Shown piece by piece: positions 1 through 64,000 of a stretch of DNA of 64,000 nt. This DNA is from Bilabrum cf. latius (taxonomy: Eukaryota), in assembly GCA_965178125.1 (NCBI GenBank), contig OZ237755.1, forward strand, positions 62,001-126,000. The letters run 5' to 3'. Each line of letters starts with the position of its first letter. The first letter of the stretch is position 1. The translations under genes were made by a program, and so were the position numbers. The notes under the pieces were generated by a model, which was not told the DNA's origin, ran no database searches, and worked only from the letters and a program-made list of their open reading frames with translations.

Positions 1-3000
1 CCCCGCTTGCTCGCCTTCCCTCCCATCCACCCGAATCCCTTAAGATCGTCACCGTCTACCGCCAGAGGCGCCTTTGCCCGAGAGGCGGCCAGCAGCGCCT
101 CAAGCTGATGGTCCCGCTCAGAGACACGAGGGCCATGACCAGAGCCTTGAACGGAGCCTCGCCGCCCGGCCTCCTCACCCCCTCCCAGGGAGCCACCGAT
201 CGAGCCGCTGGACCCCCCAGCAATTGCCTCCCGCTCATCCAGTTCCCCAGGATAGCCCGACGGAGCAACAAGCCCAGCAGCCCCTGCCCCTGCTCCTGCT
301 CCTGCCCCTGCTCCTGCTCCTGCCCCTGCTCCTGCCCCTGCTCCTGCCCCTGCTCCTGCCGCTGCTCCTGCCCCTGCCACTTCCCCACCCTTGGTCCCCA
401 TCCTGGGACCCCTGAGCTCGTCCAGCCTCCCCGCCTCGAGCAGCTCAAGGGCCCGCACAGCCCTCCCCGCCGCCCTCTCGCTCTCCTCCCTCTCCCGGGC
501 CAGCCAGCCGGCCGTGTCCACGCCCACGTGCCAGTTAGGATTGCGCCCGCTCGCAGTCAGCGCGCGAGTTAGGATGCCCCTGTTCCCTGGGCCACAGTCC
601 ACCATGCCCACGTGCCTGCAGCACTTATCCCACCCGGCGGTGAGCAAGTGCAGGTCCATGTGCTGGTGCTGCAGCCGAGCCATGCCGGTCACCGCGCCCG
701 CGTGCAGCACCGTGGTCCAGCCCACGTGCAGCAAAGCAGGCGCCTGCACATATATGTGAGGCGAGCCTGCTAGCAGCACGGGCTGTCGCTCTGGCGCGAA
801 TCCCCCCGCCGAAGCGATCTCCACCAGCGCTCGCTTCCTGTCCTGGCCCCCCAACCGGGCCAAAGAGTACACGGAGCTCTTGAGCTCGGCCGACGACATG
901 TCCAGAGAATGCCGGCGCCGGAGCCCCGGGGCTTGCAGTGGGTTTCCCGCCGCCGCCGCCTCTGCGACCCTGGCCTTGTGCACCTCGAATGCCTTGAGCA
1001 CATCCGTGAGGAGCCAGCGGGACACGCGGCCCTCATCCGAGGCCGTCACCAGGCTGAACGTGTCGGGGCAATAGAGCATGCACGTGGCGTACTCGTGCGT
1101 GTCCTCGTCAGCAGAAGTCGGTGCCACATCGTCCCCACCCTCATCGCCAGAGGGATGGTCAGGACCGGCGCTGTCAACCGCAAAGCCGCCTAAGCCCCTA
1201 CTGGATCCAGGCCGGCCTCCGGACCTGCCGCTGCGTCTGCTGTGTGACTCCCGGATGTCGTGCTTGGCCGCCTCCACCAGCTCGTCCTCTGCCTGCTGCA
1301 GCCCTGGATCGGCCCACTCGTCGGCTTCCCCTCCATACCCCTATCCCTGTCCGCCCGTCCCACTGCCACTGTCTGCAGCCATCGTCCCATCGAAGCGCAT
1401 CTTGCTCACACTCGTGCGCCGAGTCAGGTGCTGCGACAATGCGTCCGATTCCAGGACACCCATCCCCACCCAACCAGCAGAACCACCCCGGCTGCCCCCC
1501 TTCCTGTCCTCCATGGCCTGCAGCTGGGCGAGCAGGCCACCCACACCTCCTCCTGCTCCTGGGCCCCCATTCTCTCCACCCGCGGCCGCTGCGAACGCCT
1601 CTTTTCGCTGCAGGCTGTGTTTCTCCTGCTGCTTTTTCTTAAAGTCCGAGTAGTCCGCCTTGAATGCATCGGGATACTTTCTCATGAGCTCCAGCCGCTC
1701 CTCGTCCGCCCTGTCCTGCTCCCGCTTGAGTCGACGGCCCTGGATCACAGACATGAAGTCTGCCAGCTTCTTGGCAGCTTTCACCGCGGCCCCCGTGGGG
1801 TCCAACCATGACAGCGGTGCCAGCCGGAATGCAGCCAGCAGAGGCATGGTCCCTGATGACGGGCGCGCGCTCCAGAACGTGATGGTACCCGTTGTGTCCG
1901 CCACGGCGATCACTTGCTCCCTTGTGATTTCAGTGATGCAAGTCACCGCGCCCGCCACCCGGACCCTCGATTCCAGGTGCCCCGTCGTTCGCTGGTAGGC
2001 GTTGACGGCCCCAGACACGTCCCCCACCACGACCAGGTCCTGCACCTGCGACTCGCCCCGCACACCAATCACACAACTCACCTCGTCTTGCGGCCGAGAG
2101 TGCCCAGTGGCAAGCACAGTGTGGTTGTCCGGGTGCGTCCCCTTGCCATCCCGCACCGAGTGCAAGAAGACCACCCCACGGCGCCCCCTATCTCTCCATT
2201 GGGGGACGACGGGGCCTCTGGCGCCATCGGAGCCCTCTACGGTACTAACACGGCGACCGCTGTCGGTTGAAGTGCCACTGGAACCACCTCGCTTGCCTAT
2301 TTTTCGGCTCTGCAGCACCTCTGTGGACACACTAACCACTTGTCTGCGGATCCAAGCGACCCCATTTACGGGCCGCCCGTGAGACCGCAGGCTCCGAATG
2401 GTGTGCCCCGACGCGGCGTTGTGCGTCTGCACCGCTCCGCACTCGCACCCCACGGCGAATGTTACCCCCCTGGGATCCATGACCAGGCACTGGATGTTAG
2501 ACGGCGCGATATCCTTATAGACATTCAGCAACACGCCCACGATTGCGCTCCAGGCCATCACGCTGCGCCCACTAACTGTGAGCACGAGGGCGTGCTCGCC
2601 GGAGAAAGCGACCCCGGTGAGTGGGGTCTTGTTGGTGCGCACCAACAGCTCCGGCTCTCTCTGCTGCGAGTACATGTGCAGCGCTTTCAGGCCCAGCGCC
2701 AGCTACAGCTGCGGACCGTCGATCCCTGCGGCACTTTTGGCCGCTGCCTTGGCAGCCGTGGCCTCCTGCTCTGCCAGTCGGCGCTGAGCCACTCCACCCG
2801 CAGCGCTCTAATCTAGTGTACCCCCAACCAATGTCCCCACACCTCCACCCCTATGCCTGTGCTACTTGCGCTAGGGCCGCACGCACAGATCAAAGGACCG
2901 GAGGTAGCTCCCGGCGGATTTTGGGTCCCCTGGCCGCACGGATTCCTGGGTCTGTGTGCCGACCGTCTCGGCCACGTGAAACTGCTGCATGGGCCGCACA

Positions 3001-4802
3001 GGGGAACGGAGGTCCCACAGAGACACCACCCCGTCCAGCGATGCAGTGAGGATGTCGCCTGTCTCTTGGCAGCAGCGGACCCCCACCAACGGGGTCTTGT
3101 GCCCCTGGAGCGTCAGCACGCTGGACGAGACCTATGGGCTCCAGACCCTCGCCGAGTGGTCGTACGACGCACTCAGCAACAGAGACCTCTCCGCGAATAG
3201 ATCCAGCCCCACCACGCCCTGGTCGTGCCCCCGCATCACCGTCTCGCACTCCCCCGAGGTGACGTCCCATATTCTCAGCGTGCGGTCGTGCGAGGCGGAG
3301 GCTACACGGTCCTGCGTGGGGACGTCGCAGATGGCCGTGCACGCGTCTGAATGTCCCTTCATGGTGGTCAGCTGCTGCCCTGTGCTCACGTTCCACGTGT
3401 AGATCACTCCCTGGTTCGCACCACCGCTGTACAGCAGGCCGTACCGCCGCAGAAAGCTCAGGGTCAGCTGGGCCTGCGGCGTGGGCCATGACTGCACAAC
3501 CTGGTATTGCTTGGGGCCCGGGCTCAGGTCCCAGAGGGCGATGGTCGAGTTGCTGGCGGCTGTAAGAAGGAACGTTTTGTCTCGGGCGCTGGCGCTGCTG
3601 GCCATGAAAGGCTCCACAGCCTCCACCTGCGCCCCCTGTCCCTGCAGCAGAGCGAAGGGCCGCAGCCCAAGCCTGGGAGCTCTGTTCTCGTCCGAGTCGT
3701 CCAGCGCAAACGCGCCCAGCTTGCCACTGTTCGACCCGCCGCCACCGTGCTGCTGCGACTGTTCCCCGTGAATTCCAGTGGCCAGCGTCTCCCCATCCGA
3801 GGCTATCCCCGCGGCGGGAGGCCCTTCGTTCCCTCCCTCCAGCCCCATCAGAGTGATGCCCCGCTTGCGGCCCTCCACCACGGCCAACGAGTCCAAAGAG
3901 GGTATGTACCGCACGATCGTCACACCCTCGGCGGTCGTGGAGGAGGAGGAGCCCCCCTCTCCGCCCCCCGCACCCCCGTCCCCCGCTCCGCCCAGGATCC
4001 CCGCACCCACGACTCCTGCCCTACCATTCGCATCCGCAATGGGAGGCACCGGCACTGCGCTGCGGCCGACCTCACGGGCTGCCTGGGCCGCGCCCACGGG
4101 ATCTAGGGAGGTCTGTACGCGACGAGCATCGCTACGAAGCCTATCCAAGTCTCCTACTGTTCGTTCGGTTACGATCGACGTGAGCTTGTCAGCATCTACA
4201 CGCTCCCCTGCCAGCAAAGTGTGCCGCTTGAGCACCTGCTTCAGGCGCGAGCCGGCCTGTTTCTTGGACAGAACTACTGAAGACTCGCCTTGCACCGCCA
4301 ATGCAGCATCGGTTGTGCTTGCACCTGATGACACATAGACTGCAGCCCGATCGAACGTCGCAACCTGGCCAGAGCGAGCCTCCCGCTCTGCGATCAAAGC
4401 GGACTATTGCAGTACGAAGGCGCTCATCTCGCGCCAATCCACAGACCCGTCGCCGTCCGTATCTAATCTATCAAATATTCGGTAAACTGCCGCCTGAATA
4501 ACTTGCTGGCCAAGCTCTACCTCCACTGCGAGCTCATCAGTGCTGGTCGCTCCTAGTTTCGGGGCCGGCTCCCCTTCCAACGGAAACGCGCCTTCCCTCC
4601 TCAGCCGAAACTTTTTCGGTAGCAATCGCAGCATAATGGCAGCAAATTCGTCCCTCGAAAGTCGTGTGTGTGGTCGCATTTCGAACTCCTCTCGTAGTTT
4701 TATCTAGGACCCAGGGTCGTTCAGATTCATCAAAATCACGTCTACGGCACGCATGGAGCGGCGCTACACCTATCCAAACAAGCTGGTTCTTGGACTTTCC
4801 AT
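1..4802 (-). CDS. EF-hand + WD40-repeat protein (WDR49/WDR64-like); 3' end runs off the window
   Basis: One continuous frame from ATG 4802 to the window edge if 10 TAGs are read as sense (4770, 4764, 4704, 4404, 3132, 2871, 2862, 2808, 2703, 1341). EF-hand 'FDRLDTDGDGSVDWREM' is followed by WD40 repeats 'KGHSDAC..ASASHDRTLRIWD', 'RGHDQGV..SASYDHSARVW' and 'QGHKTPL..TASLDGVVSLWD'. ORFs 4404..4679, 3132..4397, 2871..3119 and 1341..2675 share one frame. Confidence 0.85.
284..378 (-). repeat. Hexamer microsatellite (ctgctc/ctgccc)n encoding a (Gly-Ala)n tract in the WD40 gene
   Basis: Direct reading of cctgcccctgctcctgctcc...; translates as GAGAGA in the gene frame. Confidence 0.8.
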
Positions 4803-4921
4803 TGTTGATGCTCCTGGACCCGGTGGTCAACGTTTTTAGTTGTCGGCATCCGTTGAAGGAGCTGCGCACGTAATTCCGGCTTGGGCCCGCCAGACGCGTG
4901 TTTCCTCACGGGCTCATTGCG

Positions 4922-6931
4922 ATGATACTAGCTGCGCTAGCGTTGCTCGCACACGTAATTGTAGGGCGCACATATGTAGATATATCACCCTCGGCGTGCA
5001 TTTCATCTGGGTCTTGGAAACTCGCAAGCAGCGGGCCGATTGTCTCAGGTAGCAGAATTCGATTTTTACCGTGGGCAGACAGCTTGCGAGAAGACCACGT
5101 GTGGGCTGATGTGTTGACAGCAGCATCACATGCATTTGCATTTGTTGAACTTCGCGCCGTATCTGGGCATGGAGCTACATTGCCGGTGCAAGCGTACAGC
5201 CGAGGCGGCAGCCGATTGCAAGCAGCGGGCGGCCGCAATTCCATTCGACTGTCTCCGTTCCAATCTGCCGAGCTTGTGATAGGTCAACAGTCTGGTTTAA
5301 CGTCAAAGGTTAGCTTGCATTGCAGATTGAACGCCTCGGACCCTAGCAACTGGATCCATCCCGTGTGTGGATGCCTCCTGGTTCTCGTTGCAGGCCCGCT
5401 TGCGGCCGCCGCCCTGGGTTGGCTGTAGGTGCAGCGCAGACGCTAGGGGTGTGGTTTCATATTCAGTATCGGTGCCGTGCTTGCACTCGCTCATGTTGCC
5501 GCTATCGTGACTCCTGTGGCCTCCCTCCGCCGAGTAGTTGACTTGAGGGCTTGTCCTGCCGACCTGCGAGCCACTGGGCCAGGGCCAGGGCCAGGTGCAG
5601 GCAGTCAAGGGCGCTCCCATGGCATTACACACGGAGTCGAAGACTTGTCAGCGCCTCGGTACGTTGCCTCGCGCTCGAATCGTCTGCCCAGTGCGCCTCG
5701 GGCGAGCAGCAGCCGCGCTGCAATTCCCACGTGGACACAGCGGACAGGGAGCCCCAGGGCGGGTGTAGGCGAGGGGGTTGTTGCCTAGGAGTAGACCAGT
5801 GGATGGCAAGATCATGACGCTGGAATTGATAGTGGGCATGCCTCAAGCCTGGCTCCTGGGGCTGTGCACGGCGTGCGCGGGCTGGCGGGCGTGGCGGCGG
5901 CTCTGCTGGACGGGGATACCCTGGGTCGGCTGGGCAGGGAGGCAACAGCAGGGGCTGCGGATGGCCTGACAAGTGAAATACGGGTTCCTCGATGGCTTGT
6001 GAGGTCGAGCGTGGATGCAGCCAGGCAGCAGCAGCGGGCAGGAGGCTCGGCTGCAGGCCAGCAGGGGGGGTGGGATCCGCTGCCGTCCGTTCTCCCCGTG
6101 GCCATCGAGGACTCGGATGCGTGCTGGGGGGAGGAGGGGATGGAGAGGGGCACTGGAGGAGGGGTGCGGGTGCTGCTGCGAGTAAGCTGGGCAGCTGTGG
6201 CGCTGTGGGCGTACATTGCGGGGTGTGGGGTGCTGCTGGCTGGGCTGGCGGTGGCGTGTCCAGGACAGGGCCAGGGCCGGGACCAGAGCCAAGGCGAGGG
6301 TGCAGCGAGAGATAATGTCAGGTGGGAGGGGAGTGGGACGGGCCCGGGGCCGGGGTCAGGATCGGGGAAATGGAGAACAACCGTTGGGGCCCAGGGCGGC
6401 TCGAGGCCGGGTCCAGGCACATTGAGGGAACAAGGAACGCTGTCGTGCAATGCACCCAGCGGCACTCGCGGGCCCGGCCCCTGGATCGCGCAGGGTGCTC
6501 TGCAGGCCCTGGGACTGCTGGTGCTGGCCTCGAGCTGCGCGCACGCGGGGGTAAGCGCGGGGCTAGTGGTGGGAGCGGGGTGGCTCGCGTGGGGGCGGCG
6601 GTGCAGTTGGCGGGGTTGCTGCGAGTGTGCCGATTCGGGGGCTGCCAGAGCAGATCATTGCTGTCGTGGCGGGTGCTTGGGCTGCGCCGGTGGCTGCTGT
6701 ACATGGATCTGCTGTGCATGCAGCGCAATTGGAGCAGCGTGCTCGCTGGGGGGTAAGAGGGAGTACGATGGCGGTATAAGTACGCGTGCAGGTCATGACG
6801 CAAGTAGGTCCACCGGCAGCACAGCGCCCGCAGCTGCCCGACGGCGATCAGATGTTCGTCTGGCGCGTGCGAGCTCGATTGGGCCAGATTTATCGATGCG
6901 AAGGCGGGTGGCTGCAGTGCCGGACAATTGA
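4922..6931 (+). CDS. Predicted signal-peptide, multi-pass membrane protein of unknown function
   Basis: ORFs 4898..5428, 5477..5788 and 5864..6931 share one frame, joined by TAGs at 5426, 5444, 5786 and 5792, and end in TGA. Hydrophobic N-terminus MILAALALLAHVIVG, several hydrophobic segments and a Cys-rich tail. Confidence 0.6.
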
Positions 6932-7265
6932 TACATTGGATCAACGCGTTGATTTTATGCAGGTTGTTGGCAGCTGAATTCGCTCTGCCCCTACGGCCAA
7001 GGCTATCCCCGGATGGCAGCAATGGCTGTTCGTGCAATTGAATCCGTATGCGGCCGGATGCGACCTAGCTGCCCATCCGGAGCGATTCTAGATTCTAGAT
7101 CTAGTGGTTCACGTCCGGCCCGCTCGTCGTTGGGATGCGGGGGAGGACACACTTTGGACTGATTCTCCAGTGAATACAGTGAGACCAGGTTGATTTCGTT
7201 AGTCTGCAGTACGCGCTCCGTTCAGCAATCTGGATGCGCACCGCATCATGCTGTCTACCACTCGC

Positions 7266-10200
7266 TCACTGCAAGAGCCCGAGGAGAGCCATGGGGTCAG
7301 CGCCTGAGGGTGCACCCCCAGAGCTGGCCGCAGCGGCGGGCCGTCTCCCCCGCCCCCGGCCCCGGCCCCTCCCCCTCGAGACTGGTGGCAGCATCGACAT
7401 GGGCGGCAGGTCGCCGGACTAGCTGGCAGGCTTGCGGACAGGAGACGCAGTCGGTACACCCGCGAAGATGTCGGCCAGCGGGTCCTCGGCTGCCTGTGCC
7501 GCTGGTCTACTGCTCTTGCTGCCAGGCGTGTACCCCAGCCCGGGGGGATACACCTTGGACTTGGACTTGGACGCCGGCGCTGGGCTCGCTGGTGGCAGCG
7601 CAACGGCGCCGTCACCGGGCTGAGACCCGCCCGCGCTGCCTAGCATGCGCAGGACCTCATCCGCCACCGTGTCTCGTGTCACCGGCTCGTCCACCTCTGC
7701 CCCATGCTGGCCCTGGCCCTTGCCACCCTGCCCGGTCCCCGCGCCCCTCGCACGGCGCTGCCTGCGAGCAGCCCTGGCAGGGTCCATGCCCACCGGCACA
7801 CGGCCCTCCTTGGACAGCGTGGACACCAGCGGGGCGGGCTCCGAGGGACCCGCTTGTTCCCTGGAGCTGCCCCTGCCCTTACCGCTGGCTCGCGAAGAAG
7901 ACCTGCTGCCCTGCCCCTGCCCCTCCCCGTTCACGTCATCCTTGGCCCAGTCCTCCACGGGCGCGTCCCCGTCCATGTCCAACTCCTCCCCCTCCTCCTC
8001 GCGCCTCGCTGCGCGGGCCTCCGCGCGCCGCTGCTCCTCGGCCTCCACGGTCTCCTGGACCAGCTCCCTTGCCCGCTCCACCTGCGCTGCCCGCCCCTTG
8101 AGCACCACAACCCCCCTCTCCCTGTCGATGTCCACACGAGCGCCCGACTCGTCCTGGATCTCCCGCACCCTCGCTCCCTTGGAGCCCACGATGGCAGGGA
8201 TGCTGCTCCCGTGCACAGGCACCTCCTCCACGGCCCGGTCCTTCCGCGCATCGACCGCCCCCTGCAGCACCTCGGAGAGCGCCTCTACCGCCTCGTCCAG
8301 CGCCTCCTGCGAGTCGGCCTGGACCGAGATCTCCCTCGGAGCCATGTCCTGCGCGTCGGCGGCCTCGCCCTCCTGCCGCTCCGGCCGCGGGCCCACGTTG
8401 ATGCGGGCGTGGGTGGCAGCCTCCACCTCACGCAGCGCCGCCGCCTGCCCCCTCATGAGTGCACCCACCGCGAAATCAGGGCACACCACCCGGCACCGCA
8501 TGGCCTGCAGCTCCCGGACGGCCTCCCTCACCGCCTCTGCACCCCGCTGCAGCGTCTCCTCGTCCCCAGCCCGAACCACCACGGATGCCATAGACACCGC
8601 CGGTGCCTCAACGCCGATGCACACCACGCGAGCCCCGGCCGCCGCCCCATCCGCGCCCGCCCTGCGGACCGATGCAGATCTCCGAATGTCGATCCTGCAC
8701 CCGGTCCTCTTCTGCAGGGCCTGCACAGTCTTGCCCTGCTTGCCCACGAATCCGCCCAGCAGCGAGTCTTCCAGCAGCACAGTAGCAGTGCGCCTCGCAT
8801 CCGCCGCAGCAGCCTTGAGCACAAGCTCCTTGCCCTCTTCTGCCGAAGCGGCGTCGAGCGCACACACCACCACGTGGTTGGCGGACGCGTTGGTCCACAC
8901 CGATGAGCCCGGCAGCGCGTCCTGCACCCGCTGCAGCGGGGTCCGGGAGTCGGTGGGCGTGGCCCCGCCCGCCTCCTCACCCTCCTCCTTGCCGCCCTCT
9001 GTGCCCTCGGCCTGCGCCTGCGCCTGCGCCTGGGGTGCCTCCTCGAGGGCGGCGGCCGCGCCCTCCTCCAGCTCCACCAGCTGCACCGCCGCCCCGATTG
9101 TGTGCGCGAGGATGACCTCAACGGAGTGCACCGCCTTGGCCAGCGCCCCGCTGTCGGCCGAGGTCAGCACCAGAGGAGTGCGCACAGGCATGCCCTCATC
9201 CCCAGCTCCATCATCTGCCTCCACCTCCACCTCCGCCTCTCCCGCGGCGGGAGCATCATCCGGTGAGGCCCCCGCCCCCGAGGCGGGCTCTGCCTCCTTG
9301 CCCTTGCCAGCATCTCCCGCGGGTTTCTCCAGCCTCCAGACCTGCCTGGGCTGCAGCGTGAGCCCGAACGGGTCCGCCGCCACCTAGGCCGCCGACCTGC
9401 CCCCTCCTCCTCCTCGCGAGGACCCCTCCTGCCCCTGACCAGCCCCTCCCGCGGACCCTCCTCTCGCCGCAAGAGGCCCCGCCTGCGGCATGCTGCCGCC
9501 AGCCGCCCGGATCTGCTCGCCGAGCAGCACCCCCTTGACTCCCGAGCCCCGGATCACTCGCACCAGAGAGGCGCGGGCGGGGCCTGCCAGGCGGCGCGCG
9601 TGCGGCCGCAGCAGGGGCAGCACGGCCACGCTCCCCCGCGCCATGCCCTGCACGGCGGCCTGCGTGGCCACGGCCTCAGCGGGCGAGCCTCTTACGGACA
9701 CGGTCGTGTTGCCGCCCACCACTGCCCCCCGCCTGCGGTCGATGTCGATGCGTGCCCCCAGCTGCTGCTGCAGGGCGCGGATCGTGGCCCCCCTGCGGCC
9801 AACCAGCTCGTTCAGCTTGGCCTCAGGGAAGCTCACCTCCAGATCGAGCTGCACTGCCCCCCGCAGCAGCTCCCGCACCTCCGCGGCGCACGCCTCACAC
9901 GCCTCTGGCTGGCCCCTAACGGCCAGCATGCCCCTCTCCCGGTCGATGCCCAGCCTGCACTCGTGCTTCTCCTCCAACCCTCGCAGGGTGCCGCCCCCGC
10001 GCCCCACCACGGCCCGGATGCAGTCGTCCAGCGCGCGATCGTCGGCCTTCATGACGTCCCGGCGCGCCCTCCCCGGCTCCAGAGGATCCAACGGGGCCCC
10101 GCTCTTCTTGCCCCTGCCGCGCCCGCGGCCCCTGCCCCGGCCGCGGCGCCTGCCGCCGCCACTCCCCCCACCCGTGGCCTGCAGCGCCGCCTCCAGCTCG

Positions 10201-12926
10201 CGCATGGCCGCAGGCGAGGGCCGCAGCGGCACCTCCACGACGGACAGGTCCAGCCCCGCCGCCTCCCGGATGGCCTCCACGGCCGCGTCCAGCTTCTCCT
10301 CGGGGGCCCGGATGTACACGTTGCCCTCTCTGTCCACCCGGATGGTGGCCCCCGTGTCCTCCTCCAGCTGGCGCAGGTTCTTGCCCCCCTGCCCGATGAA
10401 CTCGGACTCGAACCCGCGGGGCAGCCGCAGCTGCCGGTTGGTCCTCGCGATCTCGTCGAGGGCCGCGCGCACCAGCTCGGCCCCCTTGGCCGCCGTCTCC
10501 TTGGTGCCCGTCACCTCCACGAGTCCCCACTCCCGGTTGACCCTCAAGTCCTCGCACCCGGCCTCCTTCTGAAGCCGCTGGATGTTGCTGCCCTTCTCGC
10601 CCACCAGGTCGCCCACCACGTCGCCCGCGGGCAGCGGCACCTCCTCCATCACGTGCGCGGCCAGGATCTCCTCCACGAGCGCGCGGGCCTTGGCAACAGC
10701 CTCCTCGCTCCCGCTCAGGAGGACCTTGCCCGGGCCTCGCCGCGGCTGAGGGCCCCTGCGCCTGCCCCCCTTGCCTCCCCTGCGGCCCCCTCCCCCTCCC
10801 TGCGAGGACCCGCCCCCGTTTGCCCCCTCGGGCGGGGTCAGCTTGGGTCCTTTCTTGACGTCGATGGCCGCCTCTGACTCCTGCTGCAGCCGCTGGATGG
10901 TGGCCCCCTTCTTGCCCAGCAGGGCAGGTATGACGTGGTCCCCCACCTCGATCTCCTCCTGCGTGTAGGCCCCCACGGCCTCCTCCACCATGCCCTTGGC
11001 CTTGGCCAGCACCTCGGGGTCCTCCGCGCGGATCTGGATCAGGGCACGGCCCGACTCGAGCGGGACCGGGGGCGCGCGCCCGCCCCTACGCCCTCCCCCG
11101 TCTCCCGGGAGGAACACGTCGATCTCGGCCCCGCTGTCCTGTCGCAGGGCCTGGATGGCCTTGCCCCGCTGGCTGATGAGCTGCTTGGCGGGCAGTTCCC
11201 CCACGAACATGCGCACCCGAGTGGTCTCGAAGGTCTCGATCATCGCGGCGATGGCCGGGAGGGCAGCATCCAGCTGAGCCCTCGTGCCGGACACTGTCAG
11301 CTTGGCAGTCTTCCCGTCCGCTGCCTGATCCTCCTCATCGTCATCGTCCTCATCCTCCTCGCTGTCGTCAGCGCCGCTGCCCGCCTTCTCCTCCTCCCTG
11401 CCACCAGCAGCAGCACCGCCCCGCCCCCCGCGGCCCCGGCCCCCTCTTCCCCTGCCCCTTCCGCTCGCCCCCCTGTCGATGTCGATCTTGACCCTGCTTC
11501 CCTTCTGCAGCTCCTGGATGTGCTTGCCCTTGTCCGCCAGCAAATACCCGATGAAGTCCGACTCCACGGGCACGACCTCCCTGTGCTCTGCCTGCTCCTC
11601 CACGATCTCCCGCAGGCGAGCCAGCGCCGCCTCCAGCTTGCCCCCGTCCAGGCTCCACACCTCCACGCGCACGGTCACGTCGTCCAGAGAGGTGACCCCA
11701 TCTTCCAGCGCGGCCCCGCGGTCGCCCACCTCCACCCGCACGTGTTCGTCCGCCTGCAGCTCCCTCAGATTCTTCCCCTTGGCCCCGATCACGCCGGGCA
11801 GCGACCGCAGTGGCACCTCCACGCCCCGGCACGCGCCGGCCGCCATCTCGGACAGCACGGCCGCGGCGGATCGCGCGTTGGCCCGGGTCCCGCTGGCAGT
11901 GAGCGTGGCGGTATCGTTGCTGAGCCGGCCCCCCTCCCCCCTGTCGATGTCCACCCGCACGGTGTGCTCCCCCTCGAGGGCCTTGAGTGCGCTCGCCGAG
12001 TCCGCCAGCAGCAAAGAGGCGAAGGCTCCGGGCACCTTCGCGGTGGCCTTCTCGTTCGCGGAGAGCTCCCGGATTCGGTCCCGGGCGCTCTTAATGCCTG
12101 CCGGGATGCCCCTCACACGCACCAGAACCTTGCCGCGGCGGTGCGCTTCCACCGCGTCAGCGCTTGGGAGGGGCGGGCCGCCGCCGCGACGACCCCTGCG
12201 CACAGGCTTGCCTCCGGCGGCTGCGGCTGCCTCTTGCTCCTGCAGCTCAGTCTGGTGCTTCTCGAATCGCTCCTCGTCGCCCTCCCGCAGCGTTTCGATG
12301 TCAAGGACCACCCCGGAATCGTTCTCGATCACCTCTTTGGCGGCGCCGCCGCGTCCCAGCACGCGAGACAGCGCGTCGCGTGGGATTTCAAGGGTCTCTT
12401 CCATGATGCTACTTGCATCGATTGTGACTCCAGGGTTGGCAGTCTGTATGCGGTCGCGGAGTAGCTCGCGCCGGAGCTTAGGCCGCACCGTGTCGAGGTT
12501 CGTTCTTATCTTGTCGAGCCTTCCGTCAAGCGTTTTGCGGAGCTCCTTTAGCTCATCAATCCGTTTCTACAACCCTGCCCTGCCGTCCAGGTCGCGCATT
12601 TGCCGCTTCAGGGTCTGGATCTAACGCATGATACCGCGCTCTTCCGATGACGGCAAGTTGCTCGAGCTCTCGAGGTAGTACTCCAGGTCATCAACTTCGT
12701 CCTACAAAGACTGTGCTGACCTGCGCGAGCCCTTTGGATTTCGCTTGAACAGAGCAGCAAGCTCATCCGAGACGCTTCGAACCTGTTTCAGAGTAGATTC
12801 GCGGTCGGCCTCGAGCTTGAGAACCAGGGCCTTTAGCGACTCCGACATGCTCTCCTCCTCAACATCTGCGCCTCCAGCAACAGGCCCGCTAGAAAAGAAT
12901 GATGACGAGCTGCCTACGGCAGCCAT
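7266..12926 (-). CDS. Vigilin-like multi-KH-domain RNA-binding protein with N-terminal coiled coil and RGG tracts
   Basis: Single frame from ATG 12926 to TGA 7266 with TAGs at 12702, 12621, 12567, 9384 and 7419. More than 10 KH GxxG loops (VLGRGG, VIGAKG, LLGKKG, LVGEKG, FIGQGG, VVGRGG, LVGRRG, FVGKQG, IVGSKG), each followed by a 'xIDI'-type strand. Confidence 0.85.
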
Positions 12927-13165
12927 ATTGAGCGGTAGTCCGCCTAGAATCAATACACGTTGGCACTGGCGATGCGGCCGGTTTTCGAGTCATAACAACA
13001 CGCTACTTTGTTTCCGGAACCAAAAACAAATTGGTCACTCCTCTGCACAATATCGGCACAGTGCGGGCAGAAGGTGTTTATTAGCGCGTTCGCGTAGCAC
13101 ATGGCGTCTATTACAGCTCGCTGGAGGGTGCACCACGGATGAAGCGCAATACTTGGCAGTGAAAC

Positions 13166-15859
13166 ATGCGGCAAAGTACCTGCTCGAGACAACTGCGCGC
13201 ACTGGCCCAGCGCACAGTGGGCTTCCGCCGGGTAGCTAGGCCTCGTTTGGCACGTTGGAGCAATCCTGCGTCAACGGCTCGCGCAGCTTCCTCCAAATCC
13301 GCAGACACTCGCGAAGCGCAGCAACTAAGAAACGTCAGGAACATGGGGATCATCGCCCACATTGATGCAGGCAAAACCACCGTAACGGAGCGGATGCTAT
13401 TCTATGCTGGCGCCACGATGAGTGTTGGAGAGGTTCATGACGGCGATGCGACGATGGACTTCATGGACCAGGAGCGGGAGCGCGGCATCACGATTCAGTC
13501 AGCTGCCACAACGTTTGGCTGGGGCCCCAATATCATCAACCTGATCGACACGCCTGGTCATGTTGACTTCACAGTGGAGGTGGAGCGGTCCATGCGGGTT
13601 CTGGATGGAGCAGTGGCCCTCTACGATTCGGTCGCTGGGGTGGAGGCGCAGTCCGAGACGGTGTGGCGGCAGGCGAGCAGATACAGGGTGCCTCGCATCG
13701 CGTTTGCCAACAAAATGGACAGGGAGGGCGCTTCCCTGGACCGAGTGACCGACAGCATCCGAGCCCGCCTCGAGGTGGAGCCCCTCCCCCTGCAGATGCC
13801 CCTGGGGGAGGGGCCCCACTTTGGGGGTGTGGTGGACCTGCTGACCATGCACGTCCTCACCTGGCCAGCGGCGGCAGCAGCAGAGGCCGGCTCTGGACGA
13901 GCCCCCGGCGCCAGGGAGACGCCTCCCGCCTGCGTAACCCGCCCACTGTGGGACCCTGCAGCAGCCGCCCACGCGCAGGACCTGCTCGAGGCTGGCATGG
14001 GGAACAACAAGGCCAGGGCCGGGTGCGCGGTGCAGCGGGCCCGAGCCGCCCGCATGGAGCTCCTGGAGCGGCTGGGTGACCTGGACGACGCGGTGGCAGA
14101 GGCCTTCTTGGAAGCATCGGAGCTGGAGGCGGGGCCGGCGGAGGGAGCGAGCGCGGTGGACCCGACCGGGCTCGAGACTGACCCGCTGGGACCCGCGAGC
14201 GGCGTGGAGGGGCTCCAGCCAGCCGCCATCACGGCAGCACTGCGACGAGTCACTCTCGCCTCCAGGCAGAAGGGCCTGCCGCTCCTGTGCGGGGCTGCCT
14301 ACCGCAACCTCGGGGTGCAGCCGCTCCTGGACGCGGCCTGCGCTCTGCTGCCCGGCCCCAGGGACAGGGGCCCCGTGCGCGCGGAGGCGGCTGCCGATGG
14401 AAGCGCCCGGGAGCTGTTGCAGCAATCAAAGGACCCGCTGGCCGCCTTTGTGTTCAAAGTGGCGGCCCATCCCTCCCGCGGGCCAGTGGCCTTCTTCCGG
14501 GTGTACAGCGGGGAGCTCAAGGCAGGGGCGCAGCTGAGGGTGCTGCGGCCGGGGGAACAGGAGGGCGGGACGGGTGAGGATGGGGAGGATGCTAGGGCAG
14601 GAGACAATACTAGTGGTAAGGGCAAGGGCAAGGGCAAGGGCAAGGGGCCAGTCGGCGGCAAGCGCGGTGGGCTGCAGGACCGCGTGTCCAAGCTGCTGCA
14701 GGTGCTGGCTGACGATGACAGGGAGATCCCGTTGGTGCCTGCGGGCTTTATCGGGGCCGCTGTGGGCCTGAAGCACGCCCGCACCGGAGACACCCTGGTC
14801 CTCGCGACGGACAAGGACCCGGCGGTGCTGCCCGGGCTGCAGCTGCCCGCCCCCGTGTTCACGGCTGCTCTGGAGGTGGACACCCCAAGCGAGCAGCGGG
14901 CGCTGGAGGAGGCGCTGGCCGTGCTGCTGCGGCAGGACCCCTCCCTGCAGCTGCGGGAGAACGAGGACACGGGTCAGCTTCTGCTGTCCGGGATGGGGGA
15001 GCTGCACCTTGAAGTCACCGCGGAGAGGCTCAGGAGGGAGCATGGCATGGAGGAGCTGAGGCTGGGCCGCATGCGGGTGGCCTTCAGGGAGAGGCTGCAG
15101 GGGGCGGGGGAGGCGGTGGCGGAGGTGGACTTGACCGTGGGTGGGTATGGGGACGGATCCTCGGCTGGGAGCGGCGGGGCTCGGTGGGGCCGGGTCGCAG
15201 TGCGCGTGCGGCCTCGGGAGGGAGAAGGGGCGCTGGAGGAGGGTGCCATGGTGCAGTGGCCCTGGGCTGAAGCTGGAGGTGGAAGTGGGGGTGGAGCAGG
15301 CAAGAGCGACAGCCTTCGAATCAAGGTGGGGACCCAGGCAGACGCCGACGGCCCGGCCCGAGAGGTGCCCCGCCGCACGTGGGAGGCCATGCAGGCAGTG
15401 CTGCAGCAGGCAGCGGGGAGGGGTCCTCTGTGCGGGGCCCCCTTGCTGGGCCTGGAGGTGGAGCTGGTGCCCGAGGACTGCGTGCTGGCCGACCCGAGCG
15501 ACGCCGTGGTGGCCAGAACCGCCGTGGCGCGGGCGGTTGAGACCGCCCTCCGCACCAGCGGGACTGCACTCATGGAGCCCTGGATGCAGCTGGATGCACT
15601 TGTCCCCGATGGGAGCGTCGGTGGCATCCTCTCGGACCTGTCGGCCGCGAGGCACGCCCGCATCGGGGAGGTGGGTCCCGCCGAGGGGCGCGAGGGCAGG
15701 ACCAGGGTGCGGGCGGCAGTGCCCCTGCGCGCCATGGTGGGCTACAGCACCTTCCTGCGCAGTCGCACCGCGGGTGAGGGGGCCTTCTCCATGCACCTGG
15801 ACAGGTATAATGATGTGAGCCCGGAGGCAGTGCAGGCTGCGCTGGCAGATCGGTACTGA
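13166..15859 (+). CDS. GFM2: Mitochondrial elongation factor G2 / ribosome-releasing factor 2
   Basis: Arg-rich transit-like N-terminus; [54 protein letters not shown] and domain V '[16 protein letters not shown]'. No internal TAG; ends in TGA. Confidence 0.85.
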
Positions 15860-16022
15860 CCTTCAAGTTGATAGAGTGCCCAGAGTTCGCATCGCCCTTC
15901 CGACGTTGCAGTCACCGAACCTTCCTGCACACGAGTGAGATCAGTCAGATTTCGTCCCGTTCAATGTACTACCAGTAGAAATCCCTGCGTACAACTCGAG
16001 GTTGCATCGAATGGCCCGACAA

Positions 16023-17450
16023 TCACACCCGCTCCAGCAGCATCGCGTGCCCCTGCCCTCCAGCAGCGCACGCCGCCAGCAGGGCCAGGTTCCCGTCCTC
16101 CCAGTGCAAGCGGTTCGCGGCCGTGTTCACCAGCCGAGACCCCGTGGCCCCGAACGGGTGCCCGATGGACAGCGAGCCCCCGTACGGGTTGACCTTGTCC
16201 ATGTCCAGCTGCCCCACCTTGCCCGGCACGCCCGCGCGGTCCTTGGCGAACGCGTCGCTGTCCAGCGCCGCCAGGTTGGCCAGCACCTGCCCCGCGAACG
16301 CCTCGTGCAGCTCGAAAGCGGAGATGTCCCCTGCCTGCAGCCCATTGCGGTGCATCAGCTTGGACACCGCGTAGGCGGGCCCCAGCAGCAGCTCGTCCTT
16401 GGGGTCCTGCGAGACGAACATGTAGTCCTTGATCACCGCCTTGGGCTTGAAGCCCTCCGCCAGCGCCTTCTCCTCCGACATGATGAGCGTCACTGCGGCC
16501 CCGTCGGTCAGGTAGGACGAGTTGGCCGCCGTGTGCGTGCCATGCGGCTTGATGAACGCGGGCTTCAGCTTGGACAGCTTCTCCGCGCTCGAGTCTCCCC
16601 TGACCCCCAGGTCCATGGTCTCCCCGTCCACCGCCACGATCTCCTCCTTGAGCTTGCCGCTCTCGTGGCCCATCGCGGCATTCCGGTGCGAGCGGGCGGC
16701 GAACTCGTCCTGCGCCTCCCGGGTGACGCCCCAGGTGGCCGCCAGGCGGTCGCTGGAGTGGCCCATCACCTCGCCCGAGCTGAACTCCGCGATAGCCGGC
16801 GCCTCGGGGGCGAGGTCCTTGAGCCCCAGCTTCTGCAGCAGCTTCAGGTAGCCAGACGGGTGCCTCACCTTGCGGGAGGCAAGCATGGCCTGGCGCACCT
16901 TGCGGCTGAAACGGATCGGGACGTCTGACATGGTTTCCACGCCGCCTGCAATCACCGTGTCTGCCTGGCCGGCCATGATCATCTGGGCACCCGAGGCGAT
17001 GGCTTGGTTTGCGCTGATGCATGCCATCGTCACCGTGTGAGCTGGGATGGAATCCGGCAACCCCGCTCCGAGAGCGGCCTCGCGCGCAATATTCGATGTA
17101 CGAACTGCGGCAATCGGTCAAACAAAGCATTGCTCGATTCGGGTGGTGTCCAACGGCTGCAGTTTCTCGCACTGGTTGCACGAGGCTGTACGCGTTGTCA
17201 CATTGTTTTTCTCACCTTCCTGGATGACAGTTCCGCCAATGACATAGTCTGGTAGATTTAGATCCATGCCAGTCCGTGTCAGGAGGCCTTTCATCGCAAA
17301 CAGCAGCAGTTGCTGCCCAAGATAGTTGTTGTACGCTCCACCGGAAGGCATGAAAGGAATTCTGCATCCATCAACTACTACAACTCGGCGCTAACTAGGA
17401 CTAGTGGACATGAAACGCCTGGACGCCTGAGATACCGCTCTTCGCATCAT
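16023..17450 (-). CDS. HADHB: Mitochondrial 3-ketoacyl-CoA thiolase, trifunctional enzyme beta-subunit type; intron 17105-17215
   Basis: VVVVDGCRIPF, GTVIQE|VRTSNIARE across a GT-AG intron, TVTMACISAN, HEAFAGQ, GGSLSIGHPFGATG and AACAAGGQG. One TAG (17391) lies between the presequence and the first strand; ends in TGA. Confidence 0.92.
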
Positions 17451-17616
17451 TTTGGATTGCTTGAGTGCGCGTGGCACTGCCAAACATCTTTACGCCGGGG
17501 AAATCCAGATACCATCACGTTACTATGTAGTCCTGAGCAGAACACGTATACTACAGAAACCAGACATAAACGTTTCACATACAACAAATTGTACGTCGCA
17601 CGGCAGGTCAGGGCTG

Positions 17617-18765
17617 TCACCCCACCCCCAGAGCCTCCGAGAGGCCTCTGCCAATCAGAGCAGCTGTCAGGAACGACACGCCGAGAAGCAGCCCAGAGTG
17701 CTCTGACAGCTGGTCGCAGCAACTGCTACTGCATGAAGCATCCCCCATACCGCCCCTGCTCGTGGCCTGTCCCTCCCTCGCCCCTAGCTCCACCTAGGCC
17801 TCCTGCATCCCCTTCTCTATGCCACTGCCACTGCCACTTGCGACCCCACCATGAAGCGAGCCCGAAGACACCCGCGATACCAGCCCGCCTGGGCCTGCAC
17901 GGCCAGCCCCTGCCCCCGCGGCACCCCCGCCCGCTCCACTTCCCCGAGTATTACCACTAGTCCTAACTCCCTCCTGGGGATGGGCCTGCTGCCCGCCATT
18001 CTCCTCCTCCCCGCCCTCTCCCGCCCCTGCCCTGGTGTACCCCTCCCCTTCGCCATGCCCCGCGTGTATGTGGCCGTGTCCGCCTCCGAACAGCCGCGGC
18101 AGCAGCTCGGTGCACACCACCAGCACCATGGTCCCAGACGCGAACATGAGAGCGAACGGCTCCGCAGCACGCGAGGCGGACGCCGCCAGAGCGCCGATCA
18201 CCCCCGCGACTGGCATCAGGACCCCGGTGGCTTGCCCTAAAATGAAAGACCAGCGCGCGCTCAGCCCAGTGTGCTTGATCAGAACCGCAGCCGCGAAGCC
18301 CTCTGGCACGCATTGCACAGATACTGCCGCCGAGACCGAGAGCGCCGCTGCAAGTCTGCGGGGCTCCCACTGCGTTCCATCATGAGCTGCTGCAAAGGCA
18401 ACTCCAATTGCCAGCGCCTCGGGGATGTGGTGCATAGTGATTGCGGCGGCAACTGTCAAAGCACTTCGATTCGCGTCGTTTGTGTTGCTGCCTCGCTACA
18501 AGTCTGCGCACCGCAGCAGCGCATCTGAGGCGGTATCCATTCCGATCACGAACCCAATCGCTACCAATACGCCGAGTATACATGGGAGGAACCCGCTTGC
18601 TTCTGCAGCCAGATCCGTGGCCGCACTCAGCATAAAGCCTCCGGCAACTGCAAGTGGCCAAGCAGATTGCACGCTATCCTTGACCTGGTAGACCAAGGCT
18701 GCCCCAAGACCAACACACACATATGTCAATATCGTCCCTAGCAGCGCTGCTAGCGTCGGTCCCAT
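17617..18765 (-). CDS. ZIP-family (GufA/ZupT/ZIP11-like) metal transporter
   Basis: AITMHHIPEALAIGVAF, VSVQCVPEGFAAA, FASGTMVLVVCTELLP and a His-rich loop. TAGs at 18496 and 17794; the last TM helix (GLLLGVSFLTAALIG) lies after the second TAG; TGA at 17617. Confidence 0.85.
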
Positions 18766-18863
18766 TTCATGGGCTTGTAGCGGGCAATCGCTTCGCAAAA
18801 CTTGAAGCTGGCGGTTCTAACCTCACCAACCCTTGTGTCAGCCCTGTGCCACACCCTGCAGGT

Positions 18864-19630
18864 ATGCAGCTGCAGTACTGGCTTGTTTTGATTTCATGTA
18901 TACTTTTCTCCAGCCAACCGTCCTCGGCGTTCGTAGTAGAGCTCCCGATCGGTCTTGAAAAGGTTGGTGCAGAGAACGTGGAGAAGCACTCACCGATTCT
19001 ACGCCATTCCCCAATGTTTGAAAGCAAATTACCTCTTGGTTGTGTCAAATATCGCAGTGCTTTTCAGAAATTGTTCCTGGTGATGTGCTGTGCCTCGTAA
19101 AGTACGGCGTGTACGGTGGCACGGCCGGCGGCAGCCTTCGAGTTCGTATTTTGACGTAGGAAGGAAAAGAGGAGTATTCCCGGGACGGTGCGCGAGATGG
19201 TAGGCATGCATTTACGGGCCAATCAGAAGAGAGCATTTACAAGACTTGCATCACGAACACAGGCACCGAACTGGTCCAGGCTGAGCTCGATATTCGAGTA
19301 GGATTGAATGCCCAAGACTTCTCGGACGTAGCAAAGAAGGAGCACCTGCAGCCGATCGAACTCGAGTTGAGGAAGATGGAGCAGCTTGCAGAGGAGATTT
19401 ACACGGAGGCCGAGTACCAGCGCGTCAGGGAGGAGGCGCACCGCGACACGAACGAGAGCACGGGGGACCGCATCAAGTGGTTCAGCGTGCTCAGCATCGC
19501 CGTGGTTGTCGCCGTGGCTGCTGCTCAGGTAATCATTTTGTATTGGGCGTTTGGGAAAGCGGGCAAGAGCACAGGCACGGTGGGCATGTTTGGGCCATCG
19601 CGAGGCAATAAGAAAGGCTTCGGGATGTGA
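18864..19630 (+). CDS. TMED10: p24/emp24 GOLD-domain cargo receptor (p24-delta type); intron 18963-19057
   Basis: Signal peptide; 'LEK|CFSE' across the intron; 'AKKEHLQPIELELRKME', 'REEAHRDTNEST..RIKWFS' and a C-terminal TM. One TAG at 19157 inside the GOLD domain. Confidence 0.85.
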
Positions 19631-19796
19631 GGGCAAGCCTGAGGCAGAGGCAGTTCCTGATGGATGGCAGCGGGTGGCTTGCGCTTGATATGAGTAGGTG
19701 ATAGCGTTCCCGTACTTGAATGCGTTTTACCAGAAAGATGCAAGAGTGCCCGTGGGCCAGTCTTGTAGCGCTTGAATGGTCGTGAACACTCATTCC

Positions 19797-20019
19797 ATCC
19801 ACTGGCATGCATCGGAGCTAGATGTAGCCCTATTCCACGCTATCCACTGGCATGCATCGGAGCTAGATGTAGCCCTGTTCCACGCTATCCACTGGCATGC
19901 ATCGGAGCTAGATGTAGCCCTGTTCCACGCTATCCACTGGCATGCATCGGAGCTAGATGTAGCCCTATTCCACGCTATCCACTGGCATGCATCGGAGCTA
20001 GATGTAGCCCTATTCCACG
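19797..20019. repeat. 45-bp minisatellite, 5 copies
   Basis: Unit atccactggcatgcatcggagctagatgtagccct(a/g)ttccacgct starts at 19797, 19842, 19887, 19932 and 19977. Confidence 0.95.
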
Positions 20020-20165
20020 TGCCGTCGGTCGATATGTGATCATTTTTCCACCTGTATCATCCAACCAGTTGCACACTCACGTTATCTTGCCCACATTCAT
20101 TCTCCCACCCAGACCACCCCGCCGGCCACGCCCAGCTCGAACCCACCCTCCCTGCGACAGGGCAT

Positions 20166-20531
20166 TCATTTCTCAGTCAGCTGCCTGTAGCCCTTCCAGT
20201 CCGAGGGGCTGTCCCACACGATGGCCTCATTTCTCAGTCAGCTGCCTATAGCCCTTCCAGTCCGAGGGGCTGTCCCACACGATGGCCTCATTTCTCAGTC
20301 AGCTGCCTATAGCCCTTCCAGTCCGAGGGGCTGTCCCACACGATGGCCTCATTTCTCAGTCAGCTGCCTATAGCCCTTCCAGTCCGAGGGGCTGTCCCAC
20401 ACGATGGCCTCATTTCTCAGTCAGCTGCCTATAGCCCTTCCAGTCCGAGGGGCTGTCCCACACGATGGCCTCATTTCTCAGTCAGCTGCCTATAGCCCTT
20501 CCAGTCCGAGGGGCTGTCCCACACGATGGCC
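20166..20531. repeat. 61-bp tandem repeat, 6 copies, made of the last ~20 codons and stop of the cyclase gene
   Basis: Unit tcatttctcagtcagctgccta/gtagcccttccagtccgaggggctgtcccacacgatggcc at 20166, 20227, 20288, 20349, 20410 and 20471. Confidence 0.95.
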
Positions 20532-23500
20532 TCGTCCCTCGCCTCCCGCTCGAAGAACGACTCGTCACTCTCCCCGGGCCGGCGGCGCTCGGGCATGGGC
20601 GGGGGCGCGCCGCTGCGGAGGGTCACCACACCGTGACCCGCCGAGGTTGCCCTGCGAGCGGGCGAGAAAGCCCCCGAGCGGGCCGTGGACCCCGTGGGGG
20701 AGCCCGCCGTGGAGCCAGCCGGCGTGGCTGAGGCCGAGGCAGCCGCGCTTGAGGGAGCAGCCGAGCCTGTTCCCTCGCTGCCACTTTCACCACTCCCCCT
20801 TCCACCTCCACCCCCCTCGCCCTCGCTCTTCAGAGCAGCCGCAGCCTCGGTGATGGACCGTCTCACCCGCGCGTCATTCCCACCGATCCCAGCGCCGCCC
20901 TCGCTCTCGCCCTCCGCCTCTATCACCGTGCCCAGCTCGCCTTCCTCGGGCCCGTGGACCCGCCCCGGCAGCGCACCCTCGCCCTCACCTTGCCCAGCAC
21001 CCGCGCCCGCCCCGCCCGCCTGCCGGATGGCCCGCAGCTCCGGAGACACCCCGTCCTCTCGATGCGCCTGCTCCGAGGAGGACTCCGCGCTCGAGTCGGC
21101 CACCTGCCTGTGCCTCGAGGTCGTTGTGGTCCTCCCGGGGCCGGCCGCGGCTGCTGCGCCCGCACCGGCACCTGCACCGGCGCTCGAGCCGCTCCCCCTG
21201 GCAGTGCCCGGGGAGGCCTTGTCGTTCCAGCGGGCCTTACCGTGGTTGCGCATGTACCGCAGCAGCACCTTGCTGGGCCCATCGTGGGGCATGTGCCGCT
21301 TGAGCACCCTCCTGAGGTACCCCTGCGCCGCGGGCCACCTGCCCTCCAGATAGTTGAGCACGCCCTTGTGGAAGGTGGAGAAGAAGGCGTCGGACAGGCC
21401 CCGTTGCAACCGCTGGATGTTGCGGTCAGTCCCAAAGTCCATGTTGATGGGCCGCGTGCGGGTGACCCGGAACACCTCCTCTTGTTCCCTGGTGCGGGGG
21501 GCCAGGTTGGCCCTGCTCTCGCCCAATTGCCTGGGGTAGTGCGAGATGTCGAATGTGTACAGCTCCACGGGCATCTTGCTTCCCTTCACCGTCACGCGGT
21601 CCAGCAAACGGAGGTAGGCCTGCGCCCCTGGAGACAGTTCCTGCGCGAAATCCGCCGAGATGAGCAGAGGCACAGCGTACTGCTTGGTGGCGGCCTCCAG
21701 CCTCGAGGCCAGGTTCACGTGTGGGCTCAGGTAGGACGCGTCGATCTTGTACGAGGACCCAATGGCGCCCTCGATGGCCCACCCGATGTGCAGCCCGAAC
21801 CCCATCTTGACCTCGTAGCCCTCGGGAAACACGGGGGCCAGCCGCGGGTCGGACGCATACTCGCTGAGGGGCCCGTCGATGTTGGAGTTGTGGATGTCCA
21901 CGATGATCTTGAGGAACGAGGCCAGCGCGTCATCCGCGATGCGCGCCACCTTGTGGGCGGGCCGACCCAGGGCCAGTCCCGCCTGCTGCTCGGACATGCG
22001 TTCTCGGCGGAGGCCGGGGAGCATTACGTTCCGGTTGGCCATCTGGATCAGGGACTGTCTAGGGGCACGCACGCCCTTCCTCTGCATCGGAGTGCCCTGG
22101 GAGCCCGAGGCGAATCCCCCCGCGTTGGATCCCCTACTGATCCTCAGCTTGCCTTCACCAGAGGACTCGGAGGGCCCCGCACCTGCACCTGCACCTGCAC
22201 CACCCTTGGACTCGGGCGTGCTCGCCAGCTTGGTGCCCACCGAGGACGCGTCCAGTGCCACGCCATGGGTCCCCGCAGAGCCCCGCCGCGCGTCAGAACC
22301 GGCGCTGACGCCGGGCTCGCCCGCCTCGCCATCTGCCGATGCCCCGGCTGCCCCTGGCCCTGCAGCAGCCCCTGCCTGGGACGAGGACTAGGAGGGCGCG
22401 CCTCCCCTCGCAGCCCCCTTGGTCTCCTCCTCCTCCCCGCCCTCGATCACAGCCGAGTCGAAGCTCACGCGCTTGCCCGGCTCACTCACTGCAAGCCCGC
22501 CCCCCACCGGAGCCGAGATCGCGCGACCCCCAAGCTGGCCTCCCCCAAACTGCCCCCCTCCGTAGTAGTCATCTGCAGCAAGGCGGAGACCCACGTTGGC
22601 GGCGTGACCCGTCTGGATCACCCGCCCGGTGCCGCTGGACCGACGGGCCCCCGGAGCACCCGACATCCTCTTCTCTCTCTCCTTGGGCCCCGCCTCGCCA
22701 CCCTAGCGACCCTGCCCCCCGCCGTCGCCCTGGATGTCCTCCACCAGCAGCACCTCCTCACCACCCCCCTCGCCGTCGTCGTCCTCCTCGGGGTCCAGCG
22801 GTGCCACTTCGCTCTCTTCCAGAGCATCCAGCACTCCGCTCTCCTCCATCCGCCCAGACCTAGACCGAGCCGATGTGGGAGCCCCCTTGCTGAAGGACGC
22901 TGCCCCTCCCCCTGCTGGGGGCAGCTCCAGCACGCCCGCGCCCGTGGCCGTGCTGCTGCGCTCGTTGGCCGTGCGCAGTGCCTGGTGCAGCATGTCCCTC
23001 CTGGCCTTGGCCGTCTGCTCGTCGATGCGAGGCAGCTTCCACGTGAGCAAGAAAGCGTCTCCGATGTTCTTGTTGGCCGCGCCCGAGAGCCGGTGCACGG
23101 CCGAGTGCACGATGCTGCCGATGGTGTTCACGAAGACCATCACGTCCTCCTGAAGGCACTCGGTCGCATCCGTGAACCGGCGGATGTCGCAGAACCCGAA
23201 CACCGCGTCGATCTTGGTGCCCTTGATGAGCGGGTCCAGCTTGCCCTGTCCCTGGGCCATGTTCTTGCTGATGATCTCGCCACCGGCCTCCCCGAAGCCC
23301 ACCTGCAGCAGGCCCCCGATCTTCACCATGGTGTTCCAGAGAAGCATCGTCTCGTAGCTGCTGTCCTGCACGCGCCTGTCCGCCGATCCTCCCACTATCT
23401 CCATCAGACTCGTGCCTACGTAGTTCCCCACGCACCCCAGCGAGGGGGGCGGGCACCCGTCCTGCCCCTTCTTCTTCCCGTCCGCGCCCGCGCCCCCATT

Positions 23501-26500
23501 TGCCTGACTGGCGGCCTTCTGGATCTAGCCAGAGGTGGGCTGACCGGGGCCAGCCCCGCCGCGGCCCGCGGCAGCCCCCCGCATGCGCGCCCCGTGCGAC
23601 TTGCTGTGGGCCATGGCCCCCGATTTGGGGCTGCCAGACCCCCGCCCAGTGGAGTCCCCGCTGGGCCCACGCGCGCGCCCGTGGCTCTGCGAGCGCGCCC
23701 TGCCCCCCGACCCGTCGGCCGCCCCGCCGCCGCCCCTGCCCTTGGCCGGCACGCTCCCAGCGCGGTGCCTGGCCTCGCCACCGCCGCCGGCCTTCCTGTC
23801 TAGCAGGCTGCGGGAGGACTGCCGCTGGGAGGAGCCGCCCAGCTGCGGGGCGCGCACCACCATGAGATCACGACGGCTGGCTCCGGTCACACCGCGCCGC
23901 AGGCCACGGCGCTTGCTGGGCTTGCGCGCGATGATCCCAGACCCGCCGGCGGTCCCCTGCCCCGTGTTACGGTGCAGCCGCCGCTCCACCCTCATGCTCT
24001 GCGTGGGCCTGAGGCTCTGCGCGGCAGCCCCCCCAACTGTGGTCTTGGCTGGCATGGGCCTGCCCACGAGGGACGTGGACGTGGACTGGGCCGTCCTGGC
24101 CGGCTGCTCGCTGGATGTAGCCACCAGCTCGCCGCCGCTGTTCCCCAGGCTCGCGCACCCTGTTCCTTTGGCTTCACCTTTGCTCTTGCCATCAGCCCCG
24201 CTGTTCCGCACGGACACCGTCACGGCCGCCCCCTGTTCCTTGGTCTCGCCACCCTTACCGCCTCCTTGCTCAAGAGGGTCGGCATCCGCATCCGCATCCG
24301 CATCGCCCCCCGCGCCCATCCCGGCGAAGGGCCTCCTCGCCACAGCCACGGCGGGAGAGGTGGACCTGCTGCCCACCACCACGCCATACCCGCCCTCCTC
24401 CTCGTCGTCCTCGTACTCTGAGTCATCCGAGGGCAGGTCGTCGTCCATGTAGTCCTCCTCGTCCTCCTCATCCGAGTCGGGAGCCACCCGCAGTGCGTTC
24501 CTCCTCAGCACCTGGATGTTGGTGAGCGGGTTGGAGGCCAGCTTGCGCATGAGGAAGGCCATCCTCTCGATGGGCCGGATCACGAGAACCTCCGAGTCCC
24601 TGGTGAATAGACCCGCCCCCAGGAGGATGACCACCATCACGAAGAGGGTCTTGCAGATGGAGAAGATCGCCTCCACCCTTTGCTCGTGCCGCACGTCGTA
24701 CACCACGGTGCTGACGCAGCCCGTCTCGCTCGTGGCCTCCCCGTTCTCGAAGCACCGGGAGATCTGGTAGATCACCACCTCGTTCGTGCGGTACACGTCA
24801 AACACGCGGTCCAGGTCCGTCTCCAGAAAGCTCGGCTCCCACTCGTTGATCGGATTCACGTCTGTGCCCGAGGACCCATCCGTCGGTGCCACGCCCGTGC
24901 CCCCCGGCTCGAACCTGAGGTCCCTGATCCAGCCCAGCAGCTCCGCCGTCTCCCACTCGTACTGGCACCGCTCCGACTCGGGCGTGCTGGCGTCCTCTGG
25001 AGGCGGGCATACCTCCAGGTACACGATGCGCCCCGAGAACCTGGCGTACGTCTCGACGTCATCCCTGAACTGGGCCTGGCTCACATTGAGGTCCTGGGGC
25101 AGGCGGTGCAGCGACTGCAGCCCGCCCTCCCTGTAGTGGTCCAGGGGGTCAGGCTCGCCCTCGAGGAACGGGACCACGATGAGCATGAGCAGGATCAGCA
25201 CGATCACGCGGCGGGTCGTGATGTCGGACAGCACCTGTCCTACTTTCGAGATCTTCCCGCCGGACACGCCCTCGTCGCCGGTGCTGCTGCCGTGCGGCTT
25301 CTCGTCCTCCTCGCCATCCTCGTCCTCCTCATCCTGACCCACAGAGCCTTGCACCACGGTGGCATGCGCGCCACCCGCCCGCGCCTCGGCGACTTCAGCC
25401 ACCTCCGCAGATCCGCCCGCAACACCGGAAGCAGCCGCCGAGCCACCCTGCTCCTGCGAGCCCCCCTTGCCGCTTGGCAGGGCCACTGGGGTCTCAGGTC
25501 GCCCAATGTCCGTGGAAGGATAGGACTGCAGCACCTCCCCCGGCTGTGCCCCGGGCCTGCCCCCGTATCCCTGGTAGGGCTGCACGATGGAGGACCTGGC
25601 CATCCTAGTCTGCGGGTCGTACACGAGCCCGTCGGGGGCCTGGGGGAAGAACTGACTCTGCTGCAGGCCACTCGAGGCGTCGCCCCCGCCCCTCGCCGAG
25701 TCCAGCCGCAGCGGCTGCCCATCCACGCCCACCACCAGGGTGGAAGACCTCCTCCGCTTGAGCACGCCCGTCCCCTTGACGCTCTTGTACAGCTTCACGA
25801 TCCGGATCAGCCGAACCAGACGGATGATCCGAACGATGCGACCGGCGCGGGTGCCAGCGCGCGCGGCCCTGCCGGCCCTCACGTCGCTGAGGTCCGTCCC
25901 GCTCCCCGATATCTCGTCCCAGATCCACCCGATGTCGGGCAGCAGGGACAGCGTGGCCACCAGGTCCAGGTAGAAGAAAAACGAGGGAGGACACGCGAAG
26001 TAGGGGCGCGCGAAGCAATTCACGATGAACTCGAAAGCGAACAAGGCCAGCGCCACGGAGCTGAGCGCGAAGAAGACGTTGTCCACGCTCTTGTCGGTGA
26101 GCCACAGTCTCAGGTCGTCTCCAAATAGGGCGTACATGGTTGCGATGGTGATGATCACGTTGAACCAGGTCCCGTCTGTCATGATCAGCAGCTGGTTGCA
26201 GATGCCGGGGCTGGGCGGCTCCTCCAGGACGTCTACGTCGCCTTTGCTGTCGCTCCTGCCCGGCTGCGCCGCAACGGAGCTGGAATTGCTCGCAACCTTG
26301 TCGAGGTCCAACGCGAGGTTCCCGCTGCCGCCCGCGCCTCCTTTTTGGGGCGATGCGCCGGCTTCGCCAGGATGAAATAGGTTCTTACCATCATCATGCA
26401 CCTATCTCACATCGTGTTCTTCCTCTTCGTCGCTGCTTTGTCGACGGCTGCCTGTGGGTTTGGCATCGTCCTCGGCGCCAGATTTCGCAAGCTAGCTGGA

Positions 26501-26545
26501 CTCGGCCTGAGCCGTGGGCGCTGGATGCACTCGAGCTGACGACAT
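20471..26545 (-). CDS. Class III adenylyl cyclase fused to an N-terminal voltage-sensor/ion-channel-like domain (Paramecium/Plasmodium ACalpha type)
   Basis: Single frame from ATG 26545 to TGA 20471 with TAGs at 26492, 26402, 23525, 22703 and 22388. S4-like RAGRAARAGTRAGRIVRIIRLVRLIRIVK; cyclase motifs FGFCDIRRFTD, NKNIGDAFL, MGFGLHIGWAIEGAIGS, KIDASYLSPHVNLASRLE; TPR-like C-terminus. Confidence 0.9.
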
Positions 26546-27160
26546 TGATGTGTTCAAAAGAACAGGCTGGGCACCCAAATCCTCAAGGGTAAGGTTTAGG
26601 GTCCACCCAAGCACGCGAAACGCACCGAAACTTGTAGGTATATCAATTCCCTTTTTGTTCACGAAACCGGTACCTGCCGGGGCAAAAAAGGGTGTATACG
26701 TGCACAATAATTGTAATTTCCTACAAAAGGTATCGATGCAATCAATCTTGAGTGAGAACCTGGCAGTCGGCCGACGCGCAACGGCCACTGCGATTGGAAC
26801 ATACGATCAGCGAAACTAGATCGCCTAAGGCAGGCGCACGGCCACCTACAGCTTAAAATCACTGCATACACTCACTCCAGGTGCAAAGAAATCGTTGCGA
26901 GCGCTTTATTGGCCTAGTTCGTTGTTTTTTCCCCCGGTCGCACTGATTTGGTCGCAACAAGTAAATCAGAAATACTGCAAAACTGTAACGTGGTGTTCTG
27001 CAACTGAATTCGATCCGGTAGTCTTTAGGGGTCCGTTCCATATCCTAGCAGCATGGCCCAAATTGATCGAAGCGTATCAAATGCCAGGAAGGAGTTCTTC
27101 GAATGCCTCTAGGCCTAGCAGCGGATTGAATTGAAATTAACGTCTGTGGTGGTGGAAGCC

Positions 27161-27520
27161 ATGTCGGCCCGATAGGCAGCTCCGGCTAGCGGCCCTGCGA
27201 TTGCAGTAGGCTCGGAAGAGTCTGCCAGTGGCACGGAGGCCCGAAAGTAGAAGCCAGAATCTGCGTCTGCGGCCGAGTCGTCTGCCGCCCCGGCGGCGTC
27301 AGACTGGAAAGAGCTTGAGCTGCAGCTGCGCGACCTTCGCGAAATCAACGAGCGAGTTATGGCACAGAATCTATCGTTGCTAGATGACGTGGAGGCTTTG
27401 CAGAAGTAGCGAACTGGACTAAGCCAGGAAAATGCGAGCCTGGCTCTGCAGCTCAGGCGGGCTATGCTTGCCCGGGACGAGGCGAAGCGAAGCCTGGCCG
27501 CTGCGGCTGGCGGGACGTGA
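27161..27520 (+). CDS. Small (119 aa) coiled-coil protein, absent from the ORF track
   Basis: gccATG at 27161, TAGs at 27173, 27248 and 27407, TGA at 27518. Heptad-like 'WKELELQLRDLREINERVMAQNLSLLDDVEALQK(Q)RTGLSQENASLALQLRRA'. Confidence 0.65.
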
Positions 27521-28058
27521 TGCCTGCCTTGCAATCGCTAGAAATCCTTTGGAAGCACGAATCAATACCACATACGATCTTGACGCCCACTGGCAGGGTC
27601 GTGATAACTAGATCCGTGCCGACGGATCGAAGCTGCTGGTGCGCATGGCCGCAGTGCTTCCCCCCCAGTGCTGTAGATCTAGTGGCAGTACATTAATCCG
27701 TCACGACGATGGCACCCCCGCTGAATGATCGTTGAAGTTCTGATGTTGCGGCGTATTACCACATGCGGCCAGGCGACTTGGGGTGAAGCTGAGGCCGAGG
27801 CGGGCACGATTTGCCACTGCCACGCCGGCGGTGCAGTCTCGGAGAGGAAGCCAAGATCGGGCTCGTATGCCTCGAGTCGCTGATGTGCGGTGGGTACTGA
27901 ACGATCTCCACGCAGCAGTCCACGCCCGCAGTAGGGCTGCTGGTAGACATGGGGGGTGGGTTTCGCCGATGGCGTGCTAATGCCATCAGTGACGACGATC
28001 GACACGTGCCGCAGTTCTGCAACTGCTCGTGCGGCGCTCACAGCGTCGCATTCGCGGG

Positions 28059-29062
28059 ATGGCGGCGAGTTCAGAGCCACAAGCTAGAAAGGAAAGGCGA
28101 AAGCTGTAGACGCAATGCTTCACCTGCTTGGAGCCGACAATGCTTCCCAATTAGATAGAGATTTCGGTTCACACACTGCCTAAAATGATGAAACGCGAGC
28201 TTCGACTCGTGCTTCCAGGACTAAATCTCGACAACATTCTTGCTATACCCACAAGCCAGCATGCCAAGATGGACCTAGTCAATATTGGCCCTGATGTGGC
28301 GCAGGAGAAGGATGACTTACTTGAAAAGGTATGCCTCCACGTGATGGCCACTGAAAGCCTTGCATCCGCACAACGCGTGCAAACACTGCGTTTGATGATA
28401 TTTCCATTCTCTAAATTGGCGCAGTTTGTAGAGTGGAGCGCGTCTGTGTGTTCCTCTTTGGAGAAACAGGGCCATTGGGCCGACTACATCGATCCGTGTT
28501 CAGGATTGCCAGTAAGATCGCGGCTCTGAACCTTACTTGCCTGTTTTCCCTGCTTTCAGATCGCACATGCTGCTATCTTGCCCAGGTTGAAACGCAGGGC
28601 AGGACCCGAGGGAATACCGTGTATCCCGAGGTCGACGGTTTCGAGGTGCTACGTCAGTACAGATGCACCACAGCTGGTCCGTGCAAAGTGCTCGTTCACC
28701 CTGTGTGGGGGACAGCAGTATACCCAGCAACCATGTTTACAAGTGCGCCTGTATCTGCTGTTGCGGATGCAATCAACGCGGCGTCTGGCACCGACACGGT
28801 CACCCTGCGGCCTCCCCCGGTGGATGCGGGTGGTGGCTCGTCGGGTGCGGGCCGCTCTGCTGCACCCGCCGACCCTGGGCCGGGAGAGGCGCCGCAAGCA
28901 AGCGGTGCAGGTGATTCTGTCTCAGGTGAACACGAGACTGCCGCATCAAGCGACTCCCCCGCTGCAGCTGCCAGTCCCGGGGCCGTGGAGGTTCCCACTG
29001 CCACTGGGTCGGTCGCAGGATCGAAAAGTGCGGCTGAAGTTGACGACAAGACCTTGACATAA
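28059..29062 (+). CDS. MMADHC: Cobalamin-trafficking protein cblD (MMADHC-like); introns 28329-28424 and 28512-28585
   Basis: 'IEISVHTLP..KRELRLVLP', 'QEKDDLLEK|FVEW', 'GHWADYIDPCSGLP' and 'GPCKVLVHPVWGTAVYPATMFT'. TAGs at 28107 and 28152 (start codon provisional); ends in TAA. Confidence 0.85.
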
Positions 29063-29126
29063 GCAGTTGAGCAGACAAACCTGCGCTCCGCAGCGACACA
29101 CTCTCCATACTTTGTTTGTTGCCAAT

Positions 29127-31826
29127 TCACTGCCCATCGCCACGGGCCTTGCCAATGGCCAGCCGAGGGATACGGCTGGGGGAATCCCGAGCCGGGGCCG
29201 TGCTGCCCCCGCCGCCTGCTTCAACGCCAGAGCCAAGATCGCCGCCAGCCTTTGAGGCAGCAGGCCCAGCAACACCAACACCAGTACCAGCACTAGCACC
29301 CACATCCACACCGGCACCAGCTCGACCGTTGCCTCCTGCCCCTGCTAGCCCACTTGTGCTGACGGCATCGGCACGTCCACCCGTCCCCACCGCGGCCGTT
29401 CTCTTCCTGCCCATCCCCGCTCCGCTCCCAGCTCCCGCCCCGGTCCCTGCTGCCCTCCTCTTGGCCCTGGCCCTAGCGCTCTCTCCCTCCGTCCAGGCCT
29501 CCACGCACTCGACAGGCCACTCGGGGAACACGCCCATCGGCTCGTCCACCAGCACATCGAACCGCGTGGACTCCACCAGTCTCCGCCGGAACCGCTCCTC
29601 AAGGGGCACATCCGTCCTCCTCAGCGCCTCCTGCAGCGTGCGAGGGGGACCCGTGGGAGCCACTTTGCGAGGAGGATTCCGGCCCCGGCCCCGCCCTCTG
29701 CCACGGCCCCTGCCCCTCGGAGCACCGCGAGCAGCGGCCCCAGGTCCCCCCCGGCCCCTCGCTCGGCCCCTCCCAGGCGCGCCCCTGCCTCGCCCGGGAG
29801 TGCTCGCCTGCACCCCGGGCCTCTTCTTCTCCGGAGGTGCCAGCGGCCACGGGTGCTTGTCCGCCCGGAGCACAGTGACCATGTCGGTGAGAAGGCCCGC
29901 CTTGAGGTCGTGGTCCTGCTTGGTCGTGGGCTTCATGGCCGGGCTCGCGTTGACCTCCACCAGCCAGGGCCGCAGCCCCGCGTCCAGCAACACGTCAAAC
30001 CCGTACAGCTCGAAGCACCTTGGCTGGTTGACCACTTTGTGGCAGGTGGCCCGCAGGGTATCCCCCAGTAGAGCACGGATGGATCGCTCCACGCGCAGGC
30101 GGGCGACCCTCCCCCTGGTGGCTTCGATGTGCAGCAGGCAGTCCTGCAGGTCCCACTTGCCCCCGTGCACGTCGCTGTACCCCTCCGCCTTGCTCTGGAT
30201 CGACACGTTGGTCAGGTGCTGCTCCAGGTCACTGAACCCCGACCGCACCCGGGTCCCATCAGGCAGCTCGATCGTGCCCGGGGGCAGCTCTGCTTTGGTC
30301 TCGATCGGCACGATCTCGCCCTTGGCGTTCCAGGTGGTGCGAGCCTTCTGAGAGAGAAGCAGAGTCTTCAAGTTGCGCCGCCAGCCCTGGGGCTGCTTGC
30401 CGCTTGCTGTCTCCGGCCCACCAGCTCCGGATGGGTCAGCATCGGTACCAGGCGATCCCTCGGGTGTCCCAGCTCTCGCGGCAGCACCGGGCTGGCTATG
30501 TCCCTTGCCCTTCCCCTTGCCCTTCCCTTTCCCCTTGCCCGCGCCCTTGGCTGGCTTGCTGCTCTTCATGTATGTGAAGGGTGTGCTACAGAATCTCGCA
30601 AAGGCGTCGTGGTGCACGTACGCCCGCAACGGCCTGAACGACGTGACCAGCACGTAGATCCTCAGGTCGAACTTGCGCCTGCCGATGAGGTACGGGGGAG
30701 AGATGTACTGGGATATCACGAAGCACTCCAGGCTGTACTCGTGCTTGTACAGGTTCTTCTGCTGAAGCGTATTACGAGCCGTGCCCGTGGCATCCGTCCT
30801 GTACCCTCCGAAGAGCGCGGGCATGTCCTTGGCTCTCGCCAGCGCCTTCTTGCCGTGCGCCTTGCCCGTCGACGAGGACCCGATCAGGTCCATCGACCGC
30901 TCCGACCGCACCTTGGCCGCCTCCCTGCGCCGCGCCTCTGCCTCCACCGCCCTCGACAGCTCCTCCTTGCTCACACCAACCGCATCCACGGCGATGGCAC
31001 CCCCGCCCGACCCCTTCTCCTTCTCTCTCTCCTTTTCCTTCTCTCTCCCAGCCTCGTGAGGCGATGCCCGGGTCGCCTCGACCCCTCCAGCCCTGCCACC
31101 CGCGCCCCCTCGCGCCTGTGCCGCCTCCGCGGTCTCGAGCTCCCGCGCGGCCCTCCGCTGCAGCGCCTGCTTGGCCAGCGAGGCGCGGATGGCGCCCACG
31201 AAGCGGCGCAGCACGGAGATGCGGTCCAGCAAGAAGATGCCCTTGCCCTAGCTGCCACCGGCCGGCTTCACGATCCAAGGAGCACCTGGGTTGCGCCTGA
31301 AGTGCTCCTCCACAAGGCGCGCATCCTGTGGCAAGTAGAACGTCAGCGGGACCACGGCCGGGCGCGGGGTGCCCTGCCGCTTCATCTCCCGCTCGAACAG
31401 TCGGCAATTCTGAAACATCAGGTCCTTGCGAGAGATTTCCATGTGCTAGGGGTAATGGTTCAACAACTAGTCAGCACCTAGAACGCCCTGCCCGGTTCCC
31501 ATGCCGAATATATCCCTGGAAGTGTGGACGGATGCCCACATCTGCGACGGACGAGGGCGGCTGCCAGGAGCTCTCAAACACTTTGACCGATGGTATACGG
31601 GGAATTATTAGGTCTTTCATGCCATGAGCCGCCTCACCATGTTCCATCGGGCTATAGCACGCTTGCCACCGGCCTATTTCATGCCGGTTAGAATCGGTTT
31701 GAGAAAGAAATCAGTCAAGTAATAGAACGGAGGCAACTAGGCCCGCTCGCCCTGGGTGATGGGTCCACATTCTCTTTCATCGTCGTGCTGCTTTGGAGGG
31801 TCACTGGATTGATCGCTTGCGCTCAT
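29127..31826 (-). CDS. Tubulin polyglutamylase, TTLL1/TTLL9-like; intron 31542-31637
   Basis: 'D(Q)LLNHYP(Q)HMEISRKDLM', 'PLTFYLP', 'WIVKPAGGS(Q)GKGIFL', 'ISQYISPPYLIGRRKFDLRIYVLVTSF', 'HLTNVSIQ', 'CFELYGFDVLLD..PWLVEVNASP'. TAGs at 31737, 31674, 31467, 31446 and 31248; ends in TGA. Confidence 0.92.
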
Positions 31827-32083
31827 GCCTGCAATGACTTGGCAACCACCACTCGCTAATTGACCCAGGTGCTGCGTTTCTCGGCAATGCACACCGATGT
31901 TTTCTTAACCGACCCTTGCCAACACTTTGTCGCTTCACAGCAAACAGACAATTAGTGTTTGTGGAGTCGAAATTTATATTTTGCAACGTAATAAACTGGA
32001 TTCAAGTTTAGACCGGAGATCAAAGGTACACGTTACCACGATCCGACGGCCAAATCAAATCACCCTCGCAGTATTTCGGTCAA

Positions 32084-34649
32084 ATGGCCGGTTTTTCTCC
32101 CGACGGATCAGGGGTTATTGGTGGCGGTCACGGTGGCGGTGTAATGAAGGTGAATCTGTCTCCAGCCGTTGCCAATCTGGCGGAGGGTCCTGCACCGTGA
32201 GTTCGGAAGCAAGTGCCTAGCTCGAATACAGCGCTTGCTGTCTTTCCAATCAGCAAGTCGGCTGGAGTGACTGTGCGTTGATTGCAAGTTGGTGCTAGTT
32301 TCTTGCTGAAGACTGACCCAATGCGGAGATTCAACGCATATCGACTCCCCTGCAGCAAGGACACGCTTCGAATCCTCCTGTGGACTGACAACCATCTCGG
32401 GTACCAAGACAAGGACTCGGCAAGGTATGAGGACTCATTCCTGGCGTTTGAGGAAAGCATGGCCGTTGGAATACAGTGCCATGCAGACATGGCGATTAAC
32501 GGGGGCGACATTTTTCATCACGACCGACCAAGCCGAACTACTGTGGTCCGCTGCATGGAATCCATGAGGAAATATGTCTTTGGGCCACGTCCGGTTCGAG
32601 TTGAAATTTTAAGCGACCAATCGAAGGATTTCAAGGGTCCCACGTGCTTTGACCGGGCAAATTTCGCAGATCCGAACCTGTCGGTGCAGCTGCCAGTCTT
32701 TGCGGTGACTGGAAACCACGACCCAGCGGTACGAGACCATGCCGACAGCCTTCCAATATCAGCCCTAGATATGCTGCAGACGGCAGGCCTTCTAAACTTG
32801 TATGGCCGGCAGCGCATGAACGACCGCGTGGTGGTTCGCCCCGTCCTGCTCCGCAAGGGCAAGGTGCAGCTGGCGCTCTACGGCATGCCCAACATGAGGG
32901 ACCAGCGCCTGGCCGGGCTCGTGCGCAAGGGGAGGCTGCTCTTCGCCAAGCCGCCCGCAGGCTCGGGCAGCTGGTACAGCATCCTGGTGGTGCACCAGAA
33001 CAGGGAGGACGCAGGGAGGGGCAAGGCTTGCTTCAAGCACAGCAACATCCCCCTGTTCATCGATCTGGTGCTCTGGGCCCACGAGCACCCCTCCATGCCG
33101 GACTTCGAGAGTGTCGTTAACGACGGCCAGTCCGGTGGCGCTGGGAACGCACCAGGGGTGAAGGCGCCTGCGGGTGCTGCGGGCGGAATGGATGCCGATG
33201 AGGACGAGGACGAGGACGGTAATGACGAGGACGAGGAGGGCGTTGGAGCGGGTGCGGCGGGGCGGGCAAAGCGCCGCAGCAATCGGAAAGGGAGCGGCAA
33301 GAAGTCCGCGTCCAGTGGAGCGGCGGCCATGGAGGAAGAGGAGGAGGAGGGGGATGAGGGGGAAGGGGAGGCAAAGGCGGGCATGGCCGAGGCCTTGCTG
33401 GAGGAGAAGTCCACTGTCCCCGTGCTGCAGATGGGATCCACGGTGGCCACGTCACTAGACGAGGGCGAGTCGTGGCCCAAGCACTGCTACATCCTCGAGG
33501 TCACGCCGAACACCGATGTGCCAGGCATGTATTGGCAGCGGCGTCTCCCGCACAGGCTCAGGTGCGTGAGGCCGTTCCTCTTCGCGGACGTGCCTCTGCA
33601 GCACCTCACTGCTGTGCGGGCCCTGGGTGCAGAGCCTCTTGATCCGCGTGTGCAGGAGGCCGTGAAGGAGTGCCTGCGGTCCATCGTGGAGGCCTCTGTG
33701 GGTGGCCAGGCCTGCCTGCGGCTTGCTGTTGAGGAGGCTGTCGCGGAGGACGCACGCGCAGGGCTGCCCGCACCGGGGAAGTACGCGCTTTTGCCTGCAG
33801 AGGACGGGCGCGCGGGGTGGCTGGCGATGCCCGCGGGCGCTCTGCCGCCACCTCAGCTGAGGACACCGCTGGTCAGGCTGCGTGTGGAGCATTCGGGGGG
33901 GTTTGGGGTGGTGAGCGCGAGAGAGTTCGGGAGGGACTTCATGGGCCGCGTGGCGAATGCCGACGAGATCCTTCTCTTCTACCGCCGGCGGAAAGCCGCA
34001 TCAAGGGCCGTCGTGGGGCTGGCGGCGGGTGCCAAGGCCGCCGCTGGAGGCGCAAGTGGGGAGTAGGGGGGCGAGGAGGAGGTGATGACGGCTGTGCCGC
34101 TGCCTGAGAACGGCATTGGGGGCGGCGCAGACATCAGCACCCTCCTTGCGGAGGAGTTCCAGCGCAATGAGGCGAGGCCCAGCGTGCTGGCTCTGTCCCG
34201 GATGAACTTCGCTCTCAAGCAGCAGGTGTCTGACGAGGGCAGAGACGGGGAGCAGCCCGCGCCCAGGTCAAGGCGAGTCACTTCGGGCAAGCTCACGATG
34301 ATGGTGGAGCACGAGACCAAGGACCGGCTGGATCGACTCACCACGGAGTACAATCGACAGCTGAGCAAGGTGCAGCAGCAGGTGCAGCAAAAGCAGGAGG
34401 AGGCCAAGCGCCAGCTCGAGTCGTCCTCTGCCTCCGCCACTGGGGTCGAGGACGGGGAGGGGCTGGCCCAGCAGGCTCTCGCCGCGGGGAAGCTGGCAGT
34501 GGAAAGCGCGACCCTGGAGGCATCGACGGGCCTGGAGACGGAGGAGGACGTGGAAGCATGGGTGCAGCGCACGGTGGTGCAGCACACGGAGCGGCTGCAG
34601 AAAAAAACTGAAGGCAAGGAGAAGCGCATGGCCCGCGATGGAAAGAAGC

Positions 34650-34693
<44 letters not shown>

Positions 34694-35659
34694 GCGGCAA
34701 GTGCGGAGAGTGAGGCAGAGGATGGCGAAGGCGAAGACGGAGACGAGGGCAAGAAGGGTGCAGGGAGATCCGAATCGAGCAGAGGGGGCAAGTCGGGGCG
34801 CGCTGGAGGGGCGGGCCGCAAGCGAGGCCGCGGGGAGATGCTGCAGTCTGCCGGTGGCCCTGCTGCTGCTGGCTCGGCGGACGGCAGAGGCAAGGAGAGC
34901 AGGGGACGCAGCAGCACAGCAAAGGGGAGGGGCAGACGGGGATCCTCGAAGCAGAAGAGCAGAGGAGATGCCGAGGAGGAGGAGGAGGAGGAAGACGAGG
35001 AGGAGGAGAGCGGTCGGCAGCGCAAGGCCCGCAGGGGAGCGAAGGGCAAGCGGTTGCGCACCATCCCGGAGCAGGACGACGACGCCGATTCGGAGCCAGA
35101 AGGTGAAGCTGTGTATGAGGACGACAATGATGATGACGACGATGGCAGCGACATTGAAATAGTGCCGAAGCAGAAGGGGGGCAGGGGCAGGGGCAGGGGC
35201 AGGGGCAAGGCACGCAAGGGAAGGTCGAGGTCGAGGGGCAGCAACACGCGTGGCACAGCCTTGGACGATGTGCTGGAGGGTGGCGACTACAGCGAGGCTG
35301 CGGAAGAGGATGATGTTGTAGAGGAGGACGATGAAGATGATGGCGGTGCTGGGTCTCGGAGGGGGCGGCGAGGAGGCAGTCACAGTCGCAGCCGGGCGCC
35401 GACGAGGTCAGTGGGGTACTCGGCAGCCCCTTCCTCAATGGCGTTCGCGGGCCAGGGCAGCGTGCTCATCACTCAAAGCAACCGCAGGAGCGCCTCAAGA
35501 GTCACGACGGTGGATCAAAGAGGCAGGGGCGAATCCGAATCTGAGGCAGACGGGGCGGCGACGTCCAGTCGTCGCGGTAGCAGCCAAGCCAGCTCCTCCA
35601 AGCGGCGCGGCAAGAGCAAGTCCAAGTCCAGAAAGATGCTGCCCAGCGTCTTGTTTTGA
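32084..35659 (+). CDS. MRE11: Double-strand break repair nuclease MRE11; intron 32197-32355
   Basis: Phosphoesterase motifs TDNHLGY, GGDIFH, GNHD, VVHQN, WAHEH and GSTVATSL; capping 'PLVRLRVE..FGRDFMGRVAN'. TAG at 34064 joins the in-frame C-terminal ORF 34082..35659 (RG-rich, acidic); ends in TGA. Confidence 0.92.
34648..34690 (+). repeat. (AGC)n trinucleotide run encoding poly-Ser in MRE11
   Basis: cgcagcagcagc... read directly; SSSSSSSSSSSSS in frame. Confidence 0.9.
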
Positions 35660-35988
35660 GTTTTAATGGAGGAGGAATTTAGTTTTGCTGTAAGACGTAG
35701 CACTGTGCGATGCTCTGATTCGGCTATTCCAGTGGGTCCTTATGCTTTTCGCGGGCACGTGCCGCGTGCGACCACGGATGGCAAAATCGGGTGGACTCTT
35801 GCGACCTCGGCTGCCCGTCGTTCCCTTCCGAGAATTCGGACCACGTGGCCGGGTGCAAAACATCCTAAACCAGCAACAGGAATCTCACAGCACGGATCGA
35901 ATTTAAACCACCCTCTCGTACCGTTTCCGGGCGAGACTCTCTGGCTGTGGCCGCTGGCATCTCCACCGAGCGTTCTGGATCGGTGGCA

Positions 35989-38900
35989 ATGCAGATCTCA
36001 GCCCCCAATCCCCTGCAAGTCATGGGGGCATCCAAGGGTCCCAAGTGGCATCAATGCCCTGATGGTGTTCTCATTGACGAGTCGGGCCTGTCTGATTTCT
36101 TCGGTGTGCCCAAGCAGGGTCGTGGGTCTGTGTACGTGCCTCCAGCACGGCCGCCGTTGCCTGGCGGTGGGGAACTCATGCCATTCGACCGCGGACTCGA
36201 CGATGACAGTCTTCGAGAATCTATCGGGTACATTGTCCTTTAGGTTCCACGAGAGAAATTCGAAAAGTACGTCCTGGCAGACAATCCAAAGTACGCGATC
36301 CTGGCAAGGATTCTATCGGCTGGCCTACGCGTCCGAATTTACCGCTCTTGCGATCCAGCATAGAGTCCAACAGATACTTAGACTATCTTTATGGAGGTGT
36401 ACTTCGGCGGCGAGGTAAGTGGGGGACAAAATCCGCCGGAGGCAACTGTTCGCAACCAGTTTGTAAATCAGCAGCTTCGCCCTTTCTTGCAAAGCTTTAC
36501 TTCGCAGGATAGGCTCGTATACTCAGCCTGGCGAAAAAAATACGAAGTCTTGCTGGATGCACGACGACTTCGTCAGTCAGATGTGCAACGGAACAAGCAG
36601 CTCAACGTGAGATAGCTGAACGAATGGTCCTCGAGAGACAGCAGGGTCTGAATCGTTGGTGACACCAATCTAAGTTCCCACCGCTACCGCAATTCTCGCA
36701 GAGAGAGGCCATTCGACTGGGAGTAGTGGATCTCTTCGATGACGAGTCCAAGCCGGAGGTGAAGGAGGCGGTGGATCTTGCGAACGGCGACAAGAACGCG
36801 ATGTTCGCGATCCCTAGGCCCTCACCTGGCTTCGTGCCGGAGTTTCTTCGCGCGTGGCTCTGCGGATGGCCTGTCTGCGGGTGCAAGCGCCAGCTACCGA
36901 TGGAGGACATCAAGGACCAAGATGTGTACAGCTGCATGCACGTGCCTCTGGACCCGTCTCCTGGGGCTGGCGAGTCCGCCTGGAAGCTGTTCCACGTGCA
37001 CGAGGAAACCGGCACGGTACTGTCCGAGGCACAGTGCCTGCGCGCCCTGGAGAGCGCCATGGTGGACTCGTCCAAGGAAGGGGGCGCGGGGCTCTCCCTG
37101 GATGCGGACCAGAAGTGGGTGCAGCACGTGTTTGCGCAGCCCAAGGAGGCCGAGCGGAGGGCCCTCGAGTCCGAGTGGCTCAGCGCGTTGTCCATGCCGT
37201 GGGACCAGCCCTTTGAGCGGATCCGAGCCTATGGGGGCGAGCGGGTGGGCTTTTACTTCTTCTTTGCGGGATACCTGACCCTGTCGCTGGTGCTGCCCAC
37301 AGTGCTTGGGGTCTGCCTCTGGCTCAACCAGGTCATCTACAACGAGCCAGGGGTGGTGTGGGCCCCTCTCTACGCCCTCACGGTAGGCCTGTGGGCCGCA
37401 TTCATGTACGAGTTCTACAAGCGGGCGCAGGCCACGGTGGCCCAGCGGTGGGGCATGTCGGACTGGTCCCAGCGACAAACCATCCGAGCCTCCTACCACG
37501 ACAGCAGCGTGTCCAACGAGAGGCGCTCGCCCGTGACCGGCATCCGCGGCGACATGCTGGGCAACTCGATGATGCGGCAGCTGCGTTGGGCGCTCTCCCA
37601 CGGTATCCTGACCTTCATCATCGGCCTGGTGATCGTGGTGTTCATGAGCGTGTTCCTGGCGCAGATCTCGCTCAAGCAGCTGGACGCTGAAGAGAACGAG
37701 AGCAGCATGTTCAACGGGTGGGGCACGACCATCGCGCAGGTGATCAATGCGCTGGCGATCAACCTGATGAGCTTCCTCTACTCGATGCTCGCCGAGTGGC
37801 TCACGGAGCTCGAGATGCAGCCCACCGAGACGGCGCAGGAGGAGTCTGCCATCGTCAAGGGAGCCACGTTCCAGCTGATCAACTCGTTCACGCCTCTCTT
37901 CTACATCGCCTTCATCAAGCCCAACGTAGCCAACCTGTACGGCCAGAGCACGCAGGAGCGCTGCACGAACGATGACTGCCTCCTCGAGCTCCAGGGGCAG
38001 CTGCAGAGCCTTGTCATCACGAGGCTCGTGGTCAACAACGCCATGCAGCTGCTGGGGCCCTACCTGGCCCCACTCGCATTTGCCGCCCTTCGCAAGTGCT
38101 CTTGCGGCTACCTGGACTCGGTGCTGGGCAAGGAGCCGGGCAAGCCCCACCCGCAGGAGAGCGACGTGGACAGGGAGGCTCGCAGGGCCCGCTTCGACAC
38201 GTACGAGCAGTACATGCAGCAGCTGGTGCTCTTCGGGTACACGAGCCTGTTTGTGGTGAGTTTCCCGCTCGCCCCTTTGATCCTGCTCATCTCCAACTAC
38301 ATCGAGCTGAGAGTTGATGCCTACAGCTTCCTGCACAGCTCTGCGCGGCCCATCCCCGCCGGGGCGAGCGGGATCGGAGCATGGGGCCCCTTCGTCGCGC
38401 TCGTGTCCTACATGGCCTGCGCCACCAATCTGGCAGTGGCGCTCTTCACCAACTCGAATCTCCAGCTGTTCGCTGTGGACGAGGACTCGCCCGCGTCCAG
38501 AAGGCTGGACGGCGGCGCTGAGTTTGCACCCGCTGAAGAAGAGGAGTCCGTGGGCCTTTTGTTCCCTAGGTTCCTGGGCTCTAGCCCCTCCAATGCAACC
38601 GGTCTGGGAGATGGGCTTGAGGAGGAGGGGGCAGACACTGGCTTCGGGCTGGGCGTGCGCGCCACGGTGTTTATCATCGCCGAGCACCTGCTGCTGTTCC
38701 TCGTGTACCTGGTGAGCGAGTTCATCCCCGATGTCCCCGAGGACACGCGCAACCGGGCTCTGCGACAGGAGTACCTGGAGGCGAAGCACGTGCGGGGCGA
38801 CCTGGACTCGATCGACGACGTGCTCGTGGAGGCGGGGATCACGCCTGACACCGAGCCTGCTCCCGGGGAGGAAGGGGAGGAGGATTCGTCTTCGTCTTCC

Positions 38901-40031
38901 TCGTCGGACAGCGACGAAGAGGCAGCCGCGAAGAAGGAAGCCCGCAAGAAGCAGCAGCGCAGGCAGATCACCCCGGGGTTCGGCACACCTGCGCAGTCGC
39001 AGGCCCAGGCCCAGGCAGCTTCCAATCCGCTGCGAGCCAACGGACCTGCCGGCCCCTCCCTCATGCCCCCTGATCCCGAGGTTGCCGTGGCCAATGCCAG
39101 CTCACCTACGGCCGGCATTCGCCGTAAGGGCTCCTTCCACGCACCCGGTGCCGCCAGGCGCAAGAGGGATGAGTGCCTGGCCAGTGGCACTGCCACTGCC
39201 AGCGGCGGGGCGAGAGGGGGGCTGGGGCCAGGGGCAGGTGCTCCCAGGATCGGCTCCGGGGCCACCCGAGGCGCCGGCTCGAAGCAGAGGTCCGGGAACC
39301 ATCGCGTCCATCGGCACAAGCGCGGGATCGAGGTGTGTTCCTTCAGCCCCGAGACGCTGCATGCGAGGGAGAGGGCGAGGGCGAGGGCCCGTGGGATTTC
39401 CGCCAAGGGGGGTTCGAAGGCTGGATTCTCGGGCACACCTGCGATCGCAGGAGGCTACGGTGCTGGTCTGATGGATCGTTCCAGCGGTGCGCAAGCGGGA
39501 GAGCGCGCTATCCGAGAGATCCGCGTGTACGGGCGATCCCTGAAGACGATCCGACGGTCGATCGGTCTGGACCACTTGCGGGTGTGCGACGAGAACTGGG
39601 AGGAAGTGGAGCAGCCCACGCAGGGCGGTCATCCGAGTCTCAAGGCACTCGTGGTGGGGGAGAGCCAGTCGGCTGCCGTGATGGTGCGGGCGCCGCGCGT
39701 GGAGCACACGTTTGGGGAGTTGTTCCGCAGGCAGCAGCAGCACGCCGCGGTGGCAATGGACGCGGAGCACACCTCTGTGCGCACGGACATGAAAAAGGTG
39801 GTTCAAACGCAGCCGGAGCAGCAGGAGCAGCAGGAGCAGCAGGAGCGAGGTGTCGATGGCGAGAGGGCGGGCAGCGCATACTAGTAGGGAGGCGCATCGC
39901 GGGTAGTGCAGCGGGGTGCTTTCAGCAGCGAGAGCATCCGTGGCAGTGGATTGGAGCTCGCGGGCGTGCACCACGAGGAGGAGGACAGCTCCAGCGATGA
40001 TGAAAGCGAAGAGGAAACAGAGCAGGCGTGA
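35989..40031 (+). CDS. Anoctamin/TMEM16 family channel or scramblase; probable intron 36607-36701
   Basis: 'QPFERIRAYGGERVGFYF', 'FQLINSFTPLFYIAF', 'YMQQLVLFGYTSLFVVSFPLAPL..NYIELRVDA' and 'GIGAW'. TAGs at 36241, 36361, 36379 and tandem 39882/39885; TGA at 40029. Confidence 0.88.
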
Positions 40032-40307
40032 TCGAGCCCCACTGGCACTGGCAGGGGTCGGACACTCGAGGGTCTGGGCGCTCCACCAAGACTTTCCTCC
40101 CCCTGCCATTCACCCGATCGAACAGCCTCATTTGGGGTGAAATAGACAGTAGGAATGTTTTGGGCTGTTGCCACGAAGCAATGAGAGCAATTTGGAAACG
40201 CAGATTGATCGTGGTACTTGTCATCAGCCCCGATGTGGCGGTTCTGCGGCAAAACACGAAGAAGCCGGAAGAATGCTGGCTCGTGCGCATGCCATCATTA
40301 AGCGGCC

Positions 40308-42246
40308 ATGGAGCTCGTTCTCCAGGACGAGCTATCCCTCATTGCTTTTTTTGCTGCTCTACTGTTGCTTGAAGTCGTGGCTCACAGGATCATTGGGACA
40401 TCTCCCCTCGTCGGGCAGCTCCTTTGTGGCATTGTCTTAGGCCCCTCACTTGCGAATATCGTCCCATACAGCGATGCACTGCGACTGGTAGGCAAACTGG
40501 GTGTTGGAATTCTTGTAGTTGAGAGTGGTTTGAACGTAGATCTTGCATCCGTTCTTTCCATTGGTCCGCGTGCCGTTGGCGCAGCCATCCTTGGAGTTGC
40601 AGCGCCAGTTGGTTTGAGCATCGCCGTCTTGTCGGGAATATTTGGTGCAGATATAAGGGCTGGACTAGCAGCAGGGGCCGCGATCGCCCCGACTTCACTA
40701 GGATTCAGCGCCCAGCTCCTGAAATTATCCGGGAAGCTGCAAACGCAGTTTGGAGCCTTGATATGTGCCGCTGCGGTAATTGATGATGTAGTCAGCCTCA
40801 CTCTACTAGCTGAAGTTCAAGCACTGGGTGGTGACGACGACCCAACGGCGTGGTAGATAGCAGCTCCAATTGTGGGATCCGTCGCGTCTGTCCTGGTTGG
40901 GGTCCTGCTCGCTCTCGCACTGGGCCCCGTGATGCCGGTTCTGGAAGACCGCCTTAAATCAACTATACCGAAGATGGCAGGACAGGTAGCGTTGGCGCTG
41001 CTGCTAGTGCTTTCGGTGGGCTTTGCGCTGTGCGCTCGGCTTGGCCTCAGCTCGGAGCTGCTCGGTGCCTTTGCTGCGGGGCTGGCGTTCAGCTCTAGCC
41101 GTGAGTGTCCCATGGCCCGTTTACCGCTGCTCCTATGCGCAGTGGCATGATTTTTTTTTGGGGGGGGGGGGGGGGGGGTTGATATGTGCAGTTTTCCCTC
41201 CTCCGCCTCCCGCCGTTTCCCCTGCTCGCCCTCCTCCTGGCCCTCCCTCACCCCCTGGTCCCCTTCTACAGCTTCCCACCCCCCCCCCCCCCCCCACCCT
41301 TACATCCTTCGCAGAGTGGGTCCGCGACTGCTGGTCCAGGCAGAGCAAACGGGTAGTCAAGTGGGGCGCGGGGCTCTTCTTCGCCGCCACTGTCGGGTTC
41401 GGCGTCCCGGCAGTGGAGACGCTCTTCAGGCCCTAGGCCCTGCTGCGGGGGGCGGGGCTGGCGGGGGCGGCGATCCTTGGCAAGTCGGTGGTGGGGGTGC
41501 TGGCTCCCCAGCTTAGTGTGATGAGTGCGGCGGTGTTCGCTGCTGCCATGAATGGTCGCGGTGAGTTTTCTTTCTTGATCGGGGACGTGGCTCGCGAGGA
41601 CGAGATCCTGACGGAGGACGAGGCGGCGGGGGTTGTGTGGGCGCTGCTAGCAGCCACCCTGCTGGCCCCCGTGGGGTTCAGGCCCCTGCTCGCTCTGTCG
41701 GAGCAGGTGCCCGGGCTGTGGGCGAGCACGCCGGGGCGGATGCCAGGGTTCGGCAGCGGGGGCGGGAGGCGGGGGAGTGGTGGTGGTGCGGGTGCAGGGC
41801 ACGGTGGTGAGGGGAACGCCGGGGATGTGGAGATGCAACGACAGGGGAGCGCGGGTAGAGACGGAGCGGCGGGTGCAGGGCACGATTGTGAAGGGGTCGG
41901 TCTAGGGCTGGGGCTAGGAGGTGCCTCCGCGGCTGACTTGCTGCAGGCAGACGACGTGCTTCGTCCGCTGCCTGCCCCCGGGGATCATGAGGGGGGGGAC
42001 ACCGGCAGGGGCAGGGGGCATGGGGGCGGGATTCGGGGAAGGGGGGGACAGCACAGGGGCGATTTCAGGCTGGAGGTGGAAGGTGCCGGGGATGGGTCGC
42101 CGCCCGAGGGCACGGAGGTGTCTCTGTACGAGGAGGGCGAGAGCGTGCTGTCGGAGGGCTCCGGGGGCAGCGCCATGGAGGAGCTGGAGGTGCACCTGGG
42201 GGCGGGGACTGAGGCCGAGGGAGATGGAGATAGTGTAGGCACATAA
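40308..42246 (+). CDS. CPA2-family cation/H+ antiporter; intron 41101-41314
   Basis: 'LVGQLLCGIVLGP', 'APTSLG', 'AAVIDDVVSL', 'LGLSSELLGAFAAGL' and 'MNGRGEFSFLI'. TAGs at 40854 and 41434; ends in TAA at 42244. Confidence 0.88.
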
Positions 42247-42418
42247 TCGAGCTGGTGGGTTCATAAGATTAAAATATGCGCGATAAAAAAACGCGAGAAA
42301 TTGTCAACCAAACAAAGTGAGCAACACGGCAGCCATCGCGCGGCGCCAGCTCGAGTGGTTCCGCAACAGCGTCTCTCCCCAGCGCTGAACATGGGAGGGT
42401 GTGAATCACTCTTCGACT

Positions 42419-44589
42419 ATGTCGGATGCCGGAGATGATGAATACGACGGTGATGAGTATGGATACGGCGATGATGAAGGGTACGGGGGTGATGATTACG
42501 GTGAAGATGACTACGGAAACGCAGAGAGCGGCGCGGGTGGCAGTGGATCTCCAACAATGTCAGACGCACCAGCCAAAGAGCTGCGTCCCGTAGTGCTTGG
42601 CAGGCAAATGAGCTACGAACTGCATGAGCCAGATGACACGGACAGGATGCTGCAGGAGAAGGTGAAGGATTTTAGCGAGTTCTTGGGCATCGAGGACACT
42701 CCGGAGGACGCGTAGATTGCCCTAGCAGCGGGTGGTTGGGACGTGGCTGGAATCCAATCTAAAATAACCGAATCAAAAGACGACGAAGATGTATTCGGAG
42801 ACCTCTGTAAGGAGGCGGGGCTGCTCAATTCCGGCCCCGATCCTCCGGAAGCATCGAGGCCATAGGTCGATTTCATGTGTGAAATTTGCTTCAATGAGAT
42901 CAAGCCATCAGATTCGGACGCAGCACAGTGCGGACACTGGGCCTGCAAGTCGTGCTGGCGCACCCATATGGAAAGCGCCGCCGGCAATCGCGGACAGCTG
43001 CTGGACCCGCGGTGCCCATTCTATGGCTGCGGCTAGCGGCTCAAGATGCGCATGCTGCAGCAGTATCTGAGCGCTCACGACCTCGATAAGCTCCACAGGT
43101 GGCGGAGAGAAAACTTCGTGTCTGCCTCGCAGGGTACCGCGAAGCAGTGCCCCAAGGCGTGCGGCCGGGTGGCTGTATTTCCCGCCGGCACCACCCGCGA
43201 CATCCACTGCCGGTGCGGGGCCGTGTGGTGCTTCAAGTGCGGCGAGCTGGACGGCCATGCCCCCGCCACGTGCAAGATGCTCAAGGACTGGAACAGCTCC
43301 TCCCTCGCAGAGCAGATGGACGCGGGCTGGCTGCTGCAGCACACGCGCAAGTGCCCACACTGCGGGATGCCCCAGGAGTCCTCTGGCGGATGCGACCACA
43401 GAGTATGCGTGAGGAAGAAAACGAAGAAGAAGAAAAAATGAAGTTTGCACGGCGGTTTCTCATCCGCATCGCCTGCACCTGGATGCTGTGATGAACCCCA
43501 GCAGCGCCGTCCCCTGCCCTGCCGACGTCCTTAGTATTTGCCACGGCGTGCTCGATTGGGAGTCGCGCATGCTCTTCCCCATCCCCGCATATATATTTTT
43601 TGTACTCTCTCTCGTTTTCACCGTACTCGACCGATGGATTGATCGCAGGGCAAACATGCGCACGGAGGCAAAGTGGTCTCCTCGCTGGGAGGATGCGGGA
43701 AGGCGTTTTGCTGGAGGTGCATGAAGGTGAGCTGCAGCACAGTGCAAAGCTATGCCCCTTGCGGGCGCCCAGCCCGAATAGCAAGTGTGCTTGCGTTGCC
43801 CCTCCCCTCCCTCCTCTCCCAACCCCCTTGCCCCCCCCCCCTCCCCCGCCCCCACCTGACCACGCCCCGCAGGACTGGAAGGGCGGCGCGGGCCACTGGG
43901 GCGCATGCGAAGCATGGACGCCTCCCGCCCCCAAGGGGAAGGAGATCAAAGACACGGCCAAGTTCCAGAGGTACAACGACTGCAACACGCAGATCGGGAC
44001 CCTCCGTCAGGGCATGACAAACATGCGGGAGCTGCGACCAAAGCTGGCCGAGCAGGTGCTCCAGCTGCAGGAGCGCAAAGGCATGGCCGAGAAGGACGTG
44101 AAGCACATCACAGAGGCGGCCGACGAGGTGATCGAGTCGATGCGGGTGGTGGCCAACACGTACATCTACCGGTTCTTCGCCCATGGTGACAAGGGGGAGG
44201 CCTTGTACCGGATGCAGCAGCTTGACCTGAACCAGCAGCTGGGCGAGCTGCAGCAGATGCTCGAGGGGAGGGCTCTCACCGCGGAGGAGAGGGCGAGACC
44301 CGAGTTCCGCGGGAAGGACTTCAAGGAGCCTGCCTTCAAAGAGCTGCTGGCGGAGGGTGCGGGCTTGCTGTCGCAGACCACAGTGGATGCCTTTAACGAG
44401 GAGAGAAGGGACATCACGGATAGGACCAAGCGGATGGCCACCTTCCGCTTCCAGATCAGCGAGTCGCTGCAGAAGCAGGCCGGAGAGGCCGAAGTACTGG
44501 GCATCTCCATCGGGGAGGCGGCGGCGCTGGGGGCAGCGGCAGGGGGCAGCGGGGCGGGACAGGCCAGGGGGGGTGGGGCAGGGCGGTGA
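42419..44589 (+). CDS. Ariadne-like RBR E3 ubiquitin ligase; introns 43409-43648 and 43727-43872
   Basis: Acidic N-terminus; RING1 'CEIC..CGHWACKSCW..RCPFYGC'; IBR 'CPKACG..CRCGAVWCFKC..HAPATC'; RING2 'CPHC..GGCDHRVC..CGKAFCWRC'; Ariadne helical tail. TAGs at 42713, 42863 and 43034; ends in TGA. Confidence 0.87.
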
Positions 44590-44740
44590 GATGCCGGGGT
44601 GGTCTTGGAGGAGAGGTGTGCAATAGTGCGGCATCTAGGCCGTGCATATTGCGCTGGCGGTGCAACATCAAGATTCACGAACTTTCGGTACTACCGCTCC
44701 AGATTCGTTCATTTCGCTGAGGCCCTCATACGCGACGATC

Positions 44741-45455
44741 ATGGCTGCAGCTCCATCGAGTAGTGGTTCAGATTATGATGAGAAGAAAATAATTGAGGGT
44801 GAGGCGTGCATGTGTCAGAAACTTTTCCGCATGGGAGTGTTATTGGCCAATGTTCCACACCCGCTTCCAGAAGCATGAATTTCACTCCTGTCCCATGCTT
44901 GCAGACTATTCTGATGCCAGCGAGTTCTCGCCACCGCTTTAGATGAGAGGTACGGTTGTGCATGGCTTTGGTAGGGGAAGCAAGAAGCTTGGAATTCCAA
45001 CGGCGAACTTGCGCCCGTCAGAGCTAGGGGCGGTAATGGAGAAAGTTGATAAGGCAGGGGTATACTACGGCTGGGCCGGGCTGAGTGGAAAAGGCCCATA
45101 CCGAATGGTAATGAGTATAGGATGGAACCCGCACTTCAAGAACAAGGAGCGAACTGTTGAGCCTCATCTGCTGCACGACTTCGGCGACGAGGATTTTTAC
45201 GGTGAAAAGCTTTCGCTGCTTGTGACAGGGTACCTGAGACCCGAGAAGAGTTATGACTCTCTAGAATCTTTGATTGCGGCCATCCACAGCGACATCGAGA
45301 AAACCAAGGTTGAGCTCTCGGCTGGGGAGGCTGCCGCTGCTGGCAAGAACGAGTGGTTGCTGGAGGTGTGCAATGCGGGCAAGGCAGAAGATAGCAAAAC
45401 AAGCGGGGATGGGACGGATGGCACGGCGGAGAGCTCGAGTGGCGCAGTTAGCTGA
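44741..45455 (+). CDS. RFK: Riboflavin kinase; intron 44799-44904
   Basis: 'GTVVHGFGRGSKKLGIPTANL', 'GVYYGWA', 'MVMSIGWNPHF', 'EPHLLH..DFYG' and 'GYLRPE'. TAG at 44940 just before the first motif; ends in TGA. Confidence 0.93.
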
Positions 45456-45900
45456 GGGGGGGATTGATGATTCCGCACAGTGGCAGCTGCTCGCCAGCTG
45501 CTGTGCATGCCAAACCGAGCCCAGAATGAGCCCCGCTCACACCTTGTTACATTCGCGGGACAGACTTCACATTGGACAAGGACCCCCGTTCTGGTCAAAG
45601 CGCGTCACGCTGCCGCTGGCCAGTGTGGCTCGTCCAGTGGCGGCACGATTGCCGCTGCATGCCAGTGGCCCGGCCCCTGCTAGTGGCCTGCTCGGCCCGG
45701 TGTGAAGTTGCGGGTGTGCTCGGACTCGGCTGCAGAGTAGCTTTGAACAGAGGCAGAGATTTCTTCGTCTACTGCCACGCTCGAGGCTCGTTTGGCGACG
45801 CATCGCCAGCGAACCCACCAGTAGACGCCAAACGAACGTTCGAATATAGCACAGATCGGCAAGAAAATACAAAAATCGCACATTTTCGAGCCGTGGCTGC

Positions 45901-48900
45901 ATGGACAGCGATCCTGTTGAGCGCGAGTTCGATGTGTACCTTAACTAGGAGCTAGCTGACCAACTGTGAGTTTCGTGTGGCCCAGGCGATCGACATCAGG
46001 ATACGTCACCAAACACTGTACGCCGCTCTTGCTCCCTTGCCGATTGAACTCTGCAAGCCGCAGGTCATGCATACAATTTCCCTTACGACGATCGGATCGG
46101 CCCGTGGGTGCGCCAAAAACGGTATCAATGAAGCCCTCAAACTTTGTTGTCAAGGCAGAGTACCCGATTGATACGAATCCCGACAACCACTACAACGAGG
46201 ACGCAACACTGGCTGCCAAATCCATTAAATCCTAGAAATTTGTTTCAAGTATCGTCCCACGGCGTTCAATGTTTGCATTGATGGCGCTCCGGCATGGTGA
46301 GCTTGGTCCCCCTGTAAAGTGCAGCTCGCAACTGTAGCCATCTACCAGAATCTCGCCGTAACCACCAACAATTGTATCATTTGCAGGTGAAGTGCATTTG
46401 ACACCAGTGAGGCACCTGCTCCGCATGGAGGTGGACCGCACTGACATGGATGCGTGGGCGAGGGAGCAGGCCGAGGAGCTCGGCGAGCTCCAGGCCGAGG
46501 CAGATCGCAGCAAGGGCGCCTCGGCCAATTCGAAGCAGATGGCAGCTGCTGCCCGCGCCCGGGCGCTCACGAGCCGCAACGACGGCCGCGGCCTTAGCTA
46601 CCGGCAGGAGATGATGCAGGCGGACCTGCTGCTCGAGATGGAGGCATGGCACAAGGTGAGGGTCGCGCCCGCAGACGAGTCGGCCCGTCTGGGCCTGCCC
46701 TCTCTCTACCACAGGGCCCCTGGTGCCAGGGCCACGCTATCCGAGGCGCTCACGGCCAAGCAGCGCCTGTCCAGGGCGCGCTCCCGCTCGGACTCTCAGC
46801 TCGGTGAGGGCAAGGACGAGGGCGAGGGCGAGGGCGGTGAGGGTAAGGGGGAGGGCAAGATGGGGAGTGGGGCGGGTTTGGAAGCCCTTCAGGACCCGGG
46901 GGAGAGGAAGGAGGAGGATTTCGTGGCGGGCTCCCAGTCTGCGGGCAACTCGGTGATGACCCTGGGCAAGTTCGTGGAGGGCCTGGGGCACGGGCGGGGC
47001 CAGGAGGGGGGCCAGGCCGGCGAGGGGGGGCTCCAGGCGCTGCAGGGGCTGCCCGCGGGAGGCGACGAGCGGCAGCAGCAGGAGCGGGAGCGCATCATTC
47101 GGGGCCTCTCTGCGCACGACCTCCGGCGAGCCCCCCTCGGTGTGGCAGTGCCGGAGATGGTGCGTCGCGCGGGTGTCATTCGCTTCAAGGACGTCCGAGA
47201 GTTCGTGCCCAGGAACGCAGCCAGCAACTCTGATCTGCTGCGGGAGCTGTCAGAGCACGCGGTGTGCGTGGCGGGTGTGTGGGTGCAGCGGTCCGAGGTG
47301 TGGGCGCGGTAGGAGGGGTCGGCTGCCTCGCTGCGAGGCACTGGGGCTACGGCCGGTGTGGGTGGCGTGGGCTCGCTGGCAGAGGCTGTCAACGGCTCGG
47401 GCGTGGACGCTGGCGCTAGGTCTCCGCAGACTCAGCTGCACCGCGCCAAACTGCGGGACTACATCCTGTGGAGGTTCCATCGGGCCCACTAGCAGATCGC
47501 CGAGGAGTGGGAGCGGGAGCACAAGCAGGGCAGCGCTGGGGAGGGAGAGGGGGCGGGAGAGGCCGAGCTGCTTCCCCCCGCCGCTTTGACCATCCCCGCG
47601 CTGGCTGCGTGGACAAGGGAGCCCCCCCACCTGCTGCGCTCCGTTCTGCGAGGAGTAGGGGAGGAGCTGCCTGCGGGGCAGTTCCGCGCGATGTCTGCCC
47701 TCCGGTCCCAGGGCCGCCCGGAGACGAGCGCCTGGCACCCGACCCGCCTCCTGGACCCCGCCATCGCGGACTCGTTCCTGCAGGGGAGGGCCCCCGCATC
47801 CCGAGCCGCCAAGGACAGCGTGCTGGTGCTGGGCCGCAAAGCCAAGACCGCCCTGCGCAACCGGGAAGCTCTCCTCCGGCGCGCCAGAGCCGCAGTGGAG
47901 GGCGATGCGGGGGCGCTGCTGCCATAGGCCGATGGAGAGACGGCCATGACCATGGAGCAGGCCAAGCGGCTTGTGGCCTACGAGAAGGCCGCCCTCTCGC
48001 TGCGGAGCAGACAGAGCGTGGTGGCAGGGGCGGAGGGGGCGGCGAGACAGGCAGCCGTGGGGGGTGGATCCCGGCAGATTCCCCCCGAGCTGCAGAGGCA
48101 TGCGGAGGCGCGGCGGTGGGTGGTGCGCTTCGGGGGCGACTCCGTGTTTCTCGGCACCCATCCCGAGGAGCGCAAGGCAGCGGACGAGTACTGGGCCCGG
48201 AGGGGGGCCGAGCTGATGGCCATGGAGGCAAGGGGGGACGAGCAGCTGCCCGGCTCGCAGGTGGGCATGGAGGCCCGGCTGGGGCTCTCCGTGTCGAGGG
48301 CAGGCCGCGACGCCATGGAGTCACGGGCCTCTCTCGGCGCGGGGGCGGGGGCGGGGGCGGGGGCGGGGGCGGGGAGCGGCCTAAGGGCGAGCCCCAGCGT
48401 GGCTGTCGCCGTGGGGTCCGTCGGCTTGACGGACGGGTCATCCGCAGCAGCACTCGTCACATCTCCCGAGAAACGGCTGAGCCACGGGGTCCAGATGGGG
48501 GCTAGCGGTTAGGGTGGGCTGCCCATCGATGGGCCTGGTGCCAGGGCGGCGGAGGCGGCTGCGGCGGCGTCATCGGCTGCTGGGCGCAGCGGCAGCGCGG
48601 GCGGCCTGTCGCTCCCCGGTCCCATCGCGAGCAGGAAGCGATCCCTGTCCATCGGGTCCACGGGGAGCGCGTTCCAGAGGCGAGCAGGCGCCGGTGCGGG
48701 CGAGCCTGGCGGCGTTGAGGCGGGCCAGGAGGGCGGACAGGGGGAGGGGGATGGTCAGGGGGCAAGCGATGTGATGGCAAGGGCCCGGCCCGCCGTGCGG
48801 AGCTTCGCCTCCGCCCAGCTACGAGCGCAAGGGGTGGTGGCACCCGGCTGGCTGGCTCGCCACTTTGCGAGCATGCACCGGGACATGCGGGACGATCCCA

Positions 48901-49370
48901 CGGTGGAGGCAGGGGTCAGGGCGGCTCTGTCCTTGTCCGAGGCTGACCTGATGGGAGCCTGCAGGGATGAACTGGGAGCGGTGGGACAGGAGGTACCCGG
49001 GCGGGGCGTGTTCGTGGAGAGCAGAGAGCAGGTGTGCGAGCGCAGGGTGGCCAAAGTCACCGCGGAGGAGGTCGGGCTGGTGTACGATGCGGCGGTGCAG
49101 CTGATGGAGACTCGCGATACGGTGGTCAAGAGGGCCGTGAGGGCCAAGGCAGAGGAGATCGCGCAGGAGAGGGCAGAGGCGGGGGCTGGGAGTTCGGGCG
49201 GGGCGAGCAGCGGGGCGGGGGCGGTGGAGGTGCGTATGCCCCCGACCGAGTTCATGGACGCTGCCTTCACGGCGGTCATGCGGAGGCTGGCGCAGTCAAG
49301 GGGCAGCTCCTGGGCGTTCAAGACAGGGGTGTTCCGGGATCTGGACGGGGATAGCTCAGAGGAGGACTGA
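45901..49370 (+). CDS. POLR3E: RNA polymerase III subunit RPC5 (C37/Sin-like); introns 45966-46063 and 46297-46386
   Basis: 'DPVEREFDVYLN(Q)ELADQL|SCIQFPLR', 'KS(Q)KFVS', 'G|EVHLTPV', 'AVCVAGVWVQRS' and 'RDYILWRF'. TAGs at 45946, 46233, 47310, 47490, 47925 and 48510; TGA at 49368. Confidence 0.82.
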
Positions 49371-49542
49371 GTATTGGATTCATTGTTTCCACTGTAGAAT
49401 TTGTGACTTCGATTCTACTTGCGGGGGCATCCCCGGGCACCCACCGCTAGACCGGAACACCTGTGCCGACCCGTTGGCCAAGGGGAATTTCAATACAGCT
49501 CCCTGAATGCAATCATTGGATTAATACCTTGACTCCTGATCC

Positions 49543-52500
49543 ATGCATTCGTTGCATCAATAGGCTGCAGATCGCGTGCGCAAAGAGCTTTATCTCTTGC
49601 AGGGCAGGGTGAAGGAAGAGCGGTCAAAGCAACGAGCAGAAGAGCGCTCAAGTCTCGATACGAGGTTGCCAGCGAGCACACCCAGGACGCTGCAGCACCC
49701 AACACGACAAAAATCAGCACATGTTGTCTATCAACGATCGCCAGGAGTAGCTTTGCTCGCAGACCAGCTCGTATCTCCGTACCGCCCACCATCGAGGCCA
49801 CCAGCAAAGTAGCAAGGTCGTACAGAGAACAAAGCAGCAGTGCAACACGATGGAGCTTAGTCTATAGATTTTCGTAGTTCAATGCTCTTGTCCAAGACTT
49901 GGAAACCGCCATCGCTGCCTGCACTAGAGGTAGCGAGTGCCGGTACGCCATCACGGCGTACCGCTACAGCCTTCGTTCGCGCTCGCGCTCGAACGGCACC
50001 ATCGCCTAAGAAAACCAGGCATAGCATCGATTTAGCTGGAACATCACACAGGAGCAGCAACCCTGAACACAGTGAGCCAAACTCGCCTTCATGGCTTGTT
50101 CGCACCGTAGGGTCGGTTGCGAGGGTGGGGGTGGGGTCGCAAGAGGGGTCGCCACTGGCAGGCCGCGATGATCGCACGGGCGTGCTCGGCGATTCCATGG
50201 CTGCAATGCAGCACCGTGAACACGGCAAGGGCCTAGCCATGGGTGATCTCGAGGCGGAAGGGCACGATTCGGGCGGCAAAGCAGCAAGTGATGTCGGTGC
50301 TGCTCAGCAGCAATCGGCGCTGGCAGCCTCTGCTCTGCTGCGCCGAGCACTCCAGCAGAGCAGTCACTTGAACAGTGGCAGCACAGCAGACACATTGGTC
50401 GCGAATCGGTCCGTTGCTGCAGCTAGAGGCGAGAGCATCGCTTGGCGGTCAAGAACTGGCCACGGGCCCTCTGGCAGCTTGCCGCGCGCACGTGGTGCTT
50501 GGGCCAAGGATGTCGGCCAACTTGAAGCTGGGCCCGGAGTGTATGCCGATATCCTCGATGGGGCACCTATCAGCAAGTCTAGACGAGAAATCCAGCCAGC
50601 CGAGTCTTCTTATCTGCCATGGACGGACGCGTGGATAGGTGGGGGCACCATCCACGAGGAACGGGAACAGCAGGCGTCGTCGCTTGCTGCCCCAGGCCGA
50701 AGAGCTGGTGCGACCAGTCCGATCGAAGCCAGCAGGAGTTTCGAAGGTGCGCGATCGAAGATAGCCGCTGCTCCAAAGGCTGCGAGCCCAAGTCAACCAC
50801 TGGCAGGCAGCAAGCTTTGGAGGCGCGGAGGTAGCCCCAGGTCTCGAGCGGTGCAGTCAATGCAGGCACAGCCATCCACACCTAGTATAGGTCCTGTGGT
50901 GGAAGAAGGTATCGGTGATTCGAGAATCAGCAAAGCAGGAGCTGGTTACAGCACACCAAGCACGAGGGCTCGACAGGTAGCATCCGCTCCTGGCCACGAC
51001 TCTGCTGACGCGGCCGCATTGCCAAGCACGCCTCGAAGCGATGATTGCTCAGGTACATCCATTGAAAAGGATAGCGGGGGCGTATTCGCACTGACATCTC
51101 CGTCGGAGACCATGCTAAACAAGAGCAGTGATGCATCGCATGGCTCCATACGCGATGGCAAAACCAGCCACTTGGTCTTGCAACCTCACTCCATCCGGGT
51201 GCAGCACGGCGAACCCTCCTCCCCTTCGGCTGCCTCTGCTATTTCCAGCGATGCTCGGCGCAGCGTGCATTTCCTCGGTGATGATGCCGAGGATGGGCCT
51301 GGCGACTTGAGTGAGGCTCGGATGCCGAACGACCGGGTTGTTGGCAGTTACGACTTGCTGCGCGCCCCTGCTACCGGCCCGCCCTCGCCGCGCCACACTG
51401 CTTCATTTCTCGGGAGCCATCCGGGGCCTGTATTTGCTACAGTGGCATCTCAGCCTCGGCGCCAGAGCGTGATGGAGACAGACGCGGTGGGCCACACGGC
51501 CACAGTGGCATCTCAGCCTCGGCGCCGGAGCGTGATGGAGACAGACGCGGTGGGCCACACGGCCACAGTGGCATCTCAGCCTCGGCGCCGGAGCGTGATG
51601 GAGACAGACGCGGTGGGCCACACGGCCACAGTGGCATCTCAGCCTCGGCGCCGGAGCGTGATGGAGACAGACGCGGTGGGCCACACGGCCACAGTGGCAT
51701 CTCAGCCTCGGCGCCGGAGCGTGATGGAGACAGACGTGGTGGGCCACACGGCCACAGTGGCATCTCAGCCTCGGCGCCGGAGCGTGATGGAGACAGACGC
51801 GGTGGGCCACACGGCCACAGTGGCATCTCAGCCTCGGCGCCGGAGCGTGATGGAGACAGACGCGGTGGGCCACACGGCCACAGTGGCATCTCAGCCTCGG
51901 CGCCGGAGCGTGATGGAGACAGACGCGGTGGGCCACACGGCCACAGTGGCATCTCAGCCTCGGCGCCGGAGCGTGATGGAGACAGACGCGGTGGGCCACA
52001 CGGCCACAGTGGCATCTCAGCCTCGGCGCCGGAGCGTGATGGAGACAGACGCGGTGGGCCACACGGCCACAGTGGCATCTCAGCCTCGGCGCCGGAGCGT
52101 GATGGAGACAGACGCGGTGGGCCACACGGCCACAGTGGCATCTCAGCCTCGGCGCCGGAGCGTGATGGAGACAGACGCGGTGGGCCACACGGCCACAGTG
52201 GCATCTCAGCCTCGGCGCCGGAGCGTGATGGAGACAGACGCGGTGGGCCACACGGCCACAGTGGCATCTCAGCCTCGGCGCCGGAGCGTGATGGAGACAG
52301 ACGCGGTGGGCCACACGGCCACAGTGGCATCTCAGCCTCGGCGCCGGAGCGTGATGGAGACAGACGCGGTGGGCCACACGGCCACAGTGGCATCTCAGCC
52401 TCGGCGCCGGAGCGTGATGGAGACAGACGCGGTGGGCCACACGGCCACAGTGGCATCTCAGCCTCGGCGCCGGAGCGTGATGGAGACAGACGCGGTGGGC

Positions 52501-55446
52501 CACACGGCCACAGTGGCATCTCAGCCTCGGCGCCGGAGCGTGATGGAGACAGACGCGGTGGGCCACACGGCCACAGTGGCATCTCAGCCTCGGCGCCGGA
52601 GCGTGATGGAGACAGACGCGGTGGGCCACACGGCCACAGTGGCATCTCAGCCTCGGCGCCGGAGCGTGATGGAGATGGACCTGCAGGCCACGTCCGTGAC
52701 ATCGCCAAAGAGACGACGAATCACCCATGCTTGGACCAGCACTTGCACCAGCGTGGCAGTGGTGCCTCCTGGACCCATGACTCTGCAAATCACAAAGGTG
52801 TTGAGGAGACCATTGGTGGGTACACCCACTGGGAACCCTGCCATAGACTCTATCGCTTTGTCCGAGTCAAGCGGAGACTCGGAGCGAGACGACTTTGACG
52901 ATGGGGGACCGTTTGCATCGCATGCCTGGCGTTAGCACCAGCCCTAGCGGTCTCCAGATAGCGCGGACGATGGAGGCAGCCATGGTCGGCGCACACCGGA
53001 TAGTCTGCTTGGCATGCCCATGTCTCGAACTTGGGCTAATCCGCTACATGCAGAGGTGCTTGGCGATGCGTGTGCATCCGTGAGGGGTCGCGAGGGGAAT
53101 GACGAGGACGTGTCTCGACTGCGGGCCATGCTTGCTTCCGCAGTCGCCCAACACGAGACGCTCCGAAGAGGCATGTAGTCGCGCTTCAAGTCACTGTAGG
53201 AGCAGTTGCACTAGTCTACATAGCGCGCATCTGCTTTGTAGCACGAGAATGACCGGTTGCGAGCCGAGATGTCCTCTATGTCAATTAGGCACGGACATCA
53301 GCTGCAAGCACTAGTTCCTCCACCGCCGCCTACCTTGTCGCAAGATGGGTGGGTCGGTACTGCGTGCATACCCTCAGCGGTTTTAAAGCCGCGCAGAGCC
53401 ACCTGGTCAGTCCAGGTGCCTCCCGCGTGCATGTGCTCGAGGCAAGCTTCTTCTTCGGTGAGCAAGCGAGAGAGGGCCACGCCACCCCGCGGGCGTGTGG
53501 GGTAGCGCGACCGCCAGGGACCGGGGTCTAGCTACCTGCAAGTGCTGGACACAGCTGGTGCTTCGATCAGAAGCACGAAAAGATCACAACCATTGAAGAC
53601 AAGCGGGGACGTGACTAGAAGTAGGAGCAGAAGCCAAGATAGAGATGCCAGCAGGCACAGGGATTGGTCTGCTCATGTGAGCAACTGGACTGGCACACTT
53701 GTTCGCCGAATGGCAACTGTATCTCGTGCGCCGCAGATGGTGTGGACTGCAGATCACGAGAATATTGTGATCGCGGCCATCGAGGCAGAGCAGGCGGGGC
53801 CTCACCGCAGGCCTCGCCTATCCCTCGTACCTGCTGCCACGGCGACATCGGTACTCAGCAGTACTGCTCATGCTTGGCCGGCCGCTGCCAGACAAGCAGT
53901 GAGCCTCGCGCGAACGGCTTGCATCGGGATGCGCCGGGAGCTGGCAGACCTGAAACGATCTTGTCAATAGCTCGGGGTTGGCCCAGTGCGAGCCACTGTT
54001 GCTGCTGCCGCGTATAAGCACAACGAACGCATTCTCCGGCAAGGCATGGCGGCGGGCATCAAGGCAGAGATTTCGAAGCGAGACGAGCACGTAAGGGTTG
54101 CTACAGAAGCGCTTTAGACCAGGTATGAGAGAAAGATCCAGCAGCTTCAGGATGCAGTGCACCGCATGCTGCCAGTGGTTCAAAGTACTGTTGCAGGCAA
54201 AACCGCCGTGGGAGGCGGCAGATCGCCTTCGGCCGGTGCACTGCCAACTCAGGTTGCGTCGCCCCAGGGGCATGGACCACAGCAAGAGCCTAAGCGCTTA
54301 CCCTTTGTTTCGTCCGGACATCTCGCAACCACCGCCACCAGCCATGGATAGGTTGGCGACAGGTCACGCAGCAGCAGCAGCAGGACGGACGGGTCACGGG
54401 GTCTGGCTGATGGGCCACAAGGCAGGATATATGAATCACAGGACATGGGGCGACCAAAACTGGATTTGGCCGGTCAGCGGAATAGCATACGGCAAATGGA
54501 CACATCCTATCATGCGAGTACCACGCCGAGCGCCAGTGGTCCAACTAGGCAAGAAGAAGGCAAGGATGAGCTCGCAGAGAACCGATAGGGCGACGTTGTG
54601 CAGTCAACAGGGTTCCAAGGGCAGAGGCACGGGCCATCTAGAGAGACAGGCAGGCCACACGTGGTCCATAGGTCTAGTCAGGAGGCGCATCGCGATGCAG
54701 GGCTCCACGATCACGATGTCTGGACACCGCCCAAGTCCACTCAAGCGATCGCCCCCGGGGGTAATACCGGCACTCACCATGGCACCTACCTGCATAGTGA
54801 CCCCACCCCTGATCCGGCACGCCCTGTCTCGCACCTGTCACCCACGATAGGTCGCACCACAGCAGCACATGCCAGTGGTATGGACAGGGGCAGCAGCCGG
54901 GGTTTTCGCTTGCTGTCTCCGCGCTTGGTTGCTGGGGGCGCCCGCGGGTCGAGGCAGGGCAGCGCGGCTATCCGTCGGGTGGACGAGGCTCTCGCAGCTG
55001 CACGGGCCCGGATTGCCCAGCAGAGGGGCAGGCCAGAGCACGAGCATGGGCATGGGCATGGGCATGGGCAGGAGGGAGCTCTTGCTGGTGGAGAGGGCCG
55101 GGAGGGGGAAGGTTTGTAGTGGTAGTCACAGCGGGGGATAGTGGCTAGCAGAGATGTAGACGGCTCGTTTGAGGTGGACCTGACTCGGGTGGATGGCAGT
55201 AACAGAGATGGCGCGCTTGGGTCCAGTGCGAGGTAGGGTCGAGATAGTGGTGCGGGTCGGGAGCCACTTGGAAGCTCGCTCAAGTTACGACTCGGGGACT
55301 CATTGCACACTTTGGGAGCCAGTAGATCCATGTCCAGCGAGGCTGGCACTGGCGCCGCGCTGCGACCAAGCCAGCTCCGAGGCGGTCGAGCCAGTGATCG
55401 AGGAGGCGAGCAACCGATCATAAAATTGCGGGTTAGACTGCGTTGA
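49543..55446 (+). CDS. Large (~1970 aa) low-complexity and coiled-coil protein with a 21-aa tandem repeat; unknown function
   Basis: ORFs 49576, 49882, 53257, 53542, 54157 and 54598 all share one frame, joined by about 18 TAGs, and end in TGA at 55444. Coiled coils near 53110-53280 and 54000-54170. Confidence 0.7.
51439..52675 (+). repeat. 63-bp coding minisatellite, about 19.6 nearly identical copies (TVASQPRRRSVMETDAVGHTA)
   Basis: Unit acagtggcatctcagcctcggcgccggagcgtgatggagacagacgcggtgggccacacggcc recurs every 63 nt from 51439 to 52636. Confidence 0.97.
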
Positions 55447-55635
55447 TGTTCTTAAAATATCAAATATGAATATTTGTGCTGCGCATGGTGTTTACAGCCA
55501 GCTGCGGTCGCCCAGCCGCAACTTGAAGCAGAGTCCGGCCAGCCAGTTGCGACCGCAGCGCAACGGATCGAATGCGACACAACCATCTGCACACTGGTAC
55601 GAGCAGCAAAACGCCTGCTCTTGCTCCCGTTCTCC

Positions 55636-58600
55636 ATGAAAAGAGGGAGTAAATCCACGAGAAGGCGTCAGTAGGCTGGTCGCAAATTAGAACGACTGCT
55701 GTTGCAAGGGCCTGGGGCTGCAGCAGCTAGCGATGCCGGCCTCGGACGGGTGTCAAGCGCAGCCAGACAGCGAGCGGTGGACAGTATTGTATAGGACACA
55801 TTGGGAAAAGATTTTTCATAGAGTGTGCCAGTCTTACCCGCAGCTTCGCATGATCACGCTGGCAGCGACCATTCTATGGCGCGCACAACAGCGGCGGCAT
55901 CCCGGCAGCCGGCCCAACAGCGAGCCTGGGAAAACGATCCCCAGCTCGGACAGACTACTACCAGACATCCCATTGCTGGAAAGCCGCTGTTGCCTCCAGG
56001 GGGCGGCGGTGGCCAGCAGTCTGACATTGAAAGGCTCATCGCAAGCGAGGGGAAGTCCAGCTGGCACGGTTCACCAGTGAGTACGCCATCGCAAGACGAA
56101 ACTCCAAGGCACAGACAGTTTGGATCGGAAAGTTCGTTGGCGACGCCGCACGCTCGAAGGGGGGGATACAACCCACAGTCATTTGCAAAGCAACCGCGGG
56201 TGGCGAGTGCGGCTGAGTCTCGCTCGGTGCCAATGGGTGACGGCAGCCAATGGCAGGCATCTGCCAGCAATCCGCAGCACCGCGCGACTACAGGGATTGG
56301 AGCCAGTCGATCTCAAGTGTAGCCTGCCTCTTCATCCGCACGAGACCCGCGCGACGTGTTGGATGCCGGCCGCCCCGCCCCCGAGGCCGAGCAGATGCGC
56401 CGGGCCCGTCAGGCCCGCGACAGCCGCCAGCGAAGGTCTTATTTCTCCGCAGGGTCAGCGGGAGGCTCGATAGCCCCGGGCACGGTGGATCTCACAGAGA
56501 GCGACAGCGACAGGGACAGAGAGGGCCTGGGGCGGTATGAGGACCATCTGGCGAGGACAGGGGCCCGGCGCACCTTCGAGCAAAAGAGGATAGAGAGGGA
56601 GAGGGAGAGGGAGAGTGCGGGGCCCATGGCCGTGCACTCGAGAGAATCGCACGGAAGCGGGTATCTGGGCGGACCGAGCGGACTCTTCTCGCACCCACTG
56701 CCCAGCGAAGGCAGCTTCGCATCGCAGACTAGCGCGAGCAGCGCCCGCGGCACGGCCCTACCGGCCAGCAGCGGCGCCTCGACCTCGTACGGCAGCGCCT
56801 TCGTGAACGAGGACAGGGATCTCTTTGCCCCTGCATCGGACTTCATGGCAGCGACGTTCGACCCCCGCACAGCCCTGGCACAGGCCAACAAAGCTGCCCG
56901 CAGGCAGCACCGCGCGGCCGCGTCGCTTCGGGACCGCGTGCAGAAACTCACCAAGGCGCTTCACGACGCGCGGGCAGAGAGAGACGTGCAGAGGGAGGAA
57001 GCAGAGGATGCGAGACTGCAGCTCGGGGCCGCCCGGGCACAGCTGGAGGCCACGGAGACCAAGCTGGAGGAATCCAACGAGCAGCGGCAGCAGCTGCAGC
57101 TGGAGAACGGCGAGCTAGCACAGTCGGGCCAGGGCCATGGCCAGGGGCATGGCCTGGCAGAGAGCAAGGGCAGGGACAGTCCTTCCAGCCCCAGTCGGCT
57201 GCAGAGGGCGGGCTCCCGCTCGCTGCTGCTCCTGTCGCATGGCCCATCACTGGGCAGCAGCAGCAGCAGCCTCCTCCAGCGATCCGCCGCCCCCCGCAGC
57301 ACCGTGGGCCGCAAGCCCCGTGCCCTTGAGCAGGGCTCGGCTCTGCTGATGGCGCCTTCCTCCCCGGGCGGGCCCAGCCCCATGGTGTCCACCAGAGAGG
57401 TCGAGGATCGCCTCCGCAAGCAGCTCATCGAAGCCAGGAAGGCGGCCTCGCAGGCGGCCAAGGCGGCCTCCAAGGCCAAGGTGGATGCCGCCAGGGACAG
57501 GATCGCGGCGCAGGAGGCGGTTCGCCAGCGCCGTATTGCCAATGACGAGCTGGCCGTGACTCGGCGCGAGCTGAAGCGGGTGCAGATAGCAGCGAGGGCC
57601 AACACCGACGGAGAGGACGCCGCCAGGCTGCAGGCCAAACGGCTCGCGGCCGCCGTACGGGCCATGGCGGGCTCCGTTGCGTCGTGGGCAGCAGAAGCTG
57701 CGGCACGGGCAGAGGCGCGCGTGTGGCGACTGGCGGCGGCTAGCGCGCTGCAGCTGGGGCCCGGGACCGGAAGGGGGCGGGAGGGGCCAAGCGCGGGCCT
57801 GGAAGCGGGCCACCTGGCCGCTGCCGCCGTGTCCGGCACAATGAAAGGCGCGTTAGCACTGCCAGCGGCAGGTGCAGGCGCCGGTGAGGTGCCCTCCTCA
57901 CACCCCCTGCAGGTGGTGTCCCAGTCGGGTGAGGGTCTGGCGGCAGATGCGGCCCCTCGTCCTCCCACTCCGCAACCGCTGAGTAGCGCAGATGCGGCAG
58001 CGCTGGAGGCAGGCTCCCAGGACCGCAGCGGCCCCGCCCAGCGCGCCTTGAGCGACGCTCTAGAGGCACAGGGAGGCATCGCGGCCCAGGCTATGCAGGC
58101 CGCGGGCGAGTCGCCCTCTGCCGGGATCACGCTGCTGGAGGCTGAGCTGAGAGCGCTGCAGGCAGGGCAAGCGGGTCCGGGCGGGGCCGGCGTGCCGTTG
58201 GCCGACAAGGCGGCGCGTCTGGCGGCAGCCGCGGGAGAGACTGGGCAGTCCCTGTCCATGCAGCCGGATGACGGCAAGCATGCACCCGAAGAGCATGGGA
58301 ACGGTTCGCCGGGCAGGTCTCCATCTGGGGGTGGTGGTAGCAGGAGAGGGCGGGGGTCGCCAAGTCGGCATGGGCAGGGCGACGCCTGGGGCACCGGGCC
58401 TGAAGACGAGGCGCAGCGAGTTCTCTCCGAGTCCCGGGCGCAGCGCATGCTGGCGGATGCAGCGCACGAGCGTGCCAAGGCCGCAGCCACCATGTCGCAG
58501 CTTTCTTCGCTGCAGCAGTCCGCCTCGGCAGCGGCCGCATTCCGCGACGCGCTCGTGGTGCTCGCCTGGGACTCCCGGGGCTGGGAGGCAGGATACGAGG

Positions 58601-61600
58601 CCGAGAAGCGCGCAGCAGCGCAAGGGCGGCGGCGGATCAAGGAGCTGGAGGCGCTGCTGGCCGAGTCGCAGGAGCGGGAGCGCAGGCGCGCGGGCGGCAT
58701 GATGCAGGCGGAGGGGAAGGCCGACCTGCTGCAGGCCCAGCGAGAGGGACTCGCGAGGGGCCTGGCCACCACGCTGGCGGAGGCGCTGCAGAATGGGGGC
58801 AGCGGCGAGCAGAAGCGCAAGAAGAAGAAACTGAGGCGCGAGCGGAGGCGCGGGTCTGTTAGCAATTACGACTCGGCGTTCTGTCTGGCTGGCGGGGCGC
58901 TGGGCCGCGCGCACAATCTGCTAGTAGGTCTGTGGCACGCGTGCGTTGGCATGTGCCGCACGGCGGTAGGGACGTCCTCGGTGGCTCGCATGGAGACGCC
59001 CGGGGCGGGACAGCGGGCCGCTGATCTGGTGCTGGAGCGGGGGGCCGCAGTGGTCCCTGATCTTCGGAAAAGCGCACACGGTGGTGGGGGGCCGCTGGGA
59101 CGGGCTGAGATCCCGCCCGAGGAGCTGGGCGTGCTGGCAGGCGGGACAGAGAGGCAGGCCGGGCTATGGGCGGCGGACGTGGCCCTGCGATCGATGGTGT
59201 CTCTGTGGGAGGCGGCGGATGCGGCTGTCCGGGCGCGGGCCGGTCTGGGAGTGGGGGCGAGCGGTCGGCTCGGCGGTAAATCCGAGGACCTGGCGGCTCG
59301 GCTGGGGATGGCCATCGATGCAGCGACGGGGCGCGTCAGGCGTGCGCTACTGGCTGGATCCATTCCTCGGCTGCAGGGGAGAGGGGGCCGCGGGCAGGAC
59401 GAGCAAACAGGCGAAACTGTTTCCGAGGGGGCTGCCGGGGACTACAGCGACGCGGTCCCTGTACCACCGGTCGGTCCCATCGACCTCGGCGCGTGGCTCG
59501 GCTGGGCGGGCGATCTGGGGGCGGAAGATCTGGCTGAGCTGTCCGCGGGTATCACCAAGCAAGCAGAGATGGAGACTTCTCGACAAGTCGGTCGCCAGAG
59601 CTCTCATGGCGACCGCCCCGTGCAACAACCCGGCACAGTAGTTGATGCAGGTGATGCGGGCGGGAGTAGCTCAGCAGGTGATGATCTGCGGGACGAGGTG
59701 GGGCTGCGCGCCAGCCTGGACGACTCATCCTCGGTGGCCTCCTCCCTGCCCGACTCTCGATTGCTGAGAATAGGCATGCCGAGGAGCAATAGCCCCGTGG
59801 GGCGGGAGGCGGGGCCAGGGACGGGGCACAGAGATCGCCTGGTGTCCGATCTGTCCGACGGCGGCATGGCATCCGCGTCCTTCGCACCCCCGCACATGGC
59901 TGGTCGCACGGGTGAGGCACTGCACACCAGGATGCCGGCACCCTCCCCTGCCCTGGGCGGGAGGCGCGGATACTCCATCGATGGGTCGGACGAGGCCTCC
60001 TCTTTCCTTGACAACAGAGAGGGCCACCAGGCAGGCAGCTCGCCGATGAGCGTGCCTTCCGACCGCCTGCAGGAAAGGGGCGACGATGAAGCACAAGGCG
60101 CGTCCCGCACTCCGAATCGAGGAGCCAGCGCTGCGAACAGTGGGTCGGGAGGACGGCCGGGCACTGCAGCCAGCCACAAAGAGGGCAGGCGATCGAGCGG
60201 CAGGCTCCATCATCCGGGGTCTGTGTCCAGGCTGGGCCGCAGCAACTCGGCCCTTGCCCTCGCGGCTGGACTCACGGGCACCGGTGCAGCGGCGAGAGCG
60301 CCAGCGGCATCCTCCCCCCTGGCAGGCCCATCCAGAGTCGCGGGCGAGTCAAACATCACGTCGAGCAGTTTCCTTGAGCCGGGACTGGGCCTGGATGGGG
60401 AGGGGCAAGGGCATGGCAATCGGGCTGGTGTGGCTGCCCCGACATCCGCCAGTTCGGCCGACGGTGATGTGTTCCAACTGCCTACAGTAGATCCGCAGGC
60501 CAGTGGCAACGGCGATCGCGTTGCACCGCTGGAGGTGCTTCTGGAACGCGCCGCCAATCGACCCGAGGACGAGAAGGCGGATCTGTTGCTCATGGGCGAG
60601 CTGGACGGGGTGCCTGCGGCGCTGCAGTCGAGTGCCGGTGGGATTCCAGGGTCGCCCATGCGCGCTTCCGATGGGAGCATCCATGGGAACAGAGTGCCCT
60701 TCCGTGAAGGGGGCGTGGGCAGTGACCCCAAAACAAGAGGGGATGCCCTCCTTGGCTCCATTAAGAAGTTCGTTGATGGTGGTGGCACCACGGGGGCTCA
60801 GGTGCAGGCTGGCATTCGCAAGAAGGCAGAGGAGCAGGCCAGGAGGAAAGAGGCAGCGGAGGAGTAGCTGAGGCAGCAAGGCATCGGGGTGATGCAGCCA
60901 GCCAAGCAGCCAGACGTGCGGGGGGGGCAACGGCAACAGAAGCAAATGCAGAAGCTGCAGAACGAAGCTGCCACAGTGCAGCCGCGCACTCGCTAGCTGT
61001 CTGCACCGCCCGCGGGACTGTCTCAGGAGCACCAGCAAGATGCGGGGCTGGCCGTCGACAGCGAAGAAGCGCGGCCCAGGAGAGGGGGCGGGCGCAGAGG
61101 GAACAAAAAGGGCCGCAGGGGGCGCCGGGCCTCGAGGGCCTCGGAGCTCGCAGACCTAGCGCGGGAGGCAGCGGGTGAAGGGCCGCCTGGGGAGGAGGAG
61201 GGGGGCTCTGGTAGGTCCCATCGGCGCAGCACGGGGAGCGGCAGTGAGGAGGAGAGCGAGAGTCCGGCTGCAACGCGACGCAAAGCGGCGGCACAGCGGC
61301 GCGAGCAGCGGCGGCTGACGATGATGCAGGTGGCTGTGGCTGAGGGCCTCATGTCAGCGGCACAGACAAGCGGTTTCGAGCAGGTAATGCAGGAGCAGCT
61401 GCAGCAGGTCGGGCTGCTGGCAATCAAGCGAGGGACCAACGGCGGCAATCAAGGCGGCACGCTGGGCAGAGGCGGCGTGTTTGACGGCCACGAGGACGAA
61501 GAAGACGCAGTGGAGTACACGGTGCCTGCAGGCGCCGGTCCCTCCCATGCCAGCCAGCTGTTTGCCACTGTGAGCGCGATCTTACTGCGGCTGCGGCGGA

Positions 61601-63912
61601 TCCTTGCCACGGGCGCCGCGCTGCAGAGATCCCCCTCACTGGACGCTGCTTCCGTGCTGCTGACCACAGAGACCACCGAGATCCTGCAGTGCGAGCGTGC
61701 GTCTCTGTTCCTGTACGACAGGCAGAGAGACGAGCTGTGGGCCCGCGTGTACCAGGGCACGTCCGACATGGCCTCGCTGGTGTCTGCCTCCACCAGTGCT
61801 GGCAGCGAGCAGCCCATGATGGAGATCCGTATGCCGGCCAGCAAGGGTGTGGCAGGCTGGGTAGCCACGCACGCAGAGCCGCTGCTGGTCACCGACGCGT
61901 ACGCCGACTCGCGCTTCAACACCGCGGCGGATGGACGCACCGGCTTCCGCACCCGAGACATCGTTGCGGTACCGATCATGGAAGGTCATGTGGTTGACAA
62001 GAGGAGACATGGTGCGGCAGGACAGGCCAGCGATGGACCGGGCACTAGCCCGCGGGACGGTGCCGGGTAGGATAGTCCCCGCGACCAGGTGCTGGGGGTG
62101 CTCATGGCAGTCAACCGGCGGCGGCAGCTGCAGGCAGCCCTCGGTGCAGGGAGCAGCGCGGCCAAAAAGGGCGCACAGGCACTCGGGCACGAAGGCTTCA
62201 GCCCCCTCGACGTTGTGCTGCTGGGCATCCTGAGCACACAGGCAGCCGCCATCATCCAGAGGGCCAGGCGTGAGGCCCGCGACAAGGCCAGGAAGCAGGC
62301 GAGAGACGCAGTGCTGCACATGATCCCGAGGTTGGACCGCCCTCTGAGGCCGCTCGTGGAGGCGCTGGGGCTGCGGGCGCGACTGTAGCAGGCCGCGTGC
62401 ATGGGAGAGGCTACCGCGGAGACTGAAGGGGGCACTCTTGCGGACAGTGGGTCAGGGAACAAGATGCAGGCATGGCCAGGGCACAGGGTGGGTGTGTTGT
62501 CCCACAGACCGCCCCCGTTCGTGTCAGACGAGCACGAGGCCATGCAGTCGCTGCTGTCCAAGGCGCTGGAGGCGCCGCAGGCTGGGTAGGAAGGCAGCGG
62601 GTCCGGCAAAGAGCCAGAGCCCGGCGAGGAGAAAGTGGGCACCTCCCTTGCACTCGTCACACGATCAGGGGCAGTCATCACCCGCATGCCCCTCCGGCTC
62701 GCGCCCCGGATGATGGTCCCCGTCGCCTCCCGCGTGATGCCGCTGGACCCGTGGCTCCTTCCAGACGGTGTGGACCCCGCGCTAGCGTGGGCGGAGCAGA
62801 CGCAACAGGCTGCTGCGGCGCTTGTTGGCTCTGCGGGCGCCCGTCTGTTTGTGCTAGCCGAGAGCACGGGCCGGCATGGGGGCGACCTGGGCTAGTCTCT
62901 GCACGAGGCCAGGGGCTCTCAGCTGCACGCGGGCGGCGCAAAGGGAACGGGCGCACGGCGGCCCCTGGGGTCTCCTCTGCAACCGCAAGATAAGCCGTCG
63001 GGCGGGCGCGACGGGTGGACCTCTCCCTATGCCAAGGGGAAGGGACAGGGCTAGGGACAGGGCTAGGGACAGGGCGGGTCCGGGCCCCAGCAGCAGGAAG
63101 GTGGCGCAGGCTGGTCGCAAGGCAAGTCATCTGCCTTCACCGGTTAGTCACTCGGTGGCTTGGGCAGCGGGGCCACCGATGGTACCCAGGGTGGCAGCAC
63201 GTCGACCCACCCAACCGGACCATGGTCCCCTGGTGTGGGGATGTTCTGGTTCAGCAGTCTCGACAGAGACGCACAAGCCTCCTACACGAGGCAATCCGCC
63301 AGCGATGCCGCTGCCGCGCCCGATCCGGACTCGCTGCGTGCCGGGCGGGTGGTGAAGCTGATGAGTGCGATGGAGACGGGGGCAAGCGGTACGCCCACCA
63401 CGCCTGAGCAGCGGCGGCGGCGCGCCATGCAGGAGGCCATGGAGGCGCGATGGGTAGAGGCGAGGCCGCGCGGGGATCGCTGCTGGGCGCCTAGGCACTC
63501 CGTTGACTCGATCGCTGGGAGGGCAGCGTCCCGCACCGGAGAGGACCTGAGCCCGCCACCCATGACTCCCGAGCTGGCCAAGCTGGGCGACCCTGTTGGC
63601 CTGGTGGATATCCTGCACCCGCCCGAGGGCACGGTGTCGGACCGAGGGGGCAGAGGGCCTCAGCTTATCCAGCCGCGGCCCTCGGCCTCCCCATGGCACA
63701 ACCCACGAATCGACCTCGACTGCGTGACCCCGCTCGCGGTAGTGCCATGCATGGACAGCAGGGGCAGGTGCACGGCGGTGCTGGAAGTGCCGCTGCTGAC
63801 GCCCACCGAGGGTGCTCTGGAGGCCCTGGCTCTCTTTGCTCGTGTCATCGGTTCCTAGGCAGCTGCCGTGCAAGGACTCGACCTCTGTGCCAGGGCATTC
63901 AGGGGTGTGTAA
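55636..63912 (+). CDS. Giant (~2760 aa) coiled-coil protein with C-terminal GAF domain(s)
   Basis: One frame from ATG 55636 to TAA 63910 with 14 TAGs. GAF motifs 'CERASLFLYD..ELW', 'GVAGWVA..LLVTDAYADSRFN..D..TGFRTRDIVAVPI', 'VLGVLMAVNR' and 'FSPLDVVLL'; possible degenerate second GAF 'AVVPCMDSRGRCTAVLEV'. Confidence 0.75.
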
Positions 63913-64000
63913 ATGCAGGCAGGGCGAGAGGCCGCGTTACCATGGATGGCATTTACAGTGTGACTTAGGTTTAAATTCCAATACAAATCCGTCTATCTGA

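Follow-up and report, generated by a model that had tools for sequence, protein, structure and literature searches.

Evidence that UAG encodes glutamine in the nuclear DNA of a GC-rich flagellated protist, probably a stramenopile

Nuclear code changes are rare, and the 64,000 nucleotides of DNA analyzed here (the window) raise the question of whether the TAG triplets that recur within its reading frames are translated, and as which residue. A first-pass annotation had proposed that UAG is read as glutamine, counting about 88 in-frame TAGs in 18 of 19 genes and neither TAA nor TGA inside a frame. Our 18 gene models (18,370 codons in 22 exon/ORF segments, with exons refined by RNA joints) contain 79 in-frame TAGs, with one more in the exon predicted to open the thiolase gene (17391). 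The original tally was therefore essentially right, if slightly high for both TAGs and genes, and the absence of internal TAA and TGA holds without exception. TAG is present in 16 of the 18 genes, or 17 if the predicted thiolase exon is counted; the mitochondrial EF-G gene alone is free of it (Table 1).

Table 1. Gene models of the window, with their in-frame TAG codons and terminal stops (TAGs given as a count or as positions)
Gene	Coordinates	Strand	Exons, introns and extent	In-frame TAG	Stop	Domain or homolog match
EF-hand + WD40	3..4802	-	3' end beyond window	10, lowest codon coordinates 4770, 4764, 4704, 4404, 3132, 2871, 2862, 2808, 2703, 1341		Pfam WD40
Cys-rich membrane protein	4922..6931	+		4	TGA	
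Multi-KH (vigilin-like)	7266..12926	-		5	TGA	KH_1 E=2e-86
Mitochondrial-type EF-G	13166..15859	+		0	TGA	GTP_EFTU, EFG_III, EFG_C
HADHB-type thiolase	16023..17450	-	main exon 16023-17117; exon 1 (start ~17450, GTGAG donor) a prediction without RNA support	17391 (predicted exon 1)		Thiolase_N/C
ZIP transporter	17617..18765	-		2	TGA	
p24/GOLD (TMED), segment	19022..19630	+		19157	TGA	EMP24_GP25L E=1.2e-36
Ion-transport + adenylate/guanylate cyclase	20471..26545	-		5	TGA	Ion_trans, Guanylate_cyc
MMADHC	28062..29062	+	exons ..28326, 28423-28511, 28598-29062	28107, 28152	TAA 29060	Pfam MMADHC
TTLL1/9-type tubulin polyglutamylase	29127..31832	-	exon 2 29127-31541; intron 31542-31637; exon 1 begins 31638	exon 2: 31467, 31446, 31248; exon 1: 31737, 31674	TGA	TTL E=3.8e-64
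Mre11	32321..35659	+		34064 (variable linker)	TGA	Mre11_DNA_bind
Anoctamin	36801..40031	+		tandem TAG-TAG 39882-39887, 47 codons upstream of stop	TGA	Anoctamin E=1.1e-96
Na+/H+ exchanger (NHE)	40308..42246	+	exon 1 40308-41100; predicted exon 2 from ~41315	40854; 41434 (predicted exon 2)	TAA 42244	Na_H_Exchanger on both parts
RBR (Ariadne-type) E3 ligase	42419..44589	+	introns 43409-43648, 43725-43870	42713, 42863, 43034	TGA	Pfam RING/IBR; ARIH1 E=5.8e-23
Riboflavin kinase	44793..45455	+	intron 44798-44903	44940	TGA	Flavokinase E=5.2e-38
RPC5 (RNA polymerase III subunit)	46425..49370	+		4	TGA	RPC5 E=3.4e-14
Large low-complexity gene	49543..55446	+		18	TGA	
Giant GAF-domain gene	55636..63912	+		14	apparent TAA 63910	

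Fifteen large ORFs (17,073 codons) hold 72 in-frame TAGs and neither TAA nor TGA, while the remaining two frames of the same stretches (34,146 positions) contain 182 TAG, 68 TAA and 504 TGA. At this off-frame TGA+TAA density of 572 per 34,146 positions, frames of 600 to 2,800 codons free of both triplets do not arise by chance; the standard code splits these same frames into pieces. The in-frame TAGs are thus confirmed as genuine and far above chance expectation, and they make up about 9% of Gln-type codons. Pfam detects all of the domains named at first pass (TTL, Guanylate_cyc, GAF_2, EMP24/GOLD, RING/IBR and Zip), with Zip (32.4 bits, gathering cut-off 35.1) and GAF_2 (22.8 bits, cut-off 28.6) scoring below threshold. 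The accompanying claim that TAGs lie within such domains survives in part: matched stretches enclose TAGs in TTLL (aa 25, 32, and 98), WD40 (aa 557), NHE (aa 183), RPC5 (aa 296), and GOLD, but those of the cyclase, GAF and ZIP genes fall outside the best Pfam stretches listed. The Cys-rich membrane protein matches no Pfam family, and the low-complexity gene carries a tandem array (63 bp x 19.6) at 51439-52675.

Assembled sequences from public runs bear directly on whether the TAGs persist in mRNA, a check suggested by the first-pass annotation. Among the pieces listed, X1 DNA contigs and X5/X8 transcript contigs show no differing letter from 27600-47599, and GT..AG joints are present in the X5/X8 contigs and absent from the X1 contigs. 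The transcript records agree with the window at zero differences for MMADHC (X8 record 23, 27945-28326, with GT..AG joints in the X5/X8 contigs), TTLL (spliced X5 record 9, 29769-31541 + 31638-31979), NHE (X5 record 12, 40309-41100), all three TAGs of the RBR gene (spliced X8 record 27 and X5 record 13), and riboflavin kinase from 44904 on (X5 record 14 and X8 record 28). At least 12 TAG codons are covered in this way (TTLL 5, RBR 3, MMADHC 2, NHE 1, riboflavin kinase 1) with no other letters at any of them, and the observed introns do not overlap TAGs. Retention in spliced transcripts is therefore seen, indicating that the TAGs are neither removed by splicing nor edited. The public runs that hold the DNA and spliced RNA contigs of this organism carry four organism labels.

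Codon meaning was assessed against metagenome DNA of a relative (L001/L002, about 71% identical). Of 1,949 aligned codon pairs, 989 have at least eight of 12 flanking residues identical, and these include 16 pairs of TAG with a sense codon: 12 Gln (5 CAA, 7 CAG), two His, one Arg, and one Phe. The TAG-to-Gln rate of 75% is comparable to the conservation of Gln itself (76%). A codon-pair model yields lnL = -20.8 for Gln and -51.4 for the runner-up, His, a gap of about 30 units. Individual columns mostly agree. In TTLL, Gln occupies the TAG position at aa25 in 106 of 120 homologs (88%) and at aa98 in 118 of 120 (98%), the latter also being Gln in wild-type TTLL6; aa32 counts against Gln, with Asn in 110 of 120. 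The WD40 gene has Gln at aa13 (3/3 orthologs), aa133 (4/4) and aa700 (4/4), but Arg at aa33 (3/3), D/S/M at aa11 and a Q,Q,R,R split at aa557. Scored against the Pfam TTL profile, TAG as Gln gives 59.0 bits, just 1.1 bits above Arg (57.9), followed by Lys (57.4), Glu (55.5), Asn (55.3), Ser (53.0), Tyr (50.7), Trp (49.7), and Leu (49.5). Other TAGs fall at poorly conserved sites, aligning with A and I in ARIH1, A in NapA, F/R/F in riboflavin kinases, and S/P/P/P in TMED proteins, and the Mre11 column, in a variable linker, is uninformative. These comparisons show UAG to be a sense codon with the meaning glutamine; as had been proposed, the TAG columns of TTLL, the WD40 gene and the codon pairs are mainly Gln and not Glu, Leu, Tyr, or Trp.

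The other two stop codons are unchanged. Among 17 segments with a terminal stop, 14 end in TGA, three in TAA (MMADHC, NHE, and GAF), and none in TAG. UGA, with no in-frame occurrence, keeps its stop meaning; UAA likewise keeps its own and is not a sense codon. Two genes of L001 contain 16 and seven in-frame TAGs, and the L002 copy of the first contains 12. One of the L001 genes is a copy of the Cys-rich membrane protein (193 of 531 aligned residues identical), with seven TAGs of its own and a TGA stop. The relative is less GC-rich than the window (55% vs 65%) and uses CAA about as often as CAG (22:27 and 8:8), yet its TAA:TAG ratios are 0:16 and 0:7. A total of 0:23 despite balanced CAA and CAG indicates that UAG alone was reassigned, and with the TAA terminators of the window this bears out the original claim of a UAG-only change. 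Judging from its codons, this second, lower-GC species has the same code. Across 1,242 pairs with at least six of 12 flanking residues identical, no TAG in the window is matched by a TAG in the relative. On the reading of an independent stramenopile origin (below), at least two species of 65% and 55% GC would share the code with complete TAG/CAR turnover between them, and the reassignment would look old and fixed rather than like a recent leaky suppressor.

Very likely, then, the window comes from the nuclear genome of a GC-rich protist that is aerobic and flagellated, probably a stramenopile, and in which UAG is glutamine, UGA the main stop and UAA a minor one. This arrangement is what we take to be NCBI translation table 15, labeled Blepharisma. 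Cytosolic ribosomes would decode UAG as glutamine, and TAG and CAA/CAG interchange freely between related species like synonymous codons. By analogy with other UAG=Gln lineages, a tRNA-Gln with anticodon CUA would decode UAG and eRF1 would no longer recognize it. The window, L001 and L002 contain no tRNA gene, and the window no eRF1 gene.

Several other readings of the data deserve consideration. That the TAGs are untranslated, whether as lesions in pseudogenes, misassemblies, short introns within the frame, or sites of RNA editing to CAG, is hardly credible. Nothing found speaks for it, and several results speak against it: TAG is the sole stop codon to occur in frame, independent runs give identical letters, spliced transcript contigs keep TAG while introns lie elsewhere, and the same intact genes of the relative have TAGs at other positions. 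The frame counts, transcript contigs and codon pairs together refute it. It is also highly improbable that TAG specifies another amino acid (Glu, Lys, Leu, Tyr, Trp, Ser, Arg, or His) or a mixture of residues. Some columns do read N, R, or H, and Arg and Lys score within 1-2 bits of Gln on the broad TTL profile, but each alternative lies at least 30 lnL units below Gln in the codon-pair model, and Gln overwhelmingly dominates both of the best-conserved TTLL columns.

Only slightly more credible is a code in which UAA and UAG are both glutamine, as in Amoeboaphelidium, hexamitids and many ciliates, with TAA made rare by high GC. The predominance of TGA among the terminal stops would suit such a code, as would the GAF gene, where the next in-frame TGA stands 16 codons past the TAA at 63910, near the window end. 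At the CAA share of the window genes (124 of 766 CAR codons), however, finding no TAA beside 79 TAGs has a chance of about 1e-6 by hand calculation; the 55%-GC relative lacks in-frame TAA as well. Moreover, the MMADHC TAA at 29060 leaves only 64 bases (29063-29126) before the convergent TTLL stop, and NHE also ends in TAA. An ambiguous code, with UAG mostly glutamine but a context-dependent terminator for some genes, as in codes without a dedicated stop, is unlikely, if less so than the readings above. Late TAGs do occur near annotated ends (the anoctamin TAG-TAG, KH aa1836/1886, and GAF aa2741/2758), and the tails beyond them are short and of low complexity. Against this, TAG is found at 0 of 17 terminal stops, the translation frame runs past internal TAGs into conserved sequence, and the base that follows TAG (G 33, C 20, A 13, T 13) is similar to that following CAG, with nothing special about the context. 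UAG may still terminate now and then, for example in the anoctamin tail, the sample being 17 terminal stops.

Returning to the glutamine code, which organism carries it? Cafeteria roenbergensis is the top named match for TTLL (278 bits) and the top match overall for Mre11 (320 bits), with oomycetes next in both cases, and is thus the best named match in both genes that have one. Two quick single-gene trees with sparse sampling place the window and Cafeteria as sisters (SH-aLRT 80 and 98). The branches involved are very long, at 2.48 and 2.87, and both GC-rich sequences are flagged for composition bias. The window contains no rRNA gene. As a two-gene lead, the source is probably a stramenopile, with the bicosoecid C. 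roenbergensis nearest to it among named, sequenced organisms. This heterotrophic flagellate is likewise GC-rich (about 70% for the nuclear genome, 10.1101/751586), but identity in conserved domains is only 43-48%, so the window is not Cafeteria itself. In passages of the Cafeteria genome paper, a non-standard code is mentioned for the mitochondrion only, and Cafeteria database proteins are full length, as the standard code predicts.

Glutamine codes of this kind are known elsewhere. UAG alone became Gln in the nuclear codes of the fornicate Iotanema spirale, the ciliate Protocruzia tuzeti and two phyllopharyngean ciliate lineages (PMC11687900, PMC5304391). The window shares with these UAG as Gln, UAA and UGA as stops, and hence differing meanings for UAG and UAA. 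Such a split is rarer than nuclear code changes in general, being recorded in a few ciliates, Iotanema, one rhizarian and Scotinosphaera (PMC11687900). It differs from the hosts in its 65% GC (55% in the relative), long contig, several genes per 10 kb, short GT..AG introns, aerobic-mitochondrion genes, and stramenopile best named relatives. Both UAR codons are Gln in Amoeboaphelidium protococcarum, Hexamita, Streblomastix, ulvophyte green algae, and many ciliates (PMC11687900, PMC5304391, PMC6299283). Capture of a stop codon by Gln is common to these codes and the window, as presumably is the mechanism, a mutated-anticodon Gln tRNA with a narrowed eRF1; in the window, however, TAA is not sense.

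The mismatch with known UAG=Gln and UAR=Gln lineages, also put forward at first pass, is borne out by the mitochondrial genes, GC content and Cafeteria/oomycete matches. Fornicates are expected to lack aerobic-mitochondrion genes, and a fornicate host is rejected on the presence of mitochondrial EF-G, HADHB-type thiolase and MMADHC. The argument against a ciliate host is that ciliates are AT-rich, some with gene-sized chromosomes. An Amoeboaphelidium host is rejected on GC content, the A. protococcarum genome having 40.5% (PMC10608142, Table 1).

In the searchable literature, with subscription papers and supplements outside its scope, no report of a UAG=Gln code in stramenopiles was found; a known code variant, real here, is apparently present in a lineage new for it. 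That it is the first nuclear code change in stramenopiles, with an independent UAG-only origin in an unsequenced or undescribed clade of bicosoecid-related heterotrophic flagellates, we regard as possible, at a little less than an even chance. If true, one more independent origin, in a GC-rich flagellate, would inform how UAG becomes uncoupled from UAA. At high GC both TAA and TAG become infrequent, consistent with codon-capture ideas. The organism is apparently culturable and would give a tractable system for eRF1 specificity and suppressor tRNA-Gln. Standard-code gene calls on it are all truncated, and for the WD40 gene the related database entries occur only as fragments of 143-292 aa. Table 15 is therefore needed when this clade is annotated or enters phylogenomic pipelines.

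The window has a G + C content of 65% and a eukaryotic nuclear gene set of about 18, close to one gene every 3 kb, with identities given by Pfam assignments (see table). When only TAA and TGA are taken as stops, frames extend up to 2,758 codons; the standard code breaks the same long frames into pieces. The 15 largest ORFs (17,073 codons) contain 72 in-frame TAG codons and neither TAA nor TGA, against 182 TAG, 68 TAA, and 504 TGA in their other two frames (34,146 positions). At this off-frame density, even a 670-codon run free of TGA and TAA has a chance of about 1e-5 (hand arithmetic), so the TAG-containing frames are regarded as real coding frames. Once exons are refined with RNA joints, 79 TAG codons are counted among 18,370 codons (22 segments, 18 genes), and the first exon predicted for the thiolase gene adds one more. 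EF-G is the sole gene that lacks one. The figure of about 88 given by the first-pass annotation, for 18 out of 19 genes, is a slight overcount, though the in-frame use of TAG itself stands. Its claim that no TAA or TGA occurs internally holds for all 18,370 codons of the 18 genes, and the segments terminate with TGA (14), TAA (3), and TAG (0). Five ORFs, 15964-17040(+), 19807-20853(+), 35666-36418(+), 41248-42264(-), and 43618-44634(-), were excluded from these counts because they lack Pfam support or overlap real genes in antisense.

Genes assigned in the window (positions in the window)
Gene	Position	Strand	Remark
EF-hand/WD40 protein	3-4802
Cys-rich membrane protein
Multi-KH protein
Mitochondrial-type EF-G
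HADHB-type thiolase			First exon predicted
ZIP transporter
p24/GOLD protein
Ion-channel-plus-cyclase protein	20471-26545	-
MMADHC			TAA stop 29060
TTLL1/9-type tubulin polyglutamylase			Convergent with MMADHC
Mre11
Anoctamin			TGA stop
Na+/H+ exchanger (NHE)			TAA stop 42244
Ariadne-type RBR ligase
Riboflavin kinase (RFK)
RPC5
Very large low-complexity protein, 1,967 aa			Contains tandem array 51439-52675
Second very large low-complexity protein, with GAF domain			Apparent TAA stop 63910

Contigs from four coded public sequencing runs (X1, X5, X6, and X8) were aligned to window positions 27600-47599. X1 represents unspliced DNA over this stretch; of its eight listed pieces, seven show no letters other than those of the window, and one, a repeat fragment of 39 bases, shows three. 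Contigs from X5 and X8 contain joints with GT..AG ends that are absent from X1, namely 28326>28423, 28511>28598, 31541>31638 (minus strand), 43408>43649, 43724>43871, 44797>44904, 45965>46064, and 46295>46386, and are therefore spliced transcripts. The RNA status of these two runs rests on the joints, none of the matching runs being catalogued as RNA. The contigs show 0 other letters at the TAG codons of TTLL (31737, 31674, 31467, 31446, and 31248; X5 record 9), RBR (42713, 42863, and 43034; X5 record 13, X8 record 27), NHE (40854; X5 record 12), RFK (44940; X5 record 14, X8 record 28), and MMADHC (28107 and 28152; X8 record 23), and none of the introns observed in them removes a TAG. Spliced mRNA thus retains the codon. 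That the TAGs are artefacts, introns, or editing sites is ruled out by the X1 DNA together with the spliced contigs that keep them.

The identity of the amino acid can be read from protein homologues at a few conserved positions. For TTLL, columns were read in the best 120 of 386 homologues; the TAG at aa25 falls on Q in 106/120 and that at aa98, within the motif KP..(A/S)QG(K/R)GIF, on Q in 118/120, as it does in the solved TTLL6 structure, while the column at aa32 is N in 110/120. Pfam scoring of a 130-residue TTLL stretch gives Q a small margin and is supporting evidence only, with 59.0 bits for TAG read as Q, 57.9 for R, 57.4 for K, 55.5 for E, 55.3 for N, 53.0 for S, 52.9 for X, 50.7 for Y, 49.7 for W, and 49.5 for L. 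Residues 1-1,200 of the WD40 gene were searched exhaustively against all database representatives. After 143 of the 150 listed matches were set aside as generic WD40 matches to residues ~400-620, what remained was three full-length orthologues (P0003-5; ~39% identity) together with four short fragments (P0002, P0006, P0029, and P0094; 70-99% identity). The aligned columns are Q at aa13 (3/3), aa133 (4/4, including the 99%-identical fragment), and aa700 (4/4), mixed at aa557 (Q, Q, R, R), R at aa33 (3/3), and D/S/M at aa11; the TAGs at aa644, 647, 665, and 1154 are in low-complexity sequence without a clear partner. Close relatives of this gene were found solely as fragments, 143-292 aa long, from metagenomes or Logan, the expected product of standard-code gene calling in a TAG-reading clade. 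In PDB alignments, TAG aligns with A and I in RBR, A in NHE, F/R/F in riboflavin kinase, and S/P/P/P in TMED, and the Mre11 TAG falls in a gappy linker; because these positions are unconserved, they carry no amino-acid information. A homologue search with anoctamin yielded just one match (24% identity), of no use for the meaning of TAG.

Further information comes from the DNA of a relative. None of the 130 stretches matched when metagenomes were first scanned with the WD40 query of 1,200 aa was a relative, and a second scan with a closer alignment as query provided L001 (6,288 nt) and L002 (3,462 nt), both of 55-56% GC. These pieces carry the same WD40 gene as the window (820/1,150 residues identical; window 3-4802 compared with L001 2483-6286 and L002 2-3460), and on L001 the adjoining membrane-protein gene is likewise present, oriented divergently as in the window. 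Their own in-frame TAGs number 16, 12, and 7, whereas TAA and TGA are absent. A total of 989 out of 1,949 aligned codon pairs have 8 or more identical residues among the 12 that flank them. Sixteen of these pairs set TAG against a sense codon, which is Gln in 12 (5 CAA, 7 CAG), His in 2, Arg in 1, and Phe in 1; Gln itself is conserved in 76% of pairs at this cut. The proportion matched to Gln is 9/10 at a stricter cut (>=10/12) and 13/17 at a looser one (>=6/12). Likelihoods from a substitution table derived from this same alignment favor Gln (lnL = -20.8), with His the next candidate (lnL = -51.4). Despite 71% protein identity, none of the 1,242 pairs with at least 6/12 identical flanking residues has TAG in both species; TAG and CAR thus behave as interchangeable, synonymous codons. 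The two species differ in GC by 10 points (65% vs 55%). Taken together, the sequence comparisons show that the meaning of UAG is glutamine, as the first-pass annotation had proposed, and the exceptions (N, R, H, and F) occur at the rate expected of ordinary Gln codons.

That annotation also held that UAG alone is reassigned, and the codon counts agree. Among the 766 CAR codons counted in the window genes, 124 are CAA; if TAA shared Gln proportionally, the probability of finding none in 79 would be about 1e-6 (hand arithmetic). The relative is a cleaner test because its third positions are free of GC bias, and its two genes on L001 have CAA:CAG ratios of 22:27 and 8:8, yet TAA:TAG ratios of 0:16 and 0:7 (0:23 in all). 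TAA moreover closes three genes, NHE, apparently the GAF gene, and MMADHC, where 64 bases (29063-29126) separate it from the convergent TTLL stop. A second Gln meaning for TAA is ruled against by these three genes and by the lack of in-frame TAA in a relative that uses CAA about as often as CAG. The organism may still terminate occasionally at TAG. The most suggestive site is a tandem TAG-TAG at 39882-39887, 47 codons ahead of the anoctamin TGA, but TAG ends none of the 17 segments with a terminal stop. There is no evident read-through context, since the bases immediately after TAG (G 33, C 20, A 13, T 13) are distributed much as they are after CAG. Two related species decode UAG as Gln across their ordinary genes, from mRNA that still carries it. 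By analogy with other stop-to-Gln lineages, tRNA-Gln(CUG) would have given rise to a tRNA-Gln whose anticodon is CUA, and eRF1 would no longer recognise UAG but would still recognise UAA and UGA. The capture of UAG might have been eased by high GC, under which few genes would end in TAG or TAA. ARAGORN identifies no tRNA genes in the window, L001, or L002, and Rfam at gathering thresholds gives no matches in the window.

Cafeteria roenbergensis is the best named match for TTLL (278 bits), followed by Phytophthora, Thecamonas, and brown algae, and the best match overall for Mre11 (320 bits), with oomycetes among the next seven rows. In quick maximum-likelihood trees, the window adjoins Cafeteria with SH-aLRT values of 80 for TTLL (40 of 120 matches taken in) and 98 for Mre11 (20 of 28, leaving out eight further Phytophthora, Schistosoma, Pythium, and Cryptococcus rows). 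The window sits on branches of 2.48 (TTLL) and 2.87 (Mre11) changes per site; the Cafeteria row of each tree is flagged as unusual in composition, as is the window row of the TTLL tree. On these comparisons, we lean towards a stramenopile, perhaps related to bicosoecids. Identities of just 43-48% rule out Cafeteria itself. An ESM Atlas look-up of EF-G returned generic eukaryotic EF-G clusters alone, nothing lineage-specific. Runs X1, X5, X6, and X8, which come from four studies and carry four organism labels, all include contigs matching the window with no other letters in most of the pieces listed, and in two of these runs the contigs are spliced RNA. Runs labelled as algae or protist metagenomes also match, with small shares. 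The organism may be a flagellate co-cultured with or contaminating others' cultures, or filed under several names.

Ciliates seem a poor match, being mostly AT-rich and in some cases having gene-sized chromosomes; the window is part of a 65%-GC, many-gene contig with GT..AG introns of 86-240 nt. The gene content argues against fornicates such as Iotanema, which the first-pass annotation already found unlike this genome: an EF-G with an N-terminal extension, a thiolase, and MMADHC point to a mitochondrion that is aerobic and carries out translation. Amoeboaphelidium protococcarum is ruled out as the source by a genome GC of 40.5% (PMC10608142, Table 1) and a UAR code (PMC5304391 and PMC6299283). 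UAG-only reassignment to Gln is known from Iotanema spirale, Protocruzia tuzeti, and two phyllopharyngean ciliate lineages (PMC11687900). We found no nuclear UAG = Gln code for stramenopiles or bicosoecids in the searchable full-text literature, which leaves subscription papers and supplements beyond its scope; the matches examined for these groups concern mitochondrial codes or reference lists. An earlier published description for this lineage is possible. The code is a known variant, here in an apparently new, independent lineage.

Several other features of the window deserve mention. The cyclase gene encodes a 2,024-aa protein in which an N-terminal voltage-sensor-like ion-transport domain is fused to an adenylate/guanylate cyclase domain, an architecture familiar from alveolate cyclases. 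The stretch from the GOLD gene to the 3' end of the cyclase gene holds two near-perfect tandem arrays (19797-20019, 45 bp x 5; 20166-20533, 61 bp x 6). An ORF rich in TAG that runs over them (19807-20853, +; 12 TAG, no Pfam match) is probably not a gene. The array in the 1,967-aa gene consists of 19.6 copies of a 63-bp unit at 99% identity and codes for a 21-residue repeat; its uniformity suggests very recent expansion or homogenisation. Finally, two further GT..AG introns seen in the RNA contigs, 45966-46063 and 46296-46385, lie after the stop codon of riboflavin kinase and before the ATG of RPC5; they could be part of an extended 3' UTR, of RPC5 exons at the 5' end, or of a small gene left unannotated.

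Follow-up and report, generated by a model that had tools for sequence, protein, structure and literature searches.

We propose that the nuclear code of the organism studied here is NCBI table 15, in which UAG encodes glutamine while UAA and UGA remain stop codons; the sequence makes this assignment almost certain. We further propose that UAG is decoded by a dedicated tRNA with a CUA anticodon that is charged with glutamine, and that the response of eRF1 to UAG has been weakened. To this explanation as a whole we give a probability of roughly 80%. The type of code is already known from Iotanema and some ciliates. New here are the lineage in which it occurs, the identification of the tRNA gene, and the dominance of UGA over UAA as a stop codon in combination with intact eRF1 motifs. 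A search of the literature outside the subscription journals found no published report of a nuclear reassignment of UAG, or of any stop codon, in a stramenopile.

The window, which is the whole stretch of 64,000 nucleotides analysed (G000:C21:62001-126000), lies within a 48.6-Mb eukaryotic assembly of 111 contigs with about 65% GC. Three of its genes, all on the plus strand, end in frame at TAA, as the initial annotation had claimed. These are an MMADHC-like gene (TAA at 29060..29062, last exon about 28586-29062, in frame with the ORF that treats TAG as sense), a CPA2 Na/H exchanger gene (42244..42246) and a 2818-codon ORF with a GAF domain (63910..63912). The CPA2 and GAF names are firm (Pfam Na_H_Exchanger, E = 1e-31; Pfam GAF, E = 4e-10); the MMADHC name is weak, as its Pfam match (E = 2.6e-4) comes from the last exon alone and falls below the cut-off. 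AT-richer DNA follows each TAA, which had also been claimed. GC drops from 0.70 to 0.53 at CPA2, from 0.66 to 0.47 at GAF, and from 0.61 to 0.52 in the 64-nt gap after the MMADHC TAA; the value at MMADHC is 0.64 if 150 nt are taken, because a convergent TTLL gene (minus-strand stop at 29127-29129) begins at 29127. Read-through at the MMADHC TAA would run 235 nt into the TTLL coding sequence. The gene downstream of CPA2 starts about 170 nt past its TAA, and about 106 nt past the GAF TAA lies the end of a convergent ORF. With ends taken as the first TAA or TGA, we counted 15 further genes ending in TGA (14 and one near 27520), the same number as previously reported. Low-complexity tails precede all three TAA codons. 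Thus, the window by itself is no proof that these three are stops; it is conserved gene ends outside the window that prove TAA to be a stop.

TAG is a frequent codon within the window genes. In 18 ORFs or exons there are 66 TAG in frame, compared with 573 CAG and 117 CAA, and the ORFs ending at TAA or TGA reach their length only when TAG is read through. Two of these codons lie in the Na_H_Exchanger domain of CPA2: one at 40854..40856 (plus strand), where it is residue 185 and the PF00999 match covers residues 18-267, and one in the second Na_H_Exchanger exon at 41434..41436 (plus strand), where it is exon residue 40 and the match covers residues 25-126. Another, at 31248..31250 on the minus strand, interrupts the motif KPAGGS-TAG-GKGIF of the TTLL gene (TTL family, E = 4e-64), in a column that we take to be Gln as a rule. 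In the GAF ORF, a plus-strand TAG at 62068..62070 lies inside the span of the Pfam match, and a second at 63856..63858, 18 codons upstream of the TAA, is assigned to Gln from the genome-wide code.

The dynein heavy chains show that TAG is a sense codon and TAA is not. Ten of these genes each consist of one ORF, 4300-5071 codons long, and their 46,890 codons include 134 TAG, 1813 CAG, 194 CAA and no TAA. The ORFs were delimited by TAA and TGA, yet they have full dynein length. If TAA were to TAG as CAA is to CAG, about 14 TAA would be expected by our own arithmetic. Code 6 would therefore have placed about 14 TAA in the dyneins and broken the ORFs; as they are full length, TAA is not a sense codon. 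In-frame TAA at conserved positions, named beforehand as the mark of code 6, was found nowhere in these comparisons. A search for kinases gave a similar picture: about 85 TAG, counted by hand, fell in 57 of 148 matches, versus 2 TAA and 3 TGA, and all five of the latter belonged to intron sequence at match edges. Within kinase, Ras and cyclophilin matches, four of four TAA were intronic, two of them in kinases, one in a Ras match and one in a cyclophilin match.

The residue encoded by TAG is Gln. We compared the dynein TAG columns with 120 homologs, and at columns that are at least 90% conserved the homologs had Gln in 20, Arg in 3, Glu in 2 and Asn in 1 (n = 26), with no Leu and no Tyr. At the same cut-off, CAG fell on Gln columns in 256 of 357 cases and CAA in 24 of 29; the Gln shares of TAG and CAG did not differ (Fisher p = 0.66). 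When columns at least 70% conserved were used, the shares were 22/40 for TAG and 290/524 for CAG. In the same alignment TAC and TAT fell on Tyr columns in 308 of 414 cases. Columns other than Gln occur for every Gln codon because nine of the ten dynein genes are paralogous to the homologs used. The two TAG codons of eRF1 also bear on the residue: at the Q44 column Gln is found in 110 of 112 homologs, but the other counts against Gln, as it lies at the L69 column, where 111 of 112 homologs have Leu.

To identify stops independently of the ORF calls, we used 45 conserved gene ends from five families (dynein, Ras/Rab, cyclophilin, xDEL ER proteins and eRF1). TGA ends 37 of them, TAA ends 8 and TAG ends none, which puts the upper 95% bound for TAG at 6.4%. 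For the dyneins, 16 of 17 loci were readable, the remaining locus being left out as not terminal; their stops, TGA in 13 and TAA in 3, lie 3-6 codons past the Dynein_C model, and TAA occupies the same end position as the TGA of paralogs. A Cys prenylation motif marks the end in 20 of 29 Ras/Rab loci (16 TGA, 4 TAA), and in the remaining nine no TAG follows such a motif. Five of 17 cyclophilins end within 6 codons of the domain, all at TGA. Three of the 20 xDEL sites fetched were recognisable as ends of what we take to be ER proteins, again all at TGA; one of the 20 had been taken from the wrong strand. The xDEL-plus-stop pattern by itself was rejected, as its count (152) was not above that of the control (262). 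Finally, the DDFI-TAA end of eRF1 aligns with the yeast and Ectocarpus ends. These results uphold the central claim of the initial annotation, that TAA is still a stop and that UAG has been uncoupled from it; genes terminating at TAG, which would speak against that claim, were absent among the 45 ends.

The eRF1 family search found one eRF1 (on contig C35) and pelota. The eRF1 gene, 438 codons in four exons, contains two in-frame TAG and ends at TAA. In contigs from two runs (X2 and X3) all three introns are spliced out at the predicted junctions, in those from X1 two are, and in those from a DNA run (X18) none is. None of the runs that contain the gene is recorded as RNA; X1-X3 are RNA by our guess, and the assembly may have come from X18. 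No letter differs in the spliced contigs, which keep both TAG and the TAA and extend 44-54 nt beyond it. Thus, both eRF1 TAG codons are unedited. Alignment with 112 homologs (human numbering, which is yeast + 3) showed that G31, T32, S33, S36, E55, N61-S64 (NIKS), S70, V71, Y125, C127 and F131 (YxCxxxF) are intact. The changes are A27T, R28K, G29A, N30D, I35V, S60V, L69Q, L84Q, N129S and K130H, of which G29A, N30D, S60V and K130H each occur in none of the 112 homologs. As a result, TKAD replaces ARGN directly before the GTS loop. Gln at position 69 is also found in PDB chain 8ip8_bl and in the metagenome loci L169-L188, a group of eRF1 genes free of in-frame TAG. The T32G change of the Iotanema type is absent; GTS is intact, and the exon junction is backed by the spliced contigs. 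In the viral contigs, no relative of eRF1 was found except one 14-residue match.

The initial annotation had predicted an eRF1 that is altered and blind to UAG. The first part stood. Identity of the N domain to Bicosoecida P0013 is 71% for this eRF1, compared with 85% for P0096 and 77% for L203, whereas identity of the M domain is 75-77%, equal for all three; judged by these identities, change has been quicker in the N domain than in the M domain. The second part is less direct. Because the recognition motifs GTS, E55, NIKS, S70 and YxCxxxF are intact and it is their neighbours that are unusual, blindness to UAG is something we infer. Published mutants, as far as the parts of these papers available to us describe them, weaken the case for single candidate changes: changing position 60 made no significant difference (PMC3632111), and N30A made none (PMC4381064). 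E55, Y125 and N129 affect UAG (PMC3632111), L69A gives a slight UAG bias (PMC4381064), and T32 bonds the third-position G, with I35 in a hydrophobic cluster (PMC5681627). We propose that the single eRF1 has largely ceased to hold a third-position G, owing to substitutions that surround the motifs and leave the motifs themselves unaltered. The best candidates would be TKAD for ARGN, together with I35V, S60V, L69Q and K130H, and the TKAD segment may shift the GTS loop. As eRF1 still reads UAA and UGA, UAG alone would have been captured.

It is also possible that the code is the same but eRF1 still reads UAG, with the CUA tRNA outcompeting it as in an ambiguous intermediate and some premature termination being tolerated. 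Every experimentally defined recognition residue of eRF1 is intact, as this would lead one to expect; TAG makes up 6% of the Gln codons in the dyneins and 9% in the window, and the CUA tRNA gene is single copy. Yet individual dynein genes, which are essential and have one exon, contain as many as 26 TAG and eRF1 itself carries two, TAG is missing from the 45 conserved ends, and the N domain diverged faster than the M domain. We therefore consider simple competition unlikely and favour an eRF1 with a weakened response to UAG.

A tRNA with a CUA anticodon had been predicted to lie outside the window, and this proved correct. The window holds no tRNA gene of any kind, and a single CUA gene lies at G000:C23:907607-907679 on the minus strand (Rfam and ARAGORN, 69.8 bits). 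In the Rfam tRNA search, 63 of 780 candidates were scored and 48 matched; the CUA gene was the best nuclear match. It has a complete cloverleaf with every stem paired and a T6 run downstream, and genes on its contig also hold in-frame TAG. A pattern for CUA and UUA anticodon loops, which intron-bearing tRNAs escape, gave 29 sites that were checked with ARAGORN; no nuclear tRNA with a UUA anticodon was among them, and the CUA gene was the sole nuclear tRNA. The genome also has ordinary Gln tRNAs, one with UUG and two with CUG. ARAGORN labels the CUA gene 'Pyl', a label that we rejected, as it follows the anticodon alone and the conserved columns are Gln.

The evidence on the predicted Gln identity of this tRNA is mixed. 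The D and anticodon arms are of the Gln type, U35, A37, G73 and G10 are present, and viral tRNAs with the same D arm and anticodon stem carry the Gln anticodon UUG in 15 of 15 cases. The acceptor stem is Tyr-like: it starts with C1-G72 and shares six of seven pairs with native tRNA-Tyr, but has G73, as native Gln-UUG tRNA does, and not A73. Overall, it is 50/73 identical to each of the native Tyr, Gln-UUG and Gln-CUG tRNAs. The table of PMC9976931 lists C1-G72 and U35 as eukaryotic Tyr identity elements and contains no eukaryotic Gln identity set. As the stem is Tyr-like, Gln identity rests on the tRNA body and the protein columns. The stem may reflect a hybrid origin or chance; by rough estimate, such a match would arise by chance among about 25 tRNAs with a probability of about 0.1. 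We propose that the ordinary GlnRS puts Gln on the CUA tRNA, and that this tRNA would pair with UAG only, because C34 cannot read A. The anticodon-binding region of GlnRS has FFGL where human GlnRS, the sole comparison, has FKRL.

The Tyr-like stem raises the question of whether UAG is read as a mixture, mainly Gln with some Tyr, because the acceptor stem attracts TyrRS. C1-G72 and U35 (PMC9976931, table) and the six shared acceptor pairs would be consistent with this. However, the CUA tRNA has neither A73 nor G34, its G73 is that of native Gln-UUG tRNA, and chance is a real candidate for the stem match. Additionally, none of the 26 highly conserved TAG columns is Tyr, whereas Tyr columns were readily recovered with TAC and TAT. 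We regard such a mixture as quite improbable and retain the reading of UAG as Gln.

UAG could also be context-dependent, being read as sense inside genes but terminating certain of them; Condylostoma and Blastocrithidia have codes of this kind. A few window genes do have TAG just before TAA or TGA, in non-conserved tails, and a share of UAG stops below about 6% would be compatible with a sample of 45 ends. But not one of those ends is TAG, and none of eight xDEL-TAG sites was recognisable as an ER protein end. Furthermore, TAG occurs at -12, -20 and -21 in three genes with conserved ends, and these codons lie upstream of conserved terminal motifs; thus, TAG is sense even near the stop. Across 41 genes, the final 30 codons include 30 Gln codons, three of which are TAG. 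The features of a context-dependent code were therefore not seen here, and we judge it very unlikely. Three other possibilities are code 6 (both UAA and UAG as Gln), editing of UAG in the RNA, and errors in the assembly. Against the first of these the three window TAA are by themselves insufficient, but TAA stands exactly at the TGA position of paralogs and is absent from 46,890 dynein codons, spliced contigs retain TAG, and this codon both aligns with Gln columns and turns up again in separate contigs from metagenomes, so that these possibilities are close to negligible.

The organism is a bicosoecid stramenopile related to Cafeteria, as far as its gene trees can tell. The nearest named dynein is that of Cafeteria roenbergensis (Bicosoecida; 81%), and in a quick dynein tree of 39 rows the organism is sister to the Cafeteria clade (SH-aLRT 99). 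The dyneins of that clade are stored whole, at more than 4100 residues, which suggests that they contain no in-frame TAG. In the eRF1 tree the organism sits at the end of a long branch, and the clade of 12 rows that holds it includes Bicosoecida sp. CB-2014 (support 96). With cox1, no named close relative came up; hits at 94% and 89% were to unnamed entries. We found 377 eRF1 loci in metagenomes and kept 80. One of them, L167, is a close relative (92% amino acid and 82% nucleotide identity) in which TAG stands in place of a CAG of this gene and TGA in place of this gene's TAA; at its TAG column Gln is found in the gene of this genome only, and most homologs have Glu. From this alignment, L167 appears to have the same code. 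The GC-rich group L168-L188 was considered as kin and rejected, as it branches apart from this organism.

A second metagenome locus, L209, has an eRF1 that is 62% identical to the one described here and 80% identical to L203; it ends in DDFM-TGA and contains two TAG, each opposite a Gln of L203. Its N domain is remodelled (67% versus L203), while its M domain is 92% identical. L203 has a canonical N domain and, in this one gene, no TAG among 18 Gln codons. We tentatively suggest, as a speculative extension that is more likely wrong than right, that stop-codon change has a second hotspot in bicosoecid-like stramenopiles, where UAG would have passed to Gln independently at least twice (once in this genome and L167, once in L209), with a remodelled eRF1 N domain and an intact GTS in each case. 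In this genome the decoder would combine the acceptor stem of a tRNA-Tyr with the body of a tRNA-Gln, and the persistence of UAA as a minority stop would be owed to the mechanics of release factor and anticodon, not to the abundance of UAA.

It is rare for a code to separate UAG from UAA, and such codes bear on how eRF1 can drop UAG yet keep UAA and UGA. Here a large contiguous assembly, a CUA tRNA, one eRF1 with few changes and relatives that probably use the standard code, including Cafeteria, come together, so that domain-swap tests are possible. An eRF1 that ignores UAG alone is also a target of amber-suppression engineering. As standard gene callers split the genes of this lineage, it is probably hidden in protein databases.

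Among known systems, Iotanema spirale is the closest in its code: UAG is Gln, UAA and UGA are stops, context dependence is absent and a tRNA-Gln(CUA) was predicted (PMC5304391, PMC9161772, in the portions we could consult). It differs in other respects. Iotanema is an endobiotic fornicate with 104 UAA versus 15 UGA, whereas this bicosoecid uses TGA at 37 of 45 ends; the eRF1 of Iotanema has T32G and its tRNA gene was unidentified, whereas here GTS is intact and the CUA gene has been located. According to the sections of PMC11687900 accessible to us, the ciliates Hartmannula sinica and Trochilia petrani use table 15 through recent independent origins, Protocruzia tuzeti (as cited there) likewise reads only UAG as Gln, and a suppressor tRNA was not detected in Hartmannula or Trochilia; the main text makes no mention of eRF1. 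A CUA tRNA gene for a UAG-only Gln code had thus been predicted or had escaped detection in Iotanema, Hartmannula and Trochilia. UAA ends 86.9-98.3% of genes in those ciliates, which the authors give as the reason why UAA cannot follow (PMC11687900). In the present 65% GC genome UAA is the minority stop (8/45). Thus, near-universal use of UAA cannot be the general reason for its retention.

UAG alone has been reassigned to other amino acids as well: to Leu in the rhizarian exLh and three phyllopharyngean MAGs, two of which have CUA tRNA genes, and to Ser in Scotinosphaera (PMC11687900, the last as cited there and all from the sections available). The eRF1 of exLh has L69A and ours has L69Q, so position 69 is shared, but Gln69 also occurs in unrecoded eRF1s. 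Table 6, found in ciliates, dasycladaceans and hexamitids, also reads UAG through a tRNA-Gln(CUA), but there UAA is Gln too, whereas in the bicosoecid TAA remains a stop.

Within the window, a 21-residue coding repeat occupies positions 51315-52720 in approximately 19 near-perfect tandem copies. It lies inside a 1968-codon ORF that contains 18 TAG codons and showed no Pfam match. A TAG-rich short tandem repeat is also present at 19786-20100, between the p24 and cyclase genes; this repeat is probably non-coding. Elsewhere, at locus L280, DEAD-box helicase-like sequence continues a cyclophilin domain in a single frame.

Nuclear tRNA-Ile genes (L011 and L043) carry the anticodon GAU, whereas Ala-AGC and Thr-AGT have A34. 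No Ile-AAU was found among the scored tRNAs (63 of 780 candidates). TRNA-like genes called as Met(CAT) (L025, L035, L039 and L046-L048) form a family that is scattered through the genome; its members are AT-rich and nearly identical, although some have an altered loop, and they have their body in common with a Pro(TGG) gene. In the anticodon-binding region of GlnRS (L247:1012-3267, minus strand), FFGL replaces the FKRL of the human enzyme. This difference from the human sequence might loosen the recognition of base 36.

The mitochondrial contig (G000:C111, 38.4 kb; loci L117-L119 and L004) uses TGA as Trp (table 4) and encodes a tRNA with a UCA anticodon. Its rps3- and rps4-like ORFs are very long.

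The assembly contains two distinct 18S genes, L120 and L121, which are 77-83% identical. L121 is found on contig C12 (array, 1700-nt), and L120 is a single copy of 1802 nt (G000:C95:6099-7900). The C95 copy, which we take to be haptophyte-like in appearance, probably comes from a co-sequenced eukaryote.

In the eRF1 gene of this genome, run X1, presumed to be RNA, reveals a minor alternative acceptor of intron 3 (L050:1384-1532; depth 9.5 versus 489). The eRF1 of a close relative (metagenome locus L167:2-709) has a single in-frame TAG and terminates at TGA, whereas the same position in this genome's eRF1 is TAA. In tblastn alignments of two divergent eRF1 contigs, L223 and L227, TAA and TAG face Asp/Glu; their source may be an organism in which UAR is recoded, or the alignment may run beyond the stop. 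A second, more distant eRF1, on another metagenome contig (L209:2-1300), has two TAG codons in frame, and both face Gln. Its TAG usage possibly represents an independent reassignment of UAG. The N domain of L209 is strongly altered (AQGTGTSV, TASQIKSHANRNAV and YWCDSRF), whereas that of its relative L203 (80% identity) is canonical.
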